The notes: generated by a model not told the origin, from the letters alone. A stretch of DNA of 64,000 nucleotides from Nannocystis bainbridge (GCF_028368995.1 NZ_JAQNDL010000001.1:3936001-4000000), one strand, 5' to 3'. Shown: positions 1-64,000, numbered from the stretch's first letter. Translations and numbers: made by a program.

Positions 1-287
1 CCGGTCGACGCCCCGACATCGAGGGCCACGCGCTCGCGGACATCGAGCGCCGCGAACTGGTCGAGCGCGCCGCGCAGCTTGAGCCCGCCGCGCGACACGA
101 ACGGGTGGTCGGCCACGCGCAGGCGGACCGCCGCGTCCTCCGGCACGAGCGCCCCGGGCTTGCTCTCGGTGTGGTCGCCGACGACGACCTTGCCGGCCAT
201 GATGAGCGCCTGGGCCCGCGAGCGGGAGTCACACAGGCCGCGGTCGACGACGAGCTTGTCGAGGCGGACGCGGGGAGGTTGCGGCAC
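1..287 (-). CDS. tlyA: TlyA family RNA methyltransferase, 5' part (runs off the window start)
   Basis: Manual minus-strand translation from GTG 287 gives ...RLDKLVVDRGLCDSRSRAQALIMAGKV...FVSRGGLKLRGAL...ALDVGASTG: S4 domain plus TlyA motifs. Not in the ORF track. Confidence 0.92.
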   Translation of the reverse strand, partial: MPQPPRVRLDKLVVDRGLCDSRSRAQALIMAGKVVVGDHTESKPGALVPEDAAVRLRVADHPFVSRGGLKLRGALDQFAALDVRERVALDVGAST

Positions 288-583
288 GGGGCCCTGTCGT
301 ATATCGCAAGCTGGTGGCGCGCACGCAGCACCTCGCCGTCGCGCCCGCGGGCCCCGAGGCGGCCCTGAACTGGTGGGTCTCTCCGCTGGACGGGCCCCAG
401 ATCGTCCTCCTCGTCCTCGTGGTCGGGTGCGGGTTGCTCGGGCTCGCCTGGCGCGGCCAGCACCGGCCGCCGCCCGCGTGATGTTTCCCCCATCGCCCGC
501 GGTGCCCGCGGCCTCCTCGCCGGTCGGGCGACGCTTGCGTCGCTGAAGCACTTGGGGTAGCTTCCCGGGCCTCCAAGTTCGCC

Positions 584-656
584 GGGGCAGTAGCTCAGCT
601 GGGAGAGCGGTGCGTTCGCAATGCACAGGTCAGGGGTTCGATCCCCCTCTGCTCCA
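584..656 (+). tRNA. tRNA-Ala (anticodon CGC), CCA not encoded
   Basis: Acceptor stem GGGGCAG/CTGCTCC with the G3:U70 Ala identity pair; D-arm AGCTCAGCTGGGAGAGC; anticodon arm GTGCG-TTCGCAA-TGCAC; T-loop GTTCGATCC. Confidence 0.96.
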
Positions 657-662
657 CTAGAA

Positions 663-702
663 TTCGAGCCCGAAGTCACCCGACTTCGGGCTCGAAGCTT
701 TT
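663..702 (+). terminator. Intrinsic terminator after the tRNA
   Basis: Perfect 15-bp stem TTCGAGCCCGAAGTC / GACTTCGGGCTCGAA, 4-nt loop, followed by GCTTTT. Confidence 0.85.
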
Positions 703-833
703 AACGGCCTCGATTTTCACGGCCGCCGACCACGACGCGCGGCTTTCGTCCGCGCGACGGCCGCGATCATGGCTTGAACCGGCTGCGCCGAGGTGCCAGG
801 ATCGGCGGACCTCACGCCCGCAGCCCTCGGTTC

Positions 834-1607
834 ATGTACAAGCTCTTCAAGCGCACCTTTTATCCGGGTCACTTCGAGGTGCAGATGGCGGGCGCCTGCG
901 ACACCGGCATGTCGCGCGAGCACAACGAAGACGCGATCTCGATCCAGGAGGACGACGGTCGCGGCTACTACCTCGCCGTCGTGTGCGACGGCATGGGTGG
1001 CCACAACGCCGGCGAGCTCGCCTCGGCCCTCGCGGTCGAGCGGATCACCGCCTACATCGACGGCAACTTCCGCAAGCAGGGCCCGCGCGAGCTGCTGTAC
1101 CACGCCTTTTTGCTGGCCAGCACCGCGATCACCGAGTTCAGCGCCAAGAGCCCCGACACCGAGGGCATGGGCTGCACCTGCGTGATGGTCATGGGCATCC
1201 GCGACAAGATGTGGGTCGCGCACTCGGGCGACAGTCGGGCCTACCTCGTCGACAAGAAGGCTGCCACGCCGATCACCCTCGATCACACGATGGTCCAGGA
1301 GCTCGTGAGCAAGGGCGTGATCACCAAGGAGCAGGCCGCCGTCCACCCCTATCGCGGACGGATCTCCCGCTGCCTCGGCCACGGCCGCTCGAAGGGCGTG
1401 CCTGACATCAACGCCGGCATCATCGAGACCGGGGACAACATCCTGCTGTGCTCCGACGGCCTCTCCGATGTCGTCCCCAACGAGGAGATGCACAGCATCA
1501 TCACCCAGCATCACCCGCAGGAGGCCACGCGTCGGCTGGTCAACGCCGCCAACCGTCACGGCGGCCCCGACAACATCAGCGCCGTGCTCCTGCGCCGCGT
1601 CTGCTGA
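834..1607 (+). CDS. PP2C-family Ser/Thr protein phosphatase
   Basis: Motifs REHNED, VCDGMGGH, AHSGDSRAY, LLCSDGLSD, GGPDNIS. Confidence 0.93.
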   Translation: MYKLFKRTFYPGHFEVQMAGACDTGMSREHNEDAISIQEDDGRGYYLAVVCDGMGGHNAGELASALAVERITAYIDGNFRKQGPRELLYHAFLLASTAITEFSAKSPDTEGMGCTCVMVMGIRDKMWVAHSGDSRAYLVDKKAATPITLDHTMVQELVSKGVITKEQAAVHPYRGRISRCLGHGRSKGVPDINAGIIETGDNILLCSDGLSDVVPNEEMHSIITQHHPQEATRRLVNAANRHGGPDNISAVLLRRVC

Positions 1608-1632
1608 GTCGCCCGCGCGGGGAGCAGCGATC

Positions 1633-2244
1633 ATGCGGGGGATGCGGCCGATGCGGTGGATGCGGTGGTCGCGGCTCGTGCTCGTGAGTCTGTGCGCCTG
1701 TCGGCCCGCCGCCCCGGCCGAGCCGCAGGCGCCCTCGGCGCCCGACCTCGCCGAGCCTGCCCCTGCCGAGCCCGCGCCTGCCGAGCCTGCGCCTGTCGAG
1801 CCCAGCGCGCCTGTCGAGCCGATCGCCTACCAGCTCGATGGCAACCGCCTCGTCTTGCCGCGGCCGCTCGACTTCGCCGCCACCGCCGACGTCCCGGGCC
1901 GCGGGAGCGAGATCGCGCTGGAGCACGTTCGCGGCTATTTGCGGGCCAAACCGTCGGTCACGCAGGTTCGCATCGAGGGTCACTTCAGCGGCCCTGACGC
2001 CCAGGCCATGTCGGAGCGGCGGGCGCTGGCGGTCGCGCGTGAGCTCGTGCGCATGGGCATCGACTGCCAGCGGCTCTATCCGGTCGGCTTCGGCGACACC
2101 AAGCCGCTCGTCGATGGTTCGACGCCCGAGGGCCGGGCGCAGAACAACCGGATCGAGGTCCACAACGTCGCCCTGCGCGGGCGCGTGATCGGTGGGATGC
2201 CCGCCGACGGCGGCGGCAGGCCGGCCGGCGATCCGTGCTCGTGA
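1633..2244 (+). CDS. OmpA-family peptidoglycan-binding (lipo)protein
   Basis: Cys-containing signal, Pro/Ala/Glu linker, then IEGH, SERRA, GFGDTKP, NNRIE. Start is uncertain among several ATGs. Confidence 0.85.
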   Translation: MRGMRPMRWMRWSRLVLVSLCACRPAAPAEPQAPSAPDLAEPAPAEPAPAEPAPVEPSAPVEPIAYQLDGNRLVLPRPLDFAATADVPGRGSEIALEHVRGYLRAKPSVTQVRIEGHFSGPDAQAMSERRALAVARELVRMGIDCQRLYPVGFGDTKPLVDGSTPEGRAQNNRIEVHNVALRGRVIGGMPADGGGRPAGDPCS

Positions 2245-2327
2245 GTCTTGTGTCACCGCCTCGCAGGCGGCCTTCGAGTCCGACTCGGCGCGTGGCCTTC
2301 CGTCCGACTTCTGCGGCGTGACGAGGT

Positions 2328-2356
2328 TTGCAATGGCCTCGCCGCCTTGCTACCAA
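2328..2356 (+). promoter_or_regulatory. Putative sigma70 promoter of metH
   Basis: TTGCAA(2328-33), 17-bp spacer, TACCAA(2351-56) preceded by TGn; ATG lies 10 nt downstream. Confidence 0.4.
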
Positions 2357-2366
2357 GCCCACACCC

Positions 2367-5975
<3,609 letters not shown>

Positions 5976-6447
5976 CGCCCCGGAGCGCGGCCCGCCGGGG
6001 CCGCGCCCGCGTCGCAGTCGCTGCAGTTGCAATCATCGGCAGCCGACGTTCGTTCTTGATAGCTCCGCGCGCATTGCGCATCCCGTCCCCTGCACGCCGA
6101 AACCGCGCGCCGCGGTCGCCAATTGGAGCAGCGAACGCGTGTGCAGGGCTGTGGCCGTCGCGCCGCGCTGCGCTCGAGCGGACGACGCGCGCGCTCGACC
6201 GCCGTTCACCTGGCGGCCGGCGCGAGCCGTTCCGCCGGACGGGTCATTGAAGACGATTCAACGCCGAGGCGAGCCGTAACACCGCCGAAATCCGCGGCCG
6301 TTGTCGGCGCGCACCCCTCATGTCACCGTTGCCGGCGCCCGTCAGTCGATCATGAAGATGGGTATGCAAGACCGGACCGATAGCCGACGGCGGCGGCCGC
6401 TAACGCCCCCACCGACCTTCTCCTGGTCCATCGCTCCCCGAGCGCCG

Positions 6448-6780
6448 ATGTCACTGCGGATGTTCACCGAGCACTGCGAACGCGACCTGGTCTCGACCTT
6501 CGTCGCCGACCTGCGCAGCCACCTCGTGGCCTACTATCGACAGTTCGGCGCCGACATCTCCTCGTCCGGCGGCAACAGCCTGCAGCAGGCCCAGGCCTCG
6601 GTGTCGCTCGACCTCGTCGTCGAGCTGGTCCACATCGAAGAGGACCCCTACTTCCACGACCTCGAGGAGTTCCGCGTCCTGCGTCACCCCGACATCGTGT
6701 TCCCCGGCTCCGACATCTCGTGGTTCGCCGCCTATCACCGCGACACCTGCCGGCTCAGCGAGATCTACGATTTTAATTGA
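6448..6780 (+). CDS. Hypothetical protein
   Basis: ORF with typical GC3-rich codons and ordinary amino-acid composition; start uncertain (6352/6448). Confidence 0.6.
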   Translation: MSLRMFTEHCERDLVSTFVADLRSHLVAYYRQFGADISSSGGNSLQQAQASVSLDLVVELVHIEEDPYFHDLEEFRVLRHPDIVFPGSDISWFAAYHRDTCRLSEIYDFN

Positions 6781-6792
6781 GGCCCGCGCCGC

Positions 6793-7641
6793 TCAGGTCG
6801 GATGAAAGCCCGCCGGCGGCCGCGAGCCGCGGACCCAGCCCTCACCGTCGTGCATGACCCACAGCGGGCGCTCGTCCGCGATGGGGCTCAGATGGGTGAT
6901 GGTCCCCTCCTCCTCGCCGAGCCACAGGTGAAGCATGCAGGCCGGCGGCTCCATCACGAACGCGAGCCGGTCGGCCGGCGGCAAGTCGAGCGCGACCTGG
7001 TGCGCGGTCGATGGGCAGGTGCAGGCCACGGTGCCCGCGAATCGCCGCACGATCGGCCGGTGGAGGTGCCCGCACAGGACGCGCTCGACCTGCGGGTGGC
7101 GCCGGAGCACGGCCGCCAGCGCGTCGCTGCCCGCGAGCCCGAAGGCGTCCAGCACCGCGACCCCGCTCGAGAACGGCGGGTGGTGCATGGCGATCACCGT
7201 CGGCCGCGCCGGCGCCTCCGCGAGGCGATCCGCGAGCCAGGCGAGCTGCCCATCACAGAGCCGACCGCCGGGCTGCCCCGGGACCAGCGTATCGAGCGCG
7301 ACGAGCCGCACCGGCCAATCGTCGACGACATAGTTTAAATAAGGGCCCTCGCGCTGAAGATAGGCGTGATCGGCGAATGCGCGGCGGAGGTTGTGCCGAT
7401 CGTCGTGGTTGCCGGGCAGCAAGAACACGGGCATGCGCAGCGGCGCCAGCAGCTCGCGCAGGTGCTCGTATTCGCCGACCTCGCCGTGGTCGACCAGATC
7501 GCCGGTGATCACCACCAGGTCCGGACGCCGCTCGCGGCGGTTCAGGTGCGCGACGGCGCGGGCCAGGTGCCAGGACGTGCGCAGGAGATCATCGCGCCCC
7601 GGCGCCCCGATGTGCGTATCGCTGATCTGCGCGATGAGCAT
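6793..7641 (-). CDS. Metallophosphoesterase, CpdA/GpdQ-like phosphodiesterase
   Basis: IAQISDTH, TGDLVD, PGNHD, MHHPP, GHLH motifs (C-terminal part of the long 6793..10884 ORF). Confidence 0.9.
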   Translation of the reverse strand: MLIAQISDTHIGAPGRDDLLRTSWHLARAVAHLNRRERRPDLVVITGDLVDHGEVGEYEHLRELLAPLRMPVFLLPGNHDDRHNLRRAFADHAYLQREGPYLNYVVDDWPVRLVALDTLVPGQPGGRLCDGQLAWLADRLAEAPARPTVIAMHHPPFSSGVAVLDAFGLAGSDALAAVLRRHPQVERVLCGHLHRPIVRRFAGTVACTCPSTAHQVALDLPPADRLAFVMEPPACMLHLWLGEEEGTITHLSPIADERPLWVMHDGEGWVRGSRPPAGFHPT

Positions 7642-7661
7642 GGTGTCCCCTCGACCTGCGA

Positions 7662-8702
7662 TCACCGCATCAGCGTCATCTCGCTGCCGGGCAGCGCCAC
7701 GCCCTCGCGGAACCCGAGCCCGTGATAGAACGACTGCGCGTCGCGGGTGCGCAGGAGGACGCGCCGACAGCCGCGGACCCGCGGGTGATCGAGCAACATC
7801 TTTGTAAGAGCCTTGCCGAGCCCGCGGCCGCGCCACGACTCCGCCACCGCGATGTCGAGCAAGAAGGCGCAGCGGGCCCCGTCGGCGATCGCTCGCCCGG
7901 TGGCGACGAGCGCCCCCGCCTGGTCGCGCGCGCCCACCCACGCCGACGACGAGAGCTGCGCGCGCACGATCCTGTCCTTCGGGACATCCACGTTCCAGTA
8001 TTGCCCCCCGAGCAGCAGGGCCACCTCCGCGACGTCGGCCGGCCCGAGCGCGCAGTGGAGCCGCGCCCCCGCGGGCGCCTGCAGGAACTCGGGCGTCGCC
8101 ACGTTCGGGTTGGCTGCCCGCACCAAATCGATCGCCCGCGGATCCCCAGCCTCGCCGCGCGCCCACAGGAATCGCAGCACCTTGCCCAGGTCGTCGGCGC
8201 TGCGGTTCTGGCCCAGCTTGGCCTTGCCGTCGACCTGCGTCAGCGGCAGGCCGACCACCGCGATCCCCCGCACCGGCCCGCGGTAGCGCGGATCGTCGGC
8301 GGTGATCGGCGCATGGCCGCCCTCCGGCTGATGCTTCTCCATCAACGCTTGCAGCACCCGGGCCTTGAGCGCCGGGTCCTCCACGCCCACCAGCGTCCCG
8401 TGCACCTGGGCGCTGCGGTAATACGTGGTCGCCGGGCAGGCCCGCTCCGGGTCGAACACGTGGCTCGGGATCGTCGCCACCAGCTCGTCCGCGGCGATCA
8501 CCGCCGCGCGCCCCACCGCCTCCGACTTCTCGCCGACGGGCGCCGCGTGGAAGTACAGCCAATCGTCGACCACCACCGCGTGCAGCGTGCGCAGCACCGG
8601 CTGCCCCTGCTCGCCGATCCCCGCCAGGCGCACCACCGGCGCCGCCGCCAGCAGCGCGACCGCCTCCTCGCGCGCCATCCCGAAGAACTCCTGCTTGCGC
8701 AT
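7662..8702 (-). CDS. Pyridoxamine-phosphate-oxidase-like FMN-binding domain fused to a GNAT acetyltransferase
   Basis: N-terminal split barrel (LYFH...ATTYYRSAQVHG...GKAKLGQN); C-terminal DIAVAESWRGRGLGKAL...FYHGLGF. Confidence 0.8.
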   Translation of the reverse strand: MRKQEFFGMAREEAVALLAAAPVVRLAGIGEQGQPVLRTLHAVVVDDWLYFHAAPVGEKSEAVGRAAVIAADELVATIPSHVFDPERACPATTYYRSAQVHGTLVGVEDPALKARVLQALMEKHQPEGGHAPITADDPRYRGPVRGIAVVGLPLTQVDGKAKLGQNRSADDLGKVLRFLWARGEAGDPRAIDLVRAANPNVATPEFLQAPAGARLHCALGPADVAEVALLLGGQYWNVDVPKDRIVRAQLSSSAWVGARDQAGALVATGRAIADGARCAFLLDIAVAESWRGRGLGKALTKMLLDHPRVRGCRRVLLRTRDAQSFYHGLGFREGVALPGSEMTLMR

Positions 8703-8721
8703 GCTTCGAGGATGGCCGCAC

Positions 8722-8770
8722 ACTGGTCCATGAAAAAGGTCCAGTTCTTCCATGTCGAGCAGACCAGTTC
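8722..8770. promoter_or_regulatory. Putative MocR/GabR-type operator between divergent genes
   Basis: Direct repeats CCAGTTC at 8741 and 8764, plus inverted ACTGGTC(8722)/GACCAGT(8762): the two-direct-plus-one-inverted layout known for GabR-family operators. Confidence 0.5.
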
Positions 8771-10233
8771 GCCCGTGGCAGATCGCCGTCGACCTCGACC
8801 CCGCCGGCGATCTGCCGCTGTTCGTGCAGATCGCCCACGCCGTCTCGGCCGACATCCGGCGCGGCCGCCTGCGCCCCGGTGACCCGCTGCCCGGCAGCCG
8901 GCGCCTCGCCGACGACCTCGGCGTCCACCGCAACACCGTGCTCGCCGCCTTCCGCGAGCTCGAGTCCGAGGGGTGGATCGACAGCGCCCGCGCCCGCGGC
9001 ACCTTCGTCTCGCCCACCCTCCCCGAGCCCACCCCGCGGCGCGCCGGCCAGGCCCTGCGCACCGGCGTCCCTGCCCGGCCGGCGTTCGACCTCGCGCCCG
9101 GCCCCGACGGCTACTTCCCCATCCCGCGCACGCCCGGCCTGCTCGTCTTGCCCGGCGGCGTGCCCGACCTGCACCTCGTGCCCGCCGCCAGCCTCGCCCG
9201 CGCCTATCGCCGCGCCCTCGCCCGCCCCGACTTGCTCGGCTATGGCGACCCGCGCGGCCTCGTCGACCTGCGCCGCGCCCTCGCCGACATGCTCGCCGCC
9301 ACCCGCGGCCTGGCCTGCGGCGAAGACGACCTGATCGTCACGCGCGGCAGCCAGATGGCCCTCTCGCTGGTGGCCCGCGCCCTGCTGCGCCCCGGTGACG
9401 TCGTCGCCGTCGAGGACCCCGGCTATCGCCCCGCGTGGGAGGCCCTGCGCCTCGCCGGAGCGCGCCTCGTACCGATCGCCACCGACGCCAGCGGCCTCGA
9501 CGTCGACGCCCTCGCCGCCCTGCTCGAGCGCGAACCAGTGCGCGCCGTCTACACCACCCCGCACCATCAATATCCGACCACCGTCACCCTCGCCGCCGGT
9601 CGCCGCTTGCAGCTGTTGGCGCTCGCCCGCGCCCACCGCATGGCGATCCTCGAGGACGACTACGACCACGAATTCCACTACGAGGGCCGCCCCGTGCTCC
9701 CGCTCGCCAGCGGCGACGCGGCCGGCTCCGTCGTCTACGTCGGCACCCTCTCGAAGGTCCTCGCGCCGGGTCTGCGGATCGGCTACTGCGTCGCCCCGCA
9801 GCCGTTGCTCGAGCGCGTCGTCGCCGTCCGCTCCTTCACCGATCTCAACGGCGATCGCACCCTCGAGGCCGCCGTCGCCGAGCTGCTGACGAGCGGCGAG
9901 GTCGGTCGTCACATTCGCCGCGCCCGTCGCACCTACCTGGCCCGCCGCGACGCCCTGCTCGCCGCCCTCGCCACGCGCCTCGCCGGGGTCCTGCGGATCG
10001 CCCCGCCGAGCGGCGGCATGGCCCTGTGGGCCCGCACCCACGGCGTCGACCCTTCCGCGTGGGCCCGCGCCGCCCAGGCCCGCGGCGTCGCTTTTCAGGT
10101 CGGCAAGCAGTTCAGCTTCGAGTCGCGCCCGCTCCCGTACGTGCGCCTCGGCTTCGCCGGCCTCGACGAACGCGGCCTCACCGAAGCCGTGCGCCGCATG
10201 ACCCTCGCGCTGGCCGACCTGCGCAAGTCGTGA
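8752..10233 (+). CDS. MocR/GabR family PLP-dependent GntR regulator
   Basis: wHTH (LPGSRRLADDLGVHRNTV) plus aminotransferase domain (EDDYDHEF, GTLSKVLAPGLRIGY). Confidence 0.94.
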   Translation: MSSRPVRPWQIAVDLDPAGDLPLFVQIAHAVSADIRRGRLRPGDPLPGSRRLADDLGVHRNTVLAAFRELESEGWIDSARARGTFVSPTLPEPTPRRAGQALRTGVPARPAFDLAPGPDGYFPIPRTPGLLVLPGGVPDLHLVPAASLARAYRRALARPDLLGYGDPRGLVDLRRALADMLAATRGLACGEDDLIVTRGSQMALSLVARALLRPGDVVAVEDPGYRPAWEALRLAGARLVPIATDASGLDVDALAALLEREPVRAVYTTPHHQYPTTVTLAAGRRLQLLALARAHRMAILEDDYDHEFHYEGRPVLPLASGDAAGSVVYVGTLSKVLAPGLRIGYCVAPQPLLERVVAVRSFTDLNGDRTLEAAVAELLTSGEVGRHIRRARRTYLARRDALLAALATRLAGVLRIAPPSGGMALWARTHGVDPSAWARAAQARGVAFQVGKQFSFESRPLPYVRLGFAGLDERGLTEAVRRMTLALADLRKS

Positions 10234-10344
10234 CGCTCGCGGACGCTCGAACGGTTCGTGAACGGCCCACGGCGGTCTTGCGAGCGCGATCGAGGTAAAG
10301 CCCGCCGCGAGCCCGCGCCGTCGCGCTATCCTCGACGCGCCGCC

Positions 10345-11049
10345 ATGACTCGCCTCCTGCTCGTCAGCAACTCCACGCTCCACGGCTCCGGCTACCTCGA
10401 TCACTGCGCCGAGCAGATCGGGCAGTTCCTCGGCCGCGGCGTCACGCGCGTCCTGTTCATCCCGTTCGCGCTGCACGACCGCGACGCCTACGCCGCCCAG
10501 GCGCGGGCCCGCTTCGCCGAGTTCGGCTACCAGCTCGACAGCCTGCACGAGGCCGCCGACCCACGCGCCGCCGTGCAGACCGCCCAGGCCGTGTTCACCG
10601 GCGGCGGCAACACCTTCCGGCTGCTGCGCCAGCTCTATGCGCTCGACGTGCTCGCGCCCCTGCGCGAACGTGTCCTTTCGGACATGCCGTACATCGGCTC
10701 CTCGGCCGGCTCGAACATCGCCGGCCTGACGATCGGCACCACCAACGACATGCCGATCGTCGAACCGCCGAGCTTCCGCGCCCTCGCCCTCGTGCCGTTC
10801 AACCTCAACCCGCACTACCTCGATCCGGAACCCGGGTCGACGCACATGGGCGAGACCCGCGAGAAGCGGATCGAGCAGTTCCACGAGGAGAACCCGCAGC
10901 CGGTGGTGGGCCTGCGCGAGGGCTCGCTGCTGCGGCGCGAGGGTCCGCGGCTCAGCCTGCTCGGCGTCACCGGCGCCCGGATCTTCCGCCGCGATCAGAA
11001 GCCCACGGAGGTGCCACCAGGCGCCGACCTGAGCGATCTGCTCGCCTGA
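10345..11049 (+). CDS. pepE: Dipeptidase E (peptidase S51)
   Basis: GGGNTF, GSSAG, TTNDMPI, NPHY, HMGETRE. Confidence 0.94.
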   Translation: MTRLLLVSNSTLHGSGYLDHCAEQIGQFLGRGVTRVLFIPFALHDRDAYAAQARARFAEFGYQLDSLHEAADPRAAVQTAQAVFTGGGNTFRLLRQLYALDVLAPLRERVLSDMPYIGSSAGSNIAGLTIGTTNDMPIVEPPSFRALALVPFNLNPHYLDPEPGSTHMGETREKRIEQFHEENPQPVVGLREGSLLRREGPRLSLLGVTGARIFRRDQKPTEVPPGADLSDLLA

Positions 11050-11077
11050 CCGGCGCGACCTCTTTAAAAATTTCGCG

Positions 11078-11662
11078 ATGTCCGCCGTGCACTACCGCGT
11101 CGAGTTCGCCGGACCACGCTTCGTCACCGTCGAGCGCCTCGGCGACGCCCCCCGCTGGTCGCTGCGCATCGACGCCACCGAGGGCCTGGAGTCGCTGCAC
11201 CCGCGCGGGATCGTCCGGGCGCTCGGCGACGACCTCGTGCTGCTCTTCACCGAGGGCGAGCACACCCGCACCGGCGCCGCCCATCACCACAAGATCCACC
11301 GCCTCACCCGCGACGGTCGCCTGTTGTGGTCCCTGTGCGCCCGCCCGGTCGGCGACCCCGTCCTGCACGGCGGCTACCTGCTGATCCCCGCCGCCCCGGT
11401 CGCCCCGCGCACGTCCGGCGACGACCCCCCCGCGCTGCAGCTCCAGCTGCGCGACCCCGAGACCGGGGCCCTCCTCGCCAGCTTTCCGATCCAGCCGCCC
11501 TCGGTCCTGCGCAGCGCCTACCGCCACGCCGCCCGGGCCCTCGGCGCCCACCTCAGCCCCGCTCCTCACGGCGTGCACGTGGCAGTGACCGCCTGGTTCA
11601 CCGGCCCGCTCGCCCCACCCCGCGGCGCGGGCGCCTTCGACGTGCTGCTGGCGCTCGATTGA
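11078..11662 (+). CDS. Hypothetical protein
   Basis: GC3-biased ORF with an AT-rich upstream element; no family recognised. Confidence 0.6.
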   Translation: MSAVHYRVEFAGPRFVTVERLGDAPRWSLRIDATEGLESLHPRGIVRALGDDLVLLFTEGEHTRTGAAHHHKIHRLTRDGRLLWSLCARPVGDPVLHGGYLLIPAAPVAPRTSGDDPPALQLQLRDPETGALLASFPIQPPSVLRSAYRHAARALGAHLSPAPHGVHVAVTAWFTGPLAPPRGAGAFDVLLALD

Positions 11663-11664
11663 TA

Positions 11665-11720
11665 TGTTTTCAAGGACATGCCCCATGAGACATGTGCAAA
11701 AAATCATGTCCATGCATACC
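11665..11720. repeat. 14-bp-period TG-N10-CA array A (4 units)
   Basis: tgttttcaaggaca|tgccccatgagaca|tgtgcaaaaaatca|tgtccatgcatacc, starting 3 nt after the 11662 stop. Confidence 0.85.
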
Positions 11721-11874
11721 GCCGCTCATGGACGCCCACGCGCGCAGCACCCCGCCGCTCGAAGAACACGGTTACAAACCACAACCTCGCGACCGTGACG
11801 CCGACAGCCCGGTCGTGAGCGCGACAGCCCTGTCGCGGTTGACCGCCCTGCTGGCCGATTGCTAACACCGGGGC

Positions 11875-12567
11875 ATGGCTTCGCTCGGCTCGCGCATCTC
11901 GGTTCTCCTTCTCGCGCTGCTCGGATTCACGGCCCCTGCCGCGGCGTCGATCCCCGTCACCACCGGCGAGTCCGACAGCGACACCTTCCCGGAGACCAGC
12001 GGTGAGCCGCCGCAGCTCATCACCATCGTCCAGCCCACCTCGGGCGACGTGTTCAGCGGCACGCCGGACGCCACCATTCAGTTGATCATCGAGTTCGAGA
12101 CCCTCGACGGCGCCGACATCAAGCTCGACGCGCGCGCCCGCGAGGGCGGCGACGGCCCGTGGACCACCGTGCGCGAGGACGCCTGCCCGGCCGGGCCCTC
12201 GCCCTGCATGCTCGAGATCTCCCTGCCCCCGGCCCTGTACATGCTGTACGCCATCGGCGAGGGCCCCGGCGGCGCCAGCGAGATCGACGTCATCTCCGTC
12301 GAGGTCGTCGAGGCCGCCGCCACCGACACTGACACCACCGACGGCGCGACCGGAGAGACCGAAGCCGCGCCGACCGGCTCCTCGACCGACGACCCCACTG
12401 GCGCCGACTCGACCGGCAGCACCACCGGCGACGGCGCTTCCGCGTCCGGCGGCGACTCGGCCGACGGTGAAAAGGGCTGCGCCTGCAACAGCGGCACGGG
12501 CGGGCCCGACCTGCTCGGCCTCACCCTCGCCCTCCTCTTCATCCCCCGCCTCCGCCGCCGCCGCTGA
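11875..12567 (+). CDS. Secreted protein with MYXO-CTERM-like anchor
   Basis: Signal peptide, Ig-like beta region, Thr/Asp/Gly linker, tail GCACNS...LLGLTLALLFIPRLRRRR. Confidence 0.8.
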   Translation: MASLGSRISVLLLALLGFTAPAAASIPVTTGESDSDTFPETSGEPPQLITIVQPTSGDVFSGTPDATIQLIIEFETLDGADIKLDARAREGGDGPWTTVREDACPAGPSPCMLEISLPPALYMLYAIGEGPGGASEIDVISVEVVEAAATDTDTTDGATGETEAAPTGSSTDDPTGADSTGSTTGDGASASGGDSADGEKGCACNSGTGGPDLLGLTLALLFIPRLRRRR

Positions 12568-12762
12568 GCACCGAGACCGGCCGGCTCCCGCCGCTCGGCT
12601 CGAGCCCGCCCGAGACCGCCCGAGCTCCCGCTGAGCTCGAGCGCCCGAGACCGACCGGGCTCCCGCCGCTGGGCTCGAGCGCCCGAGACCGCCCGAGCTC
12701 CCGCTGAGCTCGAGCGCCCGAGACCGACCAACCTCCCGCCGCTGAGCGCGAGCCCGCCGACC
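12565..12762. repeat. GC-rich intergenic tandem repeat with alternating 35/38-39 bp units
   Basis: CCGAGACC recurs at 12571, 12610, 12645, 12683 and 12718, each followed by ...CTCCCG..GCT.(G/A)GCTCGAGC. Confidence 0.85.
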
Positions 12763-12834
12763 TTGCCGGAAGTCCCGCGCTCTCTCATCGTCCAGAGCCG
12801 CGCTTCAGAGACGCCGCGGCCGCACGCAAGGACA

Positions 12835-12904
12835 TGTCCCATGCAACATGTCCAATCGACAATGTCTCTCAAAACATGCCCGATCGGGCATGCCCGATCA
12901 GTCC
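12835..12904. repeat. 14-bp-period TG-N10-CA array B (4 full units plus partial units)
   Basis: ...ggaca|tgtcccatgcaaca|tgtccaatcgacaa|tgtctctcaaaaca|tgcccgatcgggca|tgcccgatca; abuts the stop of 12898..13389. Confidence 0.88.
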
Positions 12905-13389
12905 TCCGCGGCGGCGCCGGCGAACTCGCCCCAGCGCGGCAGGTCGAGCATGAGCCCGGCCCTGCGGCAGCGGCCGCGCCACTGGCGGAGGTGCGACTCG
13001 AGCTGGTCGCGTTCGCGCTCGAGCTCGGTCAGCTTCGCCGGCGCCGGCGCCTTGCGGAGCTCCGCCGCGCGGCGCTGGAGCGCCTCCCCGCGGTGGACCA
13101 GCTCGCGGTCGCGCGCCGCCAGCCGCTCGCGCGCCGCGTAGAACCCGTCGGCCGCGCCCGCCTCGTCCTCGTCCTCGTAACTGTCCTGGGGGTCGGCCTC
13201 GTCGACCTCGCGGACCAGCCGCTGCAGCTCCGCGCGCAGGCGTTCGCGCTCGCGCTCGACCTGGGCCACCTGCACCAGCACGGCCGCCCGCGACCCGCGA
13301 AAGTCGCGGGAGATGCTGCGCTCGATCGCCTCGCGCCGGCGCAGCAGCGCCTCGCCGTCGGCCTGCAGCTCGTCCTCGATCGCGTTCAT
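12898..13389 (-). CDS. Hypothetical coiled-coil protein
   Basis: E/R/L-rich heptads and GC3 codon bias. Confidence 0.65.
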   Translation of the reverse strand: MNAIEDELQADGEALLRRREAIERSISRDFRGSRAAVLVQVAQVERERERLRAELQRLVREVDEADPQDSYEDEDEAGAADGFYAARERLAARDRELVHRGEALQRRAAELRKAPAPAKLTELERERDQLESHLRQWRGRCRRAGLMLDLPRWGEFAGAAAED

Positions 13390-13582
13390 CGCCGACCTCG
13401 CGCGCCACCTGTCTTAAAAACCATGTCGGGGGCAACCCCGCGGCGGAGCGGGCGGACGGCGGGAGGGGACGACGCGGACATGACCCTCCTGTTGTAGCGG
13501 ATCTGCCGGCCGAGGGGCGACCACGCGCGGGGCCTTGGGCCCCCGTGGCGCCGTCTGGACCGCTCTGCTATGGGTCCGCGCC

Positions 13583-14452
13583 ATGACGATGCAAGGCAAA
13601 CACGTGCTGATCACGGGCGGCAACACCGGGATCGGCAAGGCCACCGCGGTCGAGCTGGCGCGCATGGGCGCGGCCGTGACGATCACCTCGCGCGACCCGG
13701 CCAAGGGCGAAGCGGCGGTCGCCGACATCAAACGGCTGAGCGGTTCGGGCGCCGTCGAGCTCCTGCGCCTCGACCTCGCCTCGCTGGCGGACGTGCGCCG
13801 GTTCGCCGCCGAGTACCTGGCCACGCACCCGCGCCTCGACGTGCTCATCAACAACGCCGGCCTCGTGCAGTCCGACCGCAGCGAGACGGTCGACGGCTTC
13901 GAGACCACCTTCGGCGTCAATCACCTCGGTCACTTCCTGCTCACGCACCTGCTGCTCGACCGCCTCAAGGCGAGCGCGCCCTCGCGGATCGTGGTGCTCG
14001 CGTCGGGTGCCCACCGCGCGGCCCGCGGCCTCGACTTCGACGATCTGCAGTCCCGCCGCAAGTACCGCGGCCTGCCCGTCTACTGCCGCTCCAAGCTTGC
14101 CAACCTGCTGTTCACCCTCGAGCTCGCGGAGCGCCTGCGCGGCACCGGCGTCACCGTCAACGCCGTCCACCCCGGCGTGGTCGCGTCCGGCTTCGGCGCC
14201 GACGGCGACACCCGCGGCCTCTATCGCTTCCTCTTCGGCCTGGCCCAGCGCTTCATGATCACCCCGGAGCAGGGCGCCCGCACCTCCATCTACGCCGCCA
14301 CCGCCCCCGAGCTCGCGCAGACCAGCGGCCAGTACTTCGAGAAATCGAAGCAGAGCCGCCCCACCCGCTACGCGCTCGACCGCGCCGCCGCCCTCCGCCT
14401 GTGGGAGGTCTCCGAGCAGCTCACCGGCACCAACAAGTCGGCCGCCGCCTGA
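13583..14452 (+). CDS. SDR oxidoreductase (retinol dehydrogenase-like)
   Basis: TGGNTGIG, LDLASL, INNAG, NHLGHF, YCRSK, VHPGVV. Confidence 0.93.
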   Translation: MTMQGKHVLITGGNTGIGKATAVELARMGAAVTITSRDPAKGEAAVADIKRLSGSGAVELLRLDLASLADVRRFAAEYLATHPRLDVLINNAGLVQSDRSETVDGFETTFGVNHLGHFLLTHLLLDRLKASAPSRIVVLASGAHRAARGLDFDDLQSRRKYRGLPVYCRSKLANLLFTLELAERLRGTGVTVNAVHPGVVASGFGADGDTRGLYRFLFGLAQRFMITPEQGARTSIYAATAPELAQTSGQYFEKSKQSRPTRYALDRAAALRLWEVSEQLTGTNKSAAA

Positions 14453-14611
14453 CCTTCGGGACAGGCCCGCGGGGCCGCGGTCGTCGCCCGCGACATGACC
14501 TTCGGGCCAGGCCGCGCACCCTCACCGGTCCCGAAGACCACCTCCCGAAAGCAGCGAGACCGGACGCGCCCGTGTGGGCTCGTCCGGTCTCGTCGCACCT
14601 GGCCTCGCGGC

Positions 14612-17600
14612 TCAGGAGCGCTCGGAGCCCGATCGCGGTGCCACGTGGGCCTCGGGGGTCACCCGCTGCTCGCGGCGCAGCGTCATCTTGAGGATCGCCG
14701 GCAGCAGGAACATCGTCATCAGCGTCGAAGCGCCGATGCCGAACACCACCGTCGTCGCCAGCGGACGCTGCACCTCGGAGCCGGCGCCGGTGGCCAGGGC
14801 CATCGGCAGGAAGCCCAGCGCCGCGACCGCGCCGGTGGTCAGCACCGCGCGCATCGTGTGCACGGCACCCTTGACCAGCGCCTTGTCGAACGGATGGCCC
14901 TCGTCGATCGCGTGGCGCACGTCGTTCGCCATCACCACCCCGTTGAGCACCGCCACGCCGGCGAGGGCGATGAAGCCGACCGCCGCCGGGATGCTGAACG
15001 CCATGTCGCGGATGATGAGGCCGACGAACCCGCCGATCAGCGCGAACGGCACGATCGCGAACACCGCCGTCGCGTAGCGGATGTCGCCGAAGTTCCAGAG
15101 CAGCATGCCGAAGATCAGCATCAGGCAGATCGGCACGACCACCGCGAGGCGCTTCGACGCGCGCTCGAAGTTCTCGAACTGACCCGACCACTCGATCTTG
15201 TAGCCCGGCGTGATCTGGACCTTCTCGTCGACCGCCGCCTGCGCGTCCGTCACCCACGACAGCAGGTCGCGGCCGCGCAGGTTGACCTCGACGCGGACCA
15301 CGCGGACCCGGTTCTTGCGCCGGATCTGCGCCGGGCCCTCCGCCTCCTCGATCGTCGCCACCTCCGACAGCGGCACGCGGTGGCCGTCGATCGTCTCGAT
15401 GAACAGGTCGCCGAGCGCCTCCGGCACCGGCGCGCGCGGCGGGATCAGCAGCCGCGCGTCGAACCGGCGGATGCCCTCGTAGACCAGGCCGAAGGTCTTG
15501 CCGACCCGCGCGGTCTCGATCGCCAGCAGCGCGTCCTGCATGCTGACGCCGTAGCGGGCCAGGCGGGCCCGGTCCGGCCGCACGGTCAGCTCGGGCATGC
15601 CGAGCACCTGCTCGACGCGGAGGTCGCCGGTGCCTTCGATCGGCCGGATCGCGTCGGCGATCTGGTCGGCGATGTTCTTGAGCTCGAGCAGCTCGTTGCC
15701 GGCGACCACGATCTGGATGTCGGCGCGTGAGCCGGTGATGATCTCGTTGTTGCGGTCCTCGATCGGCTGCGACACCGCGACGAAGGTGCCGGGCACCTGC
15801 GACTCGATGTCGTTCTTGAGGATCACGCTGAGCTCGTCGAGGTCGTGCGCCGTCGACCACTCCTCCTTCGGCAGCAGCGGGATCGTGATCTCGGTCCGGT
15901 CCTTGCCGACCGGCTCGATCGCCACCTCGGCGCGGCCGGTCATCGTCAGCGTCTTCTGGATCTCCGGGTACTGCAGCAGGATCTTCTGCGTCTGATAGTC
16001 GAGGCGCTTGGCCTCCTCGAGGTTGATCGACGGCGGCCGGCGGATGCTGACCACCAGGTCGCCCTCGTCGATGCGCGGCACGAAGTCGGCGCCCTTCTCC
16101 TTGAAGATGTAGCCGGAGATCAGCAGCGCCGCGGCGGCCCCGAGGATCAGCGGCCAGCGCAGGCGGATCGCGTGCGGCACCGCCCGCTTGTAGCCGCGCG
16201 CGATCGGGTTGAGCCAGGTCGCGCCCTCCTTCTTCAGCGGCGGCACGAACAGGGCCAGCAGCGCCGGCAGGAACACCACCGAGTAGACCAGCGCGCCGAA
16301 CAGCGCGAACGCCATCGTCGTCGCCATCGGCTTGAACAGCCGGCCCTCGACCCCTTCGAGGCTGAGCAGCGGGATGTACACCAGCATGATGATGGCCACC
16401 GCGAACGCGACCGGTCGCATCACCACCCCGATGCTGTTCGTGTAGGCCTGCGCCCGCTCCTCGCGGGACATCTGCTGGCCGACATAGGTCGCGATCAGCG
16501 CCTCGAGCACGACGATCGGGCCGTCCACGAGGAACCCGAAGTCGATCGCGCCGAGCGACATCAGGTCACCGGCGATCCCGACCCAGTGCATGCCGAACAG
16601 CGCCACCGACATCGACGCCGGGATGCCGAGCACGCACACGAGCGCGCCGCGGACCGTGCCGAGGAACAGCACCAGGACGATGAACACCACCCCCGCGCCC
16701 TCGGCGAGGTTCTTCAGCACCGTCGCCAGCGTGCGCTCGACGAAGTTCGCGCGGTCGTAGACCGCCTCGATGACCACGCCGGCCGGCAGGTCGGCCTGGA
16801 TCTCCGCCACCCGGTCCTTGACCGCGTAGATGACGTCGCGGCTGTTCGAGCCCAGCAGCATCATGATGATGCCCGCGACCGCCTCGTCCTCGCCGTTGAA
16901 GGTGACGACGCCGTGGCGCAGGGCCGAGCCGTCGCGCACCTCGGCGATGTGGCGGACCAGCACCGGCTGGCCCTCCGAGACCTTGAGGACCACGTTGCCG
17001 ATGTCCTCGATGCTCGTGAACGTGCCGACCGCGCGCAGCGTGAAGCTCTCGGCGGTGCGGTCGATGTAGCCGCCGGACACGATCGCGTTCGAGCCGACCA
17101 GCGTCTCGGACAGCTCGCGGATCGTCAGCCCGTAGGCCGCCAGCCGGTCGGGCTGCACGATCACCTGGTACTGCTTGAGGTCGCCGCCGATCGAGTTGAC
17201 CTCGATGACCCCCGGCACCCCGCGCAGGCGCGGCACGATCTCCCACTCGAGCATCGTCCGCAGCTGCTTGCGCGTGTGGACCGGCGAGCGGACCACGAAC
17301 TGGAAGATCTCGCCGAGGCCGGTCGACAGCGGGGCCAGGATCGGCGTCTGGATCGTCGCCGGCAGGTCGCCTTTGGCCTGCAGCATGCGCTCGAACACCA
17401 GCTGGCGCGCGAACCACGGGTCGGTGCCGTCGCGGAAGACCACCGTGATCGACGAGATGTCGGCGCGGGAGATCGATCGCAGCTCGTCGAGCCCGGGCAC
17501 GCCGTTGAGGGCGTTCTCCATCGGGAAGGTGACGTTGCGCTCGACCTCGAGGGCCGACATGCCGGGGGCCTCGGTGATGACCGTGACCTGGATCGTCGAG

Positions 17601-17725
17601 ATGTCGGGCAGCGCGTCGATCGGCAGGCTCTTGGCCGCGATCGCGCCGGCCACCAGCAACGCGGCGAGCAGGCCCGCCATCAAGAAGCGCAGGCGAATGG
17701 AAATATCGATGAGTGCGCCCAGCAT
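14612..17725 (-). CDS. CusA/CzcA family heavy-metal RND efflux permease
   Basis: 1037 aa; LPIDALPDI, MSLGAIDFG, EGVEGRLFKPMA, GSEVQRPLAT. Confidence 0.95.
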   Translation of the reverse strand: MLGALIDISIRLRFLMAGLLAALLVAGAIAAKSLPIDALPDISTIQVTVITEAPGMSALEVERNVTFPMENALNGVPGLDELRSISRADISSITVVFRDGTDPWFARQLVFERMLQAKGDLPATIQTPILAPLSTGLGEIFQFVVRSPVHTRKQLRTMLEWEIVPRLRGVPGVIEVNSIGGDLKQYQVIVQPDRLAAYGLTIRELSETLVGSNAIVSGGYIDRTAESFTLRAVGTFTSIEDIGNVVLKVSEGQPVLVRHIAEVRDGSALRHGVVTFNGEDEAVAGIIMMLLGSNSRDVIYAVKDRVAEIQADLPAGVVIEAVYDRANFVERTLATVLKNLAEGAGVVFIVLVLFLGTVRGALVCVLGIPASMSVALFGMHWVGIAGDLMSLGAIDFGFLVDGPIVVLEALIATYVGQQMSREERAQAYTNSIGVVMRPVAFAVAIIMLVYIPLLSLEGVEGRLFKPMATTMAFALFGALVYSVVFLPALLALFVPPLKKEGATWLNPIARGYKRAVPHAIRLRWPLILGAAAALLISGYIFKEKGADFVPRIDEGDLVVSIRRPPSINLEEAKRLDYQTQKILLQYPEIQKTLTMTGRAEVAIEPVGKDRTEITIPLLPKEEWSTAHDLDELSVILKNDIESQVPGTFVAVSQPIEDRNNEIITGSRADIQIVVAGNELLELKNIADQIADAIRPIEGTGDLRVEQVLGMPELTVRPDRARLARYGVSMQDALLAIETARVGKTFGLVYEGIRRFDARLLIPPRAPVPEALGDLFIETIDGHRVPLSEVATIEEAEGPAQIRRKNRVRVVRVEVNLRGRDLLSWVTDAQAAVDEKVQITPGYKIEWSGQFENFERASKRLAVVVPICLMLIFGMLLWNFGDIRYATAVFAIVPFALIGGFVGLIIRDMAFSIPAAVGFIALAGVAVLNGVVMANDVRHAIDEGHPFDKALVKGAVHTMRAVLTTGAVAALGFLPMALATGAGSEVQRPLATTVVFGIGASTLMTMFLLPAILKMTLRREQRVTPEAHVAPRSGSERS

Positions 17726-17749
17726 GGGGATCGTCTCCTGGGCGCGCGG

Positions 17750-18949
17750 CTAGCGGAACAGCTCGGACTTGAGGGCGAACACTCCCTCGGTGATGATGCG
17801 CTCGCCCGGCTCGAGACCCTTCTTGATCTCGACCAGGTCGGGCCCCTGCGCGCCGATCTCGACGGTGCGCGGCATGACCTGGCGCTCCCCGACCTCGACG
17901 AACACGGTCGGCTTGCCGTCGACCTGCACCATCGCCTTGCGCGGGATCGCCAGCGCCTGCTTGCGCGCCGCGCCCGGCCGGATCCTCGCGTTGACCGCCT
18001 GGCCGACGCGCAGCTTGCCGGCCTCGTTCGGGACCACCACGCGCACCTCGGCGCTGCGGGTCACCGGGTCGAGCACCGTGCTGACGAACGTCACGGTGCC
18101 CGTCAGCACCTCGTCGGGCGTCACCTGCGACGAGATCTCGACCGAGTCACCGACGCGGATGTTGATGACCTCGCCCTCGAACACGCTGAGGCGCACCCAC
18201 AGCGTGCTGCGGTCGGCGATCGTGAAGGCCGTGTAGCTCGGCTCGACCGCCTGGCCGCGGAACACTCGCACGCGGACCACGTCGCCCTCGATCGGCGAGG
18301 TCAGCGACATCACCCCGAGCGACGCGCTGCTCGACGACCCGCCGCCGAGCGCCTGGACCCGCTGCTTGGCCGCGCGCAGCTCGGCGCTGGCGACCGACAC
18401 CTCGGCGCTGGCCAGGTCGGCCGCGCGCTGCGAGGCGATGCCCTCTTGCAGCAGCCGCCGCTTGCGCTCCTTGTCGCGCTCGGCCAGCTCCGCCTTGGCC
18501 ACCACCGCCGAGATCTCGGCCTGGGCCTTGCCGAGCTCCGCGCTGTCGAGCGTCGCCAGGACGTCGCCGGTCTCGACCTTCGTGCCCTCGATGACCTTGA
18601 CCTCTTTGACGCGCCCCGAGATGCGCGAGCCGACCTCGGCGATGCGCAGCTCGTCGAACTCGAGCACGCCGGTCACGTGGACCACCGGCGACACCTCCAT
18701 CATCTCGACCGTGCCGCTCTGCAGCGCCGCCTTCTCGGCGAACACCTCCGGCAGCTTGATCACGCCGTCCTCGAAGTACGGCAGCTCGGGCGGCTTGGTC
18801 GCCGCGTCGGCCTCGGCCGCCTCGCCATGGTTGCAGCCGAGCGGCGTGGCGACCGCGAACACGAACATGAGCACGAAGCAGCGTCGCGCGTGGTCGAGGA
18901 GGATCAGCCAGCGCGAGGCTCGACCGGGGGCAGAGGAATTGCTCATCAC
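17750..18949 (-). CDS. RND membrane fusion protein (CzcB-like)
   Basis: Lipoprotein-like N-terminus, lipoyl halves (RISGRV...SPIEG), DPVTRS, GLEPGERIITEG; upstream of the RND gene. Confidence 0.92.
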   Translation of the reverse strand: MMSNSSAPGRASRWLILLDHARRCFVLMFVFAVATPLGCNHGEAAEADAATKPPELPYFEDGVIKLPEVFAEKAALQSGTVEMMEVSPVVHVTGVLEFDELRIAEVGSRISGRVKEVKVIEGTKVETGDVLATLDSAELGKAQAEISAVVAKAELAERDKERKRRLLQEGIASQRAADLASAEVSVASAELRAAKQRVQALGGGSSSSASLGVMSLTSPIEGDVVRVRVFRGQAVEPSYTAFTIADRSTLWVRLSVFEGEVINIRVGDSVEISSQVTPDEVLTGTVTFVSTVLDPVTRSAEVRVVVPNEAGKLRVGQAVNARIRPGAARKQALAIPRKAMVQVDGKPTVFVEVGERQVMPRTVEIGAQGPDLVEIKKGLEPGERIITEGVFALKSELFR

Positions 18950-19049
18950 GACACGTCCTGGGAGACCTGGAATCCGCGCGCCACACCCGGGCCCGAACGT
19001 GGCGCAGGGCCCGGCGGGACGAGGACGAATCTCGCCCGAAAAGGGCCCT

Positions 19050-19210
19050 GGGATGGTGTTTCGAACACTATTGCTTACATTACGGAGCCTTCATGTCAAG
19101 GATTCCCCCGCTCCCAAAGCACTTCACACGTGCCGAAACTCTCGGGCCGAACAAGGATCTTGGCAACGCCAGACCCCGCGTGTAAGAGTCCGCGGGCTTG
19201 ACAGCGCGCG
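19050..19210. promoter_or_regulatory. Divergent promoter region between czcB-like and czcC-like genes
   Basis: AT-rich; perfect TTGACA on the minus strand (19094-19099) and on the plus strand (19198-19203); -10 boxes not clear. Confidence 0.4.
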
Positions 19211-19236
19211 ACGAACCCGTCCGCACTCCGATTCGC

Positions 19237-20691
19237 ATGCCACGACGCACAGCCTTCTTCGTCCGGACCTCGTCGATGTTCACGCTGGCCGTGGCCGTGA
19301 CCGCAGCGTCGCTCGCCCCCGCGGCCGGAGCCGCGCCCGCCCCCGCCCCCGCGCGCAAGACCGGCGACCCGCCGGCACCGCTGCTCGCGCCGGCGCCCGA
19401 GCCGAGCCAGTCGATCCCCGAACCCGTCGTCGCCGGGGCCCAGGTGCTGCCGCTCGACGCCATCCTCAAGCACGCCGAAGAGAACGCGATGCCGGTCCGC
19501 GCCGCGCGCACGCGGCTCGAGCTCGGCGACGCCGCGATCACCGGCGCCAAGCCGCTGCTGATCGACAACCCGCAGCTGTACCTCGGCATGGGCGCGCGCA
19601 TGAACCCCGCGTACACGGACGACACGCAGTTCGAGCTGCAGGCCACGCTGCAGCAGCCGATCGAGATCGGCCGCGAACGCAGCCTCCGCATCAAGGCGGG
19701 CCGCGAGTACCGCGAGTTCCTCGACAAGGAGCTGGCGCAGGTCCGCTGGACCACCCACGCGCAGGTCCACTACGCCTACAACACGGCGCTGATCGCCAAG
19801 GAGCGCGCCCGCACCGCCTCGCGCACGCAGCAGTTCGCCGAGCGCCTCCTCGACATCGCCAGCCGGCGCCAGCAGGCCGGTGAGATCTCGCGCCTGCGCG
19901 TGCGCGTGGCCGAGGGTGAGCTGGCGCGCGCCCGCCAGAGCAAGCTGGCCGCGGACCTCAACTTCCGCCTGGCGTGCATCCACCTGGCCGAGATGGCCGG
20001 CTGGCCTTCGGGACAGCTCATCGCCCCGGCCGGCGAGCTCGGCGACCCGATCAAGGTCCGCGACCCCGAGGACCTGATCGCCAACGTGCAGAAAGAGCAC
20101 CCCGCGCTCAAGACCCGGGAGGCGCAGGTCGAGCTCGGCGAGGCCCGCGCCAAGTCGGCCAAGCGCGACCGCCTGCCCGAGCCGTGGGTCGGCGTCTACG
20201 TCGGCCGCGAGCGCGAGCCGGGCCTGATGGAGAACATGCCGGCCTCGCGGATCGTGCTCGGCATGATCACGATCCCGCTGCCATTCTTCAAACGCAACCA
20301 GCTGGCGCGGGCCCAGACCCGAGCCGAGCTGAGCGTCGCCAACACCGAGCTCGAGGTCACGCGCTACCAGCTGGCGATGAACGCCCGCCGGGCGGTCGAC
20401 GCCATCAACACCGCGGCCGAGCGCGTGCGCACCTACTCGCGCGAGGTCGTGCCGCGCTTCGAGGAGAACCTGCAGCTGCTGCAGCGGGCCTTCGAGCTCG
20501 GCGAGGTCGACATCATCGAGGTGTTCGTCGCCCGCGAGAATTTCTTGCGGATCCAGACCGAGGCGCTCGACGCCTACGGCACCTACTTCGACGCCATGTA
20601 CACGCTCGAGACGATCATCGGCTCGGAGGTGAGCACCCTCGTCTCGCCCGGCCCGACTCGCTCGAGCGCCCCGCCCGCGACCCTCCGCTGA
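19237..20691 (+). CDS. TolC/CzcC family outer membrane factor
   Basis: Signal peptide, NPQL, QPIEIGRER, HPALK, RLPEP, IPLPFFKRNQ, AFELGEVD. Start is 19237 or 19276. Confidence 0.9.
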   Translation: MPRRTAFFVRTSSMFTLAVAVTAASLAPAAGAAPAPAPARKTGDPPAPLLAPAPEPSQSIPEPVVAGAQVLPLDAILKHAEENAMPVRAARTRLELGDAAITGAKPLLIDNPQLYLGMGARMNPAYTDDTQFELQATLQQPIEIGRERSLRIKAGREYREFLDKELAQVRWTTHAQVHYAYNTALIAKERARTASRTQQFAERLLDIASRRQQAGEISRLRVRVAEGELARARQSKLAADLNFRLACIHLAEMAGWPSGQLIAPAGELGDPIKVRDPEDLIANVQKEHPALKTREAQVELGEARAKSAKRDRLPEPWVGVYVGREREPGLMENMPASRIVLGMITIPLPFFKRNQLARAQTRAELSVANTELEVTRYQLAMNARRAVDAINTAAERVRTYSREVVPRFEENLQLLQRAFELGEVDIIEVFVARENFLRIQTEALDAYGTYFDAMYTLETIIGSEVSTLVSPGPTRSSAPPATLR

Positions 20692-20877
20692 CCTGTCCCT
20701 CGGGACAGTCGATGGACTTCGCCTGTTCCGCTGACCTGTCCCTCGAGACAGTCGCTGGACTTCGCCTGGTCCACTGACCTGTCCCACGGGACAGTCTCTG
20801 GACTTCACCTCGTCCGTTGACCTGTCCCTCGGGACAGGCAGGGAGATCTCCCCCGCGGGACCTGTCCTCGCGGACAG
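20686..20877. repeat. 43-bp tandem repeat carrying TGTCC-N4-GGACA palindromes
   Basis: Palindromes at 20694, 20737, 20780, 20823 (period 43) and 20863, with similar linkers GTC..TGGACTTC.CCT..TCC..TGACC. Fills the whole gap between two convergent stops. Confidence 0.92.
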
Positions 20878-21906
20878 CTAACCGCGCAGCTCGGCGATGC
20901 GCTGGGCCAGCCTGGCGATCGTCCGCGGCGACGAGCCCTCGGCCTTGTTGTTGACGATCACGTAGACCGGCAGGTCGAGGTCGGCCTCGACGCACACGCG
21001 GGCCAGCTCATCGCGGTTGCCGGGGTCCTCGTCGACCAGGTGGTCGAATGGGTCGTAGCGGGCCTCGGCGCGCTCGTAGTTCATGCTCGGGTGCAGCATC
21101 CAGCGGCACACCAGCGCCGGCGCCTGGCCCTGGTTGACGCGCGACCGCTGGGTCCGGGCCGGCGGCATGCTCGGGTAGACGTTGATGCAGTGGCACGCGC
21201 CGAACTCGGCCAGCGCGGCGGCGTAGGCGCCGGTCATCAGCTCGCGGTTGCGCAGCTCGATCGCGTAGAGCGGCCCGCGGGGCAGCCCGTCGAGGAAATA
21301 GCGCAGGCGGTCGACCAGCCAGCGCGGCCCGCCGAGCGCCCCGAAGTCCTGCGGCGCGAACTGGAACAGCAGCGGCCCCAGCGTCTCGCCGAGGCCCTCG
21401 ACCGCCGGCGCGACCACGAATTCGCTGGCGTACACCGGGTCGAGGAAGCGCTCGTTGGGCTGGCCGCGGACCTTGCCGTAGCGCTGGTGCCTCGGCCACA
21501 CCGCCGTCGTGCAGGCCTCGTGGGCCTTGACCAGGAAGCGGAACTCGGCCGGCACCGCCGCCGCGTAGGCCGCGTACTCGTCGGTCCGCGGCGGCGCGTA
21601 GTACGAGCGGTCGATGCCCACCGCGCGCATCAGCGGGTGGCGCGCGTACGCGGCCAGACCCTCGCGGGCGAGCCGCTGCTGGCTGTGCGGCAGGTCGTAA
21701 ACGAGCCCCGACCAGCCCGGGTAGGCCCACGAAGATGTCCCGAAGTGCAGGTTCTTCGGCAGCCGCTCGGCCAGCGCCTCCAGCTCGGCCGGGGCCGCGG
21801 CCGGCAAGATCGGCAGCGGCGTCTTCTTGTTGCCGCCGCCACGGCCGAGGCCGCCGGGGGTCGGGTCCTGCGAGGGATCGGCGAAGAGGTCGAGCTGAGG
21901 AGCCAT
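20878..21906 (-). CDS. DUF72 family protein (YecE-like)
   Basis: FGTSSWAYPGW, IDRSYY, FRFLVKA, GPLLFQF, AIELRN, NNKAEG. Confidence 0.88.
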   Translation of the reverse strand: MAPQLDLFADPSQDPTPGGLGRGGGNKKTPLPILPAAAPAELEALAERLPKNLHFGTSSWAYPGWSGLVYDLPHSQQRLAREGLAAYARHPLMRAVGIDRSYYAPPRTDEYAAYAAAVPAEFRFLVKAHEACTTAVWPRHQRYGKVRGQPNERFLDPVYASEFVVAPAVEGLGETLGPLLFQFAPQDFGALGGPRWLVDRLRYFLDGLPRGPLYAIELRNRELMTGAYAAALAEFGACHCINVYPSMPPARTQRSRVNQGQAPALVCRWMLHPSMNYERAEARYDPFDHLVDEDPGNRDELARVCVEADLDLPVYVIVNNKAEGSSPRTIARLAQRIAELRG

Positions 21907-21997
21907 GCGCGCTTTTGCGCAGGATAGCCCCAGCTGCCCGCCCGCGCAAGCGCAGCCGACCTGCCCCAAAGGGCATGTCCCTCGGGACCGGCGGCTC

Positions 21998-22627
21998 TCA
22001 GCCCCGGCGGAACACCAGTGAGAAATTGTTGGCCGGCATCGCCACCAGCTCGGTCGCCTGCAACCCGTGGGTCGCCGCCGCCGCGCGCACGACGGCCTCG
22101 TCGCGCACGCCCCAGGCCGGGTCGCGGGCCCGCAGGTCGTCGTCGAAGGCCGCGTTGCTCGGCGCGGTGTGCTGGCCGCCGCGCTTGAACGGCCCGTACA
22201 AGAAGAGCAGCCCGCCCGCAGGCAGCACTCGCCCGGCCCCGGCCATCAGCGCCTCGCAGGCGGACCACGGGGCGATGTGGATCATGTTGATGCACACGAT
22301 CGCCTCGGCCGCCTCGACGGGCCACGGCCACGCGCCGACGTCGAGCCGCAGCGGCGCGCGCAGGTTGGGGGTCCCCTCGCTGATGACGCGCGCGGCGATC
22401 GACGCCAGCGCCCCGGGGTCGACGTCGGTCGGTTGCCACGAGACCCCAGGGAACGCGGCCGCGAAGCTCACCGCGTGCTCTCCGGTGCCGCTGGCGATTT
22501 CGAGCACGCGACCCTCCGCAGGCAGGACCCGTGCCAACACCTCTGCGATCGCCCCGCGATTGCGGAGCGCCGCCGGTGACGAGCGCACTTGAGACTGCTG
22601 CGGAGGCGGTGGATCGTGAGGCTGCAT
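21998..22627 (-). CDS. DUF938 family SAM-dependent methyltransferase
   Basis: SPAALRN, VLEIASGTGEH, WQPTD, NMIHI, YGPF, SNAAFD, MPANN. Confidence 0.9.
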   Translation of the reverse strand: MQPHDPPPPQQSQVRSSPAALRNRGAIAEVLARVLPAEGRVLEIASGTGEHAVSFAAAFPGVSWQPTDVDPGALASIAARVISEGTPNLRAPLRLDVGAWPWPVEAAEAIVCINMIHIAPWSACEALMAGAGRVLPAGGLLFLYGPFKRGGQHTAPSNAAFDDDLRARDPAWGVRDEAVVRAAAATHGLQATELVAMPANNFSLVFRRG

Positions 22628-22774
22628 CACCGCGATCGTAGCCTGAGTTGCCAGCCTCGTGGCTTTGCCGATTTGCGAGCTTCACTGGCCCGCGTTCGCG
22701 TACGCGGAGCGTGAGTCGGGGACCGGAGCGCGGTTCGGCGCTGGGCGCGAGGCGGCATGCTATGGTCCTCGACG

Positions 22775-23716
22775 ATGAGGCCCGGCTCCCGGCTCCTGGT
22801 GCTGCTCGCGGCGACGATCGGCGTCGTCTCGGGCTGCCTGGTCGAGCTCGACCCGCCGGCCGACTGCGGCGACGGCTTCATCGACGTGCTCGCCCAGGAG
22901 GACTGCGAGCCGTCCCTGCCCGACAGCTACGCCGACCGCTGCGCCGAGCTCGACCGCGTCGCCAGCCCGGCCGCCTGCGACCCCAAGACCTGCCGCTTCG
23001 CCGCCAGCGGCTGCCTCGCCTGCGGCAACGGCGTGCTCGACCCCGGCGAGGAGTGTGACCCCGAGGACATGTCCGAACCGACATGTCCCGGAGAAGGGGT
23101 AGCGACCTGCCGCGACAACTGCACCGTCGACCGCTCGGCCTGCTCGGCCTGCGGCAACGGCGTGCTCGACGTCGACGAGGAATGCGACTTCGCCCTCGAC
23201 CTCGACGACCTGGCCCTGACGATCGCCTGCGCGGAGCTCGACTCGCCGGGCGGCATCTCCCGCCGCTACGGCTCGGGCGAGTCGACCCGCTGCACCAGCA
23301 AGTGCGAGTGGGACCGCTCGCGCTGCTCCTACTGCCAGAACGACAAGCTCGAGGGCGACGAGGTCGACGGCCTCTACGTCGACTTCGAGCAGACCATCCA
23401 GCCGCCGCCCGAGGTCTGCGACAACCAGCACGCCGACCCCGAGGCCCTGGTGGCTCATTGCCAGTCGGCCTGCGGCAGCAGCTACCGCGTCGAGTGCCAG
23501 TTCTCCTGCGCCACCGACTGTCTGGAGTTCGAGAACGTGGGCGTGCCGACCGAAGAGCTCGGCTGCTGCACCGCCCGCAAAGAGACCTGCCCCTACGACC
23601 CGCAGACCGGCGAACTGATGCCCGGCCGCAGCCACTGCTGCCGCAAGCTCACCCATCCGGACGAGAATCCCTGCGAGCCGACCGGCTTCCCAAACCTCAT
23701 CTACACGTGCCGCTGA
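22775..23716 (+). CDS. Cys-rich lipoprotein with myxobacterial CGNG/CGDG...EECD repeats
   Basis: Lipobox VSGC; repeats CGDGFID..EDCE, CGNGVLDPGEECD, CGNGVLDVDEECD. Confidence 0.82.
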   Translation: MRPGSRLLVLLAATIGVVSGCLVELDPPADCGDGFIDVLAQEDCEPSLPDSYADRCAELDRVASPAACDPKTCRFAASGCLACGNGVLDPGEECDPEDMSEPTCPGEGVATCRDNCTVDRSACSACGNGVLDVDEECDFALDLDDLALTIACAELDSPGGISRRYGSGESTRCTSKCEWDRSRCSYCQNDKLEGDEVDGLYVDFEQTIQPPPEVCDNQHADPEALVAHCQSACGSSYRVECQFSCATDCLEFENVGVPTEELGCCTARKETCPYDPQTGELMPGRSHCCRKLTHPDENPCEPTGFPNLIYTCR

Positions 23717-24014
23717 TCGCAGAGGGCACGCCGCCGCTGAACCCGGCGACCACCGGCGCGGAGCGGGCAGCGAGCTCGGGCGCCGTATGGCCGCCTGGCA
23801 TGCCTCGTGTCGCCTCGCGCGCGCGGCGCGAAGCCTCGCTCCAGAGCGGCGATCTCGCGCCTCCGGCAGCGCAGCGAACGGCCCGCGTGCGCCCTCCCCG
23901 GTTCCGCGGCCTCATGGCCTGGTGACCGGGCGCGAGCGCCTGACCGCCGCCTCGGCCCTGGCCGGGCTCTGCGGCGCACGCGGCCGGTTTGCCGCGTGTG
24001 CTACCTTGAAGTCG

Positions 24015-24992
24015 ATGCGCCCGCCGTACGCGCTGCTCGTCGCTGCTGCCGTCGCTGCCGGGGTGGGCTGCGTCGTCCCGCTCGACCCGGTGCGCGACTG
24101 CGGCGACGGTTTCATCGACAAGCTCGCCGGTGAGGACTGCGAGCCCTCGCTGGTCGCCGGCATGCTCGGCTTCTGCGGCGCCGACGAGGTCCCCGGCCCG
24201 GGCGCGTGCGACCGCGAGACCTGCACCTTCGACCGCGACGCCTGCACCCGCTGCGGCAACGGCCTGCTCGATCCCGGCGAGGCATGTGACCCAAGGGACA
24301 TGTCCCAACCGGCATGTCCGCTCGCAGGCCTGGCCCGCTGCCGCAGCGACTGCACCATCGACGTCTCGAGCTGCCCGCGCACCTGCGGCGACGGCGTCGT
24401 CGACCTCGACCTCGAGGAGTGCGACTGGGGTCGGCCCGACGACCTCACCGACAAGGGCGCCCCGCTCAGCGTCGAATGCGTCGACCTCCCCGCCCCGACC
24501 TACCGCGCCTACGGCGACGGCACCTCGACCCAGTGCACCGCCGACTGCACATGGGACCGCTCCGACTGCACCTACTGCGGCAACGCGCGCCTCGAGAGCC
24601 TCGCCGTCATCGACAAGTACGACCTCCACCTCGACGACGCCGGGAGGCACGACTTCGCGCCCGAAGTCTGCGACGCCGGGGTGGCGCCCGATCTGCAAGC
24701 GCTGAGCGCGTTCTGTCAGGACCGCTGCGACGCCGGCGGCCTCATGATCGCGTGCACCTACGCATGCAGCGCCACCTGTGAGAGCTTCCTCGAGCCCGAG
24801 GACGGCGGCCCCGACAACGGCTGCTGCACCCCGAGGGGCGCCAGTTGCCCTTACTACAAGGACGGCGAGCTGTTCAAGCTGTTCAACAAGCGCAAGCCGT
24901 GTTGCGGCCTGGAGGGCATCGAGTTCGACGCGGACCCGTGCGTCGTGAATGTGGAGCTCGAGGGTACGGTGGGCTTGCGCATCTGCCCTTGA
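24015..24992 (+). CDS. Cys-rich lipoprotein, tandem paralog of 22775..23716
   Basis: Lipobox GVGC; same Cys skeleton (CGDGFID, CGNGLLDPGEACD, WDRSDCTYC, GCCTPR). Confidence 0.82.
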   Translation: MRPPYALLVAAAVAAGVGCVVPLDPVRDCGDGFIDKLAGEDCEPSLVAGMLGFCGADEVPGPGACDRETCTFDRDACTRCGNGLLDPGEACDPRDMSQPACPLAGLARCRSDCTIDVSSCPRTCGDGVVDLDLEECDWGRPDDLTDKGAPLSVECVDLPAPTYRAYGDGTSTQCTADCTWDRSDCTYCGNARLESLAVIDKYDLHLDDAGRHDFAPEVCDAGVAPDLQALSAFCQDRCDAGGLMIACTYACSATCESFLEPEDGGPDNGCCTPRGASCPYYKDGELFKLFNKRKPCCGLEGIEFDADPCVVNVELEGTVGLRICP

Positions 24993-25028
24993 GCGGCCGG
25001 CCCTGGCTCGCTAAAGTCCGCGCCTCGC

Positions 25029-26057
25029 ATGTCCGAGCCTCGCAAGTCTCTCGTCACCGGCGGCTGCGGCTTCCTCGGCCGCTTCCTCGTCGACGCCCTC
25101 GTCCGCCGCGGTGACAAGGTCACCGTCCTCGACCACAAGGTCGATCGCTGGCGCGACGACGTCCAGTTCATCGCCGGCGACATCTGCGACCCCGAGGTCG
25201 TCGCCCGCGCCTGCGCCGGCCAGGACGTCGTGTTCCACAACGCCTCGCTGGTCCACACCAAGCACAGCCGCGTCGAGCAGGTCCGCGCCGTCAACATCGA
25301 CGGCACCCGCAACGTCCTCGAAGCCTGTCGCAAGGGACAGGTGCCGAAGCTCGTCTACGTCAGCTCCGCCAGCGTCGTCTACGAGGGGCGCGACATCGAG
25401 CGCGGCGACGAGAACCTGCCCTACGCCCGCGAGTGGCTCGCGCCCTACGCCGAGACCAAGCGGATCGCCGAGGAGGAGGTCCTGAACGCCAACGGTCAGG
25501 GCGGCCTGCTCACCTGCGCCATCCGCCCGCACATGATCTTCGGGCCCGGCGACACCCGCCTGCTGCCGGCGATCCTCGCCCGCGCCAGGGCCGGCAACCT
25601 CAAGTTCACCGTCGGCGGCGGCGACCGCCTCAACGACTTCACCTATGTCACCAACATCGTCGACGCCCTGCTGGCCGCCGACGAGCGCCTGGTGCCCGGC
25701 TCACCGGTCGGCGGTCGCGCCTACTTCATCACCAACGGCGAGCCGATGAACTTCTGGGACTTCGTGCGCCGCGTCCTCGTCGGCCTCGGCTACCCGACCC
25801 CGCGGTTCCGCATCCCCTACGCCGTCGCCTACGCCGCCGCTGCCGCCCGCGAGACCTTCGACACCATCGTCCGCGGCGGCACCCTGCACGCCGAGGAGGG
25901 CCTGTCGCGGTTCTCGATCCGCTACATCTGCACCCACCACTACTTCGACTGCGCGCGCGCGGCCGCCGACCTCGGCTACAAGCCCCAGGTCTCGATGCTC
26001 GAGGGCATCCGCCGCACCGTCGAGTATTTTCGCGCCCAGGGCATCGCCGCCGCCTGA
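25029..26057 (+). CDS. Extended SDR, 3-beta-hydroxysteroid dehydrogenase/NSDHL(Erg26)-like
   Basis: TGGCGFLG, VFHNAS, VNIDGT, SSASVV, DENLPY, YAETK, AIRPHMIFGPGD, DFTYVTN, AYFITNGEP, LGYKP. Confidence 0.82.
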   Translation: MSEPRKSLVTGGCGFLGRFLVDALVRRGDKVTVLDHKVDRWRDDVQFIAGDICDPEVVARACAGQDVVFHNASLVHTKHSRVEQVRAVNIDGTRNVLEACRKGQVPKLVYVSSASVVYEGRDIERGDENLPYAREWLAPYAETKRIAEEEVLNANGQGGLLTCAIRPHMIFGPGDTRLLPAILARARAGNLKFTVGGGDRLNDFTYVTNIVDALLAADERLVPGSPVGGRAYFITNGEPMNFWDFVRRVLVGLGYPTPRFRIPYAVAYAAAAARETFDTIVRGGTLHAEEGLSRFSIRYICTHHYFDCARAAADLGYKPQVSMLEGIRRTVEYFRAQGIAAA

Positions 26058-26088
26058 GCTGGGCGCGCGCCTCGACCTCCGCTAGCGT

Positions 26089-26520
26089 GTGGGCCTCGTG
26101 TCGATCTACGGCCCGCCCGCGTCCCTGGCCCGTGACCACGCGCGTCGCACCGGCCTGCAACTCACCCGGGTCATCCTCGCGGTCATCGCCATCACCGGCC
26201 TCGTCGGCGTCGCCATGGTGGTACTGCTCGAGTCTCAGGACCTCGGCAGCCATCACCTCGCCGTCGACCGGGCCGAGACGATCCGGCTCGAGGCAGAGGC
26301 CCGGCACGAGGTCATGCGCCTGCAGACCGCCGAATTCCTGCCGTCGGTGCCGATCGTGCCCGACCTCGAGGCCCCGCCGCCGCTCCTGCGATCGGCGGAG
26401 CTGCTGCCGGTCGACGCCTGGCCCCGGCCGATCGACGACGACGCTCATGAGCCCGGTGAGCCCGAGCGAAAATCACCGGCCGAGCCCGCTCGCCTGCAGA
26501 CCGCCGAGATCCTCCACTGA
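26089..26520 (+). CDS. Hypothetical single-TM protein
   Basis: Hydrophobic segment VILAVIAITGLVGVAMVVLL; GC3 bias. Confidence 0.55.
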   Translation: MGLVSIYGPPASLARDHARRTGLQLTRVILAVIAITGLVGVAMVVLLESQDLGSHHLAVDRAETIRLEAEARHEVMRLQTAEFLPSVPIVPDLEAPPPLLRSAELLPVDAWPRPIDDDAHEPGEPERKSPAEPARLQTAEILH

Positions 26521-26638
26521 CAGCGGGCGCATCACGCCCCGCGCTTCCGCCTCGTTCGCTGCCGAGCTCGTCGCTCTCGAGCTCCCGAGCCCGCGGTGAA
26601 GCGTCAGATCGGCGCAGCTTTCGGCCACACTGCTCGAC

Positions 26639-28453
26639 GTGGCCGCTCCGCCCGAAGAACCAGGCCTGCGCCGCTTCCTCGGCGTGTTCCGTTACGGCCG
26701 CCGCGCGCTGGGGCTGGTGTGGTCGACCAGCAAGTCGCTGACCGTCGCCCTCGCCGCGCTCACCCTCGTCGTCGGCCTGCTGCCCGCTGCCGCGGCCTAC
26801 GTCGGCCAGCTCATCGTCGACGCCGTCGTGCACGCCGCCCAGGTCAGCCACGATCCGTCGCCGGTGCTGCGGCTCGTCGCCGTCGAGGCGCTGCTGGTCG
26901 TCCTGCTCGCCTTCGCCCAGCGAGCGATCGCCGTCTGTCACTCGCTGCTGCGCACCCAGCTCGGCCAGCGCGTCAACGTCATGATCCTCGAAAAGGCGCT
27001 GACGCTCGACCTCACCCACTTCGAGGACGCCGACTTCTACGACAAGCTGACCCGCGCCCGCCGCGAGGCCTCGAGCCGCCCGCTGAGCCTCGTCGGCCGC
27101 ACCTTCGCGCTGGTCCAGAACGCCATCTCGCTGACCAGCTTCGCCGCCCTGCTGTTCGGCTTCTCGCCGTGGGCCGCGCTGATCCTCGCGCTCGCCGGGC
27201 TGCCCTCGTTCCTCGCCGAGGCCAAGTTCTCGGGCGACGCCTTCCGCCTGTTCCGCTGGCGCGCCCCCGAGACGCGCATGCAATATTATTACGAGACGGC
27301 GATCAGCACCCTCGATTACGCCAAGGAGGTCAAGCTCTACGGACTCGGTCCGCTGTTCCTCCGCCGCTATCGGCAGATCTTCCGCGACCTCTACGCCGAG
27401 GACCGCAAGCTGACGCTGCGCCGCGGCCTGTGGAGCGGCGCGCTCGGCCTGCTCGCCACCGGCGCTTTTTATGGCGCGTACATGTGGATCGCCATCGCCG
27501 CGGTAGCCGGCGAAATCTCGCTCGGCGAGATGACGATGTACCTGTTGCTGTTCCGCCAGGGTCAGACCGCGGTCTCGGCGATCCTCGGGGCGATCGGCGG
27601 CATGTACGAGGACAACCTCTACCTCTCGACCCTCTACGAATACCTTTCGCAGGACGTCGCCGCGCCCTCGGGCACCGCGACCTCCGGCCCCGATCCGAGC
27701 GACGGCATCCGCTTCGACCACGTCGGCTTCACCTACCCGGGCGCGCCCGCGCCGACGCTGCACGACGTCAGCTTTCACATCCGCCCCGGCCAGAGCCTGG
27801 CGCTGGTCGGCGAGAACGGCAGCGGCAAGACCACCCTGATTAAACTCCTGACGCGCCTCTATGACCCGACGGCCGGCCACATCTCCCTCGACGGCCGCGA
27901 CCTCCGCGAGTGGGACGCGACGGCGCTGCGCCGCCGCGTGGGGGTGATCTTCCAGGACTTCGCCCGCTACCAGCTCAAGGTCGGCGAGAACATCGGCGCC
28001 GGCGACGTCACCGCGTTCGAAGATCGCGCGCGCTGGCAGGCGTCCGCGCAAAAAGGCATGTCCGAAGAATTCATCAAGGGCATGCCGAAGCAGTACGAGA
28101 CCCAGCTCGGCCGACTTTTTAAAGAAGGCCGCGAGCTGTCGGGCGGTCAGTGGCAGAAGATCGCCCTGTCGCGCGCCTTCATGCGCAGCGGCGCCGACGT
28201 GCTGGTCCTCGACGAGCCGACCGCCGCGATGGACGCCGAGGCCGAGGCCCAGGTGTTCGAGCACGTCCGCAATCTTTCAAAAGACCGCATGGTCATCCTG
28301 ATCTCCCACCGCTTCTCGACGGTGCGCGCGGCCGACCACATCCTCGTGCTCCACGACGGCCGGATCCTCGAGGACGGCGACCACGCGTCGCTGATGCAGC
28401 AAGGCGGCCGCTACGAGCGCCTGTTCTCGCTGCAGGCGCAGGGCTACCGCTGA
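26639..28453 (+). CDS. ABC exporter, fused TMD and NBD
   Basis: GENGSGKTT, LSGGQWQK, LVLDEPT, ISHR, plus N-terminal TM helices. Confidence 0.94.
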   Translation: MAAPPEEPGLRRFLGVFRYGRRALGLVWSTSKSLTVALAALTLVVGLLPAAAAYVGQLIVDAVVHAAQVSHDPSPVLRLVAVEALLVVLLAFAQRAIAVCHSLLRTQLGQRVNVMILEKALTLDLTHFEDADFYDKLTRARREASSRPLSLVGRTFALVQNAISLTSFAALLFGFSPWAALILALAGLPSFLAEAKFSGDAFRLFRWRAPETRMQYYYETAISTLDYAKEVKLYGLGPLFLRRYRQIFRDLYAEDRKLTLRRGLWSGALGLLATGAFYGAYMWIAIAAVAGEISLGEMTMYLLLFRQGQTAVSAILGAIGGMYEDNLYLSTLYEYLSQDVAAPSGTATSGPDPSDGIRFDHVGFTYPGAPAPTLHDVSFHIRPGQSLALVGENGSGKTTLIKLLTRLYDPTAGHISLDGRDLREWDATALRRRVGVIFQDFARYQLKVGENIGAGDVTAFEDRARWQASAQKGMSEEFIKGMPKQYETQLGRLFKEGRELSGGQWQKIALSRAFMRSGADVLVLDEPTAAMDAEAEAQVFEHVRNLSKDRMVILISHRFSTVRAADHILVLHDGRILEDGDHASLMQQGGRYERLFSLQAQGYR

Positions 28454-28498
28454 GAGCGACGCTCCTCGCGGTCGCGCGGGTTCACGGCCGCGCAATGA

Positions 28499-29302
28499 TC
28501 AGCACGGCGATTGATAGCACTTCGCGGCCTCGCGCGACGTCTCCACCGCGATCTTCCACTCGCCGCCGCGCTGCGTCATGACGATGACCTTGTTGTGCGG
28601 CTTGCGGCCCTTGCCGTCGCCGCGGTCGTAGACGCCGAGGTCGCAGAGGACGACCCGATCCGCGCCCTCCACCCGCAAGAACGACACGCTCGCGGGTGCG
28701 ACGTCGAGGCTGCCGCGCAGCTCGGAGCGCCGCTGCCCGATCTCCGCGTTCGTGTGATCGTAGAAGCACTCCATCGGCGCAGCGAAGCCCGCGTGGTAGC
28801 GGGCGAGATCGCGTTCGTTGTAAGCGCGAATGGTGTCGAGATACGTCGCACAGGCCGCATGGGCGAGCTCGGGCACCCCATCCCGCCCCGCGAAGCAGAC
28901 GCGCTCGGACCCGCGTTGGACGAACGACGAGCCGATGCCGACGACCAGCAACACCAGCGCACCGCCGACCCCGAGCATCTTGCCTCGCCGTCCCCGCGGC
29001 ACGCGGGAGTGATTGACGACCGTGAGCGGCAGCGTGATGTCCCACGCACGCGCGACATCCTCGATGGCCTCGCGCTGGCCCGGCACTCTCTCCACCCACC
29101 GCTCGAACAGCGCCGAGTCGAGCATTTTGTGCCGAACCAGCACCTCGACCAGGTCGGAGGCGAAGCTCGAGCGAGTCAAATTGCCTTCGAGAATATTGAG
29201 CTTGAGTACATGCCCGTCGGGCAGCTCGCGCGACAATTGGCGCATCTCCTCGACCGAAAGCGTCTTTGCCAACAGCTTCGACAGGTCTTGCGAGCGCGAC
29301 AT
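28499..29302 (-). CDS. Hypothetical protein: helical N-terminal domain (EAD-like), TM, NTF2-like C-terminal domain
   Basis: About 85-aa helical N-terminal domain, TM GALVLLVVGIG, C-terminal YNERDLARYHAGFA...GEWKIAVE; 5' part has lower GC. Confidence 0.6.
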   Translation of the reverse strand: MSRSQDLSKLLAKTLSVEEMRQLSRELPDGHVLKLNILEGNLTRSSFASDLVEVLVRHKMLDSALFERWVERVPGQREAIEDVARAWDITLPLTVVNHSRVPRGRRGKMLGVGGALVLLVVGIGSSFVQRGSERVCFAGRDGVPELAHAACATYLDTIRAYNERDLARYHAGFAAPMECFYDHTNAEIGQRRSELRGSLDVAPASVSFLRVEGADRVVLCDLGVYDRGDGKGRKPHNKVIVMTQRGGEWKIAVETSREAAKCYQSPC

Positions 29303-29418
29303 CAGGCCGCGCTCACCATAACGCAATCAGGTCCGCCACCGTATCCCGGCGCTCGCCGGGCCTGGGCCGCAGCCCTTGTGGGAGGCGCTGCAGCATCACG
29401 GCCGGCGGCGCCTGTCCC

Positions 29419-29808
29419 TCAATACGCCTCGCGGAGCTCCGCCCGCTCACGCGCCTCGCGTTCGCGGATCTCCTGCGCCTCCACCGTCAGCCGCGCCGTC
29501 GGCTGCGCGGACAGGCGCTCGAACGGGATCTCCTCCTCCGTGTCTTCGCAGATCCCGTACGTCCCGGCCTGCATGCGGGCCAGCGCGTCCTCGACCTCGC
29601 GCAGGCGCGAGCGGTCGTGGTCGGCGATGCTGAGCTGGGCCACCTGGGCCGCCTCGTTGGCGGCGTGATCTTGTTGGTCGCCGACGTCGGGCGTGAGTGG
29701 GTCGGTGGTGTCGGCGCGGTGCTCGATCTCCCGGCGGAGCAGGGACGAGCGCTCGGCGTCGAGGCGCTGCTTCAGATCGGCGAGCTGTTCTTTGGTGAGG
29801 TGGTCCAT
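29419..29808 (-). CDS. DksA/TraR family transcription factor, one-Cys (DksA2-like) type
   Basis: Tip DQQDHA (DxxDxA), ALARMQAGTYGICEDT-x17-TVEA. Confidence 0.9.
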   Translation of the reverse strand: MDHLTKEQLADLKQRLDAERSSLLRREIEHRADTTDPLTPDVGDQQDHAANEAAQVAQLSIADHDRSRLREVEDALARMQAGTYGICEDTEEEIPFERLSAQPTARLTVEAQEIREREARERAELREAY

Positions 29809-30136
29809 CGCTGGGCGACAGCGTAGTACCAATCGCGCGGGGGCGCAGCGCTCGCGGTGCCGCGGGGCTGCCTCGCCGGCGAACTCGACCGCGGGCGGTC
29901 CGGATCGCCGACGCCTGGCGGCCTGCTGTGGCCGCGTACGGCGGTTCGCCGGCGCATCGCCGGTCTGACGCGCGGTGACGGTGGCTCCGGCGGCCCATCA
30001 CCCGACGAGGATCGCACGCCGACTGCGTAGGACGCGATCCCCGACGCGCTCCGGAGATTCACCGTTCGCCGGCCTGCGACGCCGCCGCCGGCCGGCTCGT
30101 CGCCAGCGCCGCGCCGGCCGTGATACACCCGATCTC

Positions 30137-31714
30137 GTGACTTCCGACTTCGACTACGACTTCATCGTCGTCGGCTCCGGCTTCGGCGGCAGCGTCTCCG
30201 GCCTCCGGCTGACCGAGAAGGGCTACCGCGTCCTCATGCTCGAGAAGGGCGGCGAGCTCGGGCCGGCCGAGTTTCCGAAGACCAACTGGAACCTCAAGCG
30301 GTGGCTGTGGATGCCGAAGCTCGGCTGGCGCGGCCTGTTTCAGATGACCTTCTTCCGCCACGTCACCGTGCTCTCGGGCGTCGGCGTCGGCGGCGGCTCG
30401 CTGGTCTACGCCAACACGCTACCTGTCCCGAAGCACAGCTTCTTCGAGTCGCCCTCGTGGGCTCGCCTCGCCGACTGGGAGAACGAGCTGAAGCCGCACT
30501 ACGAGACCGCGCTGCGGATGCTCGGCGCGGCGCCGAACCCTGCGGTCACCCCGGTCGACCGGGTCATGCGGGGCGTCGCTGCCGACATGGGCAAGACCGT
30601 CGAGCCGACCCATGTCGCGGTCTATTTCGGCGAGCCGGGCAAGACCGTGGCCGACCCGTACTTCGGCGGCAGCGGCCCCGAGCGGACCGGCTGCATTTAC
30701 TGCGGCGGCTGCATGCTCGGCTGTCGCTTCGGCAGCAAGAACACCCTCGACAAGAACTACCTCTTCTTCGCGCGCAAGCGCGGCCTCGAGCTGCAGGCCG
30801 ACACCGAGGTCACCGCCGTGCGCGCCCTGCCGGGCGGTGGTTATCGCGTCGAGGCGCGCAGCGGCACCGGCCTGCTCGGCCGCCAGGCCCGCAGCTTCAC
30901 CGCCCGCAACGTCGTGCTCGCCGGCGGCGTGCTCGGCACCGTCGACCTGCTGCTGCGCATGAAGCAGGACCCCGACGGCCTGCCCAAGTTGTCCGACCGC
31001 CTCGGCGAGAACGTGCGCACCAACTCCGAGTCGCTCATCGGCATCGTCGGCGCCCAGCGTCAGCACGACCTCTCGCGCGGCGTCGCCATCGGCTCGATCA
31101 TCCAGCTCGACGAGCACTCGCACGTCGAGCCCGTGCGCTACTCCGCCGGCTCCGGCTTCTGGCGCCTGCTGCTCGCCCCGCACGTCGCCGGCGAGAAGGC
31201 CCTGGTCCGCCTGTCGCGGTTCGCCGGCGCCTTCCTCCGCCACCCGATCAAGTTCGCCCGCGCCTTGATGGTCCCCGACCTCGCCAAGTACTCGATCATC
31301 CTCCTCTACATGAAGACCGCCGAGGGCACCTTGCGCCTCCGCCTCGGCGCCACCGGCCTCGCCACCGACCTCTCCTCCGGCAAGCCGCCCACCGCATCGA
31401 TCCCCGAGGCCACCGACATCGCCCGTCGCGTCGCCGACAAGATCCAGGGCTACTCGATGTCGCTCGTCACCGAGACCCTGTTCAATATTCCGACCACCGC
31501 CCACATCCTCGGCGGCTGCACCATGGGCGACTCGGCCGAGACCGGCGTCATCGACCATCAGCACCGCGCCTTTGGTTACGACGGCCTCTACGTCATCGAC
31601 GGCTCGGCCGTCTCGGCCAACCCTGGCGTCAACCCCTCGCTCACGATCACCGCCCTCGCCGAGCGGGCCATGAGCCGGATCCCCGCCAACGTCGAGGTCG
31701 CCGCCTCGGCCTGA
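30137..31714 (+). CDS. GMC oxidoreductase, cholesterol oxidase (ChoD)-like
   Basis: VVGSGFGGSV..LRLTEKGY, GVGVGGGSLVYANTL, CGGCMLGC, KNTLDKNYL, TAHILGG, NPGVNPSLTITALAERA. Confidence 0.9.
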   Translation: MTSDFDYDFIVVGSGFGGSVSGLRLTEKGYRVLMLEKGGELGPAEFPKTNWNLKRWLWMPKLGWRGLFQMTFFRHVTVLSGVGVGGGSLVYANTLPVPKHSFFESPSWARLADWENELKPHYETALRMLGAAPNPAVTPVDRVMRGVAADMGKTVEPTHVAVYFGEPGKTVADPYFGGSGPERTGCIYCGGCMLGCRFGSKNTLDKNYLFFARKRGLELQADTEVTAVRALPGGGYRVEARSGTGLLGRQARSFTARNVVLAGGVLGTVDLLLRMKQDPDGLPKLSDRLGENVRTNSESLIGIVGAQRQHDLSRGVAIGSIIQLDEHSHVEPVRYSAGSGFWRLLLAPHVAGEKALVRLSRFAGAFLRHPIKFARALMVPDLAKYSIILLYMKTAEGTLRLRLGATGLATDLSSGKPPTASIPEATDIARRVADKIQGYSMSLVTETLFNIPTTAHILGGCTMGDSAETGVIDHQHRAFGYDGLYVIDGSAVSANPGVNPSLTITALAERAMSRIPANVEVAASA

Positions 31715-31984
31715 CCCGCCTGTCCTTCGGGACAGCTTCTCTCGGCCGCGCCGCCTGACCCCGCGAGGGACCTGTCCCTCGGGACATCCACATCCTCCGC
31801 CCAGAGGTCCCAGGATCTCCGACACGTGGGCGACCTCGTCCGGGCCTCTCGAGCGACCGCTCGGGTGATGTCCCGCGCACGCGGCTTCCGGGGCTTCGCT
31901 CACTCGCGTCGGGGCGGCGTTCTGCGGGGCTCGTGGTCCCCGGTCGCTTGCGCCGACCTGGCCGGCTCGGTCTACTGCGAGCGC

Positions 31985-33193
31985 ATGTCGGTGGCCGCGC
32001 GAAACCTGTCCCTTGGTGCATGTCTCTCGATCCTCGCTGCCTGTCCCGCGAGCGGCGGTGAGACCACCGCCTCGACCGGCGAGCCGGCCACCACGACGAC
32101 CACGTCCACCACCACCGCGGCGACCCTTGACGCCTCGACTGGCACCACCGCGCCGACCACCGACGCGCCGACTGGCACCACCACCGGCGCGCCTGTCGAC
32201 CGCGAGCCGTTCAGCATTCAGGTGCTCGACAATGCCTGGATCACCGGCACCGACGGTTGGACCACCCAGCACCAGGACATCGCCTTCGACCTCGGCGCAG
32301 CCCCCTTTTCAAAGGTCACGCTGATCGTCGATCTCGGCACCGACTGTTATCCGTGGGAAAATTGGCAGGCCAGCCCGCCGCCGCCGGGGCAGTCGTGGCC
32401 GGCCTCGTGCGACGCGTTCGACCGGACCATGGGCTTCATCAGCGACCCGGGCGGCGACCCGGGCGACCCGCCCGGCTTCGAGCTGCTGCGCTCGATCACC
32501 CCGTTTGGCGGCCCCGCTCACCTCGAGGCCGACATCACCGACTACGCCAACGCCCACCCTGGCGAGCACGTGCTGCGCTCGTACATCAACACCTGGCCTG
32601 ACGGCGCCGGCAAGGTCAGCGGCTCGGCCGGCGGCTGGCACCTCAGCGTGCGCATCGAGGGCCAGCCCGGCCCGGCCCCGCGCGAGGTGCTCGCGGCCGT
32701 CTCGCTGTTCGCCGGCGACGTCGGGGTCGACGGCGCGACCACCACGGTGCCGTTCAGCCTGCCCGCGGGCTTCAAGAAGGCCGAGCTCGTCTACACCGTC
32801 AGCGGCCACGGCGGCGCGACCGACAACAGCGGCGGCTGCATCGGCCCCGCCGAGGAGTTCTGCAAGCGCAAGCACCACATCAGCCTCGACGGCGCCGTCG
32901 TCACCTCGTTCGAGGCCTGGCGCACCGACTGCGGCGAGCTGTGCACGATCACCGACAATGCGCTCGGCGTCGGCCCGGCCAAGTTCTGCGCCGAGAACCC
33001 GTGCGGCGCGATCGCCTCGGTCCAGGCCGCGCGCGCCAACTGGTGCCCCGGCGACCTCGTCGCCCCGCTGCGCGGCCCCGTCACCTCGGCCCTCGGCGCC
33101 GGCCCGGACCACGAGTTCCAGTTCGCCATCGACAAGGTCAAGGAGGGCGGCAGCTGGACGGTGTCGGCGGCGATCTACGCTTACGGGCCGTGA
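31985..33193 (+). CDS. Lipoprotein with peptide-N-glycosidase F-like domains
   Basis: LAAC lipobox, Thr linker, CDAFDR, ELLRSITPFG, SGHG, AEEFC, RANWCPG. Confidence 0.78.
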   Translation: MSVAARNLSLGACLSILAACPASGGETTASTGEPATTTTTSTTTAATLDASTGTTAPTTDAPTGTTTGAPVDREPFSIQVLDNAWITGTDGWTTQHQDIAFDLGAAPFSKVTLIVDLGTDCYPWENWQASPPPPGQSWPASCDAFDRTMGFISDPGGDPGDPPGFELLRSITPFGGPAHLEADITDYANAHPGEHVLRSYINTWPDGAGKVSGSAGGWHLSVRIEGQPGPAPREVLAAVSLFAGDVGVDGATTTVPFSLPAGFKKAELVYTVSGHGGATDNSGGCIGPAEEFCKRKHHISLDGAVVTSFEAWRTDCGELCTITDNALGVGPAKFCAENPCGAIASVQAARANWCPGDLVAPLRGPVTSALGAGPDHEFQFAIDKVKEGGSWTVSAAIYAYGP

Positions 33194-33268
33194 GCGCGCG
33201 AGCGATGGGGCCGTGGGCGCGGCGCTCCGACGCGTGGCGAGTCAATCAAGTCTCGTGCGTGCCCAGCA

Positions 33269-33352
33269 TGTCCCGAAGAACATGCCTCATTCGACATGTC
33301 TCATCGAACATTATCGATCGGGCATATCCTTGAGAGCATGTCCGCTCGGACA
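33269..33352. repeat. 14-bp-period TG-N10-CA array C (6 units)
   Basis: tgtcccgaagaaca|tgcctcattcgaca|tgtctcatcgaaca|ttatcgatcgggca|tatccttgagagca|tgtccgctcggaca; ends at the 33353 stop, between convergent genes. Confidence 0.92.
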
Positions 33353-34252
33353 TCACGTGAACGGCGGCTCTGCCCGGCGGCGCAGGCGGGCCGCCTCGTC
33401 GCCGCGGCCGAGCGCCTCGAGGCCCTCGGCGAGGATCCGCGCGAACGGGCCGCGGAGGTCGCCGCGGCGGACGGGCAGGCGGTCGTACCAGCGCAGCGCC
33501 TCGGCCATGCCGCCCTCTGCCTGCGCCGGCGCGGCGCAAGCGGCACGTAGGGACAGCTTGGCCAGGCGGGCCACGCACAGCACCAGGTGGCTGGCGCTGT
33601 CGCCCCCGAGGGTCGCGTCGTCGAAGTTGTCGCCCTGCAGCAGCGGGAACACGCGGCGGACGAACGCGACGTAGCGGCCGAGGTTGCGCCCGGCGTCGGC
33701 CAGACAGGCGACGTGGGCCGCGAACTCCTCGTCGAGCAGGACCTCGAGGCAGGGTCGCTCGGGCCGGCGGCGCTTCCACACCTCGACGGCGAGCAGGCCG
33801 AGCAGGTCCTGGTCGGCCTCGGCGAGGGTCTGCGTCATGTACACGCGCAACGCCAGCTGCCACGCCGACGCGAACTCGGGCGCCTCGTCGAGGATCGCCA
33901 GGGTCCGCGGCAGGCGCAGCCCGCTGAGCCGATCGAGCCAGGCCAGCAGCGCGCGGTCGGGCAGCGCCGCGACCTCGCCGATGCGCAGGAAGCCGGGGCA
34001 GCGCAGCGCCCACACGCCGTCGTAGCGGTACTCCTCCTCGAGCTGCGCCGCGTAGGCGGGGATCTCCTGCTCGGCGGCGACGCTGGCGATGCTGCGCTCG
34101 CGCTCGTCGAATTCGGCGGCGCCGAACCACCGCCGCATGAGCGCCGTCTCGACCGCGACCGCGGCGCGAGCCCGGGCACGGATCCGGCTGCGCTCCACCG
34201 CTCGCACGGGTCGCGGCCGCTCCCGCGGGAGGCGCTGCGGAAACCTGGCCAT
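33353..34252 (-). CDS. Hypothetical all-helical protein
   Basis: GC3-biased ORF; no family recognised; start uncertain. Confidence 0.6.
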   Translation of the reverse strand: MARFPQRLPRERPRPVRAVERSRIRARARAAVAVETALMRRWFGAAEFDERERSIASVAAEQEIPAYAAQLEEEYRYDGVWALRCPGFLRIGEVAALPDRALLAWLDRLSGLRLPRTLAILDEAPEFASAWQLALRVYMTQTLAEADQDLLGLLAVEVWKRRRPERPCLEVLLDEEFAAHVACLADAGRNLGRYVAFVRRVFPLLQGDNFDDATLGGDSASHLVLCVARLAKLSLRAACAAPAQAEGGMAEALRWYDRLPVRRGDLRGPFARILAEGLEALGRGDEAARLRRRAEPPFT

Positions 34253-34512
34253 GACCGGTCTATGGGGCGGCCTCCGCGGCGCGGCAACGCGCACCGACAA
34301 GCGACGTGCGCAGTCCGACGTTCACGGGCCAAAGCGCGCCGAAAAGCGCCGCAGAAGGCCGCTGCGAACGTCGGTCGGCCCGCACGCCGCGACACCTCTC
34401 GTCGCTGTCACGCAGGCCACGGCCGTCGCGCTCGCAGGCGGTGCGGACGCCTGTCCATTCGCGCCGGGGCCTTGAGCGCCGGGGCCGCTTCGCGCAAGCT
34501 CGCAAGCAGATC

Positions 34513-37068
34513 ATGACGCCGTTCCACGCAGTGACCGCGGCCTTGATCGTCGTGGGCTCCGGGGTCCTGGCGCTGGGCGCGAAGCGGACGCTGGCGCTCC
34601 TTCGACTGCGTCAGGTCACCCCTCATGCCGGACCGTGGCGGGTCCTGCTCTCCCTGATCGTCGTCTGCATCGCCGCCTACATCGCCACCGCGGTCGTCGT
34701 CCTGCTCGGCCTGCAAGAGGCGGTGGTGGCGCTGACCGGCGTCATCTTCCTGGGCGGTGGGGTGTTCGTATACCTCGCCGCGGACGCCAGCTTCCGCACC
34801 ATGCAGGCGCTGGTGAAGTCGAGCATGACCCAGCGCCAGGTCGGCGACATGCTCGAGGCCCTCAGCCACGCCGTGCTGCTGGTCGACGACCGCGGCGTCG
34901 TCCGCACCGTCAACCGCAAGCTGTGCGAGATCACCGGCCTGCCCGCCAGCGCCCTGGTCGGCAAGTCGATCATGCAGGCGGTCGGGCTCGAGAACCCGTT
35001 CGCGACCTCGGCGGTCAAGAGCAGCATCGACATGCCGCACACCCACGAGCACGAGCTGCGCCGCCGCGACGGCGCGGTGGTGCCGGTGGCGGTGGCGATC
35101 GTGCCGGCGCACCGCGGGTTCGTGTGCGTGCTGACCGACATCCGCGAGGACCGCCTGCGCCGACGTCAGCTCGACGACGCGGTCCGGATCGCCGAGGAGA
35201 TCTTGCGCGCCCGCAACGAATTCATGGCGCTGGTGGCGGTCGAGCTGCGCGACCCGCTGGGCCAGCTGTCGCGGGCCTCTCGCGCCCTCGTCGACGCCCC
35301 GCCCGAGGCCGACGTCGCCGCCATGGCCCGCAAGATCGGCGTCGCCGGCGAACAGCTCGAGCGCGTCGCCCAGAGCCTGCTCGAGGTCGGTCGCCTCGGC
35401 GGCAGCGCCGAGGGGGCGCGGGTGTTCCAGCCGGCCGCGCTGCTGCGCGACGCCGCCGAGGCGCTGTCGGTCCAGGCCGGGCGCGCCGGGGTGATCGTGC
35501 GCCACTACGTCGAGCAGGGCGTGCCTTCGACCTTCTACGGGCGCGAGGCGCAGATCCGGCAGATCCTGGGCCTGCTCGGGCTCAACGCGATCGCGCGGGC
35601 CCCGGGCGGCGAGATCCGGATCGCCGTCGAACCTGTCCCCGGGGACAAATCATCGCACCAGCTGCTGTTCTCGGTCCGCGACACCGGCTATCCGCTGACC
35701 GATACCACCGCCGACGTCGAGTTCGACCCGCTGACCAGCGGCGCGCGCAGCCAGGGCGGCCGGCTCGACCTGGCGATCTGTCGCCTGCTGGTGCTCTCGC
35801 TCGGCGGGCGCATGTCGGCCGGCAACACCACCGGCAACACCGCGACCGTGTTCTTCACCGTGCTGGGCGGCGTCGCCCCCGGGTCGCAGCAGGCGGCGCT
35901 GGTCAACGCGCTCGGCGAGACCCAGGCCGTCGCGTCGCTGAGCGGCGGCGGGTGGAAGAACTCGTTCGAGGCCTCGGCGCGGCTGGCCCGGCTCGCCGTG
36001 CCCGACGCCGGCCCCGAGCCCGAGCGGCGCACCGGCTCGGTCCTGGTCGTCGACGACAGCCCGACCAGCCGCGAGCTGCTGGCTCACCAGCTGCGGCAGG
36101 CCGGCAACACCGTCGAGGTCGCGGGCACCGCCAGCGAGGCGCTCGACCTGGTGTGGCAGCAGGAGTTCGACGTCGTCCTGCTCGACGTCCTCCTGCCCGA
36201 CAGCGACGGCATCGCCGTGCTCGAGGAGCTGCGAGAAAAAGGCGCGCTCGAGCGGCTCAGCGTCTTGATGATCTCCGCGGTCGAGGAGACCTCGAGCGTG
36301 GCCGCCTGCATCGAGCGCGGGGCCGAGGACTTCTTGCCCAAGCCGGTCAGCCCGGCGCTCTTGCGGGCCCGCCTCGGCGCCTGCCTCGAGAAGAAGTTCC
36401 TGCGCGACAAGGCCCGCCACCACCTCATCCAGCTGGCGGCCGAGGGCCGGCGCGCCAACGACCTGCTGCGCGTGCTGCTGCCCGACCCGATCGCCGACGA
36501 GCTGCAGTCGACCGGCACGATCGCCCCGCGCCGGCTCGACAACGTCGCCGTGGTGTTCGCCGACATCGTCGGCTTCACCGCCTACTGCGACCGCCACAGC
36601 CCCGAAGAGGTGCTCATCAGCCTGCAGGACCTGTTCACCCGCTTCGAGCAGCTCGCGCTCGAGTTCGGCGTGCAGAAGATCAAGACGATCGGCGACTCCT
36701 TCATGGGCGCCGCCGGCCTGTTCAGCGCCGAGGACGAGCGCCCGGCCCTGCGCTGCGTCCAGTTCGGCCGCGCGATCCTGGCGGCCGGCGCCGACCTCGC
36801 GACCCACTGGAACCTGCGCATCGGCATCCACGTCGGCCCGGTCGTCGGCGGCGTGGTCGGCACGCGTCAGTACATCTTCGACATCTGGGGCGACACGGTG
36901 AACACCGCCCAGCGCATCGAACAAAACGCCCGCGTCGGTCAGGTCTGCATCAGCGCCGCGGCGCGGCGGCAGGTCGAACCCGACTACGAGACCGAGAGCA
37001 TCGGCCTCAGCGAGATCAAGGGCAAGGGCGAGGCCGAGATCTTCATCGTCGTCGGGGGCCCGAATTGA
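34513..37068 (+). CDS. Membrane PAS - degenerate HisKA/HATPase - REC - class III adenylate cyclase
   Basis: 3 TM, PAS (VNRKLCEITG, RRRDG), H-box VAVELRDPL with no His, REC (VVDDS, LDVLLP, LPKP), cyclase FADIVGFT, KTIGD, FDIWGDTVNTAQRIE. Confidence 0.88.
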   Translation: MTPFHAVTAALIVVGSGVLALGAKRTLALLRLRQVTPHAGPWRVLLSLIVVCIAAYIATAVVVLLGLQEAVVALTGVIFLGGGVFVYLAADASFRTMQALVKSSMTQRQVGDMLEALSHAVLLVDDRGVVRTVNRKLCEITGLPASALVGKSIMQAVGLENPFATSAVKSSIDMPHTHEHELRRRDGAVVPVAVAIVPAHRGFVCVLTDIREDRLRRRQLDDAVRIAEEILRARNEFMALVAVELRDPLGQLSRASRALVDAPPEADVAAMARKIGVAGEQLERVAQSLLEVGRLGGSAEGARVFQPAALLRDAAEALSVQAGRAGVIVRHYVEQGVPSTFYGREAQIRQILGLLGLNAIARAPGGEIRIAVEPVPGDKSSHQLLFSVRDTGYPLTDTTADVEFDPLTSGARSQGGRLDLAICRLLVLSLGGRMSAGNTTGNTATVFFTVLGGVAPGSQQAALVNALGETQAVASLSGGGWKNSFEASARLARLAVPDAGPEPERRTGSVLVVDDSPTSRELLAHQLRQAGNTVEVAGTASEALDLVWQQEFDVVLLDVLLPDSDGIAVLEELREKGALERLSVLMISAVEETSSVAACIERGAEDFLPKPVSPALLRARLGACLEKKFLRDKARHHLIQLAAEGRRANDLLRVLLPDPIADELQSTGTIAPRRLDNVAVVFADIVGFTAYCDRHSPEEVLISLQDLFTRFEQLALEFGVQKIKTIGDSFMGAAGLFSAEDERPALRCVQFGRAILAAGADLATHWNLRIGIHVGPVVGGVVGTRQYIFDIWGDTVNTAQRIEQNARVGQVCISAAARRQVEPDYETESIGLSEIKGKGEAEIFIVVGGPN

Positions 37069-38675
37069 CGGTCGCGACGGTCGTCCTGGCCGTCGTCGTC
37101 GCCGCTCTCTCGCTCGCCCTGGTCGCCTCGGTGATCCTCGCGCGGCGGCGTGCCGCGATCGATCGCGCCGCCCTGGCCCGGCTGACCGCCGAGAACCACG
37201 CCCTGCGCGAGCGCTGCGACGCCGCCCACGCCACCGCCGAGCTGCGCGCCCGCATGGTCGCGCACGTCAGCCACGAGCTGCGCACGCCGATGCAGGCGAT
37301 CATGAGCTTGCTCGCGCTGCTCGACGAGCACGGCCTGCCGCTCGAGCAGCGCCGGCAGCACCTGAGCACCCTGCGCGGCTCCACCGAGGATCTGCTGCTG
37401 CTGATCGACGGCCTCCTCGACACCGCGCAGATCGAGGGCAAGCGGCCCTCGCTGCGCGCCGATGATTTCTCGCCGCGGGCCACGCTCGAGCAATTGGTCG
37501 ACCTGCTCGGCCCGAGCGCGCACAAGCGCGGGCTCGAGCTGCGGGCCGCGCTGGCGCCCGACCTGCCGCCGCGGCTGCGCGGCGATCGCCTGCGCCTGCG
37601 CCAGATCGTCATCAACCTGATCGGCAACTCGATCAAGTTCACGCGCCAGGGCCACGTCGAGCTGCGCGTCGCGGCGCGCGTCGAAGACGAGGTCGCGCAC
37701 CTGCAGGTCGAGGTCAGCGACACCGGCGTCGGCATGAGCCCCGAGGCGCTCGGCCGGCTGTTCCGCGAGTTCGCGCGCGTCGGCGACCCGAGCGTCGAGG
37801 GCACCGGCCTCGGCCTCTCGATCAGCAAACAACTGGTCGAGGCCCTCGGCGGCCGCCTCGAGGTCGACAGCGACCCGGGCGTCGGCACCACCTTTCGCTT
37901 CGAGGTCCGCATGCCGCTGCTCGCCGCGCTCCCGGCCGAGCAGGCGGCCGCCGCCGACAACCGCCCGCGCGTGCTGGTCGCCGACGACGACAGCGCCGGG
38001 CGCGAGCTGCTGGCCACCGCCCTGCGCCGTAGCGGCTACGCGGTCGACGGCGTGGCCGACGGCGCGGCCGCGGTCGCCAGCGCGCTGGCCCGGCCCTACG
38101 TCGCGGTCATCCTCGACGTCCAGTTGCCCGAGCTCGACGGCCCCGACGCGGCCCGGCAGATCCGCGACGTGCGCGGCGACGTGGCCCTGATCGCCCTCAC
38201 CGGCCACACCGAGATCGACGTGCTCGGCCGCTGCAAGGGCGCCGGCATCGACGCGATCCTGATCAAGCCGGTCAAGCTCGAGACCCTGCGCGCCACGATC
38301 GTCCGCGTCGCCGCCCAGCGCACCCAGCCGGTCGACCTGGCGGTGATCCGCGGCTACGTCACCGCCGAGGATCCGGCCTTCGTGCCCGGCCTCATCGATG
38401 TCTACCTCCGCGAGGCCGAGCGCGACCTCGAGGCCATGGAGGAGGCCGCCGCGGGCCAGGAGATCGCGCGGGTCGCTCAACTGGCGCACCGCCTCAAGGG
38501 CAGCTCCGCCGGGTTCGGCGCGCGATTGCTCGCCGAACGCTGTCAGTCCCTCTATGCCGCCGCCCGCGCGGAGCAGCCCGTGAGCCACGAGCTCGCGGCC
38601 CTGGCCCGCGAGTTCGGCCGCGTGAAATCAGCGCTCTCCGCCGAGCGGACGCGGCTCATATCCTCGTCGTCGTGA
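37065..38675 (+). CDS. Hybrid histidine kinase TM-HisKA-HATPase-REC-HPt
   Basis: TTG start overlapping the upstream TGA; SHELRTP, NLIGNSIKF, DTGVG, GTGLGL, LDVQLP, AHRLKGSS. Confidence 0.9.
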   Translation: MTVATVVLAVVVAALSLALVASVILARRRAAIDRAALARLTAENHALRERCDAAHATAELRARMVAHVSHELRTPMQAIMSLLALLDEHGLPLEQRRQHLSTLRGSTEDLLLLIDGLLDTAQIEGKRPSLRADDFSPRATLEQLVDLLGPSAHKRGLELRAALAPDLPPRLRGDRLRLRQIVINLIGNSIKFTRQGHVELRVAARVEDEVAHLQVEVSDTGVGMSPEALGRLFREFARVGDPSVEGTGLGLSISKQLVEALGGRLEVDSDPGVGTTFRFEVRMPLLAALPAEQAAAADNRPRVLVADDDSAGRELLATALRRSGYAVDGVADGAAAVASALARPYVAVILDVQLPELDGPDAARQIRDVRGDVALIALTGHTEIDVLGRCKGAGIDAILIKPVKLETLRATIVRVAAQRTQPVDLAVIRGYVTAEDPAFVPGLIDVYLREAERDLEAMEEAAAGQEIARVAQLAHRLKGSSAGFGARLLAERCQSLYAAARAEQPVSHELAALAREFGRVKSALSAERTRLISSSS

Positions 38676-38751
38676 AGCGCCGCGCGCCGGCGATGTGACG
38701 GCCCCCACCGGTCGGCCGCGGGCCCCGGCGATCGGGCACATATACAGCTTC

Positions 38752-39879
38752 ATGCATCGCTTCGTGTTCGCGTCGACGCTCACGCTGTGGGCGGTGGGGT
38801 CGGCGTGCGAGAATGACAACAATGGCAGCACCGCCGGCGAAGGGGCCTCGGGCGGCATTGTGCTGACGGGCGACGACTCCAGCGGCGGCATCGAAGTGCC
38901 GGGCCCGGGCGCGGTCGGCAAGCTCGACCTCCCGCCCTCCGACGGCGGTCGGCCCGACGATCCCGCCGCGTCCGGCTGCGCCAAGGCCGATTTCCTGTTC
39001 GTCATCGACAACTCGGGCTCGATGGCCGACGAGCAGGCCAACCTGATCGCCTCGTTCCCCGGCTTCATCGCCACCATCACCCAGACCATCGCGGCCCAGG
39101 ACTATCACATCATGGCCGTGCCGACCGACGACGGCCAGGCCGCCGGCCTCAGCACCAAGTGCAACGACGACGGCTGCGCCTGCATGCCGGCCCCGATCTG
39201 CTGCCAAAAGACCTGCGAGCTGTTCGGCAAGGACTGCAACGGCTTCGCCTGCGACGCCCTGCCGATCGGCGCCTGCGACCAGGTCTACGGCCGCGGCAAC
39301 ATCTACGGCGCCACCGGCAACCGGTGCCCGATCGCCGACGAGCGCCGCTACATGAAGGCCGACCAGCCCGACCTCGCCGGCACCTTCGAGTGCGTCGCCA
39401 ACATCGGCACCCACGGCAGCGGCGCCGAGAAGCCGGTGCTGGCCACCCTCGAGGCCGTCAGCGCCGCGCTCAACGGCCCCGGCGGCTGCGACGAGGGCTT
39501 CCTGCGCGACGACGCGATCCTGGTCGTCATCATCATCACCGACGAAGAGGACGACAACGCGATCGCCGGCGAGGGCACGCCCGGCCTGCCCAAGGAGTGG
39601 CACGAGCAGCTGATCGCCGCCAAGCACGGCGACACCGACGCGGTGGTGGTGCTCGGCCTGGTCGGCGACGGCAACCTGAGCGGCAGCGTGTGCCCGCCCG
39701 GCGGCGGCCCGAACATGGACGGCACTGGCGCCGAGCCGTGCCCGCGGCTGCAGGAGTTCGTCGACCGGTTCGACAACGGGGTCATCGGCAGCGTCTGCGC
39801 CACCGACTACACCCCGTTCTTCTCCGAGGCGGTCGGGGTGATCGATTTCGCCTGCGACGTGTTCGTGCCGGTCGGCTGA
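38752..39879 (+). CDS. vWA (MIDAS) domain lipoprotein
   Basis: GSAC lipobox, DFLFVIDNSGSM (DxSxS), FLRDDAILVV..ITDEED, Cys-rich insert. Confidence 0.8.
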   Translation: MHRFVFASTLTLWAVGSACENDNNGSTAGEGASGGIVLTGDDSSGGIEVPGPGAVGKLDLPPSDGGRPDDPAASGCAKADFLFVIDNSGSMADEQANLIASFPGFIATITQTIAAQDYHIMAVPTDDGQAAGLSTKCNDDGCACMPAPICCQKTCELFGKDCNGFACDALPIGACDQVYGRGNIYGATGNRCPIADERRYMKADQPDLAGTFECVANIGTHGSGAEKPVLATLEAVSAALNGPGGCDEGFLRDDAILVVIIITDEEDDNAIAGEGTPGLPKEWHEQLIAAKHGDTDAVVVLGLVGDGNLSGSVCPPGGGPNMDGTGAEPCPRLQEFVDRFDNGVIGSVCATDYTPFFSEAVGVIDFACDVFVPVG

Positions 39880-40153
39880 CGCGCGGTGCTGGCATTCCCG
39901 GCGAACCGTCGAAGTACCCTCATTCACGCGGCGTCCGCCCCGCGCCGGCGGGCCGGGCGCCATGGCTGCGATTGCCGTGAACGCCGTCCGCTCTGGCGTC
40001 ATTCCGAGAATCTACATACATGCCCTAAAGGACATACGGCGAGGCGCCCGCCGCACCGCGCAATCGCTCCACAATCATTCGTGACGGCGCACACACACGA
40101 CAATGGCCCTCGCGCCTATCGCCGCTGTCATGGCGTGAGCGATCATCGCGGCG

Positions 40154-41374
40154 ATGATGCGTCGCTCCTCCCGATTCGCCGTCGAATCCTTCCTCGGGCT
40201 CGCCGTCGTCGCCGCTTGTGGCGACAGCGGCGGACCTAGCCCTGCCACCGCCACCGGGATCACCGGCGCCACCGGCCTCACCGGCCAGGCCCCCGCGACC
40301 ACCACCGGCCCGGACGCCCCGTCCGGCGATTCGACGGCCGTCCCGACCACCAGCGGCGATCCGAGCGCCGGCACCACCACCGAGAGCTCGCCGCCCGACG
40401 GCCTGCCGAAGCTCGACCTCGGCGAGCAGCCGGAAGGGACCACCGGCCCGGGCGACCCGCTGGCGGCCGGCTGCGACAAGATCGATTTCTTGTTCGTGGT
40501 CGACAACTCGGGCTCGATGGCCGACGAGCAGGCCAACCTGATCGCCTCGTTCCCCGGCTTCATCGCCACCATCACCGATACGCTGGTGGCCAAGGACTAT
40601 CACATCATGGCCGTGTCGACCGACGACGGCATGAACACGGGCCTCAGCAGCTCGTGCACCAACGGCACCTGCAACTGCACCCCCGCGCCGGTCTGCTGCG
40701 AGAACGCCTGCGGCGGCTCGGGCGAGACCTGCAACGGCTTCGCCTGCGACGACCTGCCGCTGTCGCAGTGCCACTTCGAGTTCGGCACCGGCAAGGAGTT
40801 CGACGCCGCCGGCAAGCACTGCATGCTCGCCGACATGAAGCGCTACATGACGGCCAGCCAGCCCGACCTGGCGCAGACGTTCCAGTGCATCGCCAACGTC
40901 GGCACCTACGGCAGCGGCGCCGAGAAGCCGATGCTGGCCGCCACCTCGGCCCTCGGCGCGCCGCAGAACGGCCCCGGCGGCTGCGACGAGGGCTTCCTGC
41001 GCGACGACGCGATCCTCGTGCTGGTGTTCATCACCGACGAGGAGGACGACGTCGCCGACGACGGCAAGGGCTCGCCGGGCGAGCCGGCCGCGTGGTTCGA
41101 GGCCGTGGTCGCCGCCAAGAAGGGCGAGGAGAAGGCGGCGGTGGTCCTCGGCCTGCTCGGCGACAGCAACCTGCCGATGGGCCAGTGCCAGCCCGGCGTC
41201 GACCCCAACAGCGACGCCGACGGCGCCGAGGACTCCCCGCGCCTGCAGAGCTTCGTCAAGATGTTCTCCAACGGGGTGATCGGCAGCGTCTGCGCGGCCG
41301 ACTACACCCCGTTCTTCGCCGAGGCGGTCAGCGTCATCGACGTCGCCTGCGACGAGTTCGAGCCGCCGGGCTGA
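40154..41374 (+). CDS. vWA domain lipoprotein, tandem paralog
   Basis: VAAC lipobox, Thr linker, DFLFVVDNSGSMADEQANLIASFPGFI nearly identical to the upstream gene. Confidence 0.82.
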   Translation: MMRRSSRFAVESFLGLAVVAACGDSGGPSPATATGITGATGLTGQAPATTTGPDAPSGDSTAVPTTSGDPSAGTTTESSPPDGLPKLDLGEQPEGTTGPGDPLAAGCDKIDFLFVVDNSGSMADEQANLIASFPGFIATITDTLVAKDYHIMAVSTDDGMNTGLSSSCTNGTCNCTPAPVCCENACGGSGETCNGFACDDLPLSQCHFEFGTGKEFDAAGKHCMLADMKRYMTASQPDLAQTFQCIANVGTYGSGAEKPMLAATSALGAPQNGPGGCDEGFLRDDAILVLVFITDEEDDVADDGKGSPGEPAAWFEAVVAAKKGEEKAAVVLGLLGDSNLPMGQCQPGVDPNSDADGAEDSPRLQSFVKMFSNGVIGSVCAADYTPFFAEAVSVIDVACDEFEPPG

Positions 41375-41438
41375 CCGGCGCCTCGCATGTCCTTCGGGAC
41401 ATGTGACCCGGCGCGGGCGAGCCGGCCGCTCGCCCGCC

Positions 41439-42356
41439 TCACGCCGGGACCGAGGCCATGACCCACACGTACCAGCTCCAGCAGTTCAGGCAGTAGTACT
41501 TCTCGGCGGTCGAGACCACCGCGTCGTACTTGCGGCCGAGGGCCAGGAACTCGCCGCGGTTGCCGTCGAGCAGCTCGACCCACGGCCCCTCGTCGTGGGC
41601 GAAGCGGAAGCCGACCCGCTCGGGGTCGGCGGAGTCGAAGCAATCGTCGCCGCAGGGCAGCGGGCACACCCCTTCCACCGTGTCGACCGAGAGCGCGCCG
41701 AGCTTCTCGTTGACGCCGTAGTTGCTCTCGTTGGCGACCCCCGCCAGCAGCACCGCCCCGGTGTCGGCCGCCTTGAGCACGAACCACTCGCCCTCGCTGG
41801 AGTGGTGGCCCTCGCCCTGCCAGTAGGCGTCGAGCGCGACCGTCTGCCCGCTCTGGATGTCGATGGCGAAGTCGGCGGGCGCCGTCACGTTGAGCGTGAT
41901 GGCGACGTCGACCTGCTCGCCCTCGCTGCAGAGGAGCGCGACGTCGATCTTGCCCGCCGCGGCCGTCGCCGTCTGCACGGTGCAGGCGGCGGCCATGGTG
42001 ATGGTCTGCTGCTCGCCGTCGATGACCGGCCAGTCGCCGAAGTTGATGCCGATCGACGCGGTGGCGGCGGGATCGGCCGACACGCAGGCCTCGCCGCCGG
42101 TATCCGTGTCGGTGTCGGTCGCCGCCGTGTCGGCATCGGTGTCGGTCGCCGCCGTGTCACCGGTCGTCGGCTCGGTCGCCGCGGAGTCGGTCGCGTCGGT
42201 GTCGGTCGCCGCCGTGTCGGTCGCAGCAGTGTCGGTCGCCGCCGAATCGGTCGCGTCGGTGTCGCTCGTGGTCCCTCCCTCGGGCTTGCAGGCGGGCGCG
42301 ACGATCGCGGTGACGAGGAGGAGCGCGTGGAGGGGGAGCAGAGCACGAGGCAGCAT
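41439..42356 (-). CDS. Lipoprotein with Thr/Asp/Ala pentapeptide-repeat stalk
   Basis: VAPAC lipobox, (TDTAA/TDSAA)n repeats at about 42105-42265, beta-rich Cys-containing domain. Confidence 0.75.
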   Translation of the reverse strand: MLPRALLPLHALLLVTAIVAPACKPEGGTTSDTDATDSAATDTAATDTAATDTDATDSAATEPTTGDTAATDTDADTAATDTDTDTGGEACVSADPAATASIGINFGDWPVIDGEQQTITMAAACTVQTATAAAGKIDVALLCSEGEQVDVAITLNVTAPADFAIDIQSGQTVALDAYWQGEGHHSSEGEWFVLKAADTGAVLLAGVANESNYGVNEKLGALSVDTVEGVCPLPCGDDCFDSADPERVGFRFAHDEGPWVELLDGNRGEFLALGRKYDAVVSTAEKYYCLNCWSWYVWVMASVPA

Positions 42357-42370
42357 GGCGACGGACCATA

Positions 42371-42387
42371 GGCACACGGCGTGCCAA
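42371..42387 (-). promoter_or_regulatory. Possible sigma54 (-24/-12) promoter
   Basis: Minus strand TTGGCACG-CCGT-GTGC: GG-N10-GC spacing with a TGGCACG core, just upstream of the 42356 start. Confidence 0.45.
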
Positions 42388-42594
42388 GCCCTCCGGGCAG
42401 GAATTCGCCGCCCTGCGTGAGCGCGTGAGGGTCCCCGCGACACGCACGCCCGGGCGCTCGCACCGTCGCGGTCCTGCTCACGCGCGAGCGAGCGGCACGC
42501 CGGGGTCCACGCGACCCGGCACGACTCCGAGCACCGCATGCGCCGGAGAACTCGCGAGGTGCGCGACTCGAGGACCCATGCCCGGCGATGCTCC

Positions 42595-42670
42595 TGTCCC
42601 GATGAACATGCCCCTTCGAACATGCTCTTTATGGCATGCGCGAAAGAACATGCCCGTCAGGACATGTCTC
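42595..42670. repeat. 14-bp-period TG-N10-CA array D (5 units plus partial)
   Basis: tgtcccgatgaaca|tgccccttcgaaca|tgctctttatggca|tgcgcgaaagaaca|tgcccgtcaggaca|tgtctc; abuts the 42671 stop. Confidence 0.92.
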
Positions 42671-43150
42671 TCAGTCCGGGAACGCCCGTGAGCACTGGTC
42701 GAGCAGCCACGGCAGCTCGGCGTTGCGGTCGCCCAGCAGCACCGTCACGCACGCCGCGGCGCGCGGGCTGGTCTCGCGCTCGCAGGCGCTCTGGTCGGCC
42801 GCGCGGCTGGCCTGCAGCAGCTTCGCGGCCGCGCCCGCGCTGTCGATGTCGCGGTAGAGCGCGTCGGCGGCGGCGAACATGGCCGAGCAGGCCTGCTTGC
42901 GGTCGGTCGGCAGCGGGTCGGGCAGGCGCGACGCGACCTGGGTCCGCAGCGCCGCCGCCTCGCCGTCGTAGTCGGGCTGGTTGGCGAACCCGCGCGCGTC
43001 GTTGTTGGCGGTGCGGCCCGCGGGCGGGCTCGGCTGCGTCGGCGCCGGCGCGGCGTCCGACGACGTCGGCGAGGCCGAGCGCCCTTCCGGGGCCGGGGTA
43101 CAGGCGGCGAGGAGCACCACCGCGAAGAGAGCGTCCCGCGCGCGAGGCAT
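42671..43150 (-). CDS. Hypothetical lipoprotein
   Basis: LAAC lipobox; helical domain with 4 Cys. Confidence 0.7.
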   Translation of the reverse strand: MPRARDALFAVVLLAACTPAPEGRSASPTSSDAAPAPTQPSPPAGRTANNDARGFANQPDYDGEAAALRTQVASRLPDPLPTDRKQACSAMFAAADALYRDIDSAGAAAKLLQASRAADQSACERETSPRAAACVTVLLGDRNAELPWLLDQCSRAFPD

Positions 43151-43344
43151 GCGGCCGGAGCATAGCCGCCCCCGCCCCCGACGTCTCGCTTCGCGGGCCG
43201 TCCGGCGCCCCCTCGATCGGCCCTGCCCGCCGTCCTGCCGTATCCGCGAAGCACCTGCGAAGGCCTCATGTCACGGACACGGTGCGCCGATCCGCACGCC
43301 CGTGCGCATGCGCCGGCGCGGCCTGCCGCGATAGGATGCCCGCC

Positions 43345-45189
43345 ATGACGGCGGTCCCTCGCGACGCGTGGCCCATGGTCTCTCTCGCCCTCGCGGCGCT
43401 CCTGTCCGGCAGGGCGAGCGCCGCGACCGAGCCGGGCAGCCTGCAGAACCCGCTCGAGAAGGCGGCCGACTGCCGCAAGTGCCACGCCTTCGCCAACCCG
43501 CCGCAGCACGTCGAGCTGCCCAACGTCTCGCCGATCGCGTGGGCCGGCGGGATGATGGCCAACGCCGCCCGCGACCCGGTGTTCTGGGCCGGCGTGGCGA
43601 TCGCCGCCCAGGACATGCCCGGCGAGACCAATAGCTGCATCCGCTGCCACTCGCCGCGGGCCTTCGTGGCTGGCCGCGACGACGCCACGGCGATCGACGA
43701 CCTCGATCCCGACGACCTCTCCGGCGTGGACTGCGACCTCTGTCACCGCATGATCGACGACGGCCTCACCCCGTTCGGCGACGCGCACTACACCATCGAC
43801 GACGTCGTCGGCGACGCCGGCGACGTGCCCAAGCAGGGCCCGTGGTCCTACGACGGCGGCGACAAGCCGATGCACAGCTGGGTCGTCGGCGACCTGCTGG
43901 GCCGCTCCGAGCACTGCGGCACCTGTCACGACGTCACCACCGGGCGCGACCGCCTCGACGACCGCGGCCAGCCGATCGGCGCCAAGTTCAACGAGCAGCG
44001 CACCTACAGCGAGTGGCTCGCCAGCGCCTACGCGAGCGAGGGCCTCGAGTTCAAGTCGTGCCAGGACTGCCACATGCCGGCGGTCGACGACGTGGCCGGC
44101 TGCGCCGAGTTCAACGGCCAGGGCACCTTCCACCCGACCGGCGGCCGCCGCCACGACCTCGCGGGGGCGAACCGCCGCATGGTCGAGATCTTGAAAACCC
44201 TCTACGGCAGCGAGGGCAGCGGCGACATCGAGGACGCGTACTTCGAGGTCGCGCTCGCCGGCATCGACCTGTCGCTGGCCGGGGCCGCCACGCTCGAGGT
44301 CACCGCGCCGGCGGAGGTCGACCTCGCCGCGGGCATCGACGCGTGGACGGTCAAGGTCACCAACAACACCGGCCACAAGCTGCCGACCGGCTACTCCGAG
44401 GGTCGCGTCATGTGGCTCGAGGTCACCGCGAGCTACTTCGACGAGGTCGTCTACGCCTCGGGCCGGTGGCTCGCCGGCGAGGGCCTCGAGGGTGACCCTC
44501 AGCAGCGCACCTACGAGGCGATCGCCGTCCACCAGCAGACCGGCGTCACCAACCATTTGCTGCTCAACGACTACTGGCAGGTCGACAGCAGGATCCCCCC
44601 CAAAGGCCTCCAGGCGGGCATCGAGACCGACCCCGTCGGCGACCGCTACACCCCGCTGCCCGACGAGACCTGGCCGCACTGGGACGAGGTCACCTACTCG
44701 TTCGGCCCGGGCCAGGCGATCGACACCACCCCCGGCGTGGCCGACGTGCTCGACCTCCGCGTCCGCCTCCTCTACGTCATCAACACCCCGGCCTACCTCG
44801 ATTTCCTGGCCGACGAGAACCACACCAACAGCGCCGGCGCCGACGCGCGGGCCCTGTTCCCGGCCGAACCTGATCCATTGGTCCTGGCCGAATGGACAGC
44901 CTCGGTGCCGGTCGTCGGCCTGGTCGAGGAGGGCGCGACCGACACCGGCGCGACCGACAGCGACACCACCAGCGACACCACCGGCCCGGCGCCGACCACC
45001 GGCGCGACGACGGAGCCGACGTCGTCGAGCTCGGGCGCGACGCCCACCAGCACGAGCGGCGGAGCGTCCGACAGCGCGACGACCAGCGGGCAGACCGGCG
45101 GCGAAGACGGCTGCGGCTGCCGCCAGAGCAGCCCGGCCGGCAGCCTCGCGCTGCTGCTGCTCGCGCTCGTCCGCCGCCGCCGCCGCTGA
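43345..45189 (+). CDS. Secreted pentaheme c-type cytochrome with MYXO-CTERM anchor
   Basis: CRKCH, CIRCH, CDLCH, CGTCH, CQDCH; NAARDP, TYSEW, GHKLPTG; Thr/Ser stalk; GCGCRQ...LLLLALVRRRRR. Confidence 0.9.
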   Translation: MTAVPRDAWPMVSLALAALLSGRASAATEPGSLQNPLEKAADCRKCHAFANPPQHVELPNVSPIAWAGGMMANAARDPVFWAGVAIAAQDMPGETNSCIRCHSPRAFVAGRDDATAIDDLDPDDLSGVDCDLCHRMIDDGLTPFGDAHYTIDDVVGDAGDVPKQGPWSYDGGDKPMHSWVVGDLLGRSEHCGTCHDVTTGRDRLDDRGQPIGAKFNEQRTYSEWLASAYASEGLEFKSCQDCHMPAVDDVAGCAEFNGQGTFHPTGGRRHDLAGANRRMVEILKTLYGSEGSGDIEDAYFEVALAGIDLSLAGAATLEVTAPAEVDLAAGIDAWTVKVTNNTGHKLPTGYSEGRVMWLEVTASYFDEVVYASGRWLAGEGLEGDPQQRTYEAIAVHQQTGVTNHLLLNDYWQVDSRIPPKGLQAGIETDPVGDRYTPLPDETWPHWDEVTYSFGPGQAIDTTPGVADVLDLRVRLLYVINTPAYLDFLADENHTNSAGADARALFPAEPDPLVLAEWTASVPVVGLVEEGATDTGATDSDTTSDTTGPAPTTGATTEPTSSSSGATPTSTSGGASDSATTSGQTGGEDGCGCRQSSPAGSLALLLLALVRRRRR

Positions 45190-45905
45190 TTGCCCTGCTG
45201 CGCCTCGCCAGCGCCGCGGCCGCTGACGGTCCCCCTGCCAGCGCCGCGGCGATGGCCCGAAGCCACCGCCCTCGCATTGCGGCCACCGCCTGCTGAACCT
45301 GCCGGAGCGTCACGGAGATCTCGCAAGCGCAATTCCGCCCACCCCGCCCCTCACCGCGCCTCACGCGCACGAAGAATGAACAGCGTCTCGCCCGCCTCGT
45401 GGCAGCTTTCCCGTTAAGCCGCCATCATTTCCGGCCATTTATTTCCCCACTTACTCTTCGCCGACTCGCCTGCCAAACGCCCCCTGCTCGCCTCCTCGCA
45501 CCGCCCCCGGCCGTGGAGACGCCCCGGCCACCGTTCCCGCGCGGCCTTCACCGACCGCGAGCGCTGCCGTACTGTCACATTCGCCAGGGCACCCGCTTCA
45601 CCTGACCTTTTGGACATGTGCATCGACCCGCGTTTCGATGAGCGCCCGTTCATCCGCGTCGCCCTCGCGCGGCCCTGGAACCGGTGAACCGCACTTAACT
45701 CGACCGCTCGCGGCCTCGCTCGTACTTTGATTGCGTCGAGTCCAGTCGGGGCGCTGCGCAGCTCCTCCGCCTGTCCTCGATCGCCGCCGCTCCGGTGGCG
45801 AGAGCGCCGATGCGCCTCCCGTTCGCCGCCGCTGCCCGGCTGCGCCGGCGAGCCCGCCGCGCCGTGCGAGCGTCACGGCGCCGTCCTTCCCCTGCAAGGA
45901 GCCGA

Positions 45906-47426
45906 ATGACGGTACCACGATATGCCCCCCCGCACCCCGCGTCGCGCCCCTGCTTGCAATTGGTGTCGTCGCATTCGCGCCGCGCCGCCCCTGGCGACGG
46001 CGGCCCGCGCCCCTCGCTCGTCGCCGCGATCGACGATTTGCCGGAGCTCACGGGCGACGTCTTCGTCGCCGCCCTCGCCCGCGAGACCGCCGCCGGCACG
46101 CGCGTCCTGGCCTATCACGCCCGCCGCGACGACGACCGCGGCGTCGTCTTGACCGCCGCGCTGGTGCGCCCGCGCGGCCTCGCGGTGATGCGCGGCCGCG
46201 CCGTGCCCGACCGCCCGCTGCCGGCCCTGAGCGGCCCGCTCGGCGCCCACGAGCGCCTGCTCGAGCGGACCTACGGCCTGCAGCTCGCCGCCCCGCCTTC
46301 GCGCGAAGAATCGACCGACCCGCGCGACATGTGGTTCTGGCCCGCCGACAAGCACCTCGGCCCCGGCGACCGCGACGCGAGCTTCGGCGGCCTCGTCGAG
46401 CACGGCCCGCTGCGCCTGCACTGCCGCGGCGACCAGATCCGCGTCGCCGAGCTGCGCCCGCTCGCCGAGCGCGACTTCGAGTCCGCCCTGGGCACGCAGC
46501 CGTTCGCCGAGCTGCCCGCGCGGATCGAGGCCCTGCGCGACGAGGGCAGCATCGCCCGCGCCTGGGCCCACGCCCTGGCGATCGAGGGCCTCGCCGGCGT
46601 CGAGGTCGACCTCGCCTGCAGCGTGCACCGCGGCGTCGGCCTCGAGCTCGAGCGGATCGCCGGCCACCTCCTCGGCCTCGCTCGCATCGCCCGCGCGATC
46701 GGCTGCGGCCCCGCCGCGTCCGAGCTCGAGCGCCTGCACGCCCGCGTCCGCGACCTCCTCGTGCGCCTGTGCGGCGACCCCCACGGGCACGGCTTCATCC
46801 GCCCCGGCGGCGCGCCCGAGCCGTTCAACGCTTCCCGCATCGCCGACGTGCGCGCCACCCTCGCTGCGCTGCGCGACGCCTTCGCTCGCACCGGCGCGGG
46901 CCTGCTGCGCGCTCGCTCGGTCCAGGCCCGCCTCGACGGCGTCGGGGGTCTCAGCCGCCGCGACGCCGCCCTCGCCGGCCTCGTCGGTCCGGCTGCGCGC
47001 GCCAGCGGCCTGGCGCACGACCTCCGGCGCGACCTCCCCGGCCGCCTCTACCGCCGCCACGAGGTCGAGCTGTTCGTCGAGCACGACGGCGACTGCCTCG
47101 CCCGCACCTCCGTGCGCGTGCACGAGGTCGAGGCCGCCCTCGCGTGGATCCTCGGCTGCGTCGCCGGGGCCGCCGCTGCGCGTACCTCGGGGATCGCCCC
47201 GCTCGCCGCGCGTCACCTGGCGATCGCCGCCGTCGAGGGCGCGCGCGGGCCGATCGTCCATTTGCTCGAGACCGACGCCACCGGTCAGCTGATCGACTAT
47301 CGCGCCCAGGACCCCGCCATGTTCGCCTGGCCCGCCCTGGCCACCGCCGTGCGCGGCGGCTCGCTCGCCGACGTGCCCCTGTGCGGCCACAGCCTCGACC
47401 TCTCGCTCGGCGGCCCCGCCTGCTGA
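45906..47426 (+). CDS. Degenerate group-4 hydrogenase-like large subunit (HyfG/EhrL; NuoC+NuoD-like)
   Basis: ERLLERTYGL, LELERIAGHL, GLVGPAARASGLAHDLRRD, GDCLAR, VEGARG, DP..FAWPAL, DVPLCGHSLDLS; no Ni-binding CxxC pairs. Start uncertain. Confidence 0.72.
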   Translation: MTVPRYAPPHPASRPCLQLVSSHSRRAAPGDGGPRPSLVAAIDDLPELTGDVFVAALARETAAGTRVLAYHARRDDDRGVVLTAALVRPRGLAVMRGRAVPDRPLPALSGPLGAHERLLERTYGLQLAAPPSREESTDPRDMWFWPADKHLGPGDRDASFGGLVEHGPLRLHCRGDQIRVAELRPLAERDFESALGTQPFAELPARIEALRDEGSIARAWAHALAIEGLAGVEVDLACSVHRGVGLELERIAGHLLGLARIARAIGCGPAASELERLHARVRDLLVRLCGDPHGHGFIRPGGAPEPFNASRIADVRATLAALRDAFARTGAGLLRARSVQARLDGVGGLSRRDAALAGLVGPAARASGLAHDLRRDLPGRLYRRHEVELFVEHDGDCLARTSVRVHEVEAALAWILGCVAGAAAARTSGIAPLAARHLAIAAVEGARGPIVHLLETDATGQLIDYRAQDPAMFAWPALATAVRGGSLADVPLCGHSLDLSLGGPAC

Positions 47427-47501
47427 TGCTCTCACGGGCGCGCCCGCCGACCTCCGTCCTCGACCTCCTCGCCACGCACGACTCACCCACCGGCTTCGAT
47501 C

Positions 47502-48218
47502 ATGCAGGCACCCACTCCAGCCACCGTCGCCAAGATCCTCGTCGTCGAGGACAACCGCAAGCTCGCCAGCTTCCTCTCGCGCGCGCTCTCCGAGGAGGGC
47601 TACGTCGTCGACCTCGTCGAGGACGGCGCGGTCGCGGTGTCGCAGGCGCGCAGCATCCCCTACAACCTCGTGATCCTCGACTGGATGCTGCCCTCGCTCG
47701 ACGGCCTCCACGTCTGCCGCGCCCTGAGGACCGCGGGCAAGACCGTCCCGATCCTCATGCTCACCGCCCGCGCCGACTTCTGTGACCGGATCTCCGGCCT
47801 CGACGCCGGCGCCGACGATTTTTTACCCAAGCCGTTCGACCTCAGCGAGCTGCTCGCCCGCGTGCGCGCCCTCGGCCGTCGCGGCCAGCGCGACCGCTTC
47901 CTCGAGGTCGGCCTGCTGCGCATCGATCGCCAGGACCGCACCGTCTGCTTCGCCGGCGTCGACCTCGACCTCACCCACCGCGAGTTCATGCTGCTCGGCT
48001 ACCTCGCGCGCGAGGCCGGCCGCGTCGTCTCCCGCCTCGAGCTGCTGCAAAACGTGTGGGAGGCCACCTACGACCCCGGCACCAACATGATCGACGTCCA
48101 CGTCAAGAACCTGCGGACCAAGCTCGGCGAGCACGCGGGCATGATCGAGACGGTGCGCGGCGTCGGCTATCGCTGGCACACCGAGGTCGACATTCTCTCG
48201 CCCGAGGCCCGCTCCTGA
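47502..48218 (+). CDS. OmpR/PhoB family response regulator
   Basis: LVVEDN, LDWMLP, LTAR, GADDFLPKPF, LTHREF, IETVRGVGY. Confidence 0.94.
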   Translation: MQAPTPATVAKILVVEDNRKLASFLSRALSEEGYVVDLVEDGAVAVSQARSIPYNLVILDWMLPSLDGLHVCRALRTAGKTVPILMLTARADFCDRISGLDAGADDFLPKPFDLSELLARVRALGRRGQRDRFLEVGLLRIDRQDRTVCFAGVDLDLTHREFMLLGYLAREAGRVVSRLELLQNVWEATYDPGTNMIDVHVKNLRTKLGEHAGMIETVRGVGYRWHTEVDILSPEARS

Positions 48219-48237
48219 GCCCCCGCTCGCATTCTCA

Positions 48238-48312
48238 TAAACCTTCGAACATGTTCCCGAGAACATGCTCCTATGCGCATGCTCATTTAGACATGTTCTT
48301 TCGCGCATGTCA
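48238..48312. repeat. 14-bp-period TG-N10-CA array E (4 full units plus partial units)
   Basis: taaaccttcgaaca|tgttcccgagaaca|tgctcctatgcgca|tgctcatttagaca|tgttctttcgcgca|tgtca; between convergent stops. Confidence 0.92.
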
Positions 48313-49827
48313 CGGGGCGCGCTTGCGCCGGCCCGGGTCGAACCACACCGCCACCTCGATCCCGAGGTTGAGCTCGACCCCGCCGATGGCCGCCAGCGCC
48401 GGCTCCCCCGGGCGCGCCAGCAGCGGCTTGCGCGGCCCGCCTGCGCCTGGCTCCCCCGAGGCCCACAGCTCCGCGCGCGCCCCGGCGCGCACCGCCACGG
48501 CCGGGAGACGCAGCCAGAAGCCCGGCGACAGCCGCAGCCCGCCGCCGAGCAGCGGCCGCGACCCGCCGCGGATCACCGTCGCCTCGCCGCCTGCCAGGCC
48601 CCACCACTCGACCCCGACCAGCCCGACGATCGGCAGCTCGAACGCCCGCACCCGCACGCCGAAGCCCGCCCCCGCCGCCATCCGCACGCGCACCAGCGTG
48701 TGGCGATCGACCGGGGCCACCGTCGCCCGCACCTCGACCGCCGCGATCGCCCCGCGACGCCAGCGCAGGTCGAGCCCGAGCCCGAACATCGCGCCGCGCA
48801 CCCCCGCGAGCGGCCGGTCGAGCCCGAACGAGGCCCCGTCGTAGCGGACCAGGCCGAGCTCGAGCGCGGGCACCCGCGGCTTCGCAGGCGCGGGCAACCG
48901 CGGACAAAGCTGCACCTCGGGACATGTCCTATTAGAAATGTCCTTCGGGACAGGCGACTGCGGCGGTGGTGCGGCGGCGATCGCCGGCGGCACCGGCACG
49001 TCGCGCTGATCGGGGGCGACCGAGTCGTCCTCGATGGCGGCGATCAGCAGCGCCAGCGCGGCCGCCACCGGGCGCGCGGGCGGCTCGTCCTCGGTGTCGA
49101 CGACGCGGAAATAGGCCCGCCCGTCAGCGAGGATCAGCGCCACCTGCACCTGCGTCGGCGACGTCCGCCGCAGGTCGACGAACGCGCGCAGGCCGTCGCC
49201 CACGGGCAGCGCCTCGCCCTGCTGCGCCAGCGCCAGCGACGGCAAGCGCACCCGCAGCGCCCGCGCGACGTCGGCGAACACCAGCCCCTCGACGTGCACC
49301 AGCGCCCCGGCGATCGTCAGCGCCCGCACGCCGACCGGGCCTTCGCTCGCGCCCATCTGCACTGCTGCGGGAGGTCCCGTGCTCGCATCCCTCGGCGCTG
49401 CGTCAGGACTCGAGCTCGCGTCGCTTGGCGGCGAAGGCACGCTCGCTCCCGACATCGCTGGAGGCGACGTGGCCGTATGGCGCTTCGCCCCCCGATCGTC
49501 CCTCGGTGGCGAAGGCTCGCTCGCTCCCGGCGCCGCAGAAGGTGACGCGACTGCGTCACGCTTCGCCCCCTGTTCGTCCCTCGGTGGCGGAGCCACGCTC
49601 GCAGGCGACAGGGCCGCATCACGCTTCGCTCCCTGATCGTCCCTCGGTGACGAACGCTCGCTCGCTCCCGGCGCCGCGTCACGCTTCGCCGCCTGATCGT
49701 CCCTCGGTGGCGAAGGCTCGCTCGCTCCCGGCGCCGCGGACGACAGGGCCGCATCACGCTTCGCCGCCCCGCCAGGCGCGGCGGTCGGGCTCGTCAGCGC
49801 GAGCGCGAGCAGAGGAGCGAAGAGCAC
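48310..49827 (-). CDS. Secreted/outer-membrane protein with N-terminal repeat region
   Basis: Signal peptide, about 5 repeats of PPRDDQGAKRDA...APGASEPS, C-terminal alternating beta strands. Confidence 0.65.
   Translation of the reverse strand: MLFAPLLALALTSPTAAPGGAAKRDAALSSAAPGASEPSPPRDDQAAKRDAAPGASERSSPRDDQGAKRDAALSPASVAPPPRDEQGAKRDAVASPSAAPGASEPSPPRDDRGAKRHTATSPPAMSGASVPSPPSDASSSPDAAPRDASTGPPAAVQMGASEGPVGVRALTIAGALVHVEGLVFADVARALRVRLPSLALAQQGEALPVGDGLRAFVDLRRTSPTQVQVALILADGRAYFRVVDTEDEPPARPVAAALALLIAAIEDDSVAPDQRDVPVPPAIAAAPPPQSPVPKDISNRTCPEVQLCPRLPAPAKPRVPALELGLVRYDGASFGLDRPLAGVRGAMFGLGLDLRWRRGAIAAVEVRATVAPVDRHTLVRVRMAAGAGFGVRVRAFELPIVGLVGVEWWGLAGGEATVIRGGSRPLLGGGLRLSPGFWLRLPAVAVRAGARAELWASGEPGAGGPRKPLLARPGEPALAAIGGVELNLGIEVAVWFDPGRRKRAP
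49430..49770. repeat. Coding tandem repeat (60-78 bp units)
   Basis: Recurrent CGCTTCGCC..TGATCGTCCCTCGGTGGCGAAGGCTCGCTCGCTCCCGGCGCCGC. Confidence 0.8.
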
Positions 49828-50138
49828 GGCGAGCCGCTATATAGCCCGCCGGGGCCGACGCGGCGAGGGCTGCCGGCAGGTGCGTGTCGACTCGCGCAAT
49901 CTCGCCACGCTCACCGCCGCGGCTCGATCGGGGTGCCTCGCCTCACTGCATGTTGCGCCCGACCTGAGGCGAGCAGACGCGAACCTCGGCTACAGGCGCA
50001 ACCGACCAGCGTGGCCGATCGTCCTGGGCATGTTGCCCGGGACAAGCCGTCGCGCCGGTCGACTCGAGGCGACCGGCGCGTGACGAGCGGACGCAGCAGC
50101 CCTCGTCAGCCGCGGGCGCTCGTTCGTGATCCCTGCCG

Positions 50139-51398
50139 TCAGGGCTGGCCGAGGCAATCGGCGAGCTTCTGATCGCACACGGCAGGCTCGCCCCCTTGCT
50201 CGAGGCACCCCTGGTGCTGCTCGAAGCACTCGAACGGCGGCGGCGGCTCCGGCGGGCCCGCGCACAGCTCCCACTGCGCCTTGCACTCCTCCGGGGCGAT
50301 GCCCTCTTGCAAGCACAGCTCGAGCTCGAGGTCGCAACCATTCGGCGGCGGCGGCTCGCCGAGGCACTCCTGCAGCGCCCCCTCGCACTCCGACGGATCG
50401 ATCCCCTGCTCGAGGCACTGCTGGAAATGCCAGTGGCACTCGTCCGGCGCCGGCGGCTGGCCCAGGCACTCCTGCAATTGCGCCTCGCACTCGGCCGGAT
50501 CGATCCCCTGCTGCAGGCACCCCTCGAATTGCCACTTGCAGTCGTCCGGCGGCGGCGGCGGCGGCTCGCCGAGGCACTCTTGCAGCGCCCCCTCGCACTC
50601 CGACGGATCGATCCCCTGCTCGAGGCACTGCTGGAAATGCCAGTGGCACTCGTCCGGCGCCGGCGGCTGGCCCAGGCACTCCTGCAACTGCGCCTCGCAC
50701 TCGGCCGGATCGATCCCCTGCTGCAGGCACCCCTCGAATTGCCACTTGCAGCCGTCGGGCGGCGGCGGCGGCTCGCCGAGGCACTCTTGCAGCGCCCCCT
50801 CGCACTCCGACGGATCGATCCCCTGCTCGAGGCACTCCTGGAAATGCCAGTGGCACTCGTCCGGCGCCGGCGGCGGCTCGCCGACGCACTGCTGCCATTG
50901 CGCCTCGCACTCGCCCGGGTCGTTGCCCTGCTCGAGGCAGATCTCGAGCTGCAGCTTGCACGCGTCCTCCGCCGGCGGCGGGCACGGGTCCGGCGGGCAC
51001 AGCTGCTCGCAGACCTCGACCGGATGGCCCTGCTCGAGGCACTTCACCAGCTCGCCCTTGCAGTCGGGCGGCGGCTGAACGCACTGCTCGAACTCGGCCT
51101 TGCAGAGCGTCGGGTCGACGCCCGCCTCGAAGCAGAGCTGCAGCTGCCATTCGCAGTCCGGCGGCTCGGGCGCCGGCGGCGGCGCGCAGCCCTCGAGCAG
51201 CGGCGCGCACTCCTCGGCCGTGTGGCCCTGGTCGAGGCAGCCCACGTATTGCTGCTTGCAATCGTCGGGGGCCGGCTCGTCGTCCCCGTCTTTCTCCTCG
51301 AGGTCGACCTTCACGTCGCAGCCGGTGGGGACCAGCACGGTGAACACCGTGCACGAGAACAGGAGGCCGAGTCGGCGCAGCAGGGGCAGTGTAGTCAT
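50139..51398 (-). CDS. Lipoprotein of 11 CX6CX9CX6C helical-hairpin repeats joined by poly-Pro
   Basis: PTGC lipobox; repeats such as CHWHFQECLEQGIDPSECEGALQEC; near-identical 207-210 bp DNA duplications at about 50350-50880. Confidence 0.82.
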   Translation of the reverse strand: MTTLPLLRRLGLLFSCTVFTVLVPTGCDVKVDLEEKDGDDEPAPDDCKQQYVGCLDQGHTAEECAPLLEGCAPPPAPEPPDCEWQLQLCFEAGVDPTLCKAEFEQCVQPPPDCKGELVKCLEQGHPVEVCEQLCPPDPCPPPAEDACKLQLEICLEQGNDPGECEAQWQQCVGEPPPAPDECHWHFQECLEQGIDPSECEGALQECLGEPPPPPDGCKWQFEGCLQQGIDPAECEAQLQECLGQPPAPDECHWHFQQCLEQGIDPSECEGALQECLGEPPPPPPDDCKWQFEGCLQQGIDPAECEAQLQECLGQPPAPDECHWHFQQCLEQGIDPSECEGALQECLGEPPPPNGCDLELELCLQEGIAPEECKAQWELCAGPPEPPPPFECFEQHQGCLEQGGEPAVCDQKLADCLGQP

Positions 51399-51481
51399 TT
51401 CAACGTCCTTCTTGCGATGCGTTCGCACGGTGAGTGGCCCGGCCCGGGCCGCGATTACAGCCGACCCTCACGAATTGTGAT

Positions 51482-52675
51482 TCACGGCGGCTGACAATCG
51501 GGCGGGCCGATGAACACGTCGTCCACGCTCCAGCCCGCGATCGGCGGCAGCCCCGGCTCCGGGTGGTGATGACAAAAACGAACCATCAGCCCGGGGTTGC
51601 GAAAGGGCGTGATGTCGATCGCGTGCGGCGTCCACTCGGGATCCTCGAACGGCTCGTTCTTGCTCTCGAACACCGCCAACCATTCCTTGCCGGTCCACAC
51701 ATCGACGCGCGCGCTCGCTGGCAGCCGCGGCGGCAGCGGCACGAGCGAGATCTGACTCCAGTAGTGCAGCAGGAGCGGCTCCGGCCCCTCCTGCAGCTCG
51801 ATCGGCGGGCTGGTGAGGCAGGCGTCCATCGGCAACGGCTCGTCCGGCAAGCACCCGCCGATCGCGGCGCCCGCGAGCATGTTGTCGTCGCCGGGGCTGT
51901 GATCCTCGGCCGGATCCTCGAGCCCGTTGAAGGCGCACGCGGAGGGCTTCGCCGGGCCGATCATCCACGGCGGATCGGTCAGCCACGTCCCGGGATCGGT
52001 GAAATCGGCGAACAGGATCGGCAGCCCCGGCTTGCCGAAGCACTGACCCCCGGCGCAAAAATCATCGAAGGTGCAGCCGAGCCCGTCGTCGCACGGCGCG
52101 CCGTCCTCGAGCAGCTCGATCGCACAGTTGCCGGAGGCCGGGTTGCAGAAGCCCTGCTGGCACGCGCCGCCGTGCCCGCTGCAATCGCGCGGCACCCCGG
52201 TGCATGCGCCGGCGATGCATACGTTGGCCTCGGTGCAGAGGTCGCCGTCGTCGCACTTGATGCCCTCGAGCTCGACGTAAGAGCACTGCCCGCCGTCGCA
52301 CTGCGGCTGGCGACACGGCTCGTCCGGACAATCCTCGGCGACCCGGCACTGCAGCGGCGGTCGGCACAGCCCGGCCTCGCACAGCCCGCCGGCGCAGTCC
52401 CACGGCCCGGAGCACTGCTGCCCCGGCCCGCACGGCGGACACACCGGCCCGCCGCAGTCGAGGTCGGTCTCGGCCCCGTTGATGATTCCGTCGAAGCACG
52501 GCTCGACCGGCGCCGGCGGCGGCTCGGAGAGCGCCGTATCTGTCCCCGAGGACATGGTCTCCGAGACGGCCTCGGTGGCGCTGGCGCTGTCGACGAACTC
52601 GTAAGTCACCGGTCGACAGCCCGCGAGCGCCCATCCTGCGAGGATCACCCGCAGCGCACAGAGCCTCATCCTCAT
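51482..52675 (-). CDS. Cys-rich lipoprotein (ETDxDCGG and CDDGxxCT repeats, beta-sandwich C-terminus)
   Basis: LAGC lipobox, CFDGIINGAETDLDCGGP, CDDGDLCT, CDDGLGCT, GWSVDDV. Confidence 0.8.
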   Translation of the reverse strand: MRMRLCALRVILAGWALAGCRPVTYEFVDSASATEAVSETMSSGTDTALSEPPPAPVEPCFDGIINGAETDLDCGGPVCPPCGPGQQCSGPWDCAGGLCEAGLCRPPLQCRVAEDCPDEPCRQPQCDGGQCSYVELEGIKCDDGDLCTEANVCIAGACTGVPRDCSGHGGACQQGFCNPASGNCAIELLEDGAPCDDGLGCTFDDFCAGGQCFGKPGLPILFADFTDPGTWLTDPPWMIGPAKPSACAFNGLEDPAEDHSPGDDNMLAGAAIGGCLPDEPLPMDACLTSPPIELQEGPEPLLLHYWSQISLVPLPPRLPASARVDVWTGKEWLAVFESKNEPFEDPEWTPHAIDITPFRNPGLMVRFCHHHPEPGLPPIAGWSVDDVFIGPPDCQPP

Positions 52676-53688
52676 GGCTCGCCCTCGAGCACGCGGGCCG
52701 CCTGGTGGCGATGCACGCCGTTCGGAAAGTCGGCCGCGTAATCGCGCCAGCAGGCCGCGCGTTGGCCCTCCTCGGCCCGGCGGCACAGGCCCGCGCGCGC
52801 GTCGTCGGCGTAGCGCCCGCGCGGGAATTGGCGCAAGTAACTGCGCCACAGCGCGACCTCCTCGTCGCCGCCGTGGCGCTGGCGCGCGAGCGAGAACAGA
52901 TCGCCGTAGGCCAGGTCGGCCGCGCGCGAGCCCGGCGCGAGCGCGGCGATCTCCCGGTACAGCGCCTCGGCCCCGGCGAGGTCGCCCGCCTCCCAGCTCG
53001 CCTCGGCCTCGGCGTCGAGCCGCCGCAGCCGGTCCGCCCGCGACTCGCCCCGCGCTCGCGCGGCCGCCTTTTCGGGCTGGCCCTTTGGACCTGTCTCTTC
53101 AACCATGGTCTTCGGGTCATGCTCGACGGCCGGCGCGACCTCGACGGGCGCCTCGGGCTCCGGCGCGCTCGCCGGCCGCACCCGCTCGACGCTCTTCGGC
53201 GCGGGCGCGACCTCGTGGCGGGGCGGCGACGCCTGGTCGTGAAACGGCGCCTGCAGGGCCGTGTCGGGCCCGCCCTGCCCGCGGGTCAGCAGCGGGCGAG
53301 CACCGAACGCCAGGCCCGCCACCGCCGCCGCCGCCGCCAACCACATCCACGGCCGCGTCGCCGCTCGCCTGGCCTTCGGGACAGGTACTGGCGGCGGCCC
53401 GGCTGCGCGCACGGCCGCACAATCGGCGTCGATCTCCGCTCGCGCCGCTACCAGCAGCGCCGCGAATTCGGCCTGCTCGCGCGCCGGCACCCGCCCGCTC
53501 GGATCGCCGCGCAGCTGCGCCACCGGGGCCAGCGCGCGCACCTCGACCAGCGCGCCGGCCGGCACCCGCCTCGGGTCGCGCGCGTGGGCCTCGGCGACCA
53601 CCGCGGCGAAGTCGGGCGCGAGCTCGCGACGCATCGCCCGGGCCAGGTCGTCGGCCGCCGCTTCGACGAGGACATCGAGGTCCTTCAC
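52672..53688 (-). CDS. Putative anti-sigma factor: TM plus C-terminal TPR-like domain
   Basis: GTG start overlapping the sigma stop; TM WMWLAAAAAVAGLAFG; YLRQFPRGRY and YAADFPNG TPR-like motifs. Confidence 0.72.
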   Translation of the reverse strand: MKDLDVLVEAAADDLARAMRRELAPDFAAVVAEAHARDPRRVPAGALVEVRALAPVAQLRGDPSGRVPAREQAEFAALLVAARAEIDADCAAVRAAGPPPVPVPKARRAATRPWMWLAAAAAVAGLAFGARPLLTRGQGGPDTALQAPFHDQASPPRHEVAPAPKSVERVRPASAPEPEAPVEVAPAVEHDPKTMVEETGPKGQPEKAAARARGESRADRLRRLDAEAEASWEAGDLAGAEALYREIAALAPGSRAADLAYGDLFSLARQRHGGDEEVALWRSYLRQFPRGRYADDARAGLCRRAEEGQRAACWRDYAADFPNGVHRHQAARVLEGEP

Positions 53689-54332
53689 GTCGGCTCCTCC
53701 TCCTGCGGCGGGAGCACGCCCCACTCCACCAATTGTTTGCGGATCCGCTGACGCGCCCGGCTGGCCCGCACGGCCAGGTTGCCAGGCGAGATCGCAAGCT
53801 GCTCCGCGGCCTCCTCGGGGCTCAGGCCCTCGAGGTCGCGCAGCACGAAGGCGACGCGCAGGTGGTCCGGCAAGCCCTCGAGCGCAGCGTAGAGCGCCCG
53901 CACGCGCTGGCGCTGGTGGAGCGCCCCGTCGAGCGGCTGCACGCCGGCGCCGAGCGAGTGCATCACCTCGAGCCGCGCGTGCGCCTTGGCGGTGCTGCGC
54001 TGCGATCGCCAGTGATTGCGCACCACGTTGATCGCCACGCCGTGCAGCCAGGTCGACAGCTGCGAGCGACCGTCGAACGCGGCGATCTTCAGCAGCGCCT
54101 GGACGAACGTCTCCTGCACCAATTCTTCGCTCAGGCCGGCGTCGCCGGTCAGCGCGCGGACGTGGCGATAGACCCGCTCGTAGTGGTCCTGGTAGAGCCG
54201 CGACCACGCGCTCATCTCCCCGGCCTTGGCCCGCTGGACCAATTGTTCGGTGCTCGCCCGCTGCGGCGGGGCGGCGGGCGAGGTCGGGCCCGGGAGAGAG
54301 GGCACCGGCCGGAGGTGACTGCCAGGGGTCAT
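53685..54332 (-). CDS. ECF sigma-70 factor
   Basis: ELVQETF, FDGRSQLSTWLHGVAIN, LPDHLRVAFVLRDLEGLSPEE, RASRAR. Confidence 0.93.
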   Translation of the reverse strand: MTPGSHLRPVPSLPGPTSPAAPPQRASTEQLVQRAKAGEMSAWSRLYQDHYERVYRHVRALTGDAGLSEELVQETFVQALLKIAAFDGRSQLSTWLHGVAINVVRNHWRSQRSTAKAHARLEVMHSLGAGVQPLDGALHQRQRVRALYAALEGLPDHLRVAFVLRDLEGLSPEEAAEQLAISPGNLAVRASRARQRIRKQLVEWGVLPPQEEEPT

Positions 54333-54425
54333 GCGCTCGGACCGGTGAGCCGCGCGAGCGGCCCCCAGATTACAACCAATCGCAAAAACACCGATGCGGA
54401 CCCCCTGCGGGCCGCATACGCGCGC

Positions 54426-55499
54426 TCAGGGAGCGTTGACGCCGCGCAGCGCGGCCGCGTGGGTGGCCACGCCGATCGCCGCCGGCGCGCCCCACAGGAT
54501 GTTGCCGCGGAAGCCGATGTAGAACATCCCCGCCGCCGGCGTGCGCGCGCGCTCGGGCACGTCCTCGCGCGCCAGCGGGCTGTCGAACTGGCCGCCGAGC
54601 ACGATCGCCCCGAAGCCGCCGAGGCCGATGCCGACGTCGGCGACGAAGCCGATCGGGCTGCGCACGTTGTCGAACCGCCCGTCGGGCTTCTGGATGCCGG
54701 CGACCTTGAACGCCAGGCCGCTCGAGAACTCGATCGTCGGCGACCAGCGGGTCCGCTTGAACCAGTAGCGGCCGGCGAAGCCGACGTTGCCCCACACATC
54801 TTTGCTGTCGCTGGCGATGATGCCGCCCTTGGGGCCGAGCGACACGCGGGTGTACTTGAACGACCCGCGCGACTCGACCAGCGTCGGGATGCTGACCCAC
54901 ACGTCGTATTGCACGCGGGCCGAGCTCCACCGGTAAAGGTCGCCCGGCGAGGTCACGTCGCCCTGGCGCACGCGGTAGGCGTAGCCCGAGGTCGCCTGCA
55001 CCTCGACCACCAGGCCGCAGGTCGGGTCGGCGATCAGGCAGCGCCAGCGCGACCGCCGTTCGCTGGCCGGCGGGCTCGCCTCGAGCCCGTGACGCGCGCG
55101 CAGCTGCTGCATGTCGGTCGTGCTGTAGAACGGCGGGCCCTGCTGCTCTGCCGGCGCGGGCGTGGCGGCGTCGGCCGGCGGTGCCGCGGTCTCGGCCACC
55201 GGCACCGGCACCGGCGGCTCGATCGGCGCCGCGGGCACGGCCCCGGTCGCGGCCGGGTCCCAGGCCGGCAAGGCCTTCGGCGCCTGCACCGGCGGCGCGC
55301 TCGTCTCAGTCCCGGCCGGCGTCGTCGCCGTCGCGGTGGCGCTCGTGGTCGTCGTCGTCGTGCCGGTCGAGGTCGTGGTCGTCGTCGTGCTCGTCGAGCT
55401 CGGCGTCTGCACCGGCGGCGGCGCGCTCGTCGGCGTCTGCACCGGCGGCTGCGCGAGCGTCAGCGAGATGGCCCAAAAGGCAGGTAGGAGCGCGCTCAT
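54426..55499 (-). CDS. Hypothetical secreted/outer-membrane beta protein
   Basis: Signal peptide, Thr/Pro stalk, amphipathic beta strands. Confidence 0.65.
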   Translation of the reverse strand: MSALLPAFWAISLTLAQPPVQTPTSAPPPVQTPSSTSTTTTTTSTGTTTTTTSATATATTPAGTETSAPPVQAPKALPAWDPAATGAVPAAPIEPPVPVPVAETAAPPADAATPAPAEQQGPPFYSTTDMQQLRARHGLEASPPASERRSRWRCLIADPTCGLVVEVQATSGYAYRVRQGDVTSPGDLYRWSSARVQYDVWVSIPTLVESRGSFKYTRVSLGPKGGIIASDSKDVWGNVGFAGRYWFKRTRWSPTIEFSSGLAFKVAGIQKPDGRFDNVRSPIGFVADVGIGLGGFGAIVLGGQFDSPLAREDVPERARTPAAGMFYIGFRGNILWGAPAAIGVATHAAALRGVNAP

Positions 55500-56251
55500 T
55501 GCATCGCTCCTCCGGCCAGCAGGCCGAGCAAGACGAGGCCGATCGCCGGCAACGCGGGGATGGCGTGGGCGCGGAAGCCCGTGATCACGCGGGTGTCGCC
55601 GTCGAGGAAATCACCGCTGACGAACAGCCCGCCCCAGCCGCCCCAGCCGGCCGCGACCTCGAGGTGCGTGCCGTTGTACCAGCCGGCGTACGTGAGCACC
55701 GACGAGCGGACCACGCCGACGGTCAGGTCGATGTGGAAGGCGTTGCGCTTCTGGCTCAGCCACAGCTGATTGACGAGACCGAAGCGATACGAGGACGTGT
55801 GCGGGGTCGTCTGCAGCACCTCGTCGGGCGCGTCGACGATGGAGCCGGTGTTGGCCATCACGCCGGTGCCGCGCGACCAGCTGGCGATCAGCCCGACCGA
55901 CCACGGGTTCCAGCGCTTGCGCGCCAGCATCACCGGGCGCACCGTGAAGCCGCCGCGGAAGTTGTAGTGGGCGTATGGCAGGTCGACGCCGCGGTCACCG
56001 GCGATGCCGTTGATGCCGACGCCGACATCGACGCTGGCGATCAGGGCCGAGCGACACTGCGAGTCCTCGACGAAGCAGAACGCGCCCTGGCCGACGGAGA
56101 AGCGCGGCGGTGCGGCCGGCGGCGGCCCGCTGGCGAAGTTCGACTCGCTCGCGGCCACGGGCGCGAAAAACGGCCCGTGCTCGGGGGCAGGACCCGAGGG
56201 CGCGGGGGCGGGCGCCTGAACCAGGGCGAGCAGGAGGACGGCCGTAGTCAC
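55496..56251 (-). CDS. Hypothetical secreted/outer-membrane beta protein
   Basis: Signal peptide, beta strands, 4-bp overlap with the downstream gene. Confidence 0.65.
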   Translation of the reverse strand: MTTAVLLLALVQAPAPAPSGPAPEHGPFFAPVAASESNFASGPPPAAPPRFSVGQGAFCFVEDSQCRSALIASVDVGVGINGIAGDRGVDLPYAHYNFRGGFTVRPVMLARKRWNPWSVGLIASWSRGTGVMANTGSIVDAPDEVLQTTPHTSSYRFGLVNQLWLSQKRNAFHIDLTVGVVRSSVLTYAGWYNGTHLEVAAGWGGWGGLFVSGDFLDGDTRVITGFRAHAIPALPAIGLVLLGLLAGGAMQ

Positions 56252-56405
56252 CGAAAGGACCCCCAGAATGCAGAACTCGCGCGAGACTTACAACCCACCC
56301 GCGATCGGACCTGCAGCGAGCGGCCCGGGCGGGTCCTGGGCACCCCAGCCACAATTCGCGCAGGTCACGCAGACCCGACGAGGGCCGCGAAGCGGCGGGC
56401 GGGCG

Positions 56406-56861
56406 TCAGTCGCCGGCCAGGCGATCGGCCCCGCGGGCGATCGCCTTGCCGATCGACACGCCGAGCAGCTCTTCGGCGTCGCGCTGGGCCGCCTCCCACG
56501 CCGGCGCGACGTCGGCGATGAGCTTCATGCCCTTCTCGGTGATCTGGATCTCGTGCGAGCGCGCGTCGTCGATGTCGGCCAGCTTGAGCCAGCCGCTGTT
56601 GCACATGCGCTCGACGTTGCGGCTGACCGTCGAAGCGTCCATGTGCATGCGCACCGACAGCTCGTTCGGCGTCAACCCCTGCGTCTGCATCACCACGACC
56701 AGCGTGTTGAGCTGGGCGATGCGCAGCTCGAAGGGTCGCAGCGCGTCGTCGTAGAGCTTGCTGATCGCGCGGTTGATGATGCGCAAGCGATACGCCGTGC
56801 ACTCATCCATGATGCGCGCCGCAATATCACTCACCTGCTTCGTCGCCCGCCGGCCACCCAT
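56406..56861 (-). CDS. MarR family transcriptional regulator
   Basis: CTAYRLRIINRAISKLYDDALRP, MDASTVSRNV, DARS...ITEKG. Confidence 0.9.
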   Translation of the reverse strand: MGGRRATKQVSDIAARIMDECTAYRLRIINRAISKLYDDALRPFELRIAQLNTLVVVMQTQGLTPNELSVRMHMDASTVSRNVERMCNSGWLKLADIDDARSHEIQITEKGMKLIADVAPAWEAAQRDAEELLGVSIGKAIARGADRLAGD

Positions 56862-57779
56862 CGCCGCGACATTGTATAGGAGAGGAATCGCGGGTCAACC
56901 GGCGCATATCGAGCGCGAACGGTCGTTCGCGAGCGGAGGCGCGACATCGCTACATGTCCCGAGGGACAGAACGAGGGCGCGGGCTCGCGCCTTTGGCCGC
57001 AGACAGGCACTTGGCTGCTCGCGCCGACCGCCGCTCGAGCGACCTCCGCAGGCGCGTCGACGGCTCGTTCGCGGCGCGCGTGCGATGACTCCGAGGGTCG
57101 ACATTGTGCGCACCGATCTCTCCGCGCGCGTTCGACATCCGGCGCGGCGAAAACGAGGACGCGCCCACGACCTCACCCGTCTGTTCCTCTCCAAAAAAGA
57201 GAGCGCGAGCGGAATAAACGCGGAGCACCGAGACGACGACGCGCGTCGATCGCCGACTTCGACACCTCCGTGCGCGCCGGGGAATCGTGAGTCGGCGCGA
57301 CCGGTCGCTCGTCGACGTCTCCGGGCGGCGCGCTCGCCGGACCGATCGCGTAACTTGACGACCTGTCCCGAAGAACAGGCGCGCCTGCGTATGCTCGAGC
57401 GGGTGCGCCGTCTCCGAGACGGTCGGTGCTGCGCGACGATCGAGATCCTCGCCGTCGCGCCGGGTGCTCGATGTTCGCCGGTCCCATCGCCCTGCTCAGC
57501 CCGGTCGTCGCCTCGCTGGCGCCCCCGGCATCCGCGATCGCCGCCGGTTTTGGTTGACGGCGTTCGGCCGCGATCGGCAATGCCGGCCGCAGACAGCCCG
57601 CCGCCGACCTGCCGCAAGGTCAGCCCCGGCCCACGCGCTTGCCGGACTCGGCAACAAGCCCCTGGCGGGGCCGCCTCACCGAGACGCCCCCGGCAACGAC
57701 ACTGGGCCTCCCGCGACCGCGGTCGCCTGCCCGGAAACTTGGACGCTGGCGCGCCTGCCGGTATGACCGGGCCAGCCGC

Positions 57780-59126
57780 TTGAGCACCGCCGCCGCACCG
57801 CCCGACCCGTCTTCGGGGCCCTCCGGGTCGGAGCCTTCGACGCGGCGCGGCGGCACCGTCGCGTGGACCGCCTCGACCTACTTCGGCGAGGGCTTGCCGT
57901 GGTCGATCCTCCACCAGGTCGCGGCCGAGTTCTTCACCGCCGCCGGCCTGCCCGCGCGCGAGGTCGGCTTCACCTCGGCGCTGCACTTCACCTCGAGCCT
58001 CAAGTTCGTGTGGAGCCCGATCGTCGACCTGATCGGCACCCTGCGCCAGTGGATCGTCGCCACCCAGTTCGGCCTCGGCGTGCTGATGGCCGTGCTCGCC
58101 GTGTTCGCCCACAACATGGCCTCGGGGACAGGTTCCGGCACCGCCGCCATCTGGGTGGTGCTGATCGTCATCGGCCTGTTCAGCGCCACCCACGACATCG
58201 CCTGCGACGGCTACTACATGACCGCGCTCGGCCGCGCCGACCAGGCCCGCTACACCGGCATTCGCGTGGCCGCCTTCCGCGTGGCGATGCTCGTCGGCTC
58301 GTCCGGCCTGGTGTTCCTCGGCGGTCGCGTCCACTGGCTGGCCGGCTTCGGCGTCGGCGCCGTGCTCATGGTCGGGCTCGCCGTGGCTCACCGCGTGTGG
58401 TTGCCGCAGATCGGCGCCGTGCGCCCGGTCTCGGCCTCCAGCGGCGACAAGGCGGCCGACTGGCGGGCCCGCCTCGCCCACGTGCGCGGCGCCTACTTCA
58501 GCTTCCTGCTGCAGCCGCGGGCCCTCGTCGTCCTGCTGTTCCTCCTCAGCTTCAAGCTGGGCGACGCGCTGATGTTCGGCATGTCGAAGGTGCTGTTCCG
58601 CGAGCTCGGCATCAGCACCCCCGACCGCGGCGTCCTCAACGGCTTCGGCACCGCCGCCAGCATCGCCGGCGCCATGCTCGGCGGGCTATGGGTCGCGCGC
58701 GTCGGCCTGCGGCGCGCGCTGCTGCCGATCGCCCTGATCATGGCCGGCACCTTGCCGCTCTACCTGCTGCTCGCCGCCCCGCGCCTGCCCGCCGACGTCA
58801 TGCTCGGCTTCGGCGCCCCGCTGAGCCTCGCGCACACGCTGTCGCCGCCGCTGTGGCACGTCGGCACCATCCTCGTCATCGAGCAGCTGTGCGGCGGCCT
58901 CGCCACCGCTGCCCAGACGATCTTCATCATGAGCCGCTGCCACCCCGATCACAAGGCGGCTCACTTCGCGTTCGCGACTGCCATCTATTCGCTCGCGCAG
59001 ACCATCTCGGGCACCTACAGCGGCTTCCTCTACGAGGCCCACGGCCCCATCGTCTACTTCTCGATCGCCGCCGTCGCCTGCATCCCCTGCCTGGTGCTGA
59101 TCCCGTTCCTCCGCCAAGATCGTTGA
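57780..59126 (+). CDS. MFS transporter, AmpG-like
   Basis: YFGEGLP, LKFVWSPIVD, SATHDIACDGYY, FKLGDA; start uncertain. Confidence 0.88.
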   Translation: MSTAAAPPDPSSGPSGSEPSTRRGGTVAWTASTYFGEGLPWSILHQVAAEFFTAAGLPAREVGFTSALHFTSSLKFVWSPIVDLIGTLRQWIVATQFGLGVLMAVLAVFAHNMASGTGSGTAAIWVVLIVIGLFSATHDIACDGYYMTALGRADQARYTGIRVAAFRVAMLVGSSGLVFLGGRVHWLAGFGVGAVLMVGLAVAHRVWLPQIGAVRPVSASSGDKAADWRARLAHVRGAYFSFLLQPRALVVLLFLLSFKLGDALMFGMSKVLFRELGISTPDRGVLNGFGTAASIAGAMLGGLWVARVGLRRALLPIALIMAGTLPLYLLLAAPRLPADVMLGFGAPLSLAHTLSPPLWHVGTILVIEQLCGGLATAAQTIFIMSRCHPDHKAAHFAFATAIYSLAQTISGTYSGFLYEAHGPIVYFSIAAVACIPCLVLIPFLRQDR

Positions 59127-59132
59127 ACCCGC

Positions 59133-60641
59133 ATGGATCGCGTCGCTCGTAGCGCCTTTGACGTCGCCCGTCAGCGGGTCGGCCGCGTGCTCGCGCCGCT
59201 GGTCTTCTTCATCATCCTCGTCGCCCCCACCGGCCTGCCCGCGCCGGCCCACCGCCTGGCCGCGATCTTCGCCGCCACCGTGGTCCTGTGGGTGTGCGAG
59301 GCCGTGCCGCTCGGCGCCGCCGCGCTGATCGCCCCGGCGCTGGCGGTGGCGATGGACGTCACCCCCGCGGCCAAGGCGTTCGCCCCGTTCGCCAGCCCGC
59401 TGATCTTCCTGTTCCTCGGCGGCTTCATGCTCGCGCTCGGACTCAGCGAGCAGGGGCTCGACCGCCGGGCCGCGCTGTGGCTGCTCGCGCGCGACTGGGT
59501 CCGCGGCTCGCCCGCGCGGGCGCGCACGGCCGTCGGCCTCGGCGCGTTCGCCTGCTCGATGTGGATCTCCAACACCGCGACCACTGCGATGTTGATCCCC
59601 GTCGCGCTCGGCCTGTGCGCGGCGATCCGCGGCGTCGCCCGCCCCGAAGACCAGCCCAAGTTCGACCGCTACGCCGAGGGCATGCTGCTGACCCTCACCT
59701 ATGCTTGCTCGATCGGCGGCATCGCCACCCCGATCGGCACGGCGCCCAACGTCATCGCCCTCGATTTCCTCGAGCGGCAGGCCGGCATCCAGCTCGATTT
59801 CTTCCAGTGGATCAGCTTCGGCTTGCCGACCGGCCTCGTCACTCTGGCGATCGCCCTCGTCTACGCCCACCGCCGCTTCCCCTCGCCGGTCGATCGGCTC
59901 GACGGACTCACCGTCGAGGTCCGCGAGCAGCTGCGCGCGCTCGGGCCGCTGTCGGCGGGCGAGCGGCGGGCCGCCGGCGTGTTCCTGCTGGCGGTGCTCG
60001 GCTGGCTGCTGCCGTCGATCCTCAAGGTCACTCTCGGCGCCGCCCACCCGGCCGCGCAGTGGGCCGACCGCTGCCTGCAGGAGGGCGTCGTCGCCACCCT
60101 CGCCGGCGTGCTGCTGTGCATCGTCCCCGGCGGCCGCCAGGCGGGCGTCCCGGTGCTGCCGTGGGACAAGGCGATGAAGCTCGACTGGTCGACGCTCTAC
60201 CTGCTCGGCGGCGGCTTCTCGCTCGGCGCGATGATGTTCGACACCGGCCTCGCCGAGGCGCTCGCGCGCGGCTTCCTGGCCATCGCCGGTCCGCTCGCCA
60301 GCTCGCCGTTCGGCCTGCTCGCGACCGCCACCTTCCTCGTGCTGTGGCTGACCGAGGTCACAAGCAACGTCGCCACCACCAGCATGATGGTCCCGGTGCT
60401 GATCGCCATCGCCCAGGCGGCCGGCATCGACCCGCTGCCGACCACCCTGTGCGTCACCATGGCCGCCAGCTTCGCCTTCACCCTGCCGGTCTCGACCCCG
60501 CCGAACGCCATCGCCTACGGCACGGGTCTCATCCGCATCCAGTCGATGATCCGCTTCGGGATCGTGCTCGACCTGCTGGGTTACTTGGTGCTGATCGCGT
60601 GCGGGGCGCTCTTGCTGCCGGCTCTCGGCCTCGGGCTCTGA
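59133..60641 (+). CDS. SLC13/DASS family di/tricarboxylate or sulfate:Na+ symporter
   Basis: FLFLGGF, SMWISNTAT, TPIGTAPN, TEVTSNVA, LPVSTPPNAI. Confidence 0.93.
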   Translation: MDRVARSAFDVARQRVGRVLAPLVFFIILVAPTGLPAPAHRLAAIFAATVVLWVCEAVPLGAAALIAPALAVAMDVTPAAKAFAPFASPLIFLFLGGFMLALGLSEQGLDRRAALWLLARDWVRGSPARARTAVGLGAFACSMWISNTATTAMLIPVALGLCAAIRGVARPEDQPKFDRYAEGMLLTLTYACSIGGIATPIGTAPNVIALDFLERQAGIQLDFFQWISFGLPTGLVTLAIALVYAHRRFPSPVDRLDGLTVEVREQLRALGPLSAGERRAAGVFLLAVLGWLLPSILKVTLGAAHPAAQWADRCLQEGVVATLAGVLLCIVPGGRQAGVPVLPWDKAMKLDWSTLYLLGGGFSLGAMMFDTGLAEALARGFLAIAGPLASSPFGLLATATFLVLWLTEVTSNVATTSMMVPVLIAIAQAAGIDPLPTTLCVTMAASFAFTLPVSTPPNAIAYGTGLIRIQSMIRFGIVLDLLGYLVLIACGALLLPALGLGL

Positions 60642-61819
60642 GAGCGGCCGAGCGGCACTCGCACCGTGAAGCGCGAGCCCATCTCGTGCTCGCTCTCGAC
60701 GGTGATCGTCCCGCCCATCGCCACGACGAAGCCGCGGGCCAGCGCCAGGCCCAGGCCCGAGCCGCCGAAGCGCTTCCGCAGCGAGCTGTCGGCCTGGTAG
60801 AACGCCTCGAACAGGCGGCCCTGCTGCTCGGGCTTGATGCCGATGCCGGTGTCGTGGACCACGAATTCGGCCTGACCGTCGTCGGCGATCCGCACCGCCA
60901 GGCCGACCTCGCCGAGCTCGGTGAACTTGCAGGCGTTGCTGAGCAAGCCCTGCAGCACCTGGCGCACCCGCTCCTGGTCGCCGAACAGCGCCGCGTCCTG
61001 GTCTTCGGGCCAGACCAGCGCCACGCCCCGGCGCAGCTGCGGCAGCACCGTCGCCTGCAGCGTGCGCAGCAGGCTCGCCAGCGAGAACACGTCCTCGCGC
61101 AGCTCGACCCGCTGGGCCTCGATGCGCGACAGGTCGAGCACGTCGGCGACCAGCCGCAGCAGCTGCTGGCCGGCCAGCTGGATCCGCTGGAGATCGTCGC
61201 GCATCTCGTCCGGCGTCGCCTCGCCCAGCTCGTCGAGCATCAGCTCGCTGTAGCCGAAGATCGCGTTCAGCGGCGTGCGCAGCTCGAGGCTCAGGTTGGC
61301 GATGAACGAGCTCTTGGCGGCCGTCAGGTGCTCCGCCAGCAGCTCCGCCGCCTGCAGCTGGGCCGCCTGCCGGCGCAGCCGATCGGCCAGCATGTTGGCG
61401 TCCTGGATCGCCGTCTGCATCGTCTTCATCACCACCAGCATCTCGGTGGTCGGGTCGTGCAGCGCGAAGTCCCGCAGCATCAGCCCGGACGCCGCGACCT
61501 GCCCCAGCTCGGTCAGCCACGGCGTGCCGACGAACAGCGCCCCGCCGTCGACCTCGACGATCTCTCCGCGCAGGCGCAGCTCGAGGTCGCGGACCTGCAG
61601 CAGCACCACCGAGTCGCGGCGGGCCAGCAGCGCCTTCAGCGACAGCTCGTCCAGGACCGGGCGGTCGATCACGAACCACTCGTCGAACGGCCGCCCCGTC
61701 ACGTCCGCCGCCATCACTCGCCGCAGCGAGCGCCCGAGGTCGAGGATCCGCATCTCCTCGTCGAGGTGGATCGAGAACGGGAACAGCCGCTCACATTGCT
61801 CGCGCAGAAGCAACAGCAT
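60581..61819 (-). CDS. HNOBA/PAS-like domain histidine kinase with His-to-Leu H-box
   Basis: LFPFSIHLD...LRGE...FVGTP...DFALHD (HNOBA-like), NLSLELRTPL, LLSNACKFT, DTGIGI, GGSGLGL. Confidence 0.85.
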   Translation of the reverse strand: MLLLLREQCERLFPFSIHLDEEMRILDLGRSLRRVMAADVTGRPFDEWFVIDRPVLDELSLKALLARRDSVVLLQVRDLELRLRGEIVEVDGGALFVGTPWLTELGQVAASGLMLRDFALHDPTTEMLVVMKTMQTAIQDANMLADRLRRQAAQLQAAELLAEHLTAAKSSFIANLSLELRTPLNAIFGYSELMLDELGEATPDEMRDDLQRIQLAGQQLLRLVADVLDLSRIEAQRVELREDVFSLASLLRTLQATVLPQLRRGVALVWPEDQDAALFGDQERVRQVLQGLLSNACKFTELGEVGLAVRIADDGQAEFVVHDTGIGIKPEQQGRLFEAFYQADSSLRKRFGGSGLGLALARGFVVAMGGTITVESEHEMGSRFTVRVPLGRSQSPRPRAGSKSAPHAISTK

Positions 61820-61821
61820 GG

Positions 61822-62376
61822 TCAGGCCGCCGCCGGTTGGAGTTCGAGACGGAACAGGTCGAAGCCGCCGCGTTCGCGGCCGTGCACGTGCTCGACCGCG
61901 ATCTCCTCGGCGAAGGTGCGCGCCAGGCCCTTCAGCAGCCCGATCACCATCGGCGCCAGGCCCTCGCGGCTCGAGTGATACTCGAGCAAGAGCACCTGCG
62001 GCCCGGCGTCGCGGACCACGAAGCTCGGCGGCCGCAGCTTGGCGAACGTCAGGCCGACGCGCGCGTGCATGTTGTCGAGGTTGGTCACGAATTCGCGCAG
62101 CGTCGCGCCGAACATCGGCAGCAGCTCACCATAACCGTGGCGCGCGGTGAAGAGGATCCAGTGCTCGCCGACCGCCTCGAGCAGCACCGCCGTCGGCGCC
62201 CCGAGCACCTCGCTGGCCGCGGCGACCAGCTTGTACGTGACCTCGTCGGGGTAGGACTCCATCGCCACGAAGCCCGGCGCCTGCACCCCGGCGCGCGCCT
62301 GGATCTGCGCCCACGTCAGCTCGCCGTAGTGCGAGCACACCAGATCCTCGACCGCCTTGTTGACGAGACCGTACAT
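61822..62376 (-). CDS. H-NOX heme NO-binding protein
   Basis: MYGLVN, YPDE, LDNMH (proximal His), PPSF, YHSSR (YxSxR), GLLKG. Confidence 0.94.
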   Translation of the reverse strand: MYGLVNKAVEDLVCSHYGELTWAQIQARAGVQAPGFVAMESYPDEVTYKLVAAASEVLGAPTAVLLEAVGEHWILFTARHGYGELLPMFGATLREFVTNLDNMHARVGLTFAKLRPPSFVVRDAGPQVLLLEYHSSREGLAPMVIGLLKGLARTFAEEIAVEHVHGRERGGFDLFRLELQPAAA

Positions 62377-62487
62377 CCTGTCGCCTCCGCGGACGCACCG
62401 GCGCCCCGCTCGAGTGTCGGTCAAACACGGGCCCCGGGGCAACGCGGGGACGGGCGGGGTGACACGGAGCGAATGTCGCGCCGGGAC

Positions 62488-64000
62488 TCACACCGCGATC
62501 GCGCGGACCGTCACCAAAGGACCCTCGGGGAACCCTTCGCCCCGCAGGTCGACCTCGCCCTCGATGTGCCACAGGTTCTCCTCTTCGGGGTCGACGAGCA
62601 CCTGCGTGACCCGCCAGCGCTGGTCGGCGACCGCCTCGATGCGGGTGTACTTGGGGAACCGGGCCCCGTGGTCGAAGCGCAGCGTCGGGTACTCGGCGTA
62701 GTAGTCCGCCATCGCCTGGGCGAAGCGCTGCGGGGTCCAGGGGTCGTCGGGGTCGGCGCGCGTGCCGACCGCCGCGACCTCGTAGTCGCGTTCGGCGAGC
62801 GCGCGGACCAGCGCGTGCATCTCCGCGCGCACGCGCGCCGCGAACGCCTTGGGATCGGCCGACAGATCGCGCGGCCCGACGGGCGCGGCTTCGCCCTCGA
62901 CCGCCGGCGGGTGCAGCATGCGCTCCCACTCTTGCAAGAGGCTGGTGTCGACGTACTCGAACATCGCCCGCAAGAAGCCGATCACGTCGTGCACCTCGTC
63001 GGTCTTGGCCGCGTCGGGCACCGTCTGCACCAGCAGCTTGTAGGCCTGCATCAAGTAGCGCAGCAGCACGCCCTCGCTGCGCTGCAGCCCGTACTCCTTG
63101 ACGTAGTCGTTGAACGCGACGTAGCGCTCGACCATGTCGCGGACCACCGACTTCGGGCGGATGTTCTCTTGCCCGACCCACGGGTGGATCGCGGTGAACT
63201 CGTTGAAGGTGTCGTAGATGAAGTCGGCCAGCGGCTTCGGGTACGACACCTTCTCGAGCTCGGCCATGCGCTCCTCGTACTCGACGCCGGCCGCCTTGAG
63301 CTCGCCGATCTTCTCCGAGCGGGCGCGGTGCTCCTGCGCCTGCAGCACCACCTGCGGGTTCTCGAGCAGCGACTCGACCAGCGACACCACGTCGAGCGCG
63401 TAGGTCGGCGAGTCCAGCGGCACGCGGCCGAGCGTGTCGAGCAGGTACAGCGACAGCGTGTGGTGGAGCGAGAAGTCCTTCTGCAGGTGCTCGTCGAGCC
63501 GGACTGCCCGGCCGCCGCCGCCGTCCTTGCGCGCGTCGAGCGGCACCAGCTTGACGATGCCCGCCTTGCGCAGCGCCCGGAACAGCGTCGCCGCCTCGCG
63601 CCGGTGGCGGGTCTTGGCCCGCCCCTCGTCGTGCGCCGCCGCGATCAGCTCGATCAGCCGGCGGTAGCCGCCGCCCCACGCGTTGGTGTTGGCCGGCGAC
63701 TGGATCAGGCTCAAGATCATCCCGAACGACACCACGAACCGCGACTGCAGCGGCTCCGGTTCGCGGTCGATGAGCTTCTCGAAGGTCGACTTGTCCCAGG
63801 GGACATATCCCCGCTCGGGCGGCTGCCTGCGCACGAACTTCTTCTTCTTCGTGTCGGCCGCCGCCTTGGCCTCGAGCTTCTTGTTCTCGATCACGTGCTC
63901 CGGCGCCTGACAGACCACGAAGCCCTGGTCGTCGAAGCCCTTGCGCCCGGCCCGCCCGGCGATCTGCTTGAAGTCGCGGGCCCCGAGGATCCGCGTCTGC
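62488..64000 (-). CDS. Ski2/HelY-like DEAD/DEAH helicase with DUF3516-type C-terminus, 3' part
   Basis: Motif [16 protein letters not shown] near the window end, [28 protein letters not shown]. Confidence 0.88.

Follow-up and report, generated by a model that had tools for sequence, protein, structure and literature searches.

Hyper-abundant genome motifs are few, and the origin and function of those that have been described (HIP1, DUS/USS and REP) are long-standing puzzles. REP and REPIN-RAYT elements are short palindromes at gene 3' ends that form variable arrays and have a cognate RAYT; REP sequences are reported to block 3' exonuclease, stabilising upstream mRNA. Ribbon-helix-helix repressors use gapless head-to-tail operator units, such as the met-boxes of MetJ and the heptads of the omega protein, on which dimers sit side by side. 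The cyanobacterial motif HIP1 (GCGATCGC) is reportedly tied to orphan methyltransferases. HIP1 is described in the cited study as a hyper-abundant, lineage-specific palindrome that occurs in and between genes, is conserved across genomes, is over-represented 15- to 300-fold and has an unresolved function (PMC5861425). The DUS of Neisseriaceae and the USS of Pasteurellaceae occur, in the cited account, about once per 1-1.5 kb and in lineage-specific dialects; DUS are mostly intergenic, lie in permissive regions, are often found directly past stop codons, and act as terminators where they form close inverted repeats (PMC2397512).

How does the repeat found in a 64,000-nucleotide stretch of the Nannocystis bainbridge genome (the window) compare with these systems? 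It is a 14-bp interrupted palindrome, TGyCC-N4-GGrCA, that resembles known iterated genome motifs and matches none fully. Like HIP1, it is palindromic and exceeds expectation more than 10-fold in ORFs as well as between them, and it is conserved, in a sample that is small and non-independent. Unlike the unit, HIP1 is an uninterrupted 8-mer, and neither exact tiling nor concentration at gene 3' ends is reported in the part of the HIP1 study cited (PMC5861425). Like DUS and USS, the unit is a short lineage-specific motif present about once per kb and enriched past stops. However, a DUS works on its own as one asymmetric 10-12-mer, whereas here only the two-armed N4 palindrome is enriched and is tiled at 14 bp, the half-site count lying at the permutation median once units are masked. 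Like REP/BIME and REPIN-RAYT elements, the unit is a short palindromic repeat at gene 3' ends that favours convergent pairs, and its arrays vary among relatives. Unlike them, it has no RAYT that a profile search could find and no longer master sequence, is only 14 bp long with diverse spacers, and is not confined to extragenic DNA, with 874 copies deep in coding sequence. For the way in which the tiling may be read, the nearest parallel is the ribbon-helix-helix operator array (MetJ, omega); such arrays lie at few promoters, whereas here there are thousands of sites and only 37 of 954 arrays are in divergent promoter regions. Literature searches on Nannocystis repeats, the motif and myxobacterial REPs found nothing relevant. 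A search for GGACATGTCC returned only papers on p53 half-sites, a coincidence.

Anatomy, spacing and copy number of the unit

The Nannocystis genome comprises 11.05 Mb, with a GC content of 71.5% and a completeness of 90.5%. The first-pass annotation of the window had described five arrays of 14-bp TG...CA units, tiled head to tail with an exact period, and a sequence check located all five where they had been placed and in the same register (Table 1). The window holds more than these arrays, with 43 relaxed units in total. The sole match in an Rfam scan of the window was a tRNA at 584-656, with none at the arrays.

Table 1. Arrays and selected units in the window, with their context and their state in other species
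Feature	Position	Composition	Context	Other species
Array 1	11665..11720	3 complete TG...CA units and 1 TG-only slot	Begins 3 bp past the stop of + gene 11078-11662	
Array 2	12835..12904	5 in-phase slots, TG and CA both in 3; arms perfect in unit 12877-12890	Convergent intergenic region; overlaps the stop (12898-12900) of - gene 12898-13389	
Array 3	33269..33352	6 in-phase slots: 4 TG...CA and 2 with degenerate TT/TA start	Occupies the convergent gap between genes 31826-33193 (+) and 33353-34300 (-); terminates exactly at the stop of the - gene	5/5 have orthologous arrays
Array 4	42595..42678	5 complete units (42595-42664) and 1 TG-only slot	Directly 3' of - gene 42671-43150	
Array 5	48238..48321	4 complete units (48252-48307), partial slots at both ends	Between response-regulator gene 47502-48218 (+) and gene 48310-49827 (-); last CATG adjoins the stop codon of the - gene	
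43-bp tandem repeat	20692..20877	4 copies with 1 unit each (ccTGTCCCTCGGGACAg), plus a fifth unit	Convergent intergenic	3-7 units in the orthologous region in 5/5
Isolated unit	40021..40034	TGCCCTAAAGGACA	Intergenic	Same site in 4/5; arms kept, 4-bp spacer different in each
In-gene unit	10671..10684	TGTCCTTTCGGACA	Within the Peptidase_S51 domain of gene 10258-11049	Retained in 4/5; final CA lost in relative G010
In-gene unit	35634..35647	TGTCCCCGGGGACA	Within a hybrid histidine-kinase gene	Identical in 5/5

Within the window, 18 pairs of CATG lie at a lag of 14 bp, compared with 0-4 at lags 4-13 and 15-20. A genome-wide periodicity of this kind had been proposed as the test of the initial description, and it is present: there are 3,736 pairs at lag 14, 2,073 at 28, 1,586 at 42, 751 at 56 and 383 at 70. 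The remaining lags between 4 and 27 each have 62-476. The definition of the unit and its head-to-tail tiling are likewise borne out across the genome, as is the exact period without indels. The spacer is strictly 4 bp, with 778 occurrences of CATGYCC-N4-GGRCATG versus 0-4 for N0-N3 and N5-N9, and the starts of consecutive units are 14 bp (1,272 cases), 28 bp (405) or 42 bp (173) apart, with 10 cases in total at 15-20 bp. The claim that every unit interior is different needs narrowing. Interiors vary within limits, keeping to the pattern yCC-N4-GGr, and variation is confined to the 4-bp spacer. Conservation extends to 10 of the unit's 14 positions, and the spacers are diverse, the commonest accounting for 103 of 3,305. 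The typical form is TGTCC-N4-GGACA, and isolated copies have a longer consensus, rsC-TGTCC-N4-GGACA-Gsy.

The TG...CA unit, rather than the junction between units, is the autonomous element, as judged by the counts of each on its own: 1,070 of the 2,828 strict units stand alone, whereas only 77 of 1,771 GGRCATGYCC sites lack both partner arms. Single arms are not enriched; the half-site CCTGTCC, counted after units were masked, ranks 53rd of 105 permutations. Perfect (5/5) matches to the partner arm number 3,741 at N4 versus 3-22 at N2, N3, N5 and N6. Genome-wide, there are 4,173 strict units, compared with 33-150 when the ends or the spacer of the pattern are altered, and 7,628 relaxed units, compared with 273-349 in scrambled controls. 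The latter amount to about one every 1.45 kb over the 11.05 Mb. Tiled arrays number 954, and the longest tilings reach about 20 units.

Placement at gene ends and within genes

Placement was scored on genes called by a crude method based on GC3, which gave about 7,000 genes at 80% coverage. At the stop codon, the number of units per 10-bp bin rises from 5-29 to 320-560, with units starting 0-20 nt past stop codons. Of convergent gene ends, 41% carry a unit, as do 21.5% of tandem ones. Overall, about 30% of the gene ends called are marked by the motif. By context, 423 arrays are convergent, 310 tandem and 37 divergent, 183 lie in sequence called genic, and 1 is at a contig edge. The divergent-context arrays mostly have large gaps around them, suggesting missed genes.

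Units are also abundant inside genes. Deep coding sequence contains 874 strict units versus 8-64 at other spacings, an over-representation of at least 14-fold. Unit-dense clusters correspond to protein repeats with 36-, 42-, 48- or 75-nt periods in large genes, and these explain only part of the in-gene units; 668 of the 874 sit in 591 genes with just 1-2 units each. Codon usage around these units is highly skewed. Among codons that precede GTC-CNN-NNG-GAC, 69% have T in third position, versus 3.3% generally, and the Thr codon after xTG-TCC-NNN-NGG is ACA in 91%, versus 2.2% overall. Units in genes override codon bias, which points to a DNA-level force acting within coding sequence. The single in-gene units are not insertions, because 14 bp is not a multiple of 3 and an insertion would shift the frame. 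A search with the unit-bearing peptidase gene as query found no match outside the genus.

Conservation, array growth and a proposed factor that reads both arms

Units are present in most species at the orthologous sites of array-bearing regions. Array length varies between species while phase is preserved, and intergenic regions with arrays are highly variable in length, whereas promoter regions are not. In a conservation profile built from 122 non-independent comparisons of related species, mostly of in-gene units and with coding and non-coding sequence mixed, identity is 0.90-1.00 in the arms (0.78 at the r position), 0.72-0.80 in the spacers and 0.71-0.96 in the flanks. Isolated units occur in 10/10 other genomes of the genus that were searched (23-567 per genome), and CATG tiling is abundant in 5/10. 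Outside the genus, there are 39 units in one sister genus, 8 in another and 0-4 in the rest. Isolated units are clearly the ancestral form, and tiled arrays are derived, inside one genus.

Are the two arms conserved for their pairing or for their sequence? Watson-Crick pairing between arms is close to that in shuffled data (1463 observed versus 1411 shuffled, 1935 versus 1894, and 1893 versus 1882), and chi-square values at paired positions are no larger than at unpaired controls. Flank pairs of isolated units pair more rarely than shuffled ones (292 versus 389 +/- 15). In sense orientation the logo is strand-symmetric, even at sites where only one strand is the sense strand, and downstream of the units there is no enrichment of T. 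With neither pairing covariation nor a U-tract, the units were rejected as members of the intrinsic (Rho-independent) terminator class.

The best explanation, to which we give somewhat better than even chances, is a DNA-level iterated palindrome whose two arms are read by a sequence-specific, probably dimeric factor, with copies accumulating where they are tolerated and arrays forming by whole-unit slippage. A dimeric protein had already been suggested from the geometry of the arrays, and we infer the same from the palindromic arms, the strict 4-bp spacing, the lack of covariation, the symmetric logo and the half-site counts. Cooperative polymerisation or wrapping by such a protein, proposed there too, is speculative, and the 120-degree rotation between units is an arithmetical figure. 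Maintenance of the motif at the DNA level would depend on this factor reading both arms at a fixed distance, and the factor would most likely be a homodimeric protein on double-stranded DNA. New copies would come from point mutation and be favoured by selection or by transmission bias. Copies favoured in this way would therefore pile up in the least-constrained sequence, that is, in the first 0-150 nt past stops, most strongly between convergent genes, and in permissive codon frames within genes. Tiling at 14 bp may then arise and spread by whole-unit slippage because the GGACA/TGTCC junction recurs every 14 bp as a direct repeat of 10 bp; after slippage, spacers would drift while the arms were held. 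Units of one array share the same 4-bp spacer about 3-4 times as often as units in a random-pair control (3.9% versus 1.1%). Together with the variation in array length and the preserved phase, this sustains a weaker form of the earlier proposal that arrays grow by stepwise addition of 14-mers, and it fits whole-unit slippage. The minor junctions CCTG and CAGG (49 of 248) are those expected if 14 bp at an isolated unit were duplicated out of register.

What might the motif do? It may mark self-DNA for uptake or recombination, act as an insulator or nucleoid site, or form a bidirectional barrier at gene ends. No candidate for the binding protein was short-listed among the neighbours of the longest arrays or of the window units; those of the longest arrays are ordinary, including an HflX-like GTPase, a PLP enzyme and transporters. 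Divergent-context arrays were considered as a lead to an autoregulated binding protein and set aside, since most of the 37 probably flank missed genes.

Alternative explanations and significance

A rather unlikely alternative is that the units act in RNA as 3'-end elements, either as bidirectional terminators without a U-tract or as blocks to 3' exonuclease that stabilise upstream mRNA. Each unit would be a 5-bp stem with a tetraloop, and adjacent units can pair as 10-bp stems. An RNA-level role keeps some probability because the arrays fold very stably, with z = -2.1 to -6.2 in 5/6 folds (-50.9 kcal/mol and z = -6.2 for array 4), and because they occupy positions where 3'-end hairpins would act, just past stops and at both convergent and tandem ends. 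Units also persist at orthologous gene ends despite sequence turnover. Moreover, canonical hairpin-plus-T terminators are scarce at the ends of protein genes: a strict rule found them at 93/2,482 and 91/2,139 ends and a relaxed rule found 45 and 50, while a scan of the 30-50 kb part of the window found 3, compared with 4.3 expected by chance. Units and canonical terminators have a weak negative association (odds ratios 0.62 and 0.56, p = 0.13 and 0.10), canonical terminators being few. tRNA genes, however, rely on canonical terminators, and only 9/102 have a unit within 120 nt downstream. In tandem contexts, one arm pair has more G.U than A.C on the sense strand (191 versus 129, p = 6e-4), which would be expected under RNA-level selection and also under transcription-coupled mutation bias; in convergent regions the counts follow no clear pattern (261 versus 265 in the left half of arrays, 226 versus 292 in the right). 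Stable loops are only weakly in excess over their complements (UUCG 37 versus 22, GNRA 59 versus 46), and the loop is strictly 4 nt. Neither arms nor flanks covary, and the symmetric sense-orientation logo without a downstream T-tract further argues against an RNA element. So does the near-absence of 15-20 nt spacings, which would be harmless for independent hairpins, and so does the abundance of single codon-overriding units in genes, a setting in which terminators would do damage.

In a more specific version of the DNA-level explanation, the palindrome would be the site of a self-DNA receptor in transformation or transfer and would have spread by biased transmission, as for DUS and USS. We consider this doubtful, as we do its extended version, in which a dimeric receptor or marker site biases uptake, transfer or recombination and the arrays of one clade have been co-opted in place of terminators. 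The co-opted arrays would serve as bidirectional protein roadblocks or insulators, instead of intrinsic terminators, at protein-coding genes. If true, this would be, to our knowledge, the first uptake-sequence-type drive beyond Neisseriaceae and Pasteurellaceae, and the first palindromic one. The motif is genus-specific, resembling a DUS dialect, and its enrichment of 14-fold or more in genes, against codon bias, is similar in size to that of driven motifs, HIP1 being over-represented 15- to 300-fold (PMC5861425). Its density is near the spacing of roughly 1.1-1.5 kb given for Neisseria DUS, and the placement described there (intergenic, post-stop, as inverted repeats and in permissive regions) also counts in favour (PMC2397512). 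On the other hand, solitary half-sites are not enriched, whereas a single DUS suffices, and the DUS descriptions cited contain nothing like tilings that reach about 20 units (PMC2397512). The cited HIP1 study also favours selection over biased repair (PMC5861425).

Mobile DNA, REP/REPIN-like or MITE-like and pasted into harmless 3' sequence by a RAYT or by a DDE enzyme recognising TG...CA, is very improbable and largely refuted: the many genus-specific palindromic copies, the strong preference for convergent over divergent sites, the hypervariable array-bearing intergenic regions and the larger composite repeats that include the unit would suit it, but a PF01797 (Y1 transposase) profile search of this 90.5%-complete genome gave no match (6/14 control genomes matched), none of the only 7 repeated intervals (400 bp or longer, 4 or more copies) has the motif at its ends, no multicopy insertion sequence was found, no master sequence exists, with only 10 of 14 positions conserved, and the 668 units in 591 genes would be frameshifting as 14-bp insertions, their codon skew being point-mutational. 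The suggestion that TG...CA marks DDE transposase or integrase substrates is not supported, on the same grounds.

What does the motif mean for these bacteria? First, two arms at a fixed distance, exact tiling, ancestral and derived forms, and codon-overriding copies together make both the choice between selection and drive and the identity of the reader testable. Second, with about 30% of called gene ends marked by the motif and canonical terminators rare at protein-coding genes, the unit matters for the annotation of transcription units and for the engineering of natural-product producers.

The repeating unit

CATG recurs with a 14-bp period throughout the genome (11.05 Mb, 71.5% GC, five contigs). 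The five arrays of TG...CA 14-mers that the first-pass annotation placed in the window were recovered at those positions and in that register; the whole window has 18 CATG pairs at 14 bp versus 0–4 at lags 4–13 and 15–20. The genome-wide periodicity it proposed to look for is also present: 3,736 CATG pairs lie 14 bp apart, 2,073 at 28, 1,586 at 42, 751 at 56 and 383 at 70 bp, with 62–476 pairs at each remaining lag within 4–27. Chaining in-phase CATGs, with one missing slot allowed and at least three CATGs, yields 954 arrays, mostly spanning 3–7 slots and at most 20. In the longest, ACA/TG junctions are retained, the yCC/GGr arms have mostly decayed and the interiors are A/T-rich.

What is the unit of repetition? 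The previously noted 14-mer is indeed an autonomous element, the interrupted palindrome TGyCC-N4-GGrCA: 1,070 of 2,828 strict units stand with neither a preceding CA nor a following TG, versus only 77 of 1,771 GGRCATGYCC sites without either partner arm. Alignment on CATG gives GGACATGTCC as the consensus, then a 4-bp spacer with more A and T; in isolated units the motif reaches out to rsC-TGTCC-yynr-GGACA-Gsy. The genome contains 4,173 strict units (33, 69 and 150 for altered-end or altered-spacer patterns) and 7,628 relaxed ones (273–349 in controls). Spacer length is strict: CATGYCC-N4-GGRCATG occurs 778 times and each of N0–N3 and N5–N9 only 0–4 times, while 5/5 partner-arm matches number 3,741 at N4 versus 3–22 at N2, N3, N5 and N6. 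Half-sites without a partner are not enriched: once units are masked, CCTGTCC ranks in the middle of its 105 permutations. Consecutive units start 14 bp apart in 1,272 cases, 28 in 405 and 42 in 173, and 15–20 bp apart in only 10. Where arms stand on both sides, 180 of 248 junctions read CATG, 31 CAGG and 18 CCTG, and about half of arrays continue one slot past the first or last CATG (xxTG or CAxx end).

Features of the window and genome (G000, the Nannocystis bainbridge genome; C1–C3, contigs of it; the window is G000:C1:3936001-4000000; other coordinates are window positions)
Feature	Position	Observation
Array 1	11665-11720	
Array 2	12835-12904	
Array 3	33269-33352	
Array 4	42595-42670	
Array 5	48238-48312	48238-48321 with the flanking partial slots
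Isolated intergenic unit	40021..40034	
tRNA terminator example	657-700	Downstream of tRNA 584-656
GC-rich hairpin	14560-14600	Long (gagaccggacg...cgtccggtctc), between convergent genes; kept in 6/6 species; adjoins a unit overlapping the upstream stop; resembles a conventional terminator
43-bp tandem repeat	20692-20877	Four copies, one palindromic unit per copy
In-frame two-unit tilings	23056-23083; 24287-24314	Read D-P-x-D-M-S-x-P
Host genes of these tilings	22757-23716; 23787-24992	Adjacent; no Pfam match
Longest array	G000:C3:1237890-1238197 (locus L154 2890-3197)	~20 slots, flanked by a small ORF and a PLP-enzyme gene
3.5-kb repeat	G000:C1:4515675-4536530; C2:3026591-3033751	~5 copies, both orientations, two contig ends; the genome's only multicopy long repeat; may be terminal or assembly-related
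tRNA cluster	G000:C2:2556665-2559233	~30 tRNA genes in ~2.6 kb, AT-richer; possible tRNA island or array of phage origin; its 250-kb bin (2.50-2.75 Mb of C2) holds 186 units, a count in line with other C2 bins

Placement at gene ends and inside genes

All placement statistics rest on the crude GC3-based gene caller of this analysis (~7,000 genes, 80% coverage), by which 423 arrays are convergent, 310 tandem, 37 divergent, 183 called genic and one at a contig edge; 89 of the genic arrays are no more than 150 nt away from an over-extended start. Arrays in tandem regions lie a median of 23–24 bp past the upstream stop and 226–230 bp ahead of the next start. At the stop codon, unit density rises from 5–29 to 320–560 per 10-bp bin, and the first unit preferentially starts at −3, where a TGA stop supplies its TG, or at +2. 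A unit lies within 150 nt of 2,075 of 7,016 called gene ends (1,190 of 2,902 convergent and 885 of 4,114 tandem), and the flanking genes are ordinary chromosomal genes. Many tRNA genes are followed by canonical hairpin-plus-T terminators, a GC-rich hairpin and then a short CTTT(G/C)GG-type tail, which are rare to almost absent at protein-gene ends; a unit follows within 120 nt at only 9 of 102 tRNA genes.

Units also occur deep in coding sequence, where 874 strict copies compare with 8–64 for each alternative spacing in the range N0–N12, including those in the same phase (N1, 19; N7, 8; N10, 10). Part of them lie in protein repeats, and 668 are in 591 genes with only one or two units each. The three reading frames hold 502, 290 and 82 units, those used being the ones that cost fewest rare codons. 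Synonymous choice is bent toward completing the motif. For example, T is the last base of the codon ahead of GTC-CNN-NNG-GAC in 69% of cases (n=615) versus 3.3% before GTC generally, and Thr after xTG-TCC-NNN-NGG is ACA in 91% (n=231) versus 2.2% overall. Residues beside in-gene units are no more conserved than expected from the flank preference of the DNA. Because a 14-bp insertion is impossible in a reading frame, in-gene copies arose through point mutations, with a force at the DNA level behind them. The two D-P-x-D-M-S-x-P tilings are retained in 5/5 other species, with changes chiefly in spacers.

Spread and evolution

Among 185,579 species, each represented by one genome and possibly without the window's own, a strict four-junction pattern matches only records titled Nannocystis, in five stretches. 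Among 40 relatives, fourfold CATG tiling occurs in 10 of 10 same-genus genomes and 0 of 30 from other genera; it is abundant (409–527 matches) in only five of the ten, with 1–13 matches in the other five. One low-tiling genome is assembled into just 40 contigs, which rules out poor assembly as the explanation in that case. The isolated unit CTGTCC-N4-GGACAG has 23–567 copies in each of the ten, 39 in one sister genus, 8 in another and 0–4 elsewhere, with 0–3 for a control pattern. Since isolated units are genus-wide and reach a sister genus while tiling is abundant in only five genomes, the distribution of sequences makes the units look ancestral and the tiled form derived.

In syntenic DNA from five other species, promoter-bearing intergenic regions are stable in length (for example 248 here versus 248–249; 106 versus 105–106, four species), whereas unit-bearing 3′ regions vary (186 versus 189–1348; 91 versus 105–3000). 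Units are present in most species at two orthologous regions (5 here versus 3–7; 2 versus 2–3); at a third, 2 here compare with 0–7, one species having none. Every species holds to a 14-bp phase of its own. Some have GGACCTGTCC junctions or larger composite repeats containing a unit, such as the ~100–110-bp repeats at the region orthologous to array 5 (loci L092, L093). In alignable units, identity is 0.90–1.00 in the arms, 0.78 at the r position, 0.72–0.80 in spacers and 0.71–0.96 in flanks, over 122 non-independent comparisons mostly of in-gene units. The isolated intergenic unit keeps its arms in 4/5 other species, no two of which have the same spacer. Identical spacers within arrays are 3–4 times commoner than in the control, as slippage along the 10-bp repeat at the junctions could produce.

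DNA-level and RNA-level readings

The reading we lean toward, with modest confidence, is that of a DNA-level palindrome. A putative sequence-specific factor would read both arms, most simply as a homodimer on duplex DNA; selection or transmission bias would retain units, which would accumulate where the sequence tolerates them, and tiling would expand through slippage of whole units.

A role at RNA 3′ ends, alone or as a co-opted function, is rather unlikely. It would explain the sole logo asymmetry in tandem contexts, a single arm pair where G.U outnumbers A.C (191 versus 129, p = 6e-4), as RNA-level selection, although the asymmetry could also come from transcription-coupled mutation bias. 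Predicted RNA folding of arrays is strong (z = −2.1 to −6.2 in five of six folds, −0.5 in one) because any palindrome tiling gives it, and Rfam has no match at array sites. The unit as a simple hairpin was rejected on four grounds. First, Watson-Crick pairing between arms shows no excess over shuffled partners, and chi-square values at paired positions (32–42; matching unpaired control pairs, 17–30) are far under those of adjacent positions. Second, pairing across the flanks of isolated units is rarer than in shuffled flanks. Third, with tandem contexts turned to the direction of the upstream gene, the logo departs from symmetry by no more than 0.05. Fourth, no T-tract follows units in those contexts.

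The boldest form of the DNA-level reading, an uptake-type drive, is improbable. Mobile-DNA models are largely excluded and can be given very little credence, because the genome has no Y1 (RAYT) transposase match, only seven intervals of 400 bp or more recur in four or more copies and none of them ends in the motif, and in-gene copies cannot be insertions.

How does the motif compare with known iterated sequences? REP/BIME elements are variable and clustered at 3′ ends, as are the Nannocystis units, but here there is no RAYT and copies also lie inside genes. HIP1 is likewise hyper-abundant, within and between ORFs, and conserved (PMC5861425); the Nannocystis motif differs in being interrupted and tiled. 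DUS share its density, post-stop position, inverted-repeat form and lineage specificity (PMC2397512), but the half-site of the Nannocystis motif is not autonomous. No description of the motif was found in a literature search that covered the main text of openly accessible papers. The Nannocystis motif fails one defining feature each of HIP1, DUS and REP.
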